Shown here: in pieces, positions 1-64,000 of the stretch
How the letters are laid out: each line of letters begins with the position of its first letter
Numbering within the stretch: position 1 is the first letter of the stretch
DNA from: Tubulanus polymorphus
Lineage: Eukaryota; Animalia; Nemertea
Reading direction: 5' to 3'
NCBI RefSeq assembly: GCF_964204645.1
Contig: NC_134030.1
Coordinates: forward strand, 4,816,778-4,880,777
Length of the DNA: 64,000 nt
The notes under the pieces: generated by a model
What the model was told of the DNA's origin: nothing
Seen by the model: only the letters and a program-made list of their open reading frames with translations
Databases searched by the model: none
Program-made: the position numbers and the translations under genes

Positions 1-493
1 CGACGGTCGTAGCACCACTTTACAGAGCGTGTCTTCACGATGGTAACGTAGTGGTCGCTCTGATGGAAATGAACCGAGGAATAATTCCGACACACCCGCG
101 GCCGAACGCTAAGTGTGGCATCGGTGGACAAGTGGTAACGTTCAAATCCGACTTAGCTAAAGATCTTATCGACTTTAAGTACGCGAAGTCGATTCCTGAT
201 GTTGTTATCATAAAATCACCAAATGAAAATGTAGTTTATCCTCGTGATGATGGTGGATGTTTTATAGGTGTCGTTAGCGCCTTTGGTGACAACCATCAAG
301 GTAAACCAATGTATCTGAAATATATCATGTACCAAATATCAAGAATGCATTTACGTATGCCATGAATAATTCTACGTTTTTCTTCCACATTTCAGTTGCA
401 TTCAGAGAGTTTTTGCGCATTTCTAGAATGATTTTGAAACAACCTGAATACAGCCCTGCTGAGATCACTGATGGTGAAGGCACTTCTGATTGA
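1..493 (+). CDS. ATP-grasp ligase (L-amino-acid ligase/carnosine synthase-like), tandem copy 1, 5'-partial; exons <1-300 and 396-493
   Basis: Translation is closely similar to the C-terminal part of the 1347 and 3500 ORFs. A GT..AG intron at 301-395 (phase 1) sits at the same position as in the other copies. The last exon reads VAFREFLRISRMILKQPEYSPAEITDGEGTSD*. Confidence 0.85.
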
Positions 494-1346
494 CCCAAAC
501 TGTACTACACGATTGTCCTTCGATCACCCGCTCTACATTGCATTTCTACTACATGTAGCAGCTAATTTATTAACATTTTATTGGAAATATCTATGATGTT
601 TTTTTTTTGGTAAATAAGTAAATACATGTGATCGAATCAATGAATTCTCTAAGTTTAAATTATTGAATCTCTCTGATCTATTCATCATTTCGTTGCTGTG
701 TTAAACTTGATGGTTTCGTTGAATAAAGCGCTATGTTTTATGTTGCATTAATTCTGACTATGTCATAACGCTCGTGAGCCGCGCTGACCTCATTTAAGAG
801 CTTAATATGTATGCACAAAAATATATGAAACCGAGTTCGAGTTACATTGTGACTATCAAACCATCGCCCAGATAACAAACCGAACCGTAATAAATGAAAA
901 TTACTCTTTCTTGGCATAGTTTTTAATGTATTGATTATAAGGCTTTCTTTGCACAGGTCATAGTAAATTCAAGGTTTATTTAACCTACAATAAATTCAGA
1001 TAATACCGCACCTATGTTAGACATTGGTGGTATCTTCAAGTCAAGAAGTAAGTTTAACGTTTATTACCGATTGTTTCACTCTTGAATTGTTGTTTTCTTG
1101 CTCTAAGGAAGATATTTCTAGTTCGTTGGAAACCTAGATGATTTAATACCGTAACTTATGAAAGATTTATATTCCTTAAGTACAAGGACGAACGCAAACG
1201 TTGTTATATCGCCTTCTTACCTATAAATTCATATCGTTATTTGTAGAAAAAATCTGATCAACTGTCAATTACAAAAAGGTGCACTGTGTAATCACTTTCT
1301 AAGTCGGTTATTTACCGGTTTCAGATATCGTACGATATAGATTATC

Positions 1347-2681
1347 ATGGCAGCATCGATAAAAGTAGCGATCCTGTGCTCAGGAAGGGAGGGCGAGGCG
1401 TTTGCCGAGGGTATATTCGGAAATATTCCACAAGAAATGAAGACGGAAAATGCCACATTTGTCAATATCCTGCTGAAACCCGAGGAGAGTCTGCTAGAAT
1501 TTACGCTTCGATGTATAGAGCAAATAAAACGGGAAAACTTCGACTTTGTCATATCATTAACCGACAGTACAGCGGTAGTACACGCTAAAATCTCGTCCGT
1601 TTTGCCAAAGATTCCCGGTCCGTCGTTGGATTCGGTAATGGCGGCGTTTAACAAGATTCACGCACGCAAATACCTGATGAAAGATGGTGGAGGCGTGAGG
1701 TATACCCACTTAGACCTGAATGCTAGTCCGCAAGATATATCAGATGCCGTCAAACTGGTCGGTTTACCGGCGTTCATTAAGCCAGTGGCCTTGCAGTATT
1801 CAATCGGAGTGGAAAGAATTGACGACGAGAATGATATCAAACCATGTCTTCACATTATTAAAGAAATGGATATTCTATACCAGAATGATGTCACCGGCGT
1901 CTTCGAAATCATACCTGATGAAGATGGGGCCATATTGGAAGAATATATCGATTCAGAAGCAACAGCTTCAGTTGAAGGGTGCGTCGCGAACGGAAATATC
2001 ATTCATTGGTCAATAACAGACACATTGTTTTGGCCCAGCAGACCTAGTGCTGTTCTAGGATGCGCTTACCCGTCCAAATTCCCTCGAGATCTTCAAGATA
2101 AATTATGGCGCGAATTTGATGATATTGTCGGGCGTATGATTGAACTAGGATTCGACAACCAATTCGTCCACGTTGAAATGTTTATCATGGCCGATAATTC
2201 GATCAAAATAATCGAAATCAACCATCGTTTGTCAACGATCGTAGCGCCTCTTTACAGGGCGTGTCTTCACGATGGTAACGTAGGGGTCGCTCTGATGGAA
2301 ATGAACCGAGGAATAATTCCGAAACACCCGCGGCCGAACGGGAAGTGTGGTCTCGGTGGACCTCTGGTTATATTCAAATCAGGGGTAGCTAAAGATCTAA
2401 TCGACTTTGAATACGCTAAGTCTATTCCCGATGTTGTGATCATAAAATCACCGAATGAAAATATATTTTATCCTGGTGATGATGGTGGATGTGTCGTAGG
2501 TACAGTTGGTGTATTTGGAGAAAACCATGAAGGTAAATATATGTTATGTTGTTATATCAGACAAACATCAAGACGCGGATAATTCTATCTATTTCTGGTT
2601 ATTGCAGATACATTCAACAAATTTTTGCGCATTTCGAGACGAATTTTGAAACATCCGGAATACAGCCCCGCTCACTGGTAG
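1347..2681 (+). CDS. ATP-grasp ligase, tandem copy 2; exons 1347-2532 and 2608-2681
   Basis: ATP-grasp motifs FIKP..S.GV, ILEEYI, HVEMF and IIEINHRL. Phase-1 intron at 2533-2607; last exon DTFNKFLRISRRILKHPEYSPAHW*. Probable 5'UTR intron (donor ~1048, acceptor 1324). Confidence 0.85.
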
Positions 2682-2930
2682 TGATTATACACACCATCGC
2701 GTGTGATCGACCTCCACTCAATACTGTGGTTGGCCTTTCAACTTATTTTGCGTATGGCTGTACATTGTAAACTGTTGCCTCGCTTTGAACCAGGAAAAGA
2801 CGTTAGAATCGACTTCAGAATTATGTGTATGGTACTCATTATCCACTCCCAAATCTCGACGATACAAGCCTAGCTCAAATACGTTACAGATTGTGGACTC
2901 GGATTAAGCTTCGAGGGGTGCTGGTGTCAG

Positions 2931-3060
2931 TCGATGTGCACAACGTCATTAATATTAGCATTTCAAAATAACAATTACTAGTATGATTTTTGAAGTTAAC
3001 TTTTAATTAGATATATTTCATAAGTCTTATTTTCTAATCAATGATGTTCATGCCTTTTCA
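2931..3060. repeat. Dispersed ~125-bp AT-rich repeat, second copy at ~29675-29800
   Basis: Both sites share tcgatgtgcac...aatatt...tttcaaaataacaattac...atga.tttt...atata.ttcataa.tc.tatttt. Confidence 0.6.
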
Positions 3061-3499
3061 GAAATATTTCACTATAACCCAATGTGTTATTCTTTAAGGC
3101 TTCTAGTTAGCTTTTTTGTTTACGAGTACCATAATTGATAGCAATTAAGTATAGGCTTGTATATGATGCCAGCGTATTTGAAGTGCTTTCGCCCTGACGT
3201 CGTGGCAATCTTTTTTTAAACCGGTTTGTTATTCTGAATATACTGCGCAACATGCCGTATATAATGCATAATGCATAATGCATAATGCATTCACCAGTGC
3301 GCATGTGAAAACGTGTAAAAAAAATTGTCACAAAGGTATTGTCTAGTGCATCAAATATTTGATATACCAGGTAAGCTTAGCTTATGTGAAACATCCGAAA
3401 ACAAGAAACATAAACAAAATCACTTTACTACCAATTGCTGATTTATCACTTTTATCAAAGCTTCAAATGATACTCTAATTTGTTTGTTTTAGATAACAT

Positions 3500-4877
3500 A
3501 TGGCAGAAAGAATTATGGCGGCACCATTGGCAAGAATAGCACTTCTCTGTTCAGGACGGGATGGAGAGGCATTTGCTGAAGATATAGTTGGTAACATTCC
3601 TCAAGAAATGAAGACGGAAAATGTTATATTTGTCACCATCATGCTGAAACCCGAGGAGAGTCTGCTAGAATTTACGCTACGATGTATAGAGCAAATAAAA
3701 CGAGAAAACTTCGACTTCGTCATATCATTAACCGACAGTACAGTGGTAGTACACGCTAAAATCTCGTCCGTTTTGCCAAAGATTCCCGGTCCGTCGTTGG
3801 ATTCGGTAATGGCGGCGTTTAACAAGATTCACGCACGCAAATTCCTAATGAAAGATGGTGGAGGCGTGAGGTATACCCACTTAGACCTGAATGCTAGTCC
3901 GCAAGATATATCAGATGCCGTCAAACTGGTCGGTTTACCGGCGTTCATTAAGCCTGTGGCCTTGCAGTATTCAATCGGAGTGGAAAGAATTGACAACGAG
4001 AATGATATCAAACCATGTCTTCACATCATTAAAGAAATGGATATTCTATACCAGAAAAATGATGTCACCGGCGTCTTCGAAATCATACCTGATGAAGATG
4101 GGGCCATATTGGAACAATATATCGATTCAGAAGCAATGGCTACAGTTGAAGGGTGTGTCGCTAACGGAAATATCATTCATTGGTCAATAACAGATACGTT
4201 GTTTTGGCCTTGCAGAAGCGCTGTTCTAGGATGCGCTTACCCGTCCAAATTCCCTCGAGATCTTCAAGATAAATTATGGCGTGAATTTGATGATATTGTC
4301 GGGCGTATGATTGAACTAGGATTCGACAACCAATTCGTGCACGTTGAAATATTCATCATGGCCGATAATTCGATCAAAATAATCGAAATCAACCATCGTT
4401 TGTCGACAGTCGTAGCGCCACTTTACAGAGCGTGTCTTCACGATGGTAACGTAGGGGTCGCTCTGATGGAAATGAACCGAGGAACAATTCCGAAACACCC
4501 GCGGCCGAACGGGAAATGTGGTCTCGGTGGACTTCTGGTTATGTTTAAATCGGGGGTAGCTAAAGATCTAATCGACTTTGAATACGCGAAGTCGATTCCC
4601 GATGTTGTGATCATAAAATCGCCGAATGAAAATATATTTTATCCTGGTGACGATGGTGGATGTGTCGTTGGTACGGTTTGTGTCGTTGGTGACAACCATG
4701 AAGGTAGGCTATAATGTGTATTATTAATCCAACATCAAGATGTATTCACATGCGGATTCATGTAATTCTATTCATTTCATCTACATTACAGATACATTAG
4801 AAGAATTTTTGCGCATTTCGAGACGAATTCTGAAACATCAGGAAAACAGCCCCGCTCAGCTCGGTGATGACCTTTGA
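3500..4877 (+). CDS. ATP-grasp ligase, tandem copy 3; exons 3500-4703 and 4792-4877
   Basis: Same motifs as copy 2. Intron at 4704-4791; last exon DTLEEFLRISRRILKHQENSPAQLGDDL*. Probable 5'UTR intron 3371-3492. Confidence 0.85.
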
Positions 4878-5581
4878 TACACACCGCCGCTCATGGATTG
4901 ACCTCCGTTCAATACTGTGATAGTGTCCTTTTTTTCATATTTTTTCGTGCAGATAGTTCATTATGATTCTGGCCGAAACAAATGCCAGACATCTTACAGA
5001 TACATTACGGATGCCTTTCCGTCAATTAAATTCATCTTGTTTCGTATAATTACTGATTTGATACTGTACTTTTGATAGCAATACTGTAAAATAATATCTC
5101 AATTAATACATTAGAATTGGTTGTGTCATCCTGTATTCGTTGTGTCAACACAAAAAATATACATATTTAAATGATGTAATCGTCGTATTATGTTTATAAT
5201 GATTTATTTTTCACTTAAAGATAGTTTAGATGAAATGAAAAATGTAAGTGCTGAATAAAGTGATTCTTCCAATAAATCGTTGAGATAAAATCTCAACGTT
5301 TTCGTGGACACATGTCTCATCCCACGAGGCACCTTCACCAAGAACCTTAGTGTCTGTTGTACCACAGTGTCTGGGTACACTAGGATCGTAGAGCGACGGA
5401 GATCACTGTGGAGACTGGACACCCACACTACAGGACTGGGTGAACAAATGCCTTGCATGTGCATTTCTGCAGCGATTCAGTGGTCAGGGAATTTTCAGTG
5501 TGATCATTATAATGAACATTTCTACCTGGGAAGGCAGTGAACTTCTTCTAGGAGTAATTCTATTCCGGCTGTTCTCAAAAC

Positions 5582-5727
5582 TTGACCGTCAAAGGCTGCC
5601 CCTATAGATAACAGTAGCGGTTATCATGTGAACTATGCCCGCAATATACCTTCTGCGGAATGTGAGTAAAGTTAGTTCGCATATTCACCGTCAACGATAT
5701 ATTTTGGGGCAGCACTTGATGGGTTAA
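5582..5727 (-). mobile_element. piggyBac-type MITE (degenerate), same family as 28371-28528 in the opposite orientation
   Basis: Ends ttga-CCGTCAAAGGCTGCCC ... GGGCAGCACTTGATGGG-ttaa. The internal gttagttcgcatattcaccgt is the reverse complement of the interior of the 28.4-kb copy. Confidence 0.65.
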
Positions 5728-6496
5728 ATCTCGATGCTTCTACTGTGGCACGTGAATAATAGTCCCATTAAGTATTTGTTCTGTTTAAACATAGAACTAT
5801 AACAGAATAGTTCTATGGTTTAATGAAGCACCTTAATTAGTTAACTATGACAATTGATGATCAATGTTGATAACAAAGATGAAGTGGCGCTATCGTACGG
5901 GCGGGTCGAGCGAACCCAAATAAAATGGCTGCCCCCATGACAAATTTTCCTCGGGTTTTGGCGAAACGTTCTCATTACATGCATAGTTCCTACGTTGAAG
6001 ATAACTGAAGGGTAAACACTGAGTAAACAACATACAAAGTTCGATTCTTTCAAAAGTTTGAAACTGACACGAATGCAATATTTAAGTTGAAATTGAATTT
6101 TTGTTGGAAGGCGCCTACGAGTACGACTAATTTAATTTAAATTATTTATTTTACCAAACCTCTATCTACGCCGAGTGATGAAGGTTCGTTAGTTCAATGT
6201 TCTATTATTGTCCTTCATTATTATTAAACATTTAACCAAGCAGCAATTAATTACTTACACTAATGGTCTAAGAGTAAGAGAGTGGCATCATAGATATATT
6301 TAGGGTAAACTATTTATCACTGAACTAGGGCCTAGATAACGTTTATTTAGACGCTCAGCCTATTTTTATGACATAGATGAACGACACCAGCTATATTTAC
6401 GATGTTTCATTCTGATTGGCTAATTCACTTTGCGCATGTGCACTGGAGTGCACGAATTCGAAGAAAGTTCGGAGAACAGAGTGAGAGAAAATAGAG

Positions 6497-6570
6497 CGGA
6501 TCGAGCGAGACTCTAACCTGGGCCAGTAAATTACTAGCGCAGCATCATACCACTAGACCGCCAAACTCGC
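6497..6570 (-). mobile_element. tRNA-derived SINE-like head, adjacent to degenerate CCCTAA-like repeats (6610-6730)
   Basis: Minus strand reads TGGCGGTCTAGTGG (A-box-like) ... CCCAGGTTAGAGTC (degenerate B-box). No intact cloverleaf. Confidence 0.4.
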
Positions 6571-6901
6571 TGAAAACCAACCGGATGTTTTAACTAGGCC
6601 TACATATAGCCTCACCTTACCCTAACCCTATCCCTAGTTGTGTGAAACAGAACCCTAATCCTAACCCTCTGGACCTCTTCTCACCGTTTTGACACTAATC
6701 CTATCCCCTCAAAACCATAATCCTAAATTCAATATAAACGTAAAAATATAATTTACTACCGCTTTACGACGTCATAAAAATAGCCACTTCCTTAATTAGA
6801 TTGAAATGAATTGTAGTCTTACGTTATTTGTAGGTAAATTAGTCTCTCTTACGCTTAGCCTAACAAGAGAAGAGAGGCAAAGCTGAGCTGTGATAAACAG
6901 A

Positions 6902-9900
6902 ATGGCTTGCAAACGGAATGCTGAGTCGTCCATTGATGTCGATCCAGAATACGCCGATATTGCACAGCATCAAACCAAAAAACAGAAGACATTTGAAAAA
7001 GATGGTTTGTAACAATTATTATAATATTTGTTTGTCACCCTCTGGGCTTGTATTCAATTGGGTTGGATCCTGGGAACACAAAAAAAAATGAAAAGGGCAC
7101 TAAGGGCCTGCTGTTAAGCTTCGACACAGAGCGAAAGTAAAACCAAAACAGAGGCAGTGTTCTCCATGTGCTGGAATTTAGGTGCTGCATTTGTTGTTAA
7201 GAAAGTGTAGGCCTATGACATCGTGGCTGCTGAAGTAGCAAGGCTTTCAATACCCAAACACACAGTAACTTAAGCTTAATTGCGGTGTTAGATCTTCTAT
7301 TTTTGGTAGGGGCACCAGATATATTATGGGTGGCTGATTTTTAGAGGGGTGGATGTAGAAATGAAAGGGTCACCACTCTAAAACCTGTTGTTGTTGGGAG
7401 AGTCTGCAAAACTTAAGAATTTCATTCGATGCAATCCAATATTTTCAGGCACTTGAGCGACGTTTATGAGATTTTGAAACAAAAATCCTGTTTTACCAAC
7501 CTAATTTTGCGGTTGTTTTGTATCATGTTTTATTTTCAGCGAAGAAAGCGACGATTAAGAAAATCGAAACGATTATAAAACGACAGTTTTCAGAAGAAAT
7601 CTCGAACAAAGATAAGGAAATCATGGTTCTCGATGAGGTGATTTATCGATCATCATTCCGGCTAGCAATCTAAAAACAATTCAATTTATCCTAATCTTTC
7701 TGAGATTTCGGTCCCTTTTTTTTGTAGAAAATCCATCAAACGCGGTCGATGTTAGACAAATTAAGAGCGTGTTTAGCAGCGAAGTATTACAGTTCGAGCT
7801 CGACTGCGAACACGGTAAATCTGGTATGTTGTTGTAGGCTTATAGACGTGATAGATATTTTCCACTTTCTTTCAAGGGCCGATCTAGGATTATTTGAAGG
7901 GGTTGACCTGAAAATTGGAATATGGGCACTTAATTTGAAAATGGTAGATCCGGCAATGGGAGGGCTGCAAACATAGATGGTTATCCTGTTGCCCTCCCAC
8001 AGAAAATTAATGACAGAAAGGGGCTTTTCTAGGCCTAACCAGATCCCATTTGATTTGATATCTCGTCTATTTTAGTACACCCCCTAAATATGCCCTTGTC
8101 TTTTCCTTGTTGTATTTGCAGAATTGAAAGGAATGATTTTACAATACCATTGTCTCAGGATGAAATATCTATCACGTGTTATATTTCAGAAAAAAGCAAC
8201 CAGCAGCAACCCCCAACCGTCTATACACCCCGCGGTGAAAAAAACTATTGGTAAATACCCGTCTGACTTACTGCGACTATCACAGCCCGCGATGTCCGAT
8301 AGTCCAGATGTCAGTCGCAGTAACTCTCCGGCTCTTGACGTCACAACTTCGAGTAGATCTAGCAACCTACGGAAAACGGCTACCGCAACCTTGGCGACAG
8401 CGGCTGAGGCTATCGAGCACGAAAAACCTTCCGAAAAGGTAAAATTTTGTTTATTCTGAGTCGAATTGGTTGCTGGGACATCGTTGCAATTACCTGAAAC
8501 GTAATACAGTAGAACCTGCTTAATTCTGATCAATTGAGACCAATAAAATTCTATTAATTTATGATACATGATCTGAATTGAGTGGGTTTGAGGACTGTTC
8601 ATAATTGTAATTTTGTACACACATATATCAGAAAATTGCTGAAGAAATTAAGCCAGAAGTGAAGAAGTCTGTGAAACCGGAAGCAATAGCCGCTCGTGGA
8701 GGAAGGTTCAAAATCAAGAAGAGAATTATTGTTGGAAATGTGTCAAGGTAACGGAGGGCTTGATTAGCGACATTTAGAGACATCTCAGATGTGTTCCAAA
8801 CCTATTTTCAAAGATGAGATATGGCTATTAATTGTCCTGACATGATTTCATTCGGTGGAAAGTTCTGAAATGTTCATTTCCGTATATAGATATATTCCGA
8901 TCGAGAAACGAGATAAGAATGATCGTTCCACTCATAAGTGGATGGTCTACGTACGCGGACCGAGCGACCAGCCTAATATCGAAGGATTCGTCAAGAAAAT
9001 CTGGTTCTTTTTGCATCCGAGTTATAAACCGAATGATTTAGTGGAAGTCGCGTATGTAACTGCTTTTAATACCGGTATCGCTTTTCTTCAGTGAACTGTT
9101 TTGAATGTTATACTGATGATCAATTTTCCTATGTTTCAGATGTTATCCATTTCATTTGACACGTCGTGGCTGGGGAGAGTTTCCGATCCGCGTGCAACTT
9201 CATTTTCGCGATCCTCGCAATAAAAAGATCGACCTTATTCACAATATCAAAGTAAGCCTCTAGGGCAAGTTCCATAGTCGAAACTTGAGACCAAGAATGG
9301 TCTTAAAATCTTAAAACAGTCACTGTCTTAAATTGTTAGTTGGCTGTAGAACTAGTATGATCTTAGACTGGTCTAAGTCCCCTCACTAAAGTCATCACTA
9401 TTTTTGAGTCCCAATTTGTATTTCCAATTCAATTGACTTAAGTGTGAGTCATCAGTGATAAGTCTATTAAGATATGGATTGTTCGAACTACAACAACCTT
9501 AACATGAATTCAATCCGTGTCTTTTTTACTTGTTTCAGTTGGACAAAACATACACAGGGCTTCAAACACTCGGCGCTGAAACGGTAAACCTTGAAATTCC
9601 TATTTCAAAACATTCTGTAGAAGATTTTACGGGGAGCTCCTCACCTGGATGTCAGGGAATTTTGTAAATAAGCTAAAAAAATCTTGGGACAATTGCATGT
9701 CAGGGAATATTCAGGGAAGTTAGTCAAATAAAGTCGCCGCCCTGTTCTGAACAATAATAAGGGGTAATGGTATAATTTCAAGGGGTAATGTTTTCATTTA
9801 TAGGTCGTCGATATTGAACTTGAACGTGATGCGATTGAAGACATTCCGGTTCTAAGTGCCACCACTTCTTCCACTGGGACACCTATTAAAACCGATAATT

Positions 9901-11445
9901 CAACTACCGCCGCCGCCGGGAACAGCCAGACACCCGCGAAAAAACTCCTTGACTTGAACAACGTAGAAGACAATGATACAGTTACTATGAATACGACGTT
10001 AGCAGACGGGTTAAGCGTGCAGGAATACGTGGCCAAACACGGCAGTTTAACAGTGAAACATAACGCTAAAGTAGCAGCGTCTCCGAAACGCGCTCGAAGC
10101 CCGCGTAAAGCGAGCCCGAAACGCGCCGGCAAGAGTCCGACTAGAAATACGAGGATTAAAACTGAAATAGCTGAAACAAACGGAATGATCGTACAAAATG
10201 GAGCTACTGAAATTAAAACAGAGTTTACCACAATTAAACAGGAACCGGTTGATTGGACGAATTCGAATAGCGGAGCAGGTGATGCGCCATCTGTTGGGAA
10301 TTTATGTAAGCAATCGATTCCATTGAATAATGATTCAGTTAGTTTTACTCGAATCAAAACTGAGGTTGATTCAACTGAGGCCGTGGCGACCTCGTCTTAC
10401 ATCAGTTCAACAGCGCCGTCTACAGTTAACGCTATCAAACAGGAACCGTCGTCGATCCCCGCGCAGCCTCCGAAAATGGTTTACGTGAAATGTATCGATC
10501 CGCAAGGAAAAATGATTCTACTGCCGCAGCAGTTTCTGTCTCCGGCAGCGCTAGCAGCGGGTTCACATTCGAACATTCCGACAGTTCAGATTCCGACCGG
10601 CAACAAAACAGTAATCCCAAATACGGTCGTCAACAAACAACAAAAAGTCTTCCAACCGAAAATGACGAGTTTAAAGCCGTTAGTTTCGAATCGAATACGT
10701 CCGCCCGGCGCCGTGTCGTTATTGAACAGCGTGTCGCAATTATTCGTCGCGACGGACTCGGCAAAAAATACGCCGCCCGTCGCGTCGCCGAAAACCAGTC
10801 CGACCATTTCGTTGGTCGGTTCGAATAATAAAATGGCAAATAACGCAGCGAAATCAGAACCGACGAAGACTTTACTCGTCCAATCACCGACTAATAACAG
10901 CATTACGCTATCACTACCGCAATCAGCTGCTGCGGCGTCTAATATAACCCTCACCGTTCCCGTAGCGGTTCCCGGACAACCGAACAACGCGACTCCGCCG
11001 CGTATAGAGGGCGCCGGTCAGCAGGTGATACGCGCGAACATCGGCGGTAAATTAGTCTGGTTACAAATGAACACGACCAACAATCAATTGCAACGACATC
11101 CAGCGATGAACAGCACCTCGGCGAAAACGGCGCCCGAAATGACGACGACTAACGCCGCATTTCTATCGGCTCAACAGCCTGTTATTACTCAAACAACAGC
11201 CGCGAGTTCTCTTCTCATTCACCAGCAACTCGGTAATTCGACGCTTCGAGCGCAGCAGACGCTTAATCAATCAGTGGTGAACATGAATTCAAACAAAGGC
11301 GCCGGCCCGATGAAACTCGAGCAATTGATGAAATCGGCTCAACCGACGATAGCTAATAATACGCATCTAACATTTCAAGGAAGCAAACTCATCCCAACTG
11401 CGAATTTATCGAATAATAAATTGAAATCGAGCCTCGTTAAGAATA

Positions 11446-11476
<31 letters not shown>

Positions 11477-13811
11477 AGCGGATAAATCGATTACTGGCTG
11501 GAAGGCTAAACGATTAGCGGTCATTCACAAGACTCTGACTGATGGAAATAGACCTCCGCTGTGGCGTGATATTCGGTAAGTTTTCTCGAAGTCGATATTC
11601 TTTGCCCAAAATGTTGCAAATATTCCAAGGAAGATTCAAATCTTAAGAATTCTTTTGTGTTTTTTTATTTCTAAGATTGGAAAATATGACTGATGTAGTG
11701 TCATTGTTGAAAGCAGTCGTCAAGCAGTATCCCCTTGTAGCTGAGCAGCCATGTAAGTACTTTAAACAAATATCTCGTTGCTCCTATCGATGAACTGTAT
11801 GTACCGGTACTGAACAACGTGTTTTTGTTGAATTATTTTCTGCAGCCCGATCTCACTACCCGTACTGCGCTCCGTCGCGAGAAGAATTTTTATCGTGGAA
11901 CATCGGAAAGCGGCGAGCAGCTGAGGTAATGAATAATTCCCAAATGTTTTCCTATCTTTCCCGAATCATCAAACATGATATAGACTACCAGCGGATAGAC
12001 GATTATTCAAGAAATCTTCTTCAAACACCTATTGTCTGATTACATTAGATGATCATGCTTTTTATTCCAGTGGCAGCGAGCTTGTGACGTGCGTCAGAGA
12101 ATTGAACAACTATTGAACAATTCTAAAAAGTGGAAGGGTCAAAAGATCTGGACAACGAAAGCATTAGTCGCTTGGTGTCGCAATTATTTGTATACTCCGC
12201 TTGAACCGGGTGCGTTTAAAAGATTTCCTATACTATTAACTATGTCTTATCCAGGGGGGGTAAGAATGCAGGGTGGCCACTGACCTCGAAAAGAGAATTT
12301 GTGTTATAACATTAACTGTAAACATGGAAAACTCAGGCAATTTTTGTTCAAGTTGCCACCTGGAATGTTCATCCTTTCATCATGATATTTTTTCAGTTGC
12401 GAAGACATCCGGCAATAAACCTAATGAAAAGGAACCCCAGACTAGCGGTAATGATAAGTACCAGATAAGCAGTTGTACAGATTCGACTCCAATTGTGACG
12501 AGGATTGAATCTTCAGTCGTGAATTCTACGCTATCAAATTGCAACGATGATGTCGAAATAATAGATATTATTGGCATGGGTAGGTGTGAAAATGCATTTA
12601 CAAGATGGCAACAGGAAAACTAAAAAATCTAGAAAAAATCAGGGAAATTCTAAGAATTAGACAAAATGCGTGATAACTCAGGGAATTTGAATATGCTATT
12701 GACCACGCATTTCTTTATCAATACATGATTCATGAAAATGAATAGATTGTAGAATAGATTGAAGCATGAAATTGACCCTTTAAGATTTAGCCATTAAGAT
12801 TTAGCTCGAAGTTAAGACCCTCCAGTCATTGGTCATCCCCTAATTCATGCAGAGTTTCGCGGTTGTTCATTTCAGACAATCCGAAACAATGCGTTCAAGA
12901 AATTAAAATCGAAAAAGAAGAATCTGCAGATGATCCACAAGTCAATCCGGATATGATTTACATTTCACCAACATCGGAGGAAATATTCATCGAAGATCAT
13001 TTGAAAAAGGTAAGAATTTCTAGACATTAACACTTTGTGTGAATGTGTCTAACAAAATGTTAAAGCTTAATTTGTATCGATTTTATGTTGAATATAGATT
13101 GGTATTCAAACCGACGCAGTTGATATAGACTACGGAGTTCGAGGGCATTTAGTGGAGAAAATGATAGCGACTGTAAGTATTTACTGTGAAATAACGAATC
13201 TCCACTTTGGAATGAAAATTGAAATGATTCAATAGTTTCTAACATTCTTTTTTCAGGCAATGACAGAGTTCATGAGTGATTTGCTGCGACATACTGCGAA
13301 CAGTGTTTCTCAAGAAAAGAGGTATTTATGAACTACCTGTTGATTTTTCAAAGCCCTTTAAAAAGAGAAAAGCAAAATATACTGAATGATTGATAGACTG
13401 TGATGCCTTTGCTTTTAGTCATGGACAGCAACTAAGCACTCTTGCCATTTTCTGCTTTTTCTCACAATTATCTAAGGATCTTGATGTTCTGAAAATTTAG
13501 CGTGGAAAATCCAATCGGAACATGTTTTTAGAGGCAAAAGTAAAAACTCCACCATACACCACATGTAGACCACATCCACTCGAGCTCACCAGTTAGTTGC
13601 TGTAATAGCAAGCAGCAAGGAATCCTTGGTAAATTTGGTCGTTATCACTAACGTTCGATTTATTTATCGTTTCAGTTTCTGCGATGAAATCACCGCAATC
13701 GACCTTTACAAATCAATCGGCAAATATAAACAATTCGACTTCATTACAAATCGTAGTCTCGGTAAACCTCTCGATGATCTCGCCATCAATTTAGATACGA
13801 CTAAACGCTGA
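6902..13811 (+). CDS. YEATS2: YEATS domain-containing protein 2 (ATAC complex), ~17 coding exons
   Basis: N-terminus [38 protein letters not shown] domain [10 protein letters not shown]|[58 protein letters not shown], followed by a long low-complexity exon and C-terminal [14 protein letters not shown] and FDFITN motifs. Exons 6902-7004, 7540-7637, 7728-7814, 8190-8438, 8632-8747, 8890-9051, 9140-9251, 9539-9583, 9804-~11575, then eight more to the TGA at 13811. Confidence 0.93.
7873..8098. mobile_element. Intronic MITE with imperfect terminal inverted repeats (hAT-like)
   Basis: Left end CAAGGGCCGATCTAGG versus right-end reverse complement CAAGGGCATATTTAGG. Confidence 0.45.
11448..11477 (+). 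repeat. (CAG)9CAA coding polyglutamine tract (Q10) in YEATS2
   Basis: Read directly from the sequence; translates [16 protein letters not shown]. Confidence 0.95.
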
Positions 13812-14596
13812 TGTCAGGGTCGTATTAGAGAAATCTGAATGATCTGGTGTTTGAGTAAACTAACTGTCCTAACAGCATCAATTCAATCAGAGTACCAGTA
13901 ATGTTTTCATGGCTCAATATACCTGTTGATCCCACCATGCAAATTTATGCATTTATTTCCTAAGGCCGAAAAGCTTCTGTAATGCCATTCGAGCTATATG
14001 ATCGATATAGGCTATATAAAACAGCTAGTCAATCTAATTTACATCTCGGTAATTTAAAAGTTAAGTGTTGTTTAAATGTCAGTCTCTTTTTTTGATTAAT
14101 TTCTTGCTCACTCGTACCTGTCCTCCTGTGTAAATACAAACATTTTCTATACAAAGAAGATTTAATGAAATTGACTAAAATAATAATATTTCATAGTTTA
14201 ATAAGAAACTGAAGCCATTTATTTGTTTATTCGATTTCTTTACTCATTGATCATTGCTGATGAGCAACAAGATTTTCGGATTAGGTTTTTTGAGAAAATG
14301 GAGAATTATCAATCTCTACAGCCTGGAACCCTTTCATTTTCTATAAAAGTTTTTGAACTCAAGAATTGCCAAAAGGTGATAGTGTCTCGATGGCGGTTGT
14401 AGGAATGGAGGAGTTATTTCAGTGAAGAGGGAAGATGATGAACGGCAGACCCTCATCTAGATGATGGTAGACAGTACAAAATACAGAAACCAAAAAAAAA
14501 AATCACTAAAATCACTTTATTTGCAATACCCCAGGAAACTTATATACATGATTCATATGTGCATTTGGATGGTTCATATGTACATTCGGATGGATT

Positions 14597-16190
14597 CTAG
14601 CTTTTCACATTCAAAGCAATTAAATTGAGCAATTGTTTTTGATTATCTGGATCAAATAGGTAGAAATGACCGCCAGGAAAGTTTGTGTAAGTCACAGGAC
14701 CGGAAGTAATATCTGACCAACCTGAAATGACAATAAAGTTTAATAAATACATCGTTTAATCATGAAACATGGTACTAACAGTTGATATTACAACATATTA
14801 CGATCTCCCCTTGAAATGGTTGAGTCATGATGGCATTGGGTGGGGTCCCAATCCCTGAAATCAGCAGGATTGGTGTGAAAGGTAGTTGATAGTAATAATA
14901 CTCTGTGAATTCATATTTGTTTCATTTTAAGATATGTTTGCCAGCACTCAAGTGTTGTGAAAAACTGCATCTATGCTTTACCGGTACATAAAAGCAGATT
15001 TTTCAGACTGTGTTCAGATCATCAATTTTCCGCTTCTAGTTCTACTTACTATCGGTATTTGTACGTTCATCATCTATACCCATGATTACACTAATTGGGC
15101 ACCGTAATACTGGTTGAACTATCGCCTCCTCACAGCTATAAAGAGAAAATCACAATTACTGTAGTTAACTAACTTAGCTTTCTCAGTATCACATCCAGTT
15201 CATGCAGTACCTGTACTTTGAGATAACTTTGTAATCAGCTTTTAAACTTGGCAGAAACAATCGCAACATTTCACTATTTTCTATGATTTCTTTAGGAGTT
15301 CCACCTTTAAATGGAATAATCACTCATAAAAAATCTCTGGTTAACTTTTCTAAGAATAGATTCACATTTCAAATGTACACAAATACCTACCAACCTGAAT
15401 TAGATAATCAATTAACTCTTTATCATTATAATTTGAGATGGTCGTCCCAATTTTCCTCCAAGAGCTGGACTGAAAGATAACCAGTCGGCCAATAAATAAA
15501 CACGCTCAGAGTGGTGCAAACTTTGAATACTCTCTCTTACAGTTTAAATTGTGTACCTGAGGGCCACTTGCACCTGACACGAATATATGCTGCGGTTCTA
15601 TGTCATATTCTTTCTTCAATGCTTTCGCCAGTTCATAGCACATCAACCCGCCAAAACTGTAAACAAGAAATAGAAGGGAATTTCATACATCAAAATTTAA
15701 AACTATTTAAGAAGATTGTCCAGTAGCTCGGTGATGTGTGGGTTCAAATACCTGTGTCCAAATAATGCAAATTTTTTCTCTTTAAACGATTCGCCTATGG
15801 TATCAACGATTTCTTTGATCAGAGTTTCGTGGCTCGTGTGGTTCTTCTCAACAAATCTGTTTTCACGTCCCGGTAAACGTATAGCGTTAACTACAAGAAA
15901 AAAAAACAACTTTTGATTTTACACTCAATGACCATATAAAAGAATCCCTTATTTGCTTGCTCCACTGGCACTGGTTGGTGGGATTTAGCAACAGGTTTCT
16001 TGTTGCGCTGTTTGGTGTTTGAAAAAAGATACAATAAAAATATAAATATGAAGAAGAACTCGCCTTCAGTTTCTGGTAGGTGATTAGCCCATGATCGAAA
16101 GTAATATGTTCCACCTCCTGCCCACGGTAGACAAAATAAACGAATAGCAGAATTCGGGTTGATATGATGACAGCTGACGAGCCGGTCCAT
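14597..16190 (-). CDS. OLAH: Type II thioesterase / S-acyl fatty acid synthase thioesterase, medium chain (OLAH-like), 7 exons
   Basis: Motifs RLFCLPWAGGG, IRLPGRE, nucleophile GHSFG (split by intron 15657-15751), FVSGASGP, GGTPKEI, KADY and catalytic His motif FPGGHFYL. Stop TAG at 14597. The first intron is GC-AG. Confidence 0.88.
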
Positions 16191-16549
16191 ATCGTAGCGG
16201 TTAATGACAGTTTTGAATTTGTTGGGTGGTAATTAGCACGGCTGGCTCTACGTTCGATTCTCCGTATTTGAAATCCCTGATCGTATAACCATCGCTAATT
16301 TCCATCCGATCAAAAAACAAATCTAGGCCCAAATCTTTTGTACGGGTAGATCAATAGTCAAATGTTTTTTTTCACAAATCGCTAACACCCACGCGATGAT
16401 AACAAGGGAAGCGAAGCGCCTGTGCAATATATTGACATTGAATTGAATTGACTTCCGGGTTGATGTCATCGGCGTCTCGACCTTGACCTTATTCAGTCGA
16501 TGAGTTGGAAGCTGCTGCAGTAATTCTCATATCATCGGCGGCCTAAAAC
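16191..16549. promoter_or_regulatory. Putative bidirectional promoter between OLAH-like and tetraspanin genes
   Basis: Divergent ATGs are only ~360 bp apart. ETS/GABP-type ACTTCCGGG at 16451-16459 is followed by CRE-like TGATGTCA. Confidence 0.55.
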
Positions 16550-19500
16550 ATGGTTTGTGGTGGTTTTACGTGCTCGAAAAATGCATTAACTGCGCTGAAC
16601 GTGCTCTACATAGTAAGTGTTCATATCGTAGACTTTTGTTTCCGAACCTTGAGTATAGCTCGCCTCATATGACGACAACGATGGATGAGATTCATCATTT
16701 TCATGATTTCAATTCAATCAATCAAAAATCAAGAAATTTCTAGCACTACGTCCACTACGACCTCTCTCGACTCACGTTGAAATTACGAGAGAACTATTAA
16801 TAGGCCTATTGAAACTTCGAAACTTCAACCGCTAATTCCACAACTCGGGGTACAATGAAATTAGCAGGTTTAACTAATATAATAAATTAATATGGCGGAG
16901 AGAGGGGCCTGACATTGATCGTGTCAAAACTGAAAGTCAAAATACTGAACCGGCATCATCGATCGCCAACTTCACGGCACCATATCCACTAATAAGTCCA
17001 GGAGGAAATGGCAGCCAGTTCTGTCTTCATCATCAATACGGATGGAGGCCAGGTAGAGGCCTATTGGTGTCCGGCACATTTGGTAGTTAATATCGGTTTA
17101 GGTGACAGGGTTTCTAATAAGATGTTTTCTCACTCAGATTGATATTAATTTCATTACGAATAATTGGTATATTTTTGATTACTTAAAACATTGAATTGTT
17201 AAGTTCAATAATAGTCATGTTTTTTTTCTGATTCAGCGATTACATTCTTGGTTTACGTTTTTGTTTTTCAGGTAGTAGCGTTCATTTTGATCGGAGTCGC
17301 AGCGTATGGTCGCGCTATCGCCATAGTAACAAGTTTAGCGATTGTTGGTGGTATAATCGCATGCGGAGTATTTTTACTATTTATAGCTCTTATCGGTCTG
17401 TTCGGAGCCATCAAACATCACCAAGTTCTTCTCTTCTTTGTATCCTTTTTATTGATATGGCAGTATTAAATCTGGATTAGAATTTTAAGCTTGAAATAGT
17501 TCATTTACAATATGTTTAATTCTCACTTGACCAATTTATATTTGTAACCGTCCATGAGCTGTGGAACTGGGCCCCAGGCTATAAGCTCTAGAGTTATTTT
17601 CAATTCAATACAAATTGACAAAGCCTAGAATCCTTATTGGTAAATCAAGACAACAACGATGATTAAATTTTCATGATTTTTCGCATTGCATCGATGCTCC
17701 ACAACTTACAGAGATATTTACCAGTATTTCTGACTGTATTCATTTTTTGGTCCTACAGTACTGTTTTTGAATCTTAACGAAATCCCTCTATAGTATATGA
17801 TCATTCTGTTTTTGTTGTTCCTGATACAATTCGCGATCGCCTGCGCTTGTATCGCGTTCAGCCCGAGCCAACAGCAAAAATTCCTCCAGCAGGGATGGAA
17901 GATCTCAACGGATACTACGAAAAACGAAGTCCAGAACGCTTTCAACTGCTGCGGATTCATGGACCAAAGTGATATGACTAGTAACTTAGGTCATCCGAAA
18001 TGCGCTGGACACAATGTAGGTTGATACACTAGCAGACCTTAATCAATCTATAGCCTGGAAGCACCCTTTCACATATTCATCATTATGATTATAGTCTTGA
18101 AGATCCTTGTTATGAGTGCCTTATGTCTAATGTAGTCGATATGATTTAATTTGATTTGAGTTCATTTTCTTATAAATCCGCCCCGAACACTTGTGAACTC
18201 TGGATGATCACTTTCTGAAAATGCGTTGATGATATGTCTTAAGTCTGAATCGAAATACTGAATTAGCATGTGAAGAATTAACCATCGAAAATGTGAGGAA
18301 TTGAAATCTCGGATACTTAGAATATATCATTTTCTATGTTTTATTCAGAAATGTTGCGTAGGCAGCGACGCTCAATGCTGTACCGGCATTGCATCGACGA
18401 CTAATACAACGCAGACGCCATGTCCGTGTAAAAACTGTCTCGATGTGATTAAGCCAAATATAAACAAAGTACTGAAGACGACCGGTGGTGTGGGATTATT
18501 CTTCAGTTTCACTGAGGTATTTATAAATCCCGGACATTTCTTTCGCATTCTAAAAGAATTTCAATTCCATTTCGTATCTGAACAAAAAGAAGATTTGAAG
18601 AAACGTCAAATGTGAAAGTTGGTAGATTTTGTTACGAGGTTTTAACTGTATGTTTGTTTGTTTGTTTTGTGTTATGAGTTTAGGTTTGTATTTTGAGAGT
18701 TGTTCATTTGAGAGTTTATATTGAAGTTGTATCGCTCACTGTAATATTGTTAATAGCACACGCATCCTGATCACTGAATAGCATGGTTTGAACCCCGACC
18801 CTACCATCCTCGTCTTGGCCTGCTACCTGCCAAAATATGTGCTCCAACATTAACTAACACAGGAATGAATTCGATATGTTATTTAGCCTACCCTCAGGAA
18901 TTATAAGGAAATGTTATGTTGTGACACACAAACACACGTAATTACGTTTATATATCGGGCTCCAGTTGAACAATTCCTGACATATGTTAAAAACTTCATC
19001 TTCATTCTTAGGACTAAAGCTACGTTCACATGTGTTTTTGAACTGGGCCAAATTTGGCCTGTTACCGATTAGGCCAGGGCTAATTGTTCACAAAATTTAG
19101 CCAAATTTAGCCTGGCCAAAAACGTCTGACCAAGACTTGTGCCAAATTTTAAGGGCAAGTCATGATTGCGTGTGAACGTTAACTGGTTCTCAAAGTGACT
19201 CACCCAATGATAGCAGTTTTAGTTACAAGTGAATGATTTACGTGTCCAATCAAGCATGGGCCAAGTTTAATTTGGGGTCTGGTGCAGATCAGTTTGACCC
19301 AGGCTAAATCCATGAGATGTGGCTTAGTTTTAAGTCTTCAGATTTTGGCCATGAATCCAAGATGGACTTCAATGCAAACTCAAGTATTATTTTGATGTAA
19401 TTCACTATTTATTAATCAAATTCATTGATTAATCTGTTCATATCCTAATGAAGAGACTATTGCCATGGAAGCATCTGTCAATTCTGAAACTGAAGTCGCC

Positions 19501-19685
19501 ATATACACTAGTTAAGGAGCAAACAACACCCATATCGAACTGGCTAGAAATCTTTTTATTATGAAATGTAGTTGCCATTTTCTTGATTTTGTGGATTGTT
19601 TTTGTTGCAGATTTTAGGCGTTTGGCTCACAATTCGTTACCGAAATCAAAAGGATCCGCGAGCGAATCCTAGCGCATTCCTATAA
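16550..19685 (+). CDS. TSPAN13: Tetraspanin-13/31 ortholog; exons 16550-16612, 17272-17439, 17794-18015, 18349-18516, 19611-19685 (alternative last exon 21325-21399)
   Basis: Starts [21 protein letters not shown]; contains [18 protein letters not shown], the CCG motif and [11 protein letters not shown]; ends [16 protein letters not shown], which is diagnostic of TSPAN13/31. Confidence 0.92.
17440..17793 (+). other. U12-type (minor spliceosome) GT-AG intron in the tetraspanin
   Basis: 5' splice site GTATCCTTTT, branch site TCTTAAC at 17772-17778 about 15 nt before the AG, and no strong polypyrimidine tract. The reading frame joins LLFF|YMII. Confidence 0.88.
19017..19184. mobile_element. Intronic MITE, PIF/Harbinger-like ends
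   Basis: Left end AGCTACGTTCACA versus right end TGTGAACGTTAACT; internal tggcc/ggcca sub-repeats. Confidence 0.4.
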
Positions 19686-20670
19686 CACATTAGCCACGTA
19701 TACATAAAACACGAAAACCTTTTTATAGTGGTATTTATTTATCATCTATTATACATTTGTTGTATATTTTATTACTGCATAGTGCTAATCATATCAGCAC
19801 CTTCTATGATTGTGATTATACAGCGTAGATCAATTGAAACCTCGGTGAAACCATTTTAGGGGTCAAATTGAACTCGAGCTCACATTTATTGACTCGATTA
19901 TTGACTTATTCTTCAGAATGGGTTCTACGAGGTTTCCATTGTTTAAACGGACTATCTTCTATCATTACTAGATTAGAAATTTCGATCATCCTCAAGTTAT
20001 TATCGATTAAGATCTGCGATGATTCGAATGACAAATTAGCTCTGCTTTTGATTTTGGCCCTTCATAGAGCTTCATGACACATGAATACTTACTATTTTGA
20101 AAGCTGTGTTTTTATGTGTTTCTCAGTGTATTTGATACAGTTAAGTGGAATCTTGTTATAGTGGACTCGGATGCATTTCCCTCGTATAAACGGATACTGG
20201 TTTGCTAGAGTTTGCTGTATTGAGGTTCCGCCGTAAATAGTTTATAAAGGAGAAAAACTAGTCCGTTGAATTTTGATCGCGGTTTCAGAGGCACGAGAAA
20301 GAATATGTTGTAATTGTTTTAATGCATGAAGTGTGTCATAGGTGGCGGTGCTAGTACCTTCTAACGAAACACACACTTAACAAAAATCACCGGTTTTTGT
20401 TTTGATCGAACGATTGCGTGAAAGCAATGAAAGAATTCTTTATTTCCGTGTAACAGTAATTGTTTCATTGTGATATTTGATTTCACCATTAGAATCTCGG
20501 ATGAATGATGAGTTGAAATCAATTTAAACTATGGTAGTTGCAGTCCATAGTATATGAAAGACCCGCTTATATTGAGAATAAACATCGAAAAATCTGTCAG
20601 TGTAACAAATTTTATCATACTATAATAAAATTTGTTGACAAATTGACACACTGACAGATTTAATATTCAA

Positions 20671-20852
20671 TGACGAGAGAAATCCCACAACGATTCAGTC
20701 CGAGATGAAAAATTCTTGAATGGAAGAGAATTTATTAAGAGCGACCTTTCGGCTAAACACTATTATTGTAATAGTGTTTAGCCGAAAGGTCGCTCTCTTC
20801 TATTCAAGAATTTTTCATCTCAGACTGAATCATTGTCGGATTTCTCTCGTCA
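20671..20852. repeat. ~180-bp near-perfect inverted repeat (foldback); a smaller hairpin at ~20590-20661
   Basis: TGACGAGAGAAATCC..GATTCAGTC.GAGATGAAAAATTCTTGAAT..AGAGCGACCTTTCGGCTAAACACTATTA pairs with its reverse complement across a tiny loop, with one 11-nt bulge. Confidence 0.9.
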
Positions 20853-21324
20853 TCCATCTTACACGGATATTGTGTGTAACTTCTCGACTCTTAATATTCA
20901 ATATTGCAGGTCTTTTATATAGTGATAAGTTTATTGTTTGATTCTGTTCTTAAGTTTTGATATTTTCATTCCAATTCTGTCCAACCGTTTTTCATTAAAC
21001 TATAATGAGGTTCTATGATATGTAATGAGATTATGCATGTGCATGATTGTTTTTATAAATCCTTGAATGAAAAGTAATGATTTTTATCATCGACAATTCG
21101 TTGCTATATTCTGAGTTGATAATCAGTCCCTGATTTGAGTACAAATGGCAGATATAAAGAAAGAATGAATCTAACAGTCGTGAATTCACTAAGCAGATTC
21201 AACGGACCTGCTCAACCAAGCCTCGGAATTATAAAGAGAAAAAGATCTTCATTAGTTAGAGTACCACATAGTAGGTTGAAATCCGATAATTAATACCTTT
21301 CTTTTTATTTATTTTTTTCGACAG

Positions 21325-21399
21325 ATAATCGGAGTATGGTTAGCATTAAGATACCGAAACCAGAAAGACCCGCGCGCGAACCCGAGCGCATTTCTATAA
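21325..21399 (+). CDS. TSPAN13: Duplicated alternative terminal coding exon of the tetraspanin ([24 protein letters not shown])
   Basis: Strong acceptor tttatttttttcgacag. Same length (75 nt) and phase as exon 19611-19685, with 21 of 24 amino acids identical. Confidence 0.88.
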
Positions 21400-21742
21400 T
21401 GATTACGGATATAAATGATTATTAAACTGACAACAAACGCCTAGCAACAGTTGCCATGGATGATACGAGAGCAACAATGATATACGAACAATATCAAACC
21501 CTTTCTCGGATCAGTCAAGGCGTAGTGACATTTGCAGATCTGGTTTTTGGCGAAATTTTGTTTTTGATAATGATGATGATGATGATGAAAAGTGAATTTC
21601 CTTTCATTTCGTGTGTTTGACCCGAAAAGGGGTTTGTATTCGTTTCATTTGATATATTTATAATTGATCAGGGGAGAAGTTTTTTCACCAGTGCTTGTGT
21701 TAATTGATGAATCTTTCGTTTCTTGAGTGACGTGTAGTAGTG

Positions 21743-22080
21743 TTAAGCGCGGCGCACACCTTTGCGATTGATCGTTTGATTGCTTCATCGCATGGTTGTA
21801 TCGCATCATCGTAAAGGTATGCGGTGGCATCCGGGGCCGATTGCATCACATGTTGAATATTTCGCATGCGATTTTTTCGGCGCGATAAAAATCGTCAAGG
21901 TGTGCGGGCTACACTGCCGATGTTCTGAACGAAAGTTTTTATTGGCCAATCAGAATAAAGGATGAAGCAGTCACATGATGCTGCAAATGGCGGGTATCAC
22001 AGAGGTATGCGGGGATGATGCGGTTTCATTGCATGCGATGATACGATGACAATGATCGCAAAGGTGTGCGCCCGGCTTTA
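21743..22080. mobile_element. MITE with ~25-bp terminal inverted repeats (PIF/Harbinger-like)
   Basis: Left end ttaAGCGCGGCGCACACCTTTGCGAT versus right end ATCGCAAAGGTGTGCGCCCGGCTtta; internal sub-repeats (aaggtgtgcg, gcatgcgat). Confidence 0.65.
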
Positions 22081-24067
22081 TTCTAGCTGTGTTACGACCA
22101 TATCGATAAAAGTTTTTGTAAAAGTTGTCTTCTTTTCAATGGCATTTTGGAAATCGAATTAAAAAAGTTAGTCATAATATGAAAGTTCGCTAGGTGAATT
22201 ATTTGTGCTTATTTGTTTACTGTAATTGACATCACCGAGGAATGGTTTCATAGACTGGTATATTGTCTTGAATTTTCAATTCAATTGAGGATGAATTGCA
22301 TTGATTCCCAGGTTTATTACCAGTCTATGAGCCCAGGTTCAAAGTTTTGTTTATATACATGTACTTGTATACATATTTGAATTAAATGTAGTAAGTTTGT
22401 TGAAAAGTTGACATGTAGCTGGCCTCTGTGGGGGCCATATTTACTTGTGCTAATTCGTATGATATAATTCGCCTCTTGTTGTTTCGAAATATTTCCAAAG
22501 TAAAAAAAAAACTGTTAATGATATGCAAACACAATGTTTTACAATGGAAGTGAAAAAAGTAAGATGTTTGACTGTCTGTAACTTTGTCACACGTGGTTAG
22601 AGTTTAGCTGTAGAACTGTTTAACTGACCTATGATGCACAGTATGGTTTATCGTTTGCACGCTTACCACTCATCATATCCTGCGCTGTGCCTATTTGTTT
22701 AGACCTAGAATGCGTAGATACACTCACCTTCTCGGACCCCATTAGAATGAAAAATAACTTCAAAGAACAAAACGCGTGCTGGTATATGTTTCTTCCTGGT
22801 CGAGTCAAGAATTTTATCAATTGTCAAAAACCGATTACGTTTCTGATGGCTTGGCTATGATTCCTTGAGGACTTAAAAATTCATAGCCATGTTAAGGATA
22901 TAAAGATACATGAGAATTGCTCTTATTTTCTAGTCTGAGTCATTTATTCTCTTTAACTGTCATGACTTCAGAATAATTTGCATACCTAAATATATTTATA
23001 TCAATATGACGTATATTATATATATCCGTAGTTCATTCGTATGAAAACTAAAACAAAGATAAAAAATCAGTATTCATGATTTGTATACATTGCATATATG
23101 TCTTTGTGGAACATTCCATATTTAAAGTTAGTCTGGCTTCTTATGATAAGATTTTTGTAACCTTCCATAAACACTGAGTTGTAAGGATAGTGTATATGAC
23201 CCGTCAAATGTTGAAGATACCGATAACACAGTAGATTCCAACCTTTACTGTCACCTCTGAAAAACTGCTCAAGTCGGTGAATTTTACTAAGTATTCAGAG
23301 TAAGTTTGAGTCAACCGTATAAACTGTTTTGTTTGTCTAGTACCTCAAAGAAGGAAATACCTTATCAGAGTTTTGAGTACAGAGTCGGCGTGTTCATACA
23401 CGTGTTAATACATGTTTTCAATGTATCGAAGATAATCTATGAACTTATATATATATATATCCAGAGTCTCCACTATCACTGAAACCCGAAACAGCTGCAG
23501 AAACTTGAGCCTTGAGCCTGTTACAAATAATTCAATTCATTTTGCAAAATTTCATTATTCGCGGCCATAGATGAGCATTTATTTGACTTTCAGACAGAAA
23601 ATTGACTGAATATCATTATTTCGCTTCTGCCACTGTTATGGATTTCAAAGGTTATTGTTTAACTTATTTACATTTATATGCATTACATACAAGTAATAAC
23701 GTACCTATCTATGTAAATGTATGTATATTTAGTATGTATATAATAGGGATAATGATTGTTTAGAGTATGTGTATTGGATCTCTTGTAAATATTTTCATCA
23801 AACAGCAGTAAGAACTAGAAAGGAATATCACCTGCACTGAATCCTATTATTCATTAAGCCGTCGGTTTCGCTACTGATTCTGAATTGATTGCGATTTAAT
23901 TTTTTCATCAAATGTCCATCATCAAATTTATTGAGTATTTGCAGAAACTGACCCCATGATTGCACACTGCACAAATGAACATGCTGGATTAAGTATCAAA
24001 TATTTTTTATATCACCAATTGTCATTAATCTGAGTTTAAGTTGCATTAACACCCTTTTTACAATGAT

Positions 24068-24553
24068 AAAGAGCTGTTAGCTGTCTACTGTCTATAGATA
24101 CAGAGCTTAGCTGTCTGTTTATAGATACATAGCTGTAAGCTGTCTGTCTATAGATACAGAGCTGTTAGCTGTCTGTCTATAGATACAGAGCTGTTAGCTG
24201 TCTGTCTATAGATACAGAGCTGTTAGCTGTCTGTCTATAGATACAGAGCTGTTAGCTGTCTGTTTATAGATACAGAGCTGTTAGCAGTCTGTCTATAGAT
24301 ACAGAGCTGTTAGCTGACTGTCTATAGATACAGAGCTGTCTGTCTATAGATACAGAGCTGTTAGCTGTCTGTCTATAGATACAGAGCTGTTAGCTGTCTG
24401 TCTATAGATACAGAGCTGTTAGCTGTCTGTCTATAGATACAGAGCTGTTTGCTGTCTGTCTATAGATACAGAGCTGTTAGTTGTCTGTTTATAGAAACAG
24501 AGCTGTTAGCTGTCTGTCTATAGATACAGAGCCGTTTGCTGTCTGTTTATAGA
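24068..24553. repeat. 29-bp minisatellite, ~16-17 copies (ATAGATACAGAGCTGTTAGCTGTCTGTCT)
   Basis: Directly visible head-to-tail repeats with no spacers. Confidence 0.95.
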
Positions 24554-24579
24554 TCTGGATTTTAGTATTAACCCAGACA

Positions 24580-24980
24580 TTATTATTGTAACTTATCAGC
24601 ATATTTGAAACTTCAAACCCAATATGATTAGATTATGTCTTATTCTCTAATTATCGTGTCCTTGATTCTAAAATACATTGTTGGCAACTGCTCTGTAACT
24701 GTGCTGCGGTTATGAGTAATATCAGGGCCAATAATAATAATAGATGTCCCTGGTGAATACAGGTAGTGATGCTTGCCCTTATGGCTAGGTTTCGAAGCCA
24801 GCACTAACCTCGGATGTATGTTTCGTTTCATTGATTGCACACATATTATGAAGTCAGATGTGTGTGTATCAGAAGTTTTATTTTCTTTGTTTATCAATTT
24901 ATGGATTTTGGGATGATTTTTGTGTATTATATATTGATGATGTACCCTTTCAAAACTGCTTTTAATAAAAGAATGATTTA
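24580..24980 (-). mobile_element. Dispersed ~400-bp repeat (SINE-like) attached to the minisatellite; second copy ~27620-28045 in the sulfotransferase intron
   Basis: Shared blocks aaacttcaaac..atatgatta, ggctaggtttcgaa.ccag.actaacct (B-box-like GGTTCGAAACC on the minus strand) and caaaactgcttttaat.aaagaatgatt. Confidence 0.6.
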
Positions 24981-25230
24981 AGGAATCTTATAGTATTCTG
25001 TTAGAAAAATAGAACTATCGCCTGAATTGTCTTCGATCATACGTGCAGGGCCATAGCTTCAGTGATACCATGGAATAAATCTAGTTTATACGTCCATGGT
25101 GATACCAAACCTTAAGACCCCTCTAAACATAAGAACCTTAGAGTTTCTGTGATACCCACACTTATCACTTGCATCAGGAGGCTTAATCCATATTTTGCAA
25201 TTACGCAAAAGTGAAATTTACTTCTGATAA

Positions 25231-25449
25231 GGCCAAAAAAAATTGATACCTTGTTTCTCCGCTCTGCTGAGCTTAAATGCTGACCCGGTCGGCCGCCTAT
25301 CTACCCTATACATTACTTTTTTAAAATCGTGATCAATTTCACCATAACAGACCCGGCCGCTATAGAAATGAACTGTTTATAAATTTTATCATATTTTACA
25401 AAAATGACCCGGCCGCTGCGGAGAAACAATGTATCATTTTTGTTTAGCC
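25231..25449. mobile_element. MITE with TAA target-site duplication (PIF/Harbinger-type)
   Basis: TAA-GGCCAAAAAAAATTGATACCTTGTTTCTCCGC ... GCGGAGAAACAATGTATCATTTTTGTTTAGCC-TAA; internal gacccggccgct sub-repeats. Confidence 0.8.
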
Positions 25450-26395
25450 TAATATCCGCTTTCGTAGTTGCCGCTTGGTTTTTTGTCGCGTTGTTCTCGA
25501 TTCTTCTGTCGCCGTTTTGGAACGTTCCCCCCTGAAGGATGGGCGGGTTGATATTGCCTTTGCGACGCTAGCACCCTTACTTTTTCTTCCAATTTTTCTA
25601 CCCGCATCGAATTTTTCTTGACGTCAAGTGTCAGTTGATTGAATGCATTTTCTATTCCAATGGCTCGTTTAGTGCGGTCTTCCAGGTCGTCGCAACGGAT
25701 TTTTGTGTCATTAAGTTCTCGCTTCAATGAAGGTAATTCAACGTGTAACCTTTGCAATTCAGTATGACTTTCGGTATCACGGATTGGTAAATTGACTTTA
25801 AACGACTGGTAGATCTTTTGTCGTGTGCACATCACATGAAGCCCCCACATGAATGGATACGGGTTTGCTTTGTACTCCGACGCCATATCTTGATCTTTAC
25901 ATTTAACTACAAACCTTTGCTTCATTGGGCTATGGCTTATTGCCATAGGTTTGTACGGTACTGTGATTCCCGGGGGAATTTCTCTCCAATCTAAATTCAC
26001 CTAAGATTGAAAAAGAACACGTTCATTTAAAGATATGTTTTATACGTGACCGTGCGAAATTGTAATAAGTGATCTTTATTTACAGTTAAACCTACCTCAT
26101 CAATCGGTATCATTTGAACAGTGAATCGGATTGTCTCACCGCAGTACTCTTTCAGTTTCTTAACTATCATCGTTTCCAGTTCATCCGTCCACAATGTCAA
26201 AACCATTTCCAGTAGATCACCATGTGTGACGAGTAGACCGCAATTGAAATCGAATAACGGATCGTAGAAATATTTTCGTATTGCTCCAACTTCTTGATTC
26301 TGCGAATCCTCTGACCAAACATTTACCTTTCGACCATTGTAAGACACCGAAATTTCATGTTTATAACCATTAGCAGTTGCCACGCTTGAACCCAT
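25449..26395 (-). CDS. Uncharacterised two-exon protein (~283 aa) with C-terminal coiled coil; exons 26395-26096 and 26000-25449
   Basis: A GT-AG intron at 26095-26001 (phase 0) joins ...QMIPIDE|VNLDW.... Heptad-rich LQRLHVELPSLKRELND...VEKLEEKVRVL region. Upstream acceptor at 26411. Confidence 0.65.
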
Positions 26396-26669
26396 ATTCG
26401 AATCAACTATCTGCAAAGCATATTCCTATCTCTACATATAATACCTTTAATATATACGGGGCATTTGTTTTATCTCTCACGAAAAAAAAATGAAATATAC
26501 ACCGCACATGACTTTTTACGGGTGAGTCACAGCGTTAAAAATCGAAAATCGAAAGTAAAAATAAAATGACACGGACATTTTTATATTAAAAAAAGGGATT
26601 GACCCCGTTATTTATTTGGTTGGTAAATTTCATATCCCACCTCTATAACGCAACGTAATAAGATAGAAA

Positions 26670-29350
26670 TCACTGATTCCTCAAAAAATCTAAGTCGTAA
26701 TCAAACAATATGAAATCAGCTCTATATTTCGCGTATAATTTATCAATCAACTCTTTTGGCAAGTCTTTGTAATATTTGTGTAGTTTTTCTATGGAATACG
26801 TATGAGGGAGTGTGGCCGTTTTTGCCAGTTCAGGTTCAAGCTGGAAACGACTTTGAACGAGTTTAAAATCATCGTGGACTGTATCTCCGTATTTCCCGAT
26901 GAAGCTGTACTGGACTTCGCATGGACGACAAAGCTTGTTGTATATTGCCCAATGTATATCATCGTGACTGCGACGAAGGATGAACTCGGCGAATTCTTTA
27001 AATGTTGCTCTGTCTCCAGGTTTGACGTCATTTCGGGCTGATTGGAGAATTATCGTCTCGAGGTTCGCGTAGTTTCTATCATGTTTTTTAACAACTTTAT
27101 CCAAGTATGCGGATAACAGTCTCTCAAATGGATGTCGTACGAACATAAATTTGAAGTAGGATTTCAAGCGTTTGGCCGTTTCTTCTCGAGAATAACTCGA
27201 CAGTGATCTGATCAAACTTAATGATCTAACGTAGATTTTCTTTTTAATTGCAAAATTGTTAATGACGGATAGGTTTGTCGTGAGTAGTTTCCCTGTCGTG
27301 TGTAGTAACGTATATCTCCATATCGACGTGCCCACTTTGGGAATTTCGCAATAAAGGATCTTGTGTACGTCATCAACCGTAAAGCTGTTATACGTATGTG
27401 AATCTAGAAAAAATAGTGAGATTTTATGTCAAAATTAAACACCTGAGGTCTGGCGGATTAACGAGGCGTACCGCAAACATTTCGTTGCATCATAGTTTAA
27501 TTTGTCAAAATGTTTGTTTTACGATGGGTACTCCCAGGTTAAATTGTAATTCGTCTAAGGAACCCGATTTTTCTCTGACTTATCTACAGATACGTGTCGA
27601 ATTATCACTTTTTAGCTTCTTAGAAATAGATGCAGAGTTGCCAGATGTCTCTGACTATAGTTAGCTGCCTCTATGTTATTGTAAATACGTAATTGGCATA
27701 TTTAAAACTTCAAACTAGATATGATTATAGGTTATGTGTTCTTCGCTAATTATCGTGCATTTTATTCTAAAATATTCATCCAATTAGCTGTTCTGTTGAA
27801 CATGATCGAGTAGGGCCACTAATCTCTGGTGAAATACAAGTATAGTGCAGTGGTGCTTAAATATCATTGGCTAGGTTTCGAACCCAGTACTAACCTACGT
27901 TTTACGGCTAGTGCGGGATTTACGTTGTTTCGTTGCATTGATTGCGCGCATCGCTTATTATGAAGTCAATTTATGGATTTTTAGATGATCTAATCTGTTG
28001 ATGGTGTACCTTTTCAAAACTGCTTTTAATGAAAGAATGATTCAATGTTCCACACTTGACGATGATCTCTACGGATCTCTACAGATCGAAACGTCGTGCA
28101 TTTCATATTTCAGATTTTTTCGAATAAATAAATTCTCGATTTTAAAATTCTTTTAATTTGTACATAGTGGGTTTTTATCTTATGTGATTTAAAGAAGTTT
28201 TAGTTTTTATATATGATATTTGCTACTGTCTGTAGAGGATCTGGTGACTGGGTACATTGTTGTTGGTATAAATGGATAAGAGCCATAAGATACAATCATT
28301 CAAAGGCGACTAGAAACATTCGAGTGTAAAACTCGCATGCCACAGTAGGAGTACCTAGCTGAATAAAAACTTAACCGTCAAGTGCTGCCATTATACACGA
28401 TATTCACGGTTCACGGTGAATATTCGAACTAACTTATTACTCGCTTGCCACAGCAAGACTATTACCCGTGGAGTTAGTTCCCATGTTTACCGCTAATAGA
28501 ATATATAGCGACAGCACTTGACGGTTAAAGATTCGTATTCGTATTTGTGGGGTTACCTAATCGTATATTTTGATTAAGATTTTTAGTGAGATTTGTTTCA
28601 AAATTGATTAGGCACTGTCGGGTAAGGTTGATAGTTCGCCAAAGCTACGAGCAATCATCTCAACTTGAGATGATTGCTCGTCGGTCAAAAGAAATAAGAT
28701 CTGCGGGTGAATGATTTTTCTCTGACGTATCTACCTGTCGAATTGTCACTTGGTAGCTTTTCACATCCTGCTTTCACGTGAGCGAGTCTTTGCTGATATA
28801 TAGTTCTCAAGTCACCGACTGATGGGGAAATTGTACGATCCTGCGGTATCTGAAATATAAGTTTCATCAGCAAATCAATCGAAAAAAAAACACAATCGAA
28901 AGAACTACCGTTTTCGAAGCTTTTTGAAAATGATGGAGGATTCGAAACGCCCAACTACTCGCATTGTTATTCTTTTTATTGTGGCTTTTTCCAATTCAAA
29001 CATAGAAACTTGCCTATCGAAATCAAATGTTTCTATAGTTGTATATATCTTTGTGGTGATTATACTGCGGAGTATACCATTATAAACCTTTGATTCGCCA
29101 ATAAAATGAATACTTTTAAAAAGTTGTTGATGAAGTCATTATGCAAGGAAAGCTCTCTAAAAGGAAGATGAGAAGCGTATTTACCTTCGAGAATTGTCTT
29201 TTATCTCTATAATTATATCTATTCGTTTTAGACTACCACATGAATTCTTACCTCTATTTTCACTGCTACATCGCTTGTATCTTTAAAAAGACTAAGGATT
29301 TTCAACATCAATGTTACTGAAATTGCCGTCGCTACCACTTTGCGGATCAT
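26670..29350 (-). CDS. Golgi carbohydrate sulfotransferase (Sulfotransfer_2 / CHST8-14-like); exons 29350-29252, 28849-28735, 27403-26670
   Basis: N-terminal signal anchor MIRKVVATAISVTLMLKILSLF. 5'-PSB motif LYCEIPKVGTSIW, 3'-PB motif FVRHPFERLLSAY, plus HW..Y..LC.PC and Y..DF.LFDY. Splice phases are compatible. Confidence 0.88.
28371..28528 (+). mobile_element. piggyBac-type MITE with TTAA target-site duplication
   Basis: TTAA-CCGTCAAGTGCTG ... CAGCACTTGACGG-TTAA, a perfect 13-bp terminal inverted repeat. Confidence 0.85.
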
Positions 29351-30500
29351 CTTATAATACTGAACCTAATTCTGAGGTTATACGTCAGCAACTTGTATGT
29401 CGGCAATACAGAGTCACCACAACTGTTACACCTCGGTGTCTTCTACTTCATTAAGTTCAACAAGCCCAATCTAATACACGTCTATATCACATTCATTTCA
29501 ACATCGAAAATGCGATGGTTGATAATGACGTAATTCATAATGTAATGATGATGATTTGTTTCGTGTACCGGTCAGGGTAAGGGATTTTTTGACGCCGTTA
29601 AAACTGTTGCAATAATGTTTTTACACATTGATAATTACCATGCGTTGTTAGTGTGACAGGGAGTTCCGTGTTAATCGATGTGCACTATCATCAATATTGA
29701 CGTTTCAAAATAACAATTACAATTATGAATTTTGGCGTTCATTTTGTAATCAAATATACTTCATAACTCATATTTTATATTTGAAAAATTCTCATGTATT
29801 TTTGATAATGAATATTGAGCTATGTACTCTACGTCACGTCATCAATATCGGCTAGCCTGGTTAGCTGGTTACCAGTCAATTCAATTCCATCGTCGATATA
29901 TTCAAATTCAAAATAACTTTATTGATCCTTCATTCATTGCCGATAATATTAGACAATATATGTGTAAACAAACTTAGTTTCCTGAGATTTCCCCCAAGAA
30001 TCTGCAACCGCTTGATTGTTTTTTCTCGATCTAATTCAAGACCCACTTCATCCGGATGATAAACAATATAATACGGATTAGCTCAAAATCCAGATTCAAC
30101 TGATCCAGACTAAGCGGGTTGTACTGTGTTTATTCTCTCACCACAAAAAAAAATTTCTAGCTAGAAATGAAAATCTTCAATACAATGGTGGAGGCCTGTG
30201 TGCTGGCCTCTTTTTTCCTGTCCATGCGATATTGGAATTCTCCCCTCTTTTTCTGTCAATGCGATAGGTATGACCAGTACTTAATAAGGCCACTAGAAAG
30301 ACAGTATTAATGACTTCAACAATTCTCGTTAGGGCGATTCAGTTTCAAATGGGTGGATGGCTAACTTTGTTGATGAGCTAAGATGGTCAAGTCAACCGTT
30401 CAATATGGCTGCTATGCCTCACATGATTTGTTTGATAGATTTGGACGGGGCAAGAGAGGTCAAGAGAAGGCAAGATTCTTTTCCGAATACATTTTTTTCT

Positions 30501-31577
30501 TCACGTCGATACGATCTTGTCTTTACGTCGACAATTGAATGTAGCTTTCAGTTGATCTCGAAAGCGACGTCTCGACGCGCAATAAATAAAGAAATTAACC
30601 GATGATACAGTCATTCTTATTACAGTTTGAAATGCATTGAAATATACGAATGTGGTCGATTTTCCAATTTTCCCGTTTATAGTGAGCATCAGATTCGTAA
30701 TGTTAGCTTTCAGAACTAAGACATTTTTCATTAAATACAAACACGAAATGAGAACTAACGTCAGAGTTAAACTACGGTCGTTACTGTTCTGGTTTGCGGA
30801 CATGTTTTTTCTCACTTTTCTTGCAGACCTCAATGTGAATATCAATCGGATAGTTATCACGATCACCATTAAAGTGGGAATAAAAGCAAAAATTGGAGCG
30901 CGGACGAAAACTTCGTAATATCTCAGATGAATGTTTTTTACTAATGGAGTTAATTTTTGCGTCCACCTTTCGTGTCCGGTGCACGGATTGCGGGATCGAC
31001 GGTTTGTATACTTCAAGAAATTCCTAACCTGATCAGATATGGAAATTAGTGCACCCACCATAACGTAGATATAACCTTTCCTCATGGTTATTACTCTGGC
31101 CGCTTTGAGAGGCCAACATACAACGATATATCTGTCTACAGCAATCAACAGAGTTATGTAATCTCCAATTCCTGAAAAAAGCAACCGAAAATTTTTCGTC
31201 TGAGCATGAAGACGCTTCAAGACCTGGTTTATATTATTGGTCATATCCAACAACATGGTGTGACCGTAGAGTTGGGCCTGGAAGTCAAATACAATATACG
31301 ATAGACAGTATAGCAGATCGGTGACAGCTAAACATGTCAAATAGAATATACTCGTGTTAGTAGAGCGTTCTTTTTTCAGAATCACGAAGGACAACGAATT
31401 TGCGCACACCCCAAATATGGCAACGCTGAAAACGACGAAATTCACCACTTGCAGTAGCATGTTCAAATGAAACGGCTTGTAATCGGAATGGTGGATGTAT
31501 TTACACCGGGGATGTGGTTTAAATCCGCCTTCCACGATGGTGGACACCTCCGATTCATTCGAATCATATCCAGCCAT
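30501..31577 (-). CDS. Intronless class A GPCR, FMRFamide/peptide-receptor-like orphan
   Basis: Seven hydrophobic segments; AN in TM1, YLTCLAVTD in TM2, DRYIVVCWP after TM3 and VNFFIYC in TM7. First ATG at 31577 (MAGYDSNES, N-glycosylation sequon). Confidence 0.88.
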   Translation of the reverse strand: MAGYDSNESEVSTIVEGGFKPHPRCKYIHHSDYKPFHLNMLLQVVNFVVFSVAIFGVCANSLSFVILKKERSTNTSIFYLTCLAVTDLLYCLSYIVFDFQAQLYGHTMLLDMTNNINQVLKRLHAQTKNFRLLFSGIGDYITLLIAVDRYIVVCWPLKAARVITMRKGYIYVMVGALISISDQVRNFLKYTNRRSRNPCTGHERWTQKLTPLVKNIHLRYYEVFVRAPIFAFIPTLMVIVITIRLIFTLRSARKVRKNMSANQNSNDRSLTLTLVLISCLYLMKNVLVLKANITNLMLTINGKIGKSTTFVYFNAFQTVIRMTVSSVNFFIYCASRRRFRDQLKATFNCRRKDKIVST

Positions 31578-32720
31578 ATGTAGCAAACGTTGTTTGGGTC
31601 GACTGGAAAATATGTCTAATACTCCGATAGATAGTGAACGAGTTATTCGAAACACAAGAAGCTGTGATATCGCATGTACACAAATATGCTAGTTTCGATT
31701 GTAGCGTTCTCGTCCAAAACCTTCAGAAAACATTGGCGAGCGAAAAAGAGCTGAATGTGAATTTTCGCTTAAACGTTTAGCCGCAGAATTTGATGTTATT
31801 CTAGTATCGACCAGGAATCTGCTGCGGTATGAAAGGTGTTTCACATGTCAGCACACTGTAATTTCTGTACGACAGAACCATATAATCATGACATCAGAAA
31901 CTTTGAAATAAATATATAGATACGAATAAAGAAACGGAAAATTACTCCATTCATTCAAACTTTCAAACCAAGGAAGCTTCATTCGGTCATCAGTGGCAAT
32001 TTCAAATCGAGTTTCAATTTGAGGTTGAAAATGTCTCAGAGGGCTTTCAACGCAATAATGTGTATAATGTGTATAATGTTATGCATCGAGAAAGATATCG
32101 TTCATATGAGTTTTCAACAAGACCATTTAGAAAATTTAGTAAAAGAATCGAAAAATTGCTGCTCATTAAGATACACTTTTTCATAAATCTTGAAACGAAT
32201 CAAAGACACAGACCGATCATTCTGACACGATGACAAATTACAAAAAAATACAGAATATATTTTCGCTATGAAAGCAACATGGGAGCAGCATGTAGATAGA
32301 CCAAGTCCAAGTATGAATGAAATTCTGAAAACTATATTGTTCATCATACTGAGTGATTGAAACAAAAACACTGTTAAGTAATTATAATTCTCTCAGAATG
32401 TAGGCCTTACTACAAAAATTCACAATAATCATTGAAATTTCAATAAGTATCGACAAAATAGCACTCCGTCAAATTTTAAACTATGATGATGAAATCATAA
32501 ACTGGACCAAGCTCTAGGAAACCATTTCGACTTTCGGTAACTCCTATATTTTCGAAGCAAAATACATTTGCTTCTGGAGATCTTTTCAAAATCAATTACC
32601 CGAGCCTATTTAAATGAGATTTTTCTTATTGAAACATATAACTCAACTTTCGAGTGACCTAGTGTTCGGTGGTTAGACTTATCAAACTTGTGTTAATCAA
32701 ACATTTTAAAACAGATAGTA

Positions 32721-33220
32721 ATGCAGCCAAATATAAGCTTTATACGACCCTATTGGGTGAATTTCATCGAGTATTTTTCACGCAATCCGTCGAGCGAATT
32801 GAATCGGTTTCTGTTTCTTTACATTTATCCGATTGTTTTCATTTGCGGACTGACTGGAAACTCGCTGTCGCTGGTCTTAATGTTCGATCATCGATTTCGC
32901 CGTCATTCTTACAGCGCGTATATGGCGGTTTTGGCTATAAGTGACACTGTCTGTTTGGTCGGTTCTTTCATGGCTTCAATAAATCTAATTCCTACACTTT
33001 AAATGGTGGCGTTTTTATACGATTTACAGATGTCAACAAATGCCGTTTACCCGATCATGTATTCTATGCATCTAATTTAATAAGTTCTTGGATTATCATT
33101 TCGAAAACACTAGAAAGATGCTTCGCCGTTGTAAGCATGAATTATGCCGTAAAGTTCTACATATATTGTTTGATGGGAGCCGAATTCAGGAAAACGCTGA
33201 AACAGTGTTTTCGATCATGA
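32721..33220 (+). pseudogene. GPCR pseudogene (paralog of 34627-35574)
   Basis: Near-identical 5' part, a frameshift/stop near 33000, and a ~450-bp deletion of TM4-TM7 at ~33132. Retains the KTLKQCFRS* end. Confidence 0.85.
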
Positions 33221-34478
33221 AAAATATCTCATCGCATTGCACATACACGTATTATAATGGCCGATAAAAGCTATTGCTAAAACCTAAAACCAAACACAAA
33301 AATGCAGCCTGCAGCTAGAATACATTTTAGAGTACCATGTATCAACAAAACCCATTAGCAAGATTGCAAGTTTTAAAAATGAATACTGCGTCCATTTGAT
33401 CATCATGATGTCATTGTGGTATAGATAGTCACTACTTTTGGACAGTTCATCAAACTTTAGTAGTCAGTTTAATGGAAATAGTGTTGTACCTCGCACATTG
33501 ATAAGATGCACATTTTACGATTCTCAAAAACAATTGAAAAATAGATCATAACTCGTCATTTGATATCGCAGATACGGAAGCGATAAGCGATAAGGGGCCT
33601 CCAGTTGTCGCGAGCCAGCTCGACAAGTCGACATTTCGTGTGACATTTCGATGACAAATTATGTTTTGTTGACCATTTCCTTATTCCTCCTGCAAATAAA
33701 TGACGTTTTATATCTGATTTTCCTATAGGTATGCTAAAATCATTCATTTATTGGGCAAACTTTTAGTAAATCTGAGTTAATATCTAACCTAATTATCATA
33801 TTTAGATTGAAGATGATGTGCTTTATTTTTTCTTGTATAATATCTGCCTCAGATACATAAAACTTTCACAGAACAATGAACTTTTAATTGTCACTATGTC
33901 AACTATCCACATTGTTAACTCTAACTAACTTTTCAGCACTGGCCCCAGGTTTATATTTTTTATTTAAATGAGAAGAAGCATTTATATCGAATTGTTTCAT
34001 ATAAACTTCAAAAATAATTCTATAACATTCTCTCTGGGGATCATAGCTATTATGAATAAAAATTGCTTTATCGAAATTTTTTAATCTATAATTTGTTGCA
34101 TTTCTCCAGTAATTATCAAATTTTTACCCACTCCTATAGAAGTTCTGGTATGGAATGATTCTTTTTTCTTGACACCTTGCTTACTTTAAAAAATTTACAT
34201 AATCTAACATTTTAGCACTTTTTAAAGGTTTTTTTCAATTCTTTACTATTTCCTTCAACCTTTCTACATCTGGCGTGAAAACCTATTTATACCAATACTA
34301 TTAACTTATGGCAATTTGGGAGCTGTCTTGACTTATCTTTAATATTATTCCCCAATAACTTTGCAAATATACTGTCGCAGTATATTTCCTAGAGTATACT
34401 TTGTTCTATTTTAGTTTATCCGTGAAATTTGCCTCAAAGATCATACAACGGGCAATCTGATTGGTGCCGGTTAAACCT

Positions 34479-34560
34479 GCGCACCCAGTCTAGTGTGGCA
34501 GGGTCTTGCGCCGTGGCTGAGTGTAGCGACGCCATCGAAGTTCGAATCGCTGCCGGGGAG
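34479..34560 (+). other. GC-rich tRNA-like/Pol III-box element ~70 bp upstream of the GPCR ATG (copies at ~42866-42947 and ~44468-44549)
   Basis: A-box-like CAGTCTAGTGTGG or TGGCTGAGTGT, B-box GTTCGAATC at 34540, GGCAG...CTGCC complementarity, and an inverted CCAAT (CTGATTGG) just upstream. Confidence 0.4.
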
Positions 34561-34626
34561 GATGTCGGTGGTTAGACTTGTAGTATACATGGACCAAGTT
34601 AACAAAAGATTTTAAAATAGATAGTA

Positions 34627-35574
34627 ATGCAGCCAAATATAAGCTTTATACGTCCCCATTGGGTGAATTTCATCGAGTATTTTTCACGCAATCCGTCGAG
34701 CGAATTGAATCGGTTTCTGTTTCTTTACATTTATCCGATTGTTTTCATTTGCGGACTGACTGGAAACTCGCTGTCGCTGGTCTTAATGTTCGATCATCGA
34801 TTTCGCCGTCATTCTTACAGCGCGTATATGGCGGTTTTGGCTATAAGTGACACTGTCTGTTTGGTCGGTACTTTCATGGCTTCAATAAATCTAATTGCCT
34901 ACTCTTTAACTGGTAACGTTATTATACGATTTACAAATGTCAACATATGCCGTTTACCCGAACATGTATTCTACGCATCTAATTTAATAAGTTCTTGGAT
35001 TATCGTTTCGATAACACTAGAAAGATGCTTCGCCGTTGTCAGTCCCTTCACTGCCAGAATATTCTGTTCTCGAAAAGTAGCATGGATTATAACGGCTTCG
35101 GTTGTATCACTTTCATTCGCGTTCACTTCTTACGCGGCCGCAATTACCTCGTACGACAGTGAATTCGGTTGCTTCATATCATCATTACGCGGAATGAAGG
35201 CGCACTACGCGATCGCCCCGTCCAGTTTCATCTATTCACCGATATGTATCATAGCCTTACTAAACATCATCATAATCAGATCTTTAACGACGTCGCCGTC
35301 GTTAATACAAAGTAATAAAACAAAAATTCACTCGAATAATACCAGGAAAATAACTTTCACCGTTCTCATTGTGTCGATAACGTTTATAATTCTGCTCACT
35401 CCATCGGCCAGTCTTTGTATTCTTGTGGCGGCTTTACCGAATACACCAGACTTTGCAAACTGGTTAGATACGGCGCAATTCATCTTTAGCATAAATTGTG
35501 CCGTGAATTTTTACATATATTGTTTGACGGGAGCCGAATTCAGGAAAACGCTGAAACGGTGTTTTCGATCATGA
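34627..35574 (+). CDS. Intronless class A orphan GPCR (peptide-receptor/chemoreceptor-like), unit 1
   Basis: GLTGN (TM1), YMAVLAISD (TM2), ITLERCFAVVSP, W in TM4, LLTP (TM6) and AVNFYIYC (TM7). Confidence 0.9.
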   Translation: MQPNISFIRPHWVNFIEYFSRNPSSELNRFLFLYIYPIVFICGLTGNSLSLVLMFDHRFRRHSYSAYMAVLAISDTVCLVGTFMASINLIAYSLTGNVIIRFTNVNICRLPEHVFYASNLISSWIIVSITLERCFAVVSPFTARIFCSRKVAWIITASVVSLSFAFTSYAAAITSYDSEFGCFISSLRGMKAHYAIAPSSFIYSPICIIALLNIIIIRSLTTSPSLIQSNKTKIHSNNTRKITFTVLIVSITFIILLTPSASLCILVAALPNTPDFANWLDTAQFIFSINCAVNFYIYCLTGAEFRKTLKRCFRS

Positions 35575-36758
35575 AAAGTACCCCATCTAATCACACATAT
35601 TATACATGTATTATAATGGCTGATAAAAGCATTTGCTAAAACCTAATACATGTACCAAGCACATAATAACAGCCTGCAGCTGGAATACAAGTATTGTGTA
35701 TCAATATAAATCCATTAGAAACAGACGCATTTTAAGTTTTAAGATTGCAAGATTTAAAAAAAAATACTGCGTATGATTCATGATGGATGTCGAACTAATA
35801 GTCAATACTTTTTGGAAGTTCATCAACCTTTAGTCAGTTTAATGAAAATATTGTTGTACACCTCGCACAATACTAAGACGCACCTTTTATGATTTTCGAA
35901 AATAATTGAAAACATATCATAATTCATCATTTGATAACGAAGACAATGCACGACTTATAGCTGCTTTAATCACATCATGGGGCAGTGTAGTAGACCAAGT
36001 AGAAATCAAGTTCCGGGAAATATCGTTCAATATCTGAGTGAATCATCAGGTTGCTGAATTCATATTCAAAAATGTTTTGCTTCCTGAAGACTATATAATA
36101 CATGACTGTTGGGTTTGGAAGGGACACCAAATTAAGTCAAATCAAATTAAATTCGCCAATCAAATAAATAAGAAGGAACATCAAGATGAAGAACGTATAC
36201 GAAAGAAGAAAGTAGCTATAATCTATATGTGCTAATTAGACAGGAGTGGACTGACCGAAGAACCAAATACTCATATTCAGAAACCAAATTCCACAGCCGT
36301 GAGTTAGAGTTATCTCTGAACTCGGGAGTTGGGCTGGGGGCTGTGTTTTTAAGTGATATGGGTCACCATATTTTTACCATACCGAAAGCATATTCAGTAT
36401 CGTCTGGAAGAAAGGCAGAGCACAATTTCACAAATTTTCAATGTCAATAGAATAAAGATATGGTGACCTTATTATGAAAATTCTAAATGGAGTGATTAAG
36501 GTCACCATATTTCTCTATTTTATTGGCGTTAAAAATTAGTAAAGCTTTGCTCTCTTCAAGACTGACAGACCCTATTGAAATTGGCGATAACATCATAACC
36601 AAAAGTATATTTACCGGGTTCTTATCGCCCAAATCAAACAATAAAGTTCACCATATTTTAATAAAAAATTAACTTGGCAATGAAATAACCAGAAGCATAT
36701 ATACGATACATTTTTTCTCACTGCGATTAAAGCCGGGCGGGACGCCAGACATGACAAG

Positions 36759-37484
36759 ATGTCTAGTGACACAATACGCAAAGAACTTTTGGAAACCGTT
36801 CGAAAACTTGTTGGTGAATATCAAAACACCATCATCGAATCGGGAGGTCAGGCTGAGTTAACATTCTGTGGTAAGAAATTCGTCACTTTCAACGATGTAT
36901 GTTTTACTGAAGGTTACGATGACATAGCGCTAAATTTACCAGATGAAACATGCAAAGATGCGAGGGTTCTAGAAATCGGATGCGGAAATGGTTGTGTGAG
37001 CACCATGCATTATCTGCAAAACAAATCCAAGATCAGTTTCATTCTAGCGGTGGATATTAATCCACAAGCTCTAGAAAATACTAAAGCGAATTTCGAGCGT
37101 TACGGAGTTCCGGGGGAGGTGCGCTATTCAGACGTGTTCCAGGCGATTTCTGAAGATGAAAAGTTCGATTTGGTTTTTTGGAATGCTCCATTCTTCAACC
37201 ATACCCCCACCGAGACCGGTGACCTGAAGATTGTCGAAAGAGGATTCATGGATCCCGGTTACGAGGGCATCGGTAGATTCATCGCAGGTGCGCGTAAATA
37301 TCTGAGACCCGGTGGAAATGCGCTTTTTGGTTTTAGTAGCACTTGTGGTCAAATTGACATCCTGGAAGAAAAGGCGAAAGAAGCAGAAATGCGCCTCGAA
37401 CGTTTTTGGCATAAAACACTGGTCGTGGAAGCATTTGTCGTAGATTGGGAATTATGGCGAATTCTACCGATTGATACCGAGTAA
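36759..37484 (+). CDS. Intronless class I SAM-dependent methyltransferase, HemK/PrmC/MTS-like, type A (NAPF), copy 1
   Basis: Motif I VLEIGCGNG, DINPQALENTKAN, SDVF, FDLVFWNAPF (NPPY-equivalent) and YLRPGG. Confidence 0.9.
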   Translation: MSSDTIRKELLETVRKLVGEYQNTIIESGGQAELTFCGKKFVTFNDVCFTEGYDDIALNLPDETCKDARVLEIGCGNGCVSTMHYLQNKSKISFILAVDINPQALENTKANFERYGVPGEVRYSDVFQAISEDEKFDLVFWNAPFFNHTPTETGDLKIVERGFMDPGYEGIGRFIAGARKYLRPGGNALFGFSSTCGQIDILEEKAKEAEMRLERFWHKTLVVEAFVVDWELWRILPIDTE

Positions 37485-38983
37485 GAAACCGAAGTGTAAA
37501 TGTACCATTTAGTCAAATAACCCGCTTGAAAAAGCTATTTAGTTGCAATATAGAATATGAAATATTTCAAACTGTTGTATGACTGCATCGTGGCCAATAA
37601 GGTACATAGTCACATGAATAGGTTTCATTGTACTAACAATAGTCCAGTCTAGGATTTATGATCGCTTTTGGATTAAAGTTATGACTGTGCAACTGAGAGA
37701 CTTACGTACCGGTACCTATGTATATTTTACAAAAACAATCAAGGGTTTGTGGTCTCGCGGCCTATTAGTTTCCTGATGAGATATTCAAATTAACCTTATT
37801 TATTCTTAATAATATATCATATTATTCATTGGCAATATATGTGTTATTTTTCTGCAAGGCGCCAATTAACTTTCAATTCAGTTTTCTCGTTATAATGAGG
37901 GTCACGATCCATGGTGCATGACAATGAACAGTCCTGATGATGTCGACCTCTGTGTACCATCATTCACTACTTGACCGCCGAAACAACAAGGAAACCTTTT
38001 TTAGAGATACATCGTTCGTTTGTTTATTTGTTGACTGAGATAGAACATAATGTATTTATACGTATATTCATATGTACAAGATTCCCCCGACAATATAAAT
38101 TTACAATCCAATAAATCTAATAATAATAATCATTATATGATAATAATAATGATTATAATAATAAAGAATTCACAAAAAGATGATGAGTGCACGTAACCAA
38201 CAAATGTTACGAAAAAAAACCTACTTCTTACAACACTCGTAAAATAAAATTTATCTCTACAAATAAATTAAGTTATTTCCCCATAATATCTAAAATGCAC
38301 TTAGCCATATCAGTGAATATGTTTTACCACATTCAAAATGTACGCAAATACTTCTTGATCCTTTTGATATATGCGTGCCAAAACAGTTTTCAATTACTTT
38401 GAAGCACAGGATAAGACATTACCTTTCAAAAGCGAAATTCTAATTCAGAAATAAGTTAAATACTACCAAATCAGCCACAGTTCGGGAAATGGGGTGAGAG
38501 CGATGTTGAGAAAAATATACACATCCATCGCAATTCTGAACTCAAACTACATTCAATGAAATGTAGTCCACTCGCGATAATCTTATGCCGTTGTATTACA
38601 TAAAGCACCAAGAGCAATTTTCACAGAATCTCTATACATCATTATATCTAATAATCTATTCGTCAGAACCGTTCGCACTTAGTTAACTAGTAATCAAAAT
38701 ATTACCTAATTCGATATTAAACCAGATCTCTTTTTTTTATTTTTGATTACGCTTCATTTTTTCAAATCTTTATAAGAAGATATAATATAATTTACATAAA
38801 CGGTGTAGAAACACTATTATCATTACGTTGCTCAGGCATTTCAACATATATACGTATCAAGTTTTTATGTAGGGTTGATCGTTCACGCATCTAAAAATAT
38901 TCCTATAAAATTACAGTAGAGTACTCCATTCATCAAAAAGTCGAGAATTTCATCGTAAGAAAAATCAAAATTAATAGTGAATT

Positions 38984-39316
38984 ATGAATAGTGAATTATT
39001 AGAAAATGTAATAGAAAATCCATTAATAATAAACCCGAAATTTAATGAAATGAATATATTAGATTATCGGTGGTACAGAAAAACATTTATAGATTATTTC
39101 TCGAGTCATGATAAAGAGGACATATTGAAAAAGTTAGATAACTTTAAACCAAAAATAACTTATGCAATGAACTTATTTGAACTTAAATATGATGATTTAA
39201 GAGAATTTTTAAATAAACATCCATCAAGAAATGAAATCGAAAATTATATTCCAAAAATATTTTCAAGAGCTGCGAATACTAAATATAAACTCCCACGTGG
39301 CGAGGCTTATTTCTGA
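38984..39316 (+). other. Very AT-rich 110-codon ORF fragment of foreign-looking composition at the inner duplication junction (copy at 48981-49313)
   Basis: N/K/I/E-rich with almost exclusively A/T-ending codons. Begins at a short duplication aatagtgaatt and is absent from the equivalent MT-B flanks. Confidence 0.35.
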
Positions 39317-39548
39317 AGGGGGTCTGGGGGCCCTCCCCTAGAAAGATTTTGAAAATTCAATCGCCGGAGATGCGTTTTGGGGCCATTTCACGGTCTCATT
39401 CACAGAAGCATGAGAAGCCGCGAGCCAACCACCTAGTCAGAGAACGACGAGCTGCTACGCGGTACAGCGTGCTTTTGAAAAAAAATTTGTTAAGCAAAAA
39501 AGTGGGGCGGCTTTGGCCGCCCCTGCCGCCCCTGTTCCGACGGCCCTG
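39317..39548 (-). mobile_element. Partial hAT-like MITE (copy at 49314-49546)
   Basis: GGGGGTCTGGGGGCCCTCCCC core and terminus GCCGCCCCTGTTCCGACGGCCCTG (reverse complement CAGGGCCGTCGGAAC). Confidence 0.55.
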
Positions 39549-40204
39549 ACTGGTGCTATGGCAACGCTGGCAACAGGTGTTCTTTTATACATCAAAAAAC
39601 GTCAGTTACAATTCGTCCTGAACAAGATATACGTAACAAGAATAACACGGTTTTTTTCATTTACCAAGGGTTAGTCGTTTGTATTAGTACACGAGCAACT
39701 TTTATTAACGAATATTTAAAGCTTCCATTTGACTATTTCAAAATATGCATGTCAAAAATAGAGCACTTAGTTTTTACCCTGAGTTGGTTTCCATACACCT
39801 CCTTTCCTGTCTGGATGGGCGACCCTCAGTCCTTGCTCCAAGTCATCATCAGCTTTTCTAAATGTTTTCCATAAGTCCCTACCGCCTGGAATGGAAAGAA
39901 TGGAAAAAATGAATGAATGAAATATGTCAACAGGATAAGAACCAACGCAAGTTTTTGCTACGTGTGAGATTTGTGAAGCCAATATTTCCACCACCCCAAC
40001 TAGTTCTGATTGACCTCATTTCTTTTATTAATGATACACTCGAGAAACGTGAAATCCCTTCTCGCCGGTGAGATCATCGGCTGATGTCGGAGTTATAGCT
40101 GCTGTTACACATAAATTATTGAATGAATATAAAAATTCCTAATAATACGATAATTTTTAATTCTGACTGCGATTAAAGCCGGGCGGGACGCCAGACGTGA
40201 CAAG

Positions 40205-40930
40205 ATGTCTAGTGATACAACACGCAAACAACTTTTGGAAACCGTTCGAAAACTTGTTGGTGAATATCAAAACACGATCATCGAATCGGGAGGTCAGGCT
40301 GAGTTCACATTCTGTGGTAAGAAATTCGTCACTTTCACCGATGTATGTTTTACTGAAGGTTACGATGACATAGCGCTAAATTTACCAGATGAAACACGCA
40401 AAGATGCGAGGGTTCTAGAAATCGGATGCGGAAATGGTTGTGTGAGCACCATACATTATCTGCAAAACAAATCCAAGATCAGTTTCATTCTAGCGATGGA
40501 TATCAATCCACAAGCTTTAGAAAATACTAAAGCGAATTTCGAGCGTTACGGAGTTCCAGGGGAGGTGCGCTATTCAGACGTGTTCCAGTCGATTTCTGAA
40601 GATGAAAAGTTCGATTTGATTTTCTGGAATGTTCCATTCTTTAACCAGACCCCCACCGAGACCGGTGACCTGAAGATTGTCGAAAGAGGATTCATCGATC
40701 CCGGTTACGAGGGCATCGGTAGATTCATCGCAGGTGCGCGTAGATATCTGAGACCCGGTGGAAATGCGTTTTTTGGTTTTAGTAGCGCTTGTGGTCAAAT
40801 TGACATCCTGGAAGAAAAGGCGAAAGAAGCAGAAATGCGCCTCGAACGTTTTTGGCATAAAACACTGGTCGTGGAAACATTTGTCGTAGATTGGGAATTA
40901 TGGCTAATTCTAAAGATTGATACCGAATAA
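40205..40930 (+). CDS. HemK-like methyltransferase, type B (NVPF), copy 2
   Basis: Same motifs; 241 aa, intact. Confidence 0.9.
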   Translation: MSSDTTRKQLLETVRKLVGEYQNTIIESGGQAEFTFCGKKFVTFTDVCFTEGYDDIALNLPDETRKDARVLEIGCGNGCVSTIHYLQNKSKISFILAMDINPQALENTKANFERYGVPGEVRYSDVFQSISEDEKFDLIFWNVPFFNQTPTETGDLKIVERGFIDPGYEGIGRFIAGARRYLRPGGNAFFGFSSACGQIDILEEKAKEAEMRLERFWHKTLVVETFVVDWELWLILKIDTE

Positions 40931-43013
40931 GAAACCGAAGTCAAAATGTACCAAATAACCCGCATGAAAAACAACATCTAGTTGCAATATAGAATATGAA
41001 ATATTTAAACTGTTGTATGACTTCATCGTGGCCAATAAGGCACACAGTCACATGAATAGGTTTCATTGTACTAACAATAGTCCAGTCTAGGATTTGTGAT
41101 CGCTTTTGGATTAAAGTTATGACTGTGCAACTGAGAGACTTACGTACCGGTACCTATGTATATTTTACAAAAACAATCAAGGGTTTGTGGTCTCGCGGCC
41201 TATTAGTTTCCTGATGAAATATTCAAATTATTTTTATTGATTCTTAATAATATATCATATTATTCATTGGCAATATATGTGTTATTTTTTACAAGGCGCC
41301 AATTAACTTTCGATTTAGTTTTCTCGTTATAATGAGGGTCACGATCCATGGTGCATGACAATGAACAGTCCTGATGACGTCGACCTCTGTGTACCATCAT
41401 TCACTACTTGACCGCCGAAACAACAAGGAAACCTTTTTTAGAGATACATCGTTCGTTTGTTTATTTGTTGACTGAGATAGAACATAATGTATTTATACGT
41501 ATATTAATATGTACAAGATTCACCCGACAATATAAATTTACAATCAAATAAATCTAATAATAATAATTATTATATAATAATAATAATAATGATAATAATA
41601 ATAAAGAATTCACAAAAAGATGATGAGTGCACGTAACCAACAAATGTTACGAATAAAAACCTACTTCTTACAACACTCGCAAAATAAAATTTATCTCTAC
41701 AAATAAATTAAGTTATTTCCCCATAATATCTAAAATGCACTTAGCCATATCAGTGAATATGTTTTACCACATTCAAAATGTACGCAAATACTTCTTGATC
41801 CTTTTGATATATGCGTGCCAAAATAGTTTTCAATTACTTTGAAGCACAGGATAAGACATTACCTTTCAAAAGCGAAATTCTAATTCAGAAATAAGTTAAA
41901 TACTACCAAATCAGCCACAGTTCGGGAAATGGGGTGAGAGCGATGTTGAGAAAAATATACACATCCATCGCAATTCTGAACTCAAACTACATTCAATGAA
42001 ATGTAGTCCACTCGCGATAATCTTATGCCGTTGTATTACATAAAGCACCAAGAGCAATTTTCACAGAATCTCTATACATCATTATATCTAATAATCTATT
42101 CATCAGAACCGTTTGCACTTAGTTAACTAGTAATCAAAATATTACCTAATTCGATTTTAAACCAGATCTCTTTTTTTTCATTTTTGATTACGCTTCATTT
42201 TTTCAAATCTTTATAAGAAGATATAATATAGTTTACATATACGGTGTAGAAACACTATTATCATTACGTTGCTCAGGCATTTCAACATATATACGTATCA
42301 AGTTTTTATGTAGGGTTGATCGTTCACGCATCCAAAAATATTCCTATAAAATTACAGTAGAGTACTTCATTCATCAAAAAGTCGAGAATTTCATCGTAAG
42401 AAAAATCAAAATAAATAGTGAATTATACATTATGATATTATTTTCTGTCTAGAAAATTATTCGGTACAAAAATTACGCGACTTAAATTATGTTCATCATT
42501 TTCTTATTTTTAAACAGCCACCATTATGTAAAATCTAACTTTGAGCAAAATGCAAAAGTGTATCAACAAAACCCGAAAGCAACGGAGACGTTTTAGATTT
42601 TAAGATTGCAAGATTTAAAAATGAATACTGCGTTCATTTGATCATCATGATGTCATTGTGGTATGAAATAGTCACTACTTATGGACAGTTCATCAAACTT
42701 TAGTAGTCAGTTCAATGGAAATAGTGTTGTACCTCGCACATTGATAAGATGCACATTTTACGATTCTCAAAAACAATTGAAAAATAGATCATAACTCGTC
42801 ATTTGATATCGAAACTTGCCTCAGAGATCATACAACAGGAAATCTGATTGGTGCCGGTTAAACCTGCGCACCCAGTCTAGTGTGGCAGGGTCTTGCGCCG
42901 TGGCTGAGTGTAGCGATGCCATCGAAGTTCGAATCGCTGCCGAGGAGGATGTCGGTGGTTAGACTTGTAGTATACATGGACCAAGTTAACAAAAGATTTT
43001 AAAACAGATAGTA

Positions 43014-43193
43014 ATGCAGCCAAATATTAGCTTTATACGACCCTATTGGGTGAATTTCATCGAGTATTTTTCACGCAATCCGTCGAGCGAATTGAATCGG
43101 TTTTTGTTTCTTTATATTTATCCGATTGTTTTTATTTGCGGACTGACTGGAAACTCGCTGTCGTTGGTCTTGAAACAGTGTTTTCGATCATGA
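43014..43193 (+). CDS. In-frame internally deleted GPCR copy encoding a 59-aa single-TM peptide (or pseudogene)
   Basis: MQPNISFIRPYWVNFIEYFSRNPSSELNRFLFLYIYPIVFICGLTGNSLSLVLKQCFRS*. TM1 is fused in frame to the native last residues and stop codon. Confidence 0.55.
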   Translation: MQPNISFIRPYWVNFIEYFSRNPSSELNRFLFLYIYPIVFICGLTGNSLSLVLKQCFRS

Positions 43194-44615
43194 AAAATAT
43201 CTCATCGCATTGCACATACACGTAATATAATGGTCGATAAAAACCTATTGCTAAAACCTAAAACCAATCACAAAAATACAGCCTGCAGCTAGAATACATT
43301 TTAGAGTACCATGTATCAACAAAACCCATTAGCAACGGACACGTTTTAGGTTTTAAGATTGCAAGATTTAAAAATAAATACTGCGTCCATTTGATGTCAT
43401 TGTGGTATGAAATAGTCACTACTTTTGGACAGTTCATCAAACTTTAGTAGTCAGTTTAATGGAAATAGTGTTGTACCTCGCACATTGATAAGATGCACAT
43501 TTTACGATTCTCAAAAACAATTGAAAAATAGATCATAACTCGTCATTTGATATCGAAGATACGGAAGCGATTATCGATAAGGGGCCTCCAGTTGTCGCGA
43601 GCCAGCTCGACAAGTCGACATTTCGTGTGACATTTGGATGACAAATTATGTTTTGTTGACCATTTCATTATTCCTCCTGCAAATAAATGACGTTTTATAT
43701 CTGATTTTCCTATAGGTATGCTGAAATCATTCATTTATTGGGCAAACTTTTAGTAAATCTGAGTTAATATCTAACCTAATTATCATATTTAGATTGAAGA
43801 TGATGTGCTTTATTTTTTCTTGTATAATATCTGCCTCAGATACATAAAACTTTCACAGAACAATGAACTTTTAATTGTCACTATGTCAACTATCCACATG
43901 GTAAACTCTAACCAACTTTTGAGCACTGGCCCCAGGATTATATTTTTTATTTGAATGAGTAGAAGCATTTATATCGAATTGTTTCATATAAACTTCAAAA
44001 ATAATTCTATAACATTCTCTCTGGGGATCATAGCTATTATGAATAAAAATTGCTTTATCGAATTTTTTTTTAATCTATAATTTGTTGCATTTCTCCAGTA
44101 ATTATCAAATTTTTACCTACTCCTATAGAAATTTTGGTATTGAATGATTCTTTTTTCTTGACACCTTGCTTACTTAAAAAAATGTACATAATCTAACATT
44201 TTAGCACTTTTTAAAGGTTTTTTTCAATTCTTTACTATTTCCTTCAACCTTTCTACATCTGGCGTGAAAACCTATTTATACCAATACTATTAACTTATGG
44301 CAATTTGGGAGCTGTCTTGACTTATCTTTAATATTATTCCCCAATAACTTTGCAAATATACTGTCGCAGTATATTTCCTAGAGTATACTTTGTTCTATTT
44401 TAGTTTATCCGTGAAATTTGCCTCAAAGATCATACAACGGGCAATCTGATTGGTGCCGGTTAAACCTGCGCACCCAGTCTAGTGTGGCAGGGTCTTGCGC
44501 CGTGGCTGAGTGTAGCGACGCCATCGAAGTTCGAATCGCTGCCGGGGAGGATGTCGGTGGTTAGACTTGTAGTATACATGGACCAAGTTAACAAAAGATT
44601 TTAAAATAGATAGTA

Positions 44616-45563
44616 ATGCAGCCAAATATAAGCTTTATACGTCCCCATTGGGTGAATTTCATCGAGTATTTTTCACGCAATCCGTCGAGCGAATTGAATC
44701 GGTTTCTGTTTCTTTACATTTATCCGATTGTTTTCATTTGCGGACTGACTGGAAACTCGCTGTCGCTGGTCTTAATGTTCGATCATCGATTTCGCCGTCA
44801 TTCTTACAGTGCGTATATGGCGGTTTTGGCTATAAGTGACACTGTCTGTTTGGTCGGTACTTTCATGGCTTCAATAAATCTAATTGCCTACTCTTTAACT
44901 GGTGACGTTATTATACGATTTACAGATGTCAACAAATGCCGTTTACCCGAACATGTATTCTATGCATCTAATTTAATAAGTTCTTGGATTATCGTTTCGA
45001 TAACACTAGAAAGATGCTTCGCCGTTGTCAGTCCCTTCACTGCCAGAATATTCTGTTCTCGAAAAGTAGCATGGATTATTACGGCTTCGGTTGTATCATT
45101 TTCATTCGCATTCACTTCTTACGCGGCCGCAATTACCTCGTACGACAGTGAATTCGGTTGCTTCATATCATCATTACGCGGAATGAAGGCGCACTACGCG
45201 ATCGCCCCGTCCAGTTTCATCTATTCACCGATATGTATCATAGCCTTACTGAACATCATCATAATCAGATCTTTAACGACGTCGCCGTCGTTAATACAAA
45301 GTAATAAAACAAAACTTCACTCGAATAATACCAGGAAAATAACTTTCACCGTTCTCATTGTGTCGATAACGTTTATAATTCTGCTCACTCCATCGGCCAG
45401 TCTTTGTATTCTTGTGGCGGCTTTACCGAATACACCAGACTTTGCAAACTGGTTAGATACGGCGCAATTCATCTTTAGCATAAATTGTGCCGTGAATTTT
45501 TACATATATTGTTTGACGGGAGCCGAATTCAGGAAAACGCTGAAACAGTGTTTTCGATCATGA
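44616..45563 (+). CDS. Intronless class A orphan GPCR, unit 2
   Basis: 315 aa; differs from the unit 1 copy at 6 residues. Confidence 0.9.
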   Translation: MQPNISFIRPHWVNFIEYFSRNPSSELNRFLFLYIYPIVFICGLTGNSLSLVLMFDHRFRRHSYSAYMAVLAISDTVCLVGTFMASINLIAYSLTGDVIIRFTDVNKCRLPEHVFYASNLISSWIIVSITLERCFAVVSPFTARIFCSRKVAWIITASVVSFSFAFTSYAAAITSYDSEFGCFISSLRGMKAHYAIAPSSFIYSPICIIALLNIIIIRSLTTSPSLIQSNKTKLHSNNTRKITFTVLIVSITFIILLTPSASLCILVAALPNTPDFANWLDTAQFIFSINCAVNFYIYCLTGAEFRKTLKQCFRS

Positions 45564-46748
45564 ATAGTACCCCATCTAATCACACATATTATACATGTAT
45601 TATAATGGCTGATAAAAGCATTTGCTAAAACCTAATACATGTACCAAGCACATAATAACAGCCTGCAGCTGGAATACAAGTATTGTGTATCAATATAAAT
45701 CCATTAGAAACAGACGCATTTTAAGTTTTAAGATTGCAAGATTTAAAAAAAAAATACTGCGTATGATTCATGATGGATGTCGAACTAATAGTCAATACTT
45801 TTTGGAAGTTAATCAACCTTTAGTCAGTTTAATGAAAATATTGTTGTACACCTCGCACAATACTAAGACGCACCTTTTATGATTTTCGAAAATAATTGAA
45901 AACATATCATAATTCATCATTTGATAACGAAGACAATGCACGACTTATAGCTGCTTTAATCACATCATGGGGCAGTGTAGTAGACCAAGTAGAAATCAAG
46001 TTCCGGGAAATATCGTTCAATATCTGAGTGAATCATCAGGTTGCTGAATTCATATTCAAAAATGTTTTGCTTCCTGACGACTATATAATACATGACTGTT
46101 GGGTTTGGAAGGGACACCAAATTAAGTCAAATCAAATTAAATTCGCCAATCAAATAAATAAGAAGGAACATCAAGATGAAGAACGTATACGAAAGAAGAA
46201 AGTAGCTATAATCTATATGTGCTAATTAGACAGGAGTGGACTGACCGAAGAACCAAATACTCATATTCAGAAACCAAATTCCACAGCCGTGAGTTAGAGT
46301 TATCTCTGAACTCGGGAGTTGGGCTGGGGGCTGTGTTTTTAAGTGATTCGGGTCACCATATTTTTACCATACCGAAAGCATATTCAGTATCGTCTGGAAG
46401 AAAGGCAGAGCACAATTTCACAAATTTTCAATGTCAATAGAATAAAGATATGGTGACCTTATTATGAAAATTCTGAATGGAGTGATTAAGGTCACCATAT
46501 TTCTCTATTTTATTGGCGTTAAAAATTAGTAAAGCTGTGCTCTCTTCCAGACTGACAGACCCTATTGAAATTGGCGATAACATCATAACCAAAAGTATAT
46601 TTACCGGGTTCTTATCGCCCAAATCAAACATTAAAGTTCACCATATTTTCATAAAAAATTAACTTGGCAATGAAATAACCAGAAGCATATATACGATACA
46701 TTTTTTCTCACTGCGATTAAAGCCGGGCGGGACGCCAGACGTGACAAG

Positions 46749-47474
46749 ATGTCTAGTGACACAATACGCAAAGAACTTTTGGAAACCGCTCGAAAACTTG
46801 TTGGTGAATATCAAAACACGATCATCGAATCGGGAGGTCAGGCTGAGTTCACATTCTGTGGTAAGAAATTCGTCACTTTCAACGATGTATGTTTTACTGA
46901 AGGTTACGATGACATAGCGCTAAATTTACCAGATGAAACACGCAAAGATGCGAGGGTTCTAGAAATCGGATGCGGAAATGGTTGTGTGAGCACCATGCAT
47001 TATCTGCAAAACAAATCCAAGATCAGTTTCATTCTAGCGGTGGATATCAATCCACAAGCTTTAGAAAATACTAAAGCGAATTTCGAGCGTTACGGAGTTC
47101 CGGGGGAGGTGCGCTATTCAGACGTGTTCCAGGCGATTTCTGAAGATGAAAAGTTCGATTTGGTTTTTTGGAATGCTCCATTCTTCAACCATACCCCCAC
47201 CGAGACCGGTGACCTGAAGATTGTCGAAAGAGGATTCATCGATCCCGGTTATGAGGGCATCGGTAGATTCATCGCAGGTGCGCGTAAATATCTGAGACCC
47301 GGTGGAAATGCGCTTTTTGGTTTTAGTAGCACTTGTGGTCAAATTGACATCCTGGAAGAAAAGGCGAAAGAAGCAGAAATGTGCCTCGAACGTTTTTGGC
47401 ATAAAACACTGGTCGTGGAAGCATTTGTCGTAGATTGGGAATTATGGCGAATTCTACCGATTGATACCGAGTAA
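46749..47474 (+). CDS. HemK-like methyltransferase, type A (NAPF), copy 3
   Basis: Same motifs; 241 aa, intact. Confidence 0.9.
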   Translation: MSSDTIRKELLETARKLVGEYQNTIIESGGQAEFTFCGKKFVTFNDVCFTEGYDDIALNLPDETRKDARVLEIGCGNGCVSTMHYLQNKSKISFILAVDINPQALENTKANFERYGVPGEVRYSDVFQAISEDEKFDLVFWNAPFFNHTPTETGDLKIVERGFIDPGYEGIGRFIAGARKYLRPGGNALFGFSSTCGQIDILEEKAKEAEMCLERFWHKTLVVEAFVVDWELWRILPIDTE

Positions 47475-50203
47475 GAAACCGAAGTGTAAATGTACCATTT
47501 AGTCAAATAACCCGCTTGAAAAAGCTATTTAGTTGCAATATAGAATATGAAATATTTCAAACTGTTGTATGACTGCATCGTGGCCAATAAGGTACATAGT
47601 CACATGAATAGGTTTCATTGTACTAACAATAGTCCAGTCTAGGATTTATGATCGCTTTTGGATTAAAGTTATGACTGTGCAACTGAGAGACTTACGTACC
47701 GGTACCTATGTATATTTTACAAAAACAATCAAGGGTTTGTGGTCTCGCGGCCTATTAGTTTCCTGATGAAATATTCAAATTAACCTTATTGATTCTTAAT
47801 AATATATCATATTATTCATTGGCAATATATGTGTTATTTTTCTTCAAGGCGCCAATTAACTTTCAATTCAGTTTTCTCGTTATAATGAGGGTCACGATCC
47901 ATGGTGCATGACAATGAACAGTCCTGATGATGTCGACCTCTGTGTACCATCATTCACTACTTGACCGCCGAAACAACAAGGAAACCTTTTTTAGAGATAC
48001 ATCGTTCGTTTGTTTATTTGTTGACTGAGATAGAACATAATGTATTTATACGTATATTAATATGTACAAGATTCACCCGACAATATAAATTTACAATCCA
48101 ATAAATCTAATAATAATAATTATTATATAATAATAATAATAATAATGATAATAATAATAAAGAATTCACAAAAAGATGATGAGTGCACGTAACCAACAAA
48201 TGTTACGAATAAAAACCTACTTCTTACAACACTCGCAAAATAAAATTTATCTCTACAAATAAATTAAGTTATTTCCCCATAATATCTAAAATGCACTTAG
48301 CAATATCAGTGAATATGTTTTACCACATTCAAAATGTACGCAAATACTTCTTGATCCTTTTGATATATGCGTGCCAAAACAGTTTTCAATTACTTTGAAG
48401 CACAGGATAAGACATTACCTTTCAAAAGCGAAATTCTAATTCAGAAATAAGTTAAATACTACCAAATCAGCCACAGTTCGGGAAATGGGTTGAGAGCGAT
48501 GTTGAGAAAAATATACACATCCATCGCAATTCTGAACTCAAACTACATTCAATGAAATGTAGTCCACTCGCGATAATCTTATGCCGTTGTATTACATAAA
48601 GCACCAAGAGCAATTTTCACAGAATCTCTATACATCATTATATCTAATAATCTATTCGTCAGAACCGTTCGCAGTTAGTTAACTAGTAATCAAAATATTA
48701 CCTAATTCGATATTAAACCAGATCTCTTTTTTTTCATTTTTGATTACGCTTCATTTTTTCAAATCTTTATAAGAAGATATAATATAGTTTACATATACGG
48801 TGTAGAAACACTATTATCATTACGTTGCTCAGGCATTTCAACATATATACGTATCAAGTTTTTATGTAGGGTTGATCGTTCACGCATCCAAAAATATTCC
48901 TATAAAATTACAGTAGAGTACTCCATTCATCAAAAAGTCGAGAATTTCATCGTAAGAAAAATCAAAATTAATAGTGAATTGTGAATAGTGAATTATTAGA
49001 AAATGTAATAGAAAATCCATTAATAATAAACCCGAAATTTAATGAAATGAATATATTAGATTATCGGTGGTATAGAAAAACATTTATAGATTATTTCTCG
49101 AGTCATGATAAAGGGGACATATTGAAAAAGTTAGATAACTTTAAACCAAAAATAACTTATGCAATGAACTTATTTGAACTTAAATATGATGATTTAAGAG
49201 AATTTTTAAATAAACATCCATCAAGAAATGAAATCGAAAATTATATTCCAAAAATATTTTCAAGAGCTGCGTATACTAAATATAAACTCCCACGTGGCGA
49301 GGCTTATTTCTGAAGGGGGTCTGGGGGCCCTCCCCTAGAATGATTTTGAAAATTCAATCGCCGGAGATGCGTTTTGGGGCCATTTCACGGTCTCATTCAC
49401 AGAAGCATGAGAAGCCGCGAGCCAACCACCTAGTCAGAGAACGACGAGCTGCTACGCGGTACAGCGTGCTTTTGAAAAAAAAATTTGTTAAGCAAAAAAG
49501 TGGGGCGGCTTTGGCCGCCCCTGCCGCCCCTGTTCCGACGGCCCTGACTGGTGCTATGGCAACGCTGGCAACAGGTGTTCTTTTATACATCAAAACAACG
49601 TCAGTTACAATTCGTCCTGAACAAGATATCCGTAACAAGAATAACACGGTTTTTTTCATTTACCAAGGGTTAGTCGTTTGTATTAGTACACGAGCAACTT
49701 TTATTAACGAATATTTAAAGCTTCCATTTGACTATTTCAAAATATGCATGTCAAAAATAGAGCACTTAGTTTTTACCCTGAGTTGGTTTCCATACACCTC
49801 CTTTCCTGTCTGGGTGGGCGACCCTCAGTCCTTGCTTCAAGTCATCATCAACTTTTCTAAATGTTTTCCATAAGTCCCTACCGCCGGGAATGGAAAGAAT
49901 GGAAAAAATGAATGAATGAAATATGTCAACAGGATAAGAACCAACGCAAGTTTTTGCTACGTGTGAGATTTGTGAAGCCAATATTTCCACCACCCCAACT
50001 AGTTCTGATTGACCTCATTTCTTTTATTAATGATACACTCGAGAAACGTGAAATCCCTTCTCGCCGGTGAGATCATCGGCTGATGTCGGAGTTATAGCTG
50101 CTGTTACACATAAATTATTGAATGAATATAAAAATTCCTAATAATACGATAATTTTTAATTCTGACTGCGATTAAAGCCGGGTGGGACGCCAGACGTGAC
50201 AAG

Positions 50204-50929
50204 ATGTCTAGTGACACAACACGCAAACAACTTTTGGAAACCGTTCGAAAACTTGTTGGTGAATATCAAAACACGATCATCGAATCGGGAGGTCAGGCTG
50301 AGTTAACATTCTGTGGTAAGAAATTCGTCACTTTCACCGATGTATGTTTTACTGAAGGTTACGATGATGTAGCGCTAAATCTACCAGATGAAACCCGCAA
50401 AGATGCGAGGGTTCTAGAAATCGGATGCGGAAATGGTTGTGTGAGCACCATACATTATCTGCAAAACAAATCCAAGATCAGTTTCATTCTAGCGGTGGAT
50501 ATCAATCCACAAGCTTTAGAAAATACTAAAGCGAATTTCGAGCGTTACGGAGTTTCGGGGGAGGTGCGCTATTCAGACGTGTTCCAGTCGATTTCTGAAG
50601 ATAAAAAGTTCGATTTGGTTTTCTGGAATGTTCCATTCTTTAACCAGACCCCCACCGAGACCGGTGACCTGAAGATTGTCGAAAGAGGATTCATCGATCC
50701 CGGTTACGAGGGCATCGGTAGATTCATCGCAGGTGCGCGTAGATATCTGAGACCCGGTGGAAATGCGTTTTTTTGTTTCAGTAGCGCTTGTGGTCAAATT
50801 GACATCCTGGAAGAAAAGGCGAAAGAAGCAGAAATGCGCCTCGAACGTTTTTGGCATAAAACACTGGTCGTGGAAACATTTGTCGTAGATTGGGAATTAT
50901 GGCGAATTCTACCGATTGATACCGAATAA
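50204..50929 (+). CDS. HemK-like methyltransferase, type B (NVPF), copy 4
   Basis: Same motifs; 241 aa, intact. Confidence 0.9.
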   Translation: MSSDTTRKQLLETVRKLVGEYQNTIIESGGQAELTFCGKKFVTFTDVCFTEGYDDVALNLPDETRKDARVLEIGCGNGCVSTIHYLQNKSKISFILAVDINPQALENTKANFERYGVSGEVRYSDVFQSISEDKKFDLVFWNVPFFNQTPTETGDLKIVERGFIDPGYEGIGRFIAGARRYLRPGGNAFFCFSSACGQIDILEEKAKEAEMRLERFWHKTLVVETFVVDWELWRILPIDTE

Positions 50930-53900
50930 GAAACCGAAGTCAAAATGTACCAAATAACCCGCTTGAAAAACAACATTTAGTTGCAATATAGAATATGAAA
51001 TATTTCAAACTGTTGTATGACTTCATCGTGGCCAATAAGGTACACAGTCACATGAATAGGTTTCATTGTACTAACAATAGACCAGTCTAGGATTTATGCT
51101 TCATCGCTTTTGGATTAAAGTTATGACTGTGCAACTGAGAGACTTACGTACCGGTACCTATGTATATTTTACAAAAACAATCAAGGGTTTGTGGTCTCGC
51201 GGCCTATTAGTTTCCTGATGAAATATTCAAATTAACCTTATTGATTCTTAATAATATATCATATTATTCATTGGCAATATATGTGTTATTTTTCTTCAAG
51301 GCGCCAATTAACTTTCAATTCAGTTTTCTCGTTATAATGAGGGTCACGATCCATGGTGCATGACAATGAACAGTCCTGATGACGTAGACCTCTGTGTACC
51401 ATCATTCACTTCTTGAACGCCGAAACAACAAGGAAACCTTTTTTAGAGATACATCGTTCGTTTGTTTATTTGTTGACTGAGATAGAACATAATGTATTTA
51501 TACGTATATTAATATGTACAAGATTCACCCGACAATATAAATTTACAATCCAATAAATCTAATAATAATAATTATTATATAATAATAATAATAATAATGA
51601 TAATAATAATAAAGAATTCACAAAAAGATGATGAGTGCACGTAACCAACAAATGTTACGAATAAAAACCTACTTCTTACAACACTCGCAAAATAAAATTT
51701 ATCTCTACAAATAAATTAAGTTATTTCCCCATAATATCTAAAATGCACTTAGCAATATCAGTGAATATGTTTTACCACATTCAAAATGTACGCAAATACT
51801 TCTTGATCCTTTTGATATATGCGTGCCAAAACAGTTTTCAATTACTTTGAAGCACAGGATAAGACATTACCTTTCAAAAGCGAAATTCTAATTCAGAAAT
51901 AAGTTAAATACTACCAAATCAGTCACAGTTCGGGAAATTGGGTGAGAGCGATGTTGAGAAAAATATACACATCCATCGCAATTCAAAACTCAAACTACAT
52001 TCAATGAAATGTAGTCCACTCGCGATAATCTTATGCCGTTGTATTACATAAAGCACCAAGAGCAATTTTCACAGAATCTCTATACATCATTATATCTAAT
52101 AATCTATTCATCAGAACCGTTCGCAGTTAGTTAACTAGTAATCAAAATATTACCTAATTCGATTTTTAACCAGATCTCTTTTTTTTCATTTTTGATTACG
52201 CTTCATTTTTTCAAATCTTTATAAGAAGATATAATATAGTTTACATATACGGTGTAGAAACACTATTATCATTACGTTGCTCAGGCATTTCAACATATAT
52301 ACGTATCAAGTTTTTATGTAGGGTTGATCGTTCACGCATCCAAAAATATTCCTATAAAATTACAGTAGAGTGCTTCATTCATCAAAAAGTCGAGAATTTC
52401 ATCGTAAGAAAAATCAAAATAAATAGTGAATTATACATTATGATATTATTTTCTGTCTAGAAAATCATTCGGTACAAAAATTACGCGACTTAAATTATGT
52501 TCATCATTTTCTTATTTTCAAACAGCCACCATTATGTAAAATCTAACACTGAGCAAAATGCAAAAGTTGACACATGTAATCAATTACTACTATTACAAAA
52601 TAAATCTCAAAATGCAATATCGAATTCTGTTTGTTCTCGTAGAGAATGAAAATTAAGTTTCGTTTGACTGTTGCTATTATGTGTGTGCCAGTTCAACTAA
52701 TTGCTTTCAATCCTATGAAACCATAAAATGCGAAAGATTTTCATGTTTGTTTTTCCTCATAATCTTTCCTTAAAGCATTGATTTTGTTTGATGTTGCAAA
52801 TTTGATCATTCACTTGTTTGGTATTTAGGTATGAAACATGTTGTGGTATTCAAATAAACTATGAACAGTAGACTCTGCTTGCCACTGATCTCACAGGATC
52901 AAGGAATTCTCTCGCGAGGTATCAACTCCGGGTTTGACCGAGTCTTCTATATTAGGAATTCTCGGATGAATAAAATTTGTTACCTCAATCGCATTCAATA
53001 CTTCAAATTGAGGAATTTTCACAGATGATTCGAATTTGAATAAGTAGGTCATAGATGGCAATACAATATATTCTAATCTTTTTTTCAACATGATATCTGC
53101 CAAAATATACAATACAGAAATCAATTACTGGCACCGGAAGAATGAAGAATAGCGAATCCTTCGTTGTACATTTTCATGTACCGCGCGTAAAAAAAATCTA
53201 TGCACGTTTCAAATTAAGATATACATTTATTTAAACACAATAGTAAATTCGAAGTATCTTTTTATCATTGAAGTACGTAAGTATATTATGCCAGTTTCAC
53301 ACGCACACAAACTGTACAAAGATATATTCATAGAGAAATTCATGAGATTTCGTTCCTGTCTTCGCTTCATTCGTTTTCAATTTGTTAATTACAGTTGCAA
53401 TGTTTTGTGCACATCTGAATGCTCGCACTGCTAAGAGAGCCAGGCGTAATAATGAATGTAGGTGTCATAAGTTGTGAGTTCACATTCTAAACAACAACAA
53501 TAACAGAGCAATACGGCAATGATACCGAAATACTTTTTGAAATATTTCTTCAAGCGACTGAAAGCCAAAAGCAGACATACTACGTGTGCATGATTGGAAA
53601 TTTCAACTTTTAATCTACAAGTTTATGACTAAAACGTCAACTTGCAGAGTGTCAAATAAATTGTTGTTTCACGTGAACATCATTCTTACACCTCTTAGCA
53701 TCTATAGACAGTAAAACATGCGTCTATAATCATCCCCCATCATTCATAGATGGAAAGAGTATCAACTGTAATTTATTCAATAGCAGTTTTTTAAACTATA
53801 TACAATCTATATATTGTCATAGCGACGAATTAAACAAGAATACATACAACTTAGCGCGAAATCAATAGCATAGCGCTGCCACTGGTAGCCATAGCAACCC

Positions 53901-54866
53901 GGGAACCAGGGGCACTCTAAATTGAAGAATTATCATTTAACATTTTATCTTTATACAACCTAAAACATCTTATAAGCAACAGGCCCCGTCATTCTGAGTA
54001 TTTCTTCCTTTTAGTTATTTTCACAGTTCTATGACGCTTTGCAGCTATTTTCGTTTCTCGTTCGAAAGTTCAAAAAAAATTCATCTCGAATGAACTTCGG
54101 AATAATCTACACAATACAGGTGCTATGGCCACCGGAAAAAACTGCTTTTTCACATATTCAGTTGTTACTGAGACAATCAGTCCACAATCGTTGGTCTACG
54201 CACTTATTCGCATTTATTTACCTACGGAAATGGTTACAACAAAGTTCATCATCGCACGCGTGCCCTTCATCCGGCAGAAAATAATCCACACCACGAAACA
54301 ACAACTTATAGAGCTATAATAATTATGTAAAACTGTTGCTAAGAACAGACAAACTTATCGCTTATCCTTTCCCATATTTTCATATATTTTTTGCGTATAC
54401 ATATATGTATATATACAGTACAATTATAAGTTCCCGTTTCTTTCATTTAAATACACATCGAAAATTTGACAATGAGAATATCGATTCTAGCAAAAAGTCA
54501 TGATGAGATCTGTTGTAGAAGCTGAAGAGCTCCGCGTTTTTGAGGCTTTTTTTGTCATTTCCTTAGGTTATTGTATTACGAATGACGCGATAAAGTTTCA
54601 ACGTGCTTCACGTCGCGCAGCACATTTTGAACGTAGGTAGCACTTCGGTTTCTTCGGTCGTGCGATGATTTGTCGTTGCCCGTTTCCAGTGCGTACGGTT
54701 GAAATTGTCATTGCTTCGTATCTCGGAGCGTTTATGTTTTTCTATCACATTGTCACGGTGTTTAGACCAGAATTGCACATTAAAGATTCTCGGTGACTTG
54801 GTCACCTTCGTATACGTATTATATATCCACACTCGTGTACACAGCTATTCATCCAGATTCCATCTC

Positions 54867-57800
54867 TCATACTATCGGCGTCTGCAAAAAAAAATCAGAG
54901 CTAGTTTTAGGAATATTCTTCTAGAAGATTTTTGATTCATATGAACTTTTTCTAAACGTCTACCATTAGGACTATGAAGAAATCTTAAGGATTTGTAAAA
55001 CAGGGGCTGTATTTCAGCCGAAGGCTCAAATAGGTCACGTTCTGTTCCACTATAGAAGAATTTCATCCGATAATTAAGGTATTAGAAATCGAGCTAAAAG
55101 GTTCAGTCATCCTAAAATGAACAACCAGAGGATTTTGGCCCAGTACAAATGATATCATATACCACACCGACCAGATTCACATATAACTTACATCGCCCAA
55201 TGGATCCAATGTATTATATGGATGATGTGGATCTCTTTGCGGATCGAATGTGTCATAAATATGCTCTTCGGGGTGCGTACGAGTCTCACTATCGCTCAGA
55301 TAATTCGGATTACTGCCGACGTGATGATTACGCTGATTTTTCTTAGGTCGGCCGGTTGTCGCGCACATACGCTGGTTCATGTTCATGTTGTTCATGGGAA
55401 AGTTTGGCCGGTGATAAGTAGGGAGATCGCCTGCAATATACGAAAATATCAACATTACAGCTTATCATCGATATAGCGTAACCGGAATTGATATCAATTG
55501 TGGAACTAAATAAATCACGGATAAATTGAAATAAACGATTCAGTATAAAATAATTCCACAATTGATAACACAGTAAACCTCTTCTTACTTGGATTTGATC
55601 AACTCAGACTTTTGACTAACTCGGACAAAAAAAAAGAAAACAGAAATCATTTTTCTGACTTCCTAACATATTGGACTTAGCCCTTAGCTCAGACCAATTT
55701 TGCAGGTCCCAGTTTGTCCGAGCTAGGCGAGGTTTACTGTACCTGGTATATGAAAAGTCTTTTTTATATACCGGTGCCATCGATTGTGGTATGATTTATC
55801 AACTCCTAAAACTGAGAAACCCTCAGTCTACCAGTCAATATAGTAGAAATTAAAAAATTTTATCATTCACAAACTGAGTAACGCCTAACTGAATAACACA
55901 GATAATTGGAAACTAAATCAACTAATCACCTATGTTTTAAAGCTCATCTGTCATTATCCTATTGAACTTTAAATTATATCTTTATCAAAACAAAAGGTAA
56001 TAATAATACAGGCATATATGTATATATAAAAACAGACGCACACAAAAATATTCTTTTTTCAATTCTGTTTTATAGATTAAACGAATTCGGCTAAACTTTC
56101 TCTTACGGTACTTCTTCGATGTAATGTATCAATAGAAATTAACACAATCATGCAAAAACGTAATATAGAGGACACACATGCTGAGCAGTTTGAAATGTGA
56201 CCTACGTTGATAGGGGTGTATCTTACCCTGAGCGTGGGCAGGATGTTGTTGCAGTGACGATGGTGGTTTATTCATGTCGTTTAACTCGCGCGGAGATGGA
56301 TGACTGCCGTTACGTTCTGGAGGCATCGGAGGCATTCGATGTGTATCACTGCCACTACCCTGATCACTACCGCGTCGTGGACCGTACTTCATTGCTGTAA
56401 ATAATTGACAAATAAGATTCCTTAAGCATTTTCGAAACAAATTCAGAAATGCTCACTGATAATGACTAACAGAAGCCAACTCCTGGGCTTTAGACAAACT
56501 ACTTGAGAGACTTGACTTATTGTGTCTGGCTACCCTCTACAGGGCGGCCACTTTCCATCTCTTTACTAATTCCCAGAGTTTTCCATGACTTTTCATGTTA
56601 TGGTACAAAATACCCTGAGTGAACCAGAAAAATGTCTTGGATTTGAATGTTAAAATTCATTCATTTGTTCTGAATCAAGTATTGATAAAGAAACACGTGA
56701 TCAATGAAATTATCCAAATTCACTGAGTTTTTCAGGTTTTTGGTAAAATTTGTCAAATTCCTTGAGTTTCGCAGATTTTTTCTAAATTTTTCTGATTCCC
56801 TGAGTTTTCCAAGTAAGTAGCCACCCCGGTCTATTCTAGCTATTGGCGTACCTTGTTCCTGCAATTGTTTTTTTCGTTGAGATTTAGGGTAAGGTTTATG
56901 AGGTGGCACGGCGCTATAGTTACTGTCCGTGCTGTAAGGTGATTGCGGTCGTTTGGCGCGTTCACGATGTCGATGCTGACGACGTGCTGAAACCAAACAG
57001 AAAAATAAACGTGCAAATAAAACCCGGTGACTTAAAAGAAAAAAGTATTCTAGAAACCATTCGAGCTTCAATTCTCCAATATCTAATGATAAATTCCTCA
57101 ACCGAGTTCAAATCGAGAAATCAAAAATTCCGATGAGATAAAATATTGTCGATGGAAACAACCGATACAAGTAGACAACGTTTCTGATGTTATATACTTA
57201 AAAACAAACATTTTGTCAATGAATTAAGCCATTCGTAAGTAGAAAATAATCATCAACAAGTTGCAAATTTGAAATAGATTTGATAGACATAAAATGGAAC
57301 TAATGATAAATTGTTCGCATGCAAGTCAGGTCGATATTAACACCATGCACTTGAGAGGAACTATTCAAGCAAAGCCAGCACACAGATATCTACAAATAAC
57401 GCTAATGCCTAACCCCTCTCACAAAGAAATGAATACCGGTAATTATCACTTCGGCATCAATTCAGGGTATTCCTATATGGTGGTTTCGAAATCGGATCCA
57501 ACGCAGGGGATGGTTTGGGAATGAAGGGGAGGGCTGGTTACTTACGTTTATTATTTTGTTGATTCTCGGCAGGTGTCACCGTCGAACCAACAACAGTTAG
57601 ACCAGAGAGCTCCGCGGCCTTGGCGACGGCAGTGGCAAAGTCTGCCTCGGTTAGGAATGATCCGTCACTCGAGCTAGCCAAACTTGAGCGTGCACTAGGT
57701 ACATCAGAGTTACTATTGTCAGTCACGCTAGCCCAAGATGCCATCATAGACCCTGCAAAACAATAATCACTCGATGCCTAACAACTACTTTATATAGACG

Positions 57801-60800
57801 ACAGTATACTATAGTACAGCACACACCCTGTCACTGATTCCCAAACAGACCCCGTACAAACAAGTAATATTTCTCCCAGTAATACATTATATGATTATTC
57901 CCCCACACCATTCATTATAAAAGGTACAGTACTCCTCCTTAGATATTACATACAGTATTTAAGCGATTAACTGAACATGCTAATCTTTTGCCATGCAGAA
58001 ATCAAAGTTGTTTAATATCCAATCGTAGCAATGAGTTCATATCGACCATTCTAATATGTATGGCCAACTCGCAAAGAAAGCTTTCACAGCATAGAAAAAC
58101 ACCTGGATGATTCAGCCTACTCACCATCAACAATATCGCCCCCTATACTTGACTCGGGTGAGCGGTGTTGTTGCTCGACATCAGATTCTCCGACATACTC
58201 CGGCATTCCCTCCGATACAGGTGATTCCCGTCCATTATAACCAACATCGACGCATAAATGTGGTCCATTCGGTGTACATTCTAACCTATAAACAAACAAA
58301 ACATGAAATACATTACGTTACATGATGTTAGCCATTATTATACCATATTTTTTAGAATAGGTCCGTTCTAAACTATAGAATGGACCATTTCTCTGTGTGT
58401 GAAAAGAAAATTTGCGTTAATTGCCTTTCAATCGACGGTGCATTTAGTTGGACCAGTGAAAAACAGCGGATTTTAAAACATGTATGAATGGACAGCATTA
58501 ATTTGGTCCATTCTAATGGTCCAGGTACTGGCGTAATCAGAATGGACTAACTGGCAATAGTATGGATGTGGCTGCATTTCACGCATTTTGATTCAACTAA
58601 ACTATATCTTACCTAGCCTGAGGTGAATGCATACATTCACTAGCTATACTGGGTAGTGAAGACTGTATACCTCGATCCATCAGAGCTCCTTCAGGTGAAA
58701 CATGCTGAGGTATTGCTGCATACATTCCACGTGACGGGCCTCTCTCCGTATCACTCATACGACGCGGGCACTCGTCCGTCGGTAAAACTTTATACCCGCG
58801 ATACGGACCAGAATTACAAGTGCCGCCATTTTCACAGTTCATATAATTATTCGGGTTTCGCGGCGACTGAACGCGATTCGCAGTTCCGTCGTTGTAATTA
58901 CGCGGTGACTGAGTCCGACGCGGGTCGTTATAATCTTGAGGCCAGTTACGACCTTTCGGCGACAGGGAACGCCGATCGTTTTCGGACATGTTTCTCGGCG
59001 GCGTCGGCAGTCGATCCTGCGGGCATCGATACGAGCCGGTACGCGACTGCGACGAAATCGGACTGCGTTGCATCGCGCGGTTACGATCGTTGAACCGCGT
59101 CGCCGGCGATTCGCAGCGTTGATGCGTCGGTGAATCCGGAGGCGTTCCTACGTCGCTCGGAGGAGGGTGCTCCGGCGGAGGCGGCAAGAAATCGGCGAAA
59201 TTTAGAACGGGATTTTTCGGTGGCTGCGCGTATTGAGGAGGCATTTTACGTTTTATAGGAATTCCATTTTCATCTAAAATGTTCAAAACATACATATGTA
59301 CATACACGTTATTACCTGAAGTACAATTTCATTTGACAGTACTCAATAATACAAACCTATTATGTAACTTCCATTATCACTGATCGGACTGTTGGCATCC
59401 ATTGGCATGTGCTCTGAAACGAAAAAACGTTGTAAGTTTGTCAAAACACATGGTTTTATGTTAATGGTCATAATGCCACAACCCAGTTCCACGGTCATGA
59501 GTAAAGATTTGACTAAGAGTGATCTAATAATGAACTAATTAAACCATCCAGTTATCAGGTACCAGAGAACCATGGAACCAGGTCCTCATCAATACTAATT
59601 TCAACACACTAATAGCGCACCAGCATTGAATAATGTTATTTATATCAATGGAAAATAATGATGATGTCGTGGCTATAAGCACTATTACAGAATTATCTGC
59701 AAGCAAATGAACTGGTTAAAACGTGATTAGAATGTGTTGTTGAGGAAAAGGATATCTTTGTGAATTTTTTTATTTCTAAATCAATCATAACATCAATCTA
59801 CCCATGATTTTATAGCTGCCATTCAACCGGATGATGAAAGTCTTTCGGTAAGATTATCAAACATTTTTCTTTCAAAGCGTCACATATTCTATATGTAACG
59901 CTATTGTTGCTCAGGGGATTGCTGTATCTTCACAGGAGATCAAAAAGCAGCACCACTTCACAAAGAAATGCGACTGGAACTGGAATTTACCAGCTGCCAG
60001 AACCAAGGCACCAACTATCATACATTAATAGTGAAAATCTGTACTATGAAGTGGAAGCATTCACTGATTCAGTTCGTCAGGGTAAGCAAAGCAATTTTGG
60101 TTACACAGGAAGCTGATGAAAAAATGCACTTCAAACTTTTGGTAATTTTTCAGGTGAACTGGAGCATCCATTAATCACACATCCCGATAGCTTAATGAAT
60201 GCCGAAATTTTAGATGATTGTAGGAGACAGATGAGCGTAGTTTTTGATGATGATCATTGCTTTTTCAAACAGAATGAAGCGTGCGAAAGCTTTTGTTTTA
60301 AGCATGTTTTTATACAATGTTCAGTTTAATAGGTTAATAAAGGCTTGAAGCAGCTGGGTTATTGTGTTACCTGCGTAATAAACATTCTCAGGCATGATGA
60401 GCATACCCGTACCAGTATTTGGCCGGCTATTATCGGAATTAGAATCGCCCATATCCTGTTTCACGCAGCTGTCACTCGAATTACTCTTCTGTTGAATATA
60501 ACCTTTCTGTATAGGTGTAAATGCCGAGCCAGAATTCTGAAAAAAGATAACGAAATATTTGAATATTAGAATCGAAAAAAAATCATAAAAGATATTCATT
60601 TCATCTATTACAATCTGAGGGAGCATCTAAGAATGTCCGGGAAGTGTGACTCCCCAGGAGTATGAATTCAGCTGAGTACAGTAGCGATGTTAGACGTAAT
60701 GGACCATGCTGACAAGGAGACTGTCCGAGTACTTCAAATGCCAAAAAATGATGTTAGAACTCAGCTGAGCGTAATTGTAGTAATAGATGAAATGGACTGC

Positions 60801-63800
60801 CACAAAATATGTACCTGTTTATTGATAATATTATTGCTGTTGACGAGAGTAGTTGTCGCGTATGGTGCGACCGGAGGCAATATCGCGTTGTTTTTATTGT
60901 AGAATGTTTTCATATGGGTCAACGTGCCACAGTTTTGATTATACATGTTATCCTCCATGTTCTGATTCATACGTTTATCGAGTATGTTCGTTATGTCCGG
61001 TTGTTGTACGGCTATCGGTCGAGGTATCGTCGCTGTAAGAAGAAAAACAATTCATAATGTAACTCCATACTAATAAACCAGTCCTCTTTACCAGGGCGGC
61101 CACTTCCCACCTATCTATGAAGTCCCTGAATTTTCCCTGATTTTTTTTGGTTTAAATGGTTTAAAATGTTATCATTTATTCATTTTTCATAAAAAAAATG
61201 CGTGGTCAATACAATATCTGAATTCCCCGAGGTTTCCAGTTTTTGTTAAAATTTGTCAAATTCCCTGAGTTTTCCGACTTTTTCCATTTTCCTAAGGTTA
61301 GTGGCCACCCTGTTTACTGGTATGACAAGGTCAGTGGCCACCCTGTTTACTGGTATGACAAGGTCAGTGGCCACCATTTACTGGTATGACAAGGTCAGTG
61401 GCCACCCTGTTTACTGGTATGCCAAGGTCAGTGGCCACCCTGTTTACTGGTATGACAAGGTCAGTGGCCACCATTTACTGGTATGACAAGGTCAGTGGCC
61501 ACCCTGTTTACTGGTATGACAAGGTCAGTGGCCACCCTGTTTACTGGTATGAATAACTCAGTTTACTCTGGAATAGATTCTTTTCTAATACATACTTTGA
61601 TCGTCTTTTCGCCCGTAACCATCCACTAAATGATGATGTGTTTCATCCACTTTATGCACTAGAAAAGATTGAGAGAGATTCAGTTACAAGATGCAAGATA
61701 ACGAATGAAGAACAACGAGCGAAGTAAATCCCGATTCATTCGTAGCTCTTGAAATTTCCTGTTTTCAGGAGGAAATACGATCTAGAAAACGATTTGTTAA
61801 GAACGTCTAAAAGCTTACTTGTCATGGCACCTTTGATCATCTTACGTCTGGCTTGTCGTTTTTTGTAGAGCCAGATACTAAACACGCACAGCGCAAACCA
61901 CAGAGTACCTCCGATTGTTCCGATAAGAGTCGCGATGAACCAGGGCTCTTTCACAAATCCCTGTACGAGGCTTTGAGACTCAGAACCACCTGTAAATGCA
62001 TACATTCGTCAAATAAGTTGATGCAAGATATGAATTGATGCGTAGGCCTTTAGTGACATTATCAATTGAAGTGCCTGAAGCAGCGGGTGAATTAACAAGT
62101 GCATAACATGGAATATGTTGTGAAATAGATCACATTTAAACAGAAAAACCAGCATGAAAAATGACACATTTTACACATGTGTATATGAAATACATATTTT
62201 TGAAAATAAAGAGTCATGCAAACATGCCATAGTTGTGAAGGAAGCCTGCACCATTCTCTTGAGTTAGCAAGTTACTGAACACTGGTCAACCTTAGCATTG
62301 GTACTATTTGGAACTGTGTGAGGGTCATATCATAATTATATAAAGGGCATCTATGGAATGTGGCAGCCTGGTTGATTTAAAGACTACTACAGGATAAAGA
62401 AGGCTTTCTGCCTGAATTGATATCACCAGTTCAAAAAAGTATTTGTAGCGTCTTGGGGAGGGGGATTTTGGGCATATTTGTACGTTGCAAAAGGATATGA
62501 CCAGAAGAACATTGACTTCGTACTGCATGAGAACTAATTCAAGAATAACATAAAACATCGAAAGAAATAGAAAGCAAGCGAAAAGAAGAAATATATCACG
62601 AGTAAATGTGAAAACATAAAATAAAACGGCAACTCACTGGTATTACGTGTAGCGATAATAGGATATTTCAGAGCACAAGTCATGCCCGTGATCGGACATT
62701 GTGAAGATTCTGTTAAACAATAGACCACATAAATGAAATATATCATACGTAATATGATTGATGATTTCAAAAACCACTTAGTCAATAAAACCAAACTCTG
62801 ACATTGGAGAAGTTACAAACATTCATGTTCTACCAAAAGTCGATGTTGTTCATTCTTTTAAATATGCAAATATCAATTTTATTTTAGTTGCGTTCGCCAA
62901 TTATCTTGAGTTATGGTTTTATGGATGATCTCTAGGATTCTACATATCTATTCAAAGCAGCTCGGTGTTGAAATAAACTGGAACCAACAAACCAGATTCA
63001 CGAGCTGTCTATTATTGCTCAGCGAGCTACGTAATTCTGATTTCTTGATCAGGAAAATCAGAATAAAACACTATCATCTAAACAAATCACTAAAATCAGG
63101 ACAAACTGTTTTAGTTTCTAAATGACAGAACAAATTAGACGTCATAACCACGTATCCCATGCGTAGCAATGCAAGTAAAGCATATTCAGGCAAACAAAAT
63201 ATCTCAACGATTTCCAATCAGAAATATGAAATAAATACAAATAATGAAATACATATGGTCGTGAAAACTTATGTATGACAAACACCAAAAGAAGCAAAGT
63301 CGTAGAAAGTAATCAAAACAGTGACTGAAAATAGCCTTAAAAATGCTCATGCTTAAAAGCACATTGTAGGCCTATCACATCACATGAAGACACATGCAAG
63401 TAATACTACGGCAAAAGATTTCAAAAGTTGATTATCAAACTCAAACAGGCACGCATGCGCTCGCGTATCAATTTGCGATAAATTTGTGCAGCTTGAATAA
63501 GATAAAATACTCACCGAGAATAATAGGTTCACTTCTAACGCCAGGACCCATTCTAGTCTGAGCAGCTATATATATCTTATACTGTATGTCGGGATGTATG
63601 TTTTTCAGTAAGTGCTCGTGGGTCGTTTCACTAACTGTCGTATTCTGAGAATTTTTTGATGAGTTTCCGATACAGTAGACTTTGTAACCTTTCAGCACAC
63701 CATTGCGATGTTCTTTCGGAGGTGGTGCCCATGTTAGGACGACCGTTTGGTTGCGACCTTTCACAGCTCTGATATTTTGAGGAGGCATCGACGGCACTGA

Positions 63801-64000
63801 AAATTCGTAACATATTTCAAGTGTATTAATTTCGTATTTGGGAAATTTCCTCGCGGTCTTCGAAATAGGCGACTTACCATCCTCAAAGGTCTGTACACGA
63901 ACTGCGTTGCTCAGCTGTCCTTCGACCGTTAGATAAAACGGCTGAATTCGGATCTCGTACCATTTGTATTTCTTGAGATTCCTGAGCACGTACATCGTAG
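54867..64000 (-). CDS. robo: Roundabout (Robo) axon-guidance receptor, 5'-partial (last FN3 domains, TM, cytoplasmic tail)
   Basis: FN3 PSMPPQNI..LTWAPPPKEHRNGVLKGYKV; TM KEPWFIATLIGTIGGTLW; CC1 PVAPYATTTLV; CC2 NFADFLPPPPEHPPP; conserved SSDGSFLTEADFATAVAKAAE. Phase-compatible exons include >64000-63878, 63796-63515, 61989-61819, 61658-61596, 61032-60815, 60537-~60414, 59413-59357, 59273-~58613, ~58284-58125, ~57752-57546, ~56986-56851, ~56394-56227, 55430-55192 and 54881-54867. Confidence 0.93.
56540..56828. mobile_element. Intronic MITE, CAGGGYGGCCAC family (other copies or fragments at ~61092-61312, ~9650-9745, ~12268, ~12630-12700)
   Basis: Ends CAGGGCGGCCACT ... AGTAGCCACCCCG; internal ttccctgag/ttttcc sub-repeats shared among copies. 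Confidence 0.65.
59481..59587. mobile_element. Short MITE (CCCAGTTCCAC family; related fragments at ~9262 and ~17560)
   Basis: Left end ACCCAGTTCCACGGT versus right end ACCATGGAACCAGGT. Confidence 0.45.
61092..61312. mobile_element. Intronic MITE, CAGGGYGGCCAC family
   Basis: Terminal inverted repeats CAGGGCGGCCACT ... AGTGGCCACCCTG. Confidence 0.7.
61300..61551. repeat. 33/31-bp minisatellite, ~8 copies (GTGGCCACCCTGTTTACTGGTATGACAAGGTCA)
   Basis: Directly visible tandem repeats with no spacers. Confidence 0.95.

Follow-up and report, generated by a model that had tools for sequence, protein, structure and literature searches.

An intron-free, prokaryote-type methyltransferase family multiplied in the nemertean Tubulanus polymorphus

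HemK2/MTQ2/N6AMT1 (KMT9), for which TRMT112 is the obligate partner, and bacterial PrmC/HemK share a class I Rossmann fold and an N/D-P-P-Y/F-type motif IV with the 241-aa proteins analyzed here (Z 20-21). The worm proteins differ from the former in their NxPF motif and in being present as many paralogs rather than one ortholog, and a structural model predicts that, in contrast to PrmC, they carry one helix and a hairpin but no N-terminal release-factor-binding domain. RsmC, RlmG, and MJ0882, the rRNA guanine-N2 methyltransferases that founded the Pfam MTS family, have in common with the worm proteins the hairpin, the "VF" before motif I, and an NPPF-like motif IV. By profile comparison, no solved structures match the sequence better than those of the RsmC group (2pjd, E 1e-14; 1dus, E 8e-13); however, RsmC is built of two tandem domains (343 aa), while the worm protein has a single one.

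Enzymes of natural-product biosynthesis are also close. The carbamoyl N-methyltransferase Asc-Orf2 (9l4q) is the top fold match (Z 21.6), and the gentamicin-biosynthesis methyltransferase (5u0t and related entries) and an apramycin N-methyltransferase (23lq) match at profile E values of 5e-13 to 5e-8, with the apramycin-biosynthesis chain at E 5e-13. These natural-product enzymes are only 17-19% identical to the worm protein, and the gentamicin enzyme is larger (~310-320 aa). Last, small prokaryotic MTS-type methyltransferases with the motif FWNxPF (~220-250 aa) align with nearly the whole worm protein at 27-40% identity and share its N-terminal helix and hairpin, motifs I-IV, and a DPGY motif. 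They are found in Patescibacteria, DPANN archaea, Bdellovibrionota, actinomycetes, rhizobia, and Xenorhabdus/Photorhabdus. The prokaryotic genes lie in operon-like contexts, whereas in the worm the genes lie on their own, in ~25 copies. We know of no prokaryotic FWNxPF methyltransferase with a tested function, and a literature search on this methyltransferase family found nothing.

The window, a 64,000-nucleotide stretch of chromosome 6 of the nemertean T. polymorphus, contains four intact methyltransferase ORFs of 241 aa each and two intact rhodopsin-type GPCRs of 315 aa, plus two GPCR fragments (Table 1). The first-pass annotation had described this content in the order GPCR fragment, GPCR, MT-A, and MT-B, occurring twice. 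The gene count is borne out by ORFs, Pfam, and tblastn, and the order by ORF positions, tblastn, and self-comparison. The two fragments have different structures. In blastn, fragment 1 matches the region of GPCR copy 1 in two parts (32692-33132 versus 34598-35039, 95.7%; 33134-33572 versus 35488-35943, 78%), and tblastn finds three pieces of it at 32721-33217, corresponding to residues 1-90, 78-139, and 286-315. Fragment 2 is 96% identical to both 34424-34784 and 44413-44773, and tblastn detects residues 1-53 only (43014-43172). The locus is integrated and not a contamination: it is part of a 23-Mb contig, where exons of metazoan GPCR, fn3, and sulfotransferase genes flank it. Because the spacer between MT-A1 and MT-B1 consists of dispersed host repeats (551 first-look genome-wide matches at 85-96% identity, on all chromosomes), the methyltransferase locus is ordinary host chromosome. 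Intronless ATP-grasp ligase genes of a bacterial-looking family lie within 75 kb of the chromosome 6 methyltransferases.

Table 1. Features of the T. polymorphus chromosome 6 locus (window coordinates, used throughout unless a chromosome is stated).
Feature	Position	Strand	Description
Context GPCR	30501..31655	-	single-exon, 384 aa, Srw-like; just outside the repeat; Pfam Srw E 9.5e-14, 7tm_1 E 2.6e-13
GPCR fragment 1	32692..33572	+	315-aa GPCR copy with internal deletion
Large duplicated unit, copy 1	33198..42559	.	GPCR + MT-A + MT-B
GPCR copy 1	34627..35574	+	intact 315-aa single-exon ORF, rhodopsin-type
MT-A1	36759..37484	+	intact 241-aa ORF, MTS-type; motif IV FWNAPF
Methyltransferase downstream segment	37514..39000	+	~1.5 kb; travels with the gene in 5/5 chromosome 6 copies
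Spacer	39001..40150	.	short dispersed host repeats, units of ~250 and ~290 bp
MT-B1	40205..40930	+	intact 241-aa ORF, MT-A1 paralog; motif IV FWNVPF
GPCR fragment 2	42811..43171	+	GPCR upstream region and first 53 codons; at the large-unit junction
Large duplicated unit, copy 2	43171..52567	.	blastn match to copy 1
GPCR copy 2	44616..45563	+	intact 315-aa ORF
MT-A2	46749..47474	+	intact 241-aa ORF; motif IV FWNAPF
MT-B2	50204..50929	+	intact 241-aa ORF; motif IV FWNVPF

The 241-aa proteins pass the Pfam MTS model PF05175 with 55.5 and 54.4 bits against a gathering cut-off of 23 (E 7e-15 and 1.5e-14). In the window copies, motif I (LEIGCGNG) occupies residues 71-78, the acidic residue is D99, and motif IV reads N142-A/V-P144-F145. 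Residues E72, G74, G76, G78, D99, N107, N111, and P144 are invariant, and the motif columns show little or no variation among worm, eukaryote-like, and prokaryotic members. The AlphaFold2 model (pLDDT 91.7) has a catalytic domain with an alternating strand/helix core, preceded N-terminally by just one helix and a hairpin, and it matches many solved class I methyltransferases at Z 15-21.6. The top folds after Asc-Orf2 are likewise N-methyltransferases (N6AMT1/HemK2, 20.4-21.1; PrmC, 20.3; RsmC, 19.1), and Foldseek returns gentamicin methyltransferase entries as well as Asc-Orf2 (E 1e-13). These matches are equally good for protein or RNA N-methyltransferases and for small-molecule enzymes. Together, these comparisons are best explained if the proteins are class I SAM-dependent N-methyltransferases of the prokaryotic MTS-fold type, as judged from sequence and model. 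The class I SAM fold with an NPPY-type motif IV that had been proposed at first is thus retained; the departure from NPPY is no local novelty, since FWNxPF is common to the prokaryotic relatives.

By analogy with HemK/PrmC, N6AMT1, RsmC, and aminoglycoside N-methyltransferases, SAM would be held by motif I (LEIGCGxG), D99, and an SD-V-F motif, while N142-x-P144-F145 would orient the nitrogen of an amino or amide group on the substrate to receive the methyl directly. Elsewhere in the genome, some paralogs carry His or Cys in place of the motif IV asparagine (HxPY, CVPC), and NFPF also occurs; thus, the chemistry may vary within the family.

The first-pass annotation treated the amplification as special to the GPCR-methyltransferase cassette. 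We found instead ~25 intact paralogs on nine chromosomes, with synonymous divergence from 0.03 up to saturation. All are intronless, as the annotation had noted for the window copies, and are single uninterrupted ORFs without internal stops. The dN/dS ratio is 0.15-0.42 among older paralogs and 0.34-0.82 among recent ones. Within the window, MT-A2 shares 98% identity with MT-A1, and MT-B1 shares 93% in protein sequence, with a dN/dS of 0.65 for the latter pair. The family is thus kept under purifying selection (dN/dS below 1). This, together with the strong family matches and the end-to-end alignment with prokaryotic proteins (residues 8-241), shows that the genes are real and not chance ORFs. 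Their GC3 of 0.41-0.42 equals that of neighboring host genes (0.42-0.44), so that any transfer must be old.

Leaving aside Tubulanus and a single protein of Actinia tenebrosa, all named hits are bacterial or archaeal, aligning over nearly their full length at the identities given above, and two further hits lie amid plainly bacterial gene neighborhoods. The Tubulanus genes are monophyletic (98-100 SH-aLRT) and form one clade with 14 other intronless genes (97-98 SH-aLRT); those of the 14 that were checked are on eukaryote-like contigs. All eukaryotic copies seen consist of one ORF without interruption. When RsmC and PrmC were added as outgroups, the eukaryote clade fell inside a prokaryote-dominated family and not at its root. 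The nesting node received 86 SH-aLRT; the tree search was a fast one, the outgroup branches were very long, and the ingroup base was a polytomy. The best reading, which we hold with modest confidence, is an old prokaryote-to-animal transfer followed by independent expansion in several hosts. Of the horizontal acquisition originally suggested, the lack of introns and the prokaryotic affinity are supported, while host-like GC3 would move any such event back in time.

The alternative that fares best is that the methyltransferase family is ancient in eukaryotes or metazoans, was inherited vertically without horizontal transfer, and was lost in most lineages. It would accommodate the well-supported clade of eukaryote-borne sequences, the fully host-like composition, the saturation of synonymous sites between deep paralogs, and the fungal clusters among the atlas look-alikes. 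Moreover, a tree constrained to unite all eukaryote rows, including the gene of the cnidarian A. tenebrosa, is not rejected and has in fact a marginally better score (p-AU 0.58), which leaves room for an old eukaryotic family with heavy loss. Against it stand the restriction among named proteins to Tubulanus and one sea anemone, set beside a wide bacterial and archaeal spread, the uninterrupted ORFs, and the position within prokaryotic diversity. The absence of other animals is weak evidence, because the protein database contains three of the ~25 Tubulanus paralogs. On balance, we regard vertical inheritance as rather unlikely.

Self-comparison of the window showed that the two large units are 98.07% identical over 9,398 bp and that a 2.3-kb methyltransferase unit is nested within them (36697-39000 versus 40142-42442, ~96%). 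In a search of the worm's own genome, the segment downstream of the methyltransferase gene matched only the five chromosome 6 copies (97-100%) and is thus not a dispersed repeat. The fifth of these lies 9 kb upstream of the window in inverted orientation (chromosome 6, 4807137-4809976) and comprises an intact methyltransferase and a GPCR pseudogene with a stop codon. The five copies are best explained as products of local stepwise duplication, in which the 2.3-kb methyltransferase unit would have been copied first (~4% divergence) and a 9.4-10-kb block subsequently (~2% divergence), carrying one GPCR along. The second 10-kb unit could instead stem from assembly of two haplotypes one after the other, in which case a single GPCR and two methyltransferases would be present, and the difference of only 1.9% is inside the heterozygosity range of marine invertebrates. 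We consider such an artifact improbable: the junction (42558-43171) is a mosaic of partial GPCR-upstream copies with no clean restart, the GPCR fragments differ in structure, and the nested A/B copies and the third, inverted unit upstream show local duplication. Even if it were one, the conclusions at the level of the family would stand.

The first-pass annotation further proposed that enzyme and receptor may form a module, the methyltransferase modifying a signal or the adjacent GPCR sensing a ligand, with the pair amplified because they work together. The 315-aa GPCRs match Pfam 7tm_1 (E 3.5e-14) and Srsx (E 4e-10); copy 2 is 98% identical to copy 1, with a dN/dS of 0.36 on 11 differences. 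In favor of a module, the three chromosome 6 units have the same order and strand, with the methyltransferase 1.2 kb downstream of the GPCR; however, they count as a single observation, because all are copies of one recent duplication. In the upstream unit, it is the GPCR that is broken while its methyltransferase is intact, and of the four GPCR copies in the window, two are truncated. The readable flanks of 12 other methyltransferase loci yielded no GPCR, and no methyltransferase match was found near an 85% GPCR paralog on chromosome 2, so that the linkage is confined to one recently duplicated neighborhood. With 1,721 first-look candidate hits of this GPCR family in the 268-Mb genome, a single chance neighbor at about a dozen loci would be no surprise (estimated at about one in three). 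The duplicated block thus happened to include one member of a very large single-exon GPCR family, and the neighboring GPCRs look like chance passengers rather than partners. A functional module is, in our judgment, very improbable.

Least of all do we believe that these genes encode the housekeeping methyltransferase of the worm for release factors or histones (HemK2/N6AMT1 or HemK1 ortholog), an identity that the first-pass annotation had also argued against: the RefSeq name "release factor glutamine methyltransferase-like", the HemK2-type models as best NCBIfam rows, and the HemK2/N6AMT1 structures among the top folds point that way, but the ~25 divergent copies are unlike such an ortholog, motif IV is NxPF instead of NPPY, N6AMT1 matches the family profile (E 8e-6) more weakly than RsmC does, and the scores are under every curated cut-off. 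For HemK2/MTQ2/N6AMT1 (TIGR00537), these were 61.1 and 59.1 bits against 87, the best of all 25 genome copies reaching 63.7; for PrmC/HemK, 50.1 against 199 (TIGR03534) and 34.4 against 115.5 (TIGR00536). The single-domain worm protein also remained below the RsmC cut-off (NF007023, 44.8 bits against 295).

With these alternatives weighed, we regard as likely that the genes are a lineage-expanded, intron-free family of prokaryotic type, long resident in T. polymorphus, with a passenger GPCR. As to its substrate, 17 actinomycete loci (Streptomyces, Kitasatospora, and Marinactinospora) have a homolog directly after a DegT/DnrJ/EryC1 aminotransferase relative, these relatives being 70-100% identical, and four further loci have a more distant aminotransferase of this type nearby. 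One aminotransferase locus also contains an NDP-sugar dehydratase, an oxidoreductase, and an ATP-grasp gene, while Vut_1 adjoins the prokaryotic homolog at four other loci. The actinomycete relatives thus lie in amino-sugar-type clusters, and their position right after sugar aminotransferase genes suggests, by analogy, amine N-methylation as the activity of the worm enzyme. No conserved biosynthetic partner genes were found beside the worm methyltransferase genes. Tentatively, a small-molecule amine appears somewhat likelier as the substrate than a protein or RNA, neither being favored strongly. More speculatively, and with little expectation that it is right, the worm and a few other marine invertebrates may have taken up a prokaryotic amine N-methyltransferase and expanded it for small-molecule chemistry of their own, for example a defensive or signaling metabolite, maybe together with the nearby ATP-grasp ligases of chromosome 6; on that view, the region might be a biosynthetic gene neighborhood encoded by an animal.

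Overall, the N-methyltransferase class, the lack of introns, the non-HemK identity, and the prokaryotic relatives of the first reading persist; the motif novelty and the cassette-specific amplification have been given up, and the module is not supported. The pairing of receptor and methyltransferase is best read as a side effect of segmental duplication in a genome rich in GPCRs, rather than as a working unit. To our knowledge, few gene transfers have been described in nemerteans. If the transfer is true, a prokaryote-type enzyme family has been kept under selection and multiplied ~25-fold in one of them, and parallel expansions of the family appear in at least one other eukaryote. Because the family is uncharacterized in prokaryotes too, finding its substrate would annotate hundreds of genes.

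Open reading frame (ORF) calling, tblastn, and self-alignment of the window confirmed the order proposed in the first-pass annotation, in which a GPCR fragment, an intact GPCR, MT-A, and MT-B follow one another twice. The two units (33198-42559 and 43171-52567) are 98.07% identical over 9,398 bp. Nested within the first is a 2.3-kb methyltransferase unit (36697-39000 versus 40142-42442, ~96% identity), which is repeated in unit 2. The 241-aa proteins matched the Pfam MTS model (methyltransferase small domain, PF05175; E 7e-15), and the 315-aa proteins matched 7tm_1 (rhodopsin-type receptors; E 3.5e-14).

Table. Coding features in and next to the window (window positions unless marked otherwise).
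Feature	Position	Strand	Evidence
ATP-grasp_4 array, intronless, upstream continuation	contig 6, 4795037-4798588 (upstream of window)		
ATP-grasp_4 array, fragment	3-344		
ATP-grasp_4 array, intronless, 404-411 aa	1347-2582	+	Pfam, E 5e-10
ATP-grasp_4 array, intronless, 404-411 aa	3500-4714	+	Pfam, E 5e-10
541-aa ORF, TTG start	9954-11579	+	no Pfam match
Sulfotransfer_2 large exon	26670-27335	-	E 1e-33
Broken GPCR, internal deletion	32721-33217		tblastn
GPCR, intact, 315 aa	34627-35574		ORF calling
Methyltransferase A1, intact, 241 aa	36759-37484	+	ORF calling
Methyltransferase B1, intact, 241 aa	40205-40930	+	ORF calling
Broken GPCR, first 53 codons only	43014-43172		tblastn
GPCR, intact, 315 aa	44616-45563		ORF calling
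Methyltransferase A2, intact, 241 aa	46749-47474	+	ORF calling
Methyltransferase B2, intact, 241 aa	50204-50929	+	ORF calling

The spacer between MT-A and MT-B (39001-40150) holds two short dispersed repeats of ~290 bp and 253 bp, which are present in hundreds of copies (89-96% identity) on all chromosomes and are probably SINE- or MITE-like elements. A search of the worm's own genome found the 1.5 kb 3' of each methyltransferase with the chromosome 6 copies alone, and the dispersed repeats are confined to the spacer; a transposon was therefore rejected as the carrier of the methyltransferases. Their GC3 (0.41-0.42) is the same as that of the neighboring GPCR, ATP-grasp, and sulfotransferase coding sequences (0.42-0.44). 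Thus, given the host-like GC3, the chromosome 6-specific downstream sequence, and the genome-wide dispersed repeats in the spacer, the locus is ordinary host chromosome, not a contaminant or a mobile element.

The window spans positions 4816778-4880777 of a 23-Mb contig. In the protein database, the closest matches are RefSeq proteins of the palaeonemertean ribbon worm Tubulanus polymorphus, annotated as "release factor glutamine methyltransferase-like". The window proteins, however, passed only the generic MTS model, while their scores against the curated families fell far below the cut-offs for HemK2/MTQ2 (61 versus 87), PrmC (50 versus 199), HemK (34 versus 115), and RsmC (45 versus 295). 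This bears out the earlier view that they are not a housekeeping HemK, and membership in HemK1, HemK2, or RsmC was rejected on the same scores. The HemK2 cut-off was reached by none of the 25 genome copies. A genome search with TIGR00537 for the canonical HemK2 of the worm returned this methyltransferase family only, although a multi-exon ortholog would escape such a search.

Comparison of the family profile with solved structures gave, in order of E value, RsmC (1e-14), two chains at 5e-13, one deposited as release factor glutamine methyltransferase and the other an N-methyltransferase of apramycin biosynthesis, MJ0882 (8e-13), HemK (about 1e-10), a gentamicin methyltransferase (5e-8), and human N6AMT1 (only 8e-6). 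The AlphaFold2 model (pLDDT 91.7) consists of a long N-terminal helix and a hairpin followed by a Rossmann-type core. Its best match by fold was the carbamoyl N-methyltransferase Asc-Orf2 (Z 21.6), an enzyme on which our literature search found nothing, followed by N6AMT1/HemK2 (20.4-21.1), PrmC (20.3), RsmC (19.1), and MJ0882 (18.7); the gentamicin methyltransferase was also among the Foldseek matches. Because every enzyme matched by fold uses nitrogen as its methyl acceptor, "HemK-like N-methyltransferase" is a fair label for fold and chemistry. The motif IV variants FWNAPF and FWNVPF were read correctly in the first-pass annotation, and their departure from NPPY is real; it is not a mark of local novelty, since FWNxPF also occurs in prokaryotic relatives. 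Thus, the unusual motif IV of the window enzymes is inherited from the wider family.

A search of the whole assembly recovered ~25 methyltransferase copies on nine chromosomes, all with open frames and zero internal stops (47-100% identity), together with ~9 further fragments. Eight copies form a cluster on contig 8 (14.66-14.69 Mb). Only 9 kb upstream of the window, in inverted orientation, there is a fifth close copy (92%); it is identical to the RefSeq protein P0001 and adjoins a GPCR copy with a stop codon. The proposed amplification is genuine; it is not specific to the cassette but genome-wide and old. The columns of the SAM-binding site and motif IV are conserved in the family alignment. 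Older paralogs with measurable dS (0.09-1.2) gave dN/dS values of 0.16-0.42, deeper pairs being saturated; the values for the recent window copies (0.34-0.82) derive from 9-34 differences only. Outside the window, the asparagine of motif IV is replaced in a number of paralogs, with FWHxPY in most copies on contigs 8, 3, and 5 and FWCVPC in one. In these copies, which include one at 14.694 Mb of contig 8 (L012:1495-2235 in our locus set) and whose frames are still open, the substitution may have changed the chemistry or abolished activity.

The functional pairing of GPCR and methyltransferase suggested by the first-pass annotation was not borne out. The receptor is one of a very large family of single-exon genes (1,721 first-look candidate matches in the genome). 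Apart from the copies within the duplication, its only close relative is a paralog on contig 2 (85%), near which there is no methyltransferase match. At 12 other methyltransferase loci, no GPCR was found in the 10 kb on the lower-coordinate side or in the 1.5 kb adjoining the gene on either side. Within the chromosome 6 blocks, the GPCR copies decay, two being truncated and one carrying a stop, and the methyltransferase copies are all intact. The three adjacent pairs count as one observation because they are copies of one event, and at this GPCR density we estimate the chance of a single adjacency among ~12 loci at about one in three. The pairing is thus best explained by segmental duplication, and we regard the GPCR as a passenger.

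The tandem ATP-grasp_4 proteins show a weak likeness to D-Ala-D-Ala ligase models. There are about 12 such paralogs in the genome, and this is the one place where they come within 75 kb of methyltransferases, a proximity with a chance probability of about 2% by a rough, post hoc estimate. Co-transfer of the two families was rejected because the other worm ATP-grasp paralogs are not near methyltransferases and an ATP-grasp gene accompanies the homolog at only 1 of 80 prokaryotic loci. The sulfotransferase exon lies between this array and the GPCR-methyltransferase block. The 541-aa ORF overlaps antisense ORFs and falls in the one part of the window that is rich in GC (10001-12000, 46.5% GC); this region may be repeat or low-complexity sequence.

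A profile-free exhaustive search of 1.84 billion representatives returned 3,217 relatives, only four of them with E ≤ 1e-30. The closest relatives outside Tubulanus are 34-44% identical, and their inspected contigs look eukaryotic, with few short ORFs, reverse-transcriptase fragments, a CAND1 (TIP120) exon, and coding GC well above that of the flanks. The CAND1 exon, present on one such contig, is 69% identical to that of the worm, and a LINE reverse transcriptase is 49% identical, which rules out a very close Tubulanus relative as the source. The ENA "metagenome" assembly ERZ25069859 (loci L031, L112, and L113) carries at least five intronless paralogs with the motif FWNPPW on contigs of up to 597 kb; these eukaryote paralogs form their own clade (100 SH-aLRT) and are an independent expansion. 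In two profile searches, all named matches outside Tubulanus were bacterial or archaeal (Patescibacteria, DPANN archaea, Bdellovibrionota, many actinomycetes, rhizobia, and Xenorhabdus/Photorhabdus), the one exception being a gene from the sea anemone Actinia tenebrosa that lacks introns and is 36% identical in the core. The description of the enzymes as bacterial-looking thus stands. The anemone gene, LOC116292570 (L114:6001-6762, scaffold WAHB01000226.1), is a single exon encoding 253 aa with the motif FWSFPF, and it sits on a long branch.

Computation establishes the fold, the intact SAM site, the intact nitrogen-acceptor motif, and purifying selection; the enzymes would transfer a methyl group from SAM to an amino or amide nitrogen. 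At 17 actinomycete loci (Streptomyces, Kitasatospora, and Marinactinospora; among L059-L102, for instance L093:4396-6495), closely related DegT/DnrJ/EryC1 aminotransferases (70-100% identical) directly precede the homolog, and a more distant one lies nearby at four further loci. Further genes at the Marinactinospora locus encode an NDP-sugar dehydratase, a GFO/IDH/MocA oxidoreductase, an acyltransferase, and an ATP-grasp protein. These loci look like an uncharacterized amino-sugar-type cluster, and their context fits an enzyme that N-methylates an amine just formed on a sugar-like small molecule. A Vut_1 (PF02592) transporter adjoins the homolog at four Bacteroidota-type, Patescibacteria, or DPANN loci (L014:8001-9491, L036:5881-7383, L038, and L107), and at L014 there are also genes for PTPS and GTP cyclohydrolase I nearby. 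We found no conserved neighbor of the worm methyltransferases, around which the prokaryotic context is absent and the ORFs near other paralogs had no Pfam match.

In quick-search IQ-TREE analyses, the source of all trees and support values, the worm paralogs were monophyletic (98-100 SH-aLRT) and grouped with other eukaryote-borne sequences in one clade (97-98 SH-aLRT), the prokaryotes lying on the opposite side. Rooting with E. coli RsmC and PrmC, outgroups with very long branches, placed this clade inside a prokaryote-dominated family, together with a small number of sequences from myxobacteria, rhizobia, and archaea (only 86 SH-aLRT) and with a polytomy at the base of the ingroup. On balance, we lean slightly toward an old prokaryote-to-animal transfer, followed by independent expansions, as a likelier history than an old eukaryotic family. 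The latter, which is the main rival and implies heavy loss, appears rather unlikely. A tree constrained to include the sea-anemone gene in the eukaryote clade was not rejected (p-AU 0.58), and the lack of other animals in the protein database carries little weight because that database holds just 3 of the ~25 worm paralogs. A literature search turned up no account of methyltransferase gene transfer in nemerteans. The methyltransferases are a prokaryote-type enzyme family that was probably domesticated in an animal and has expanded there.
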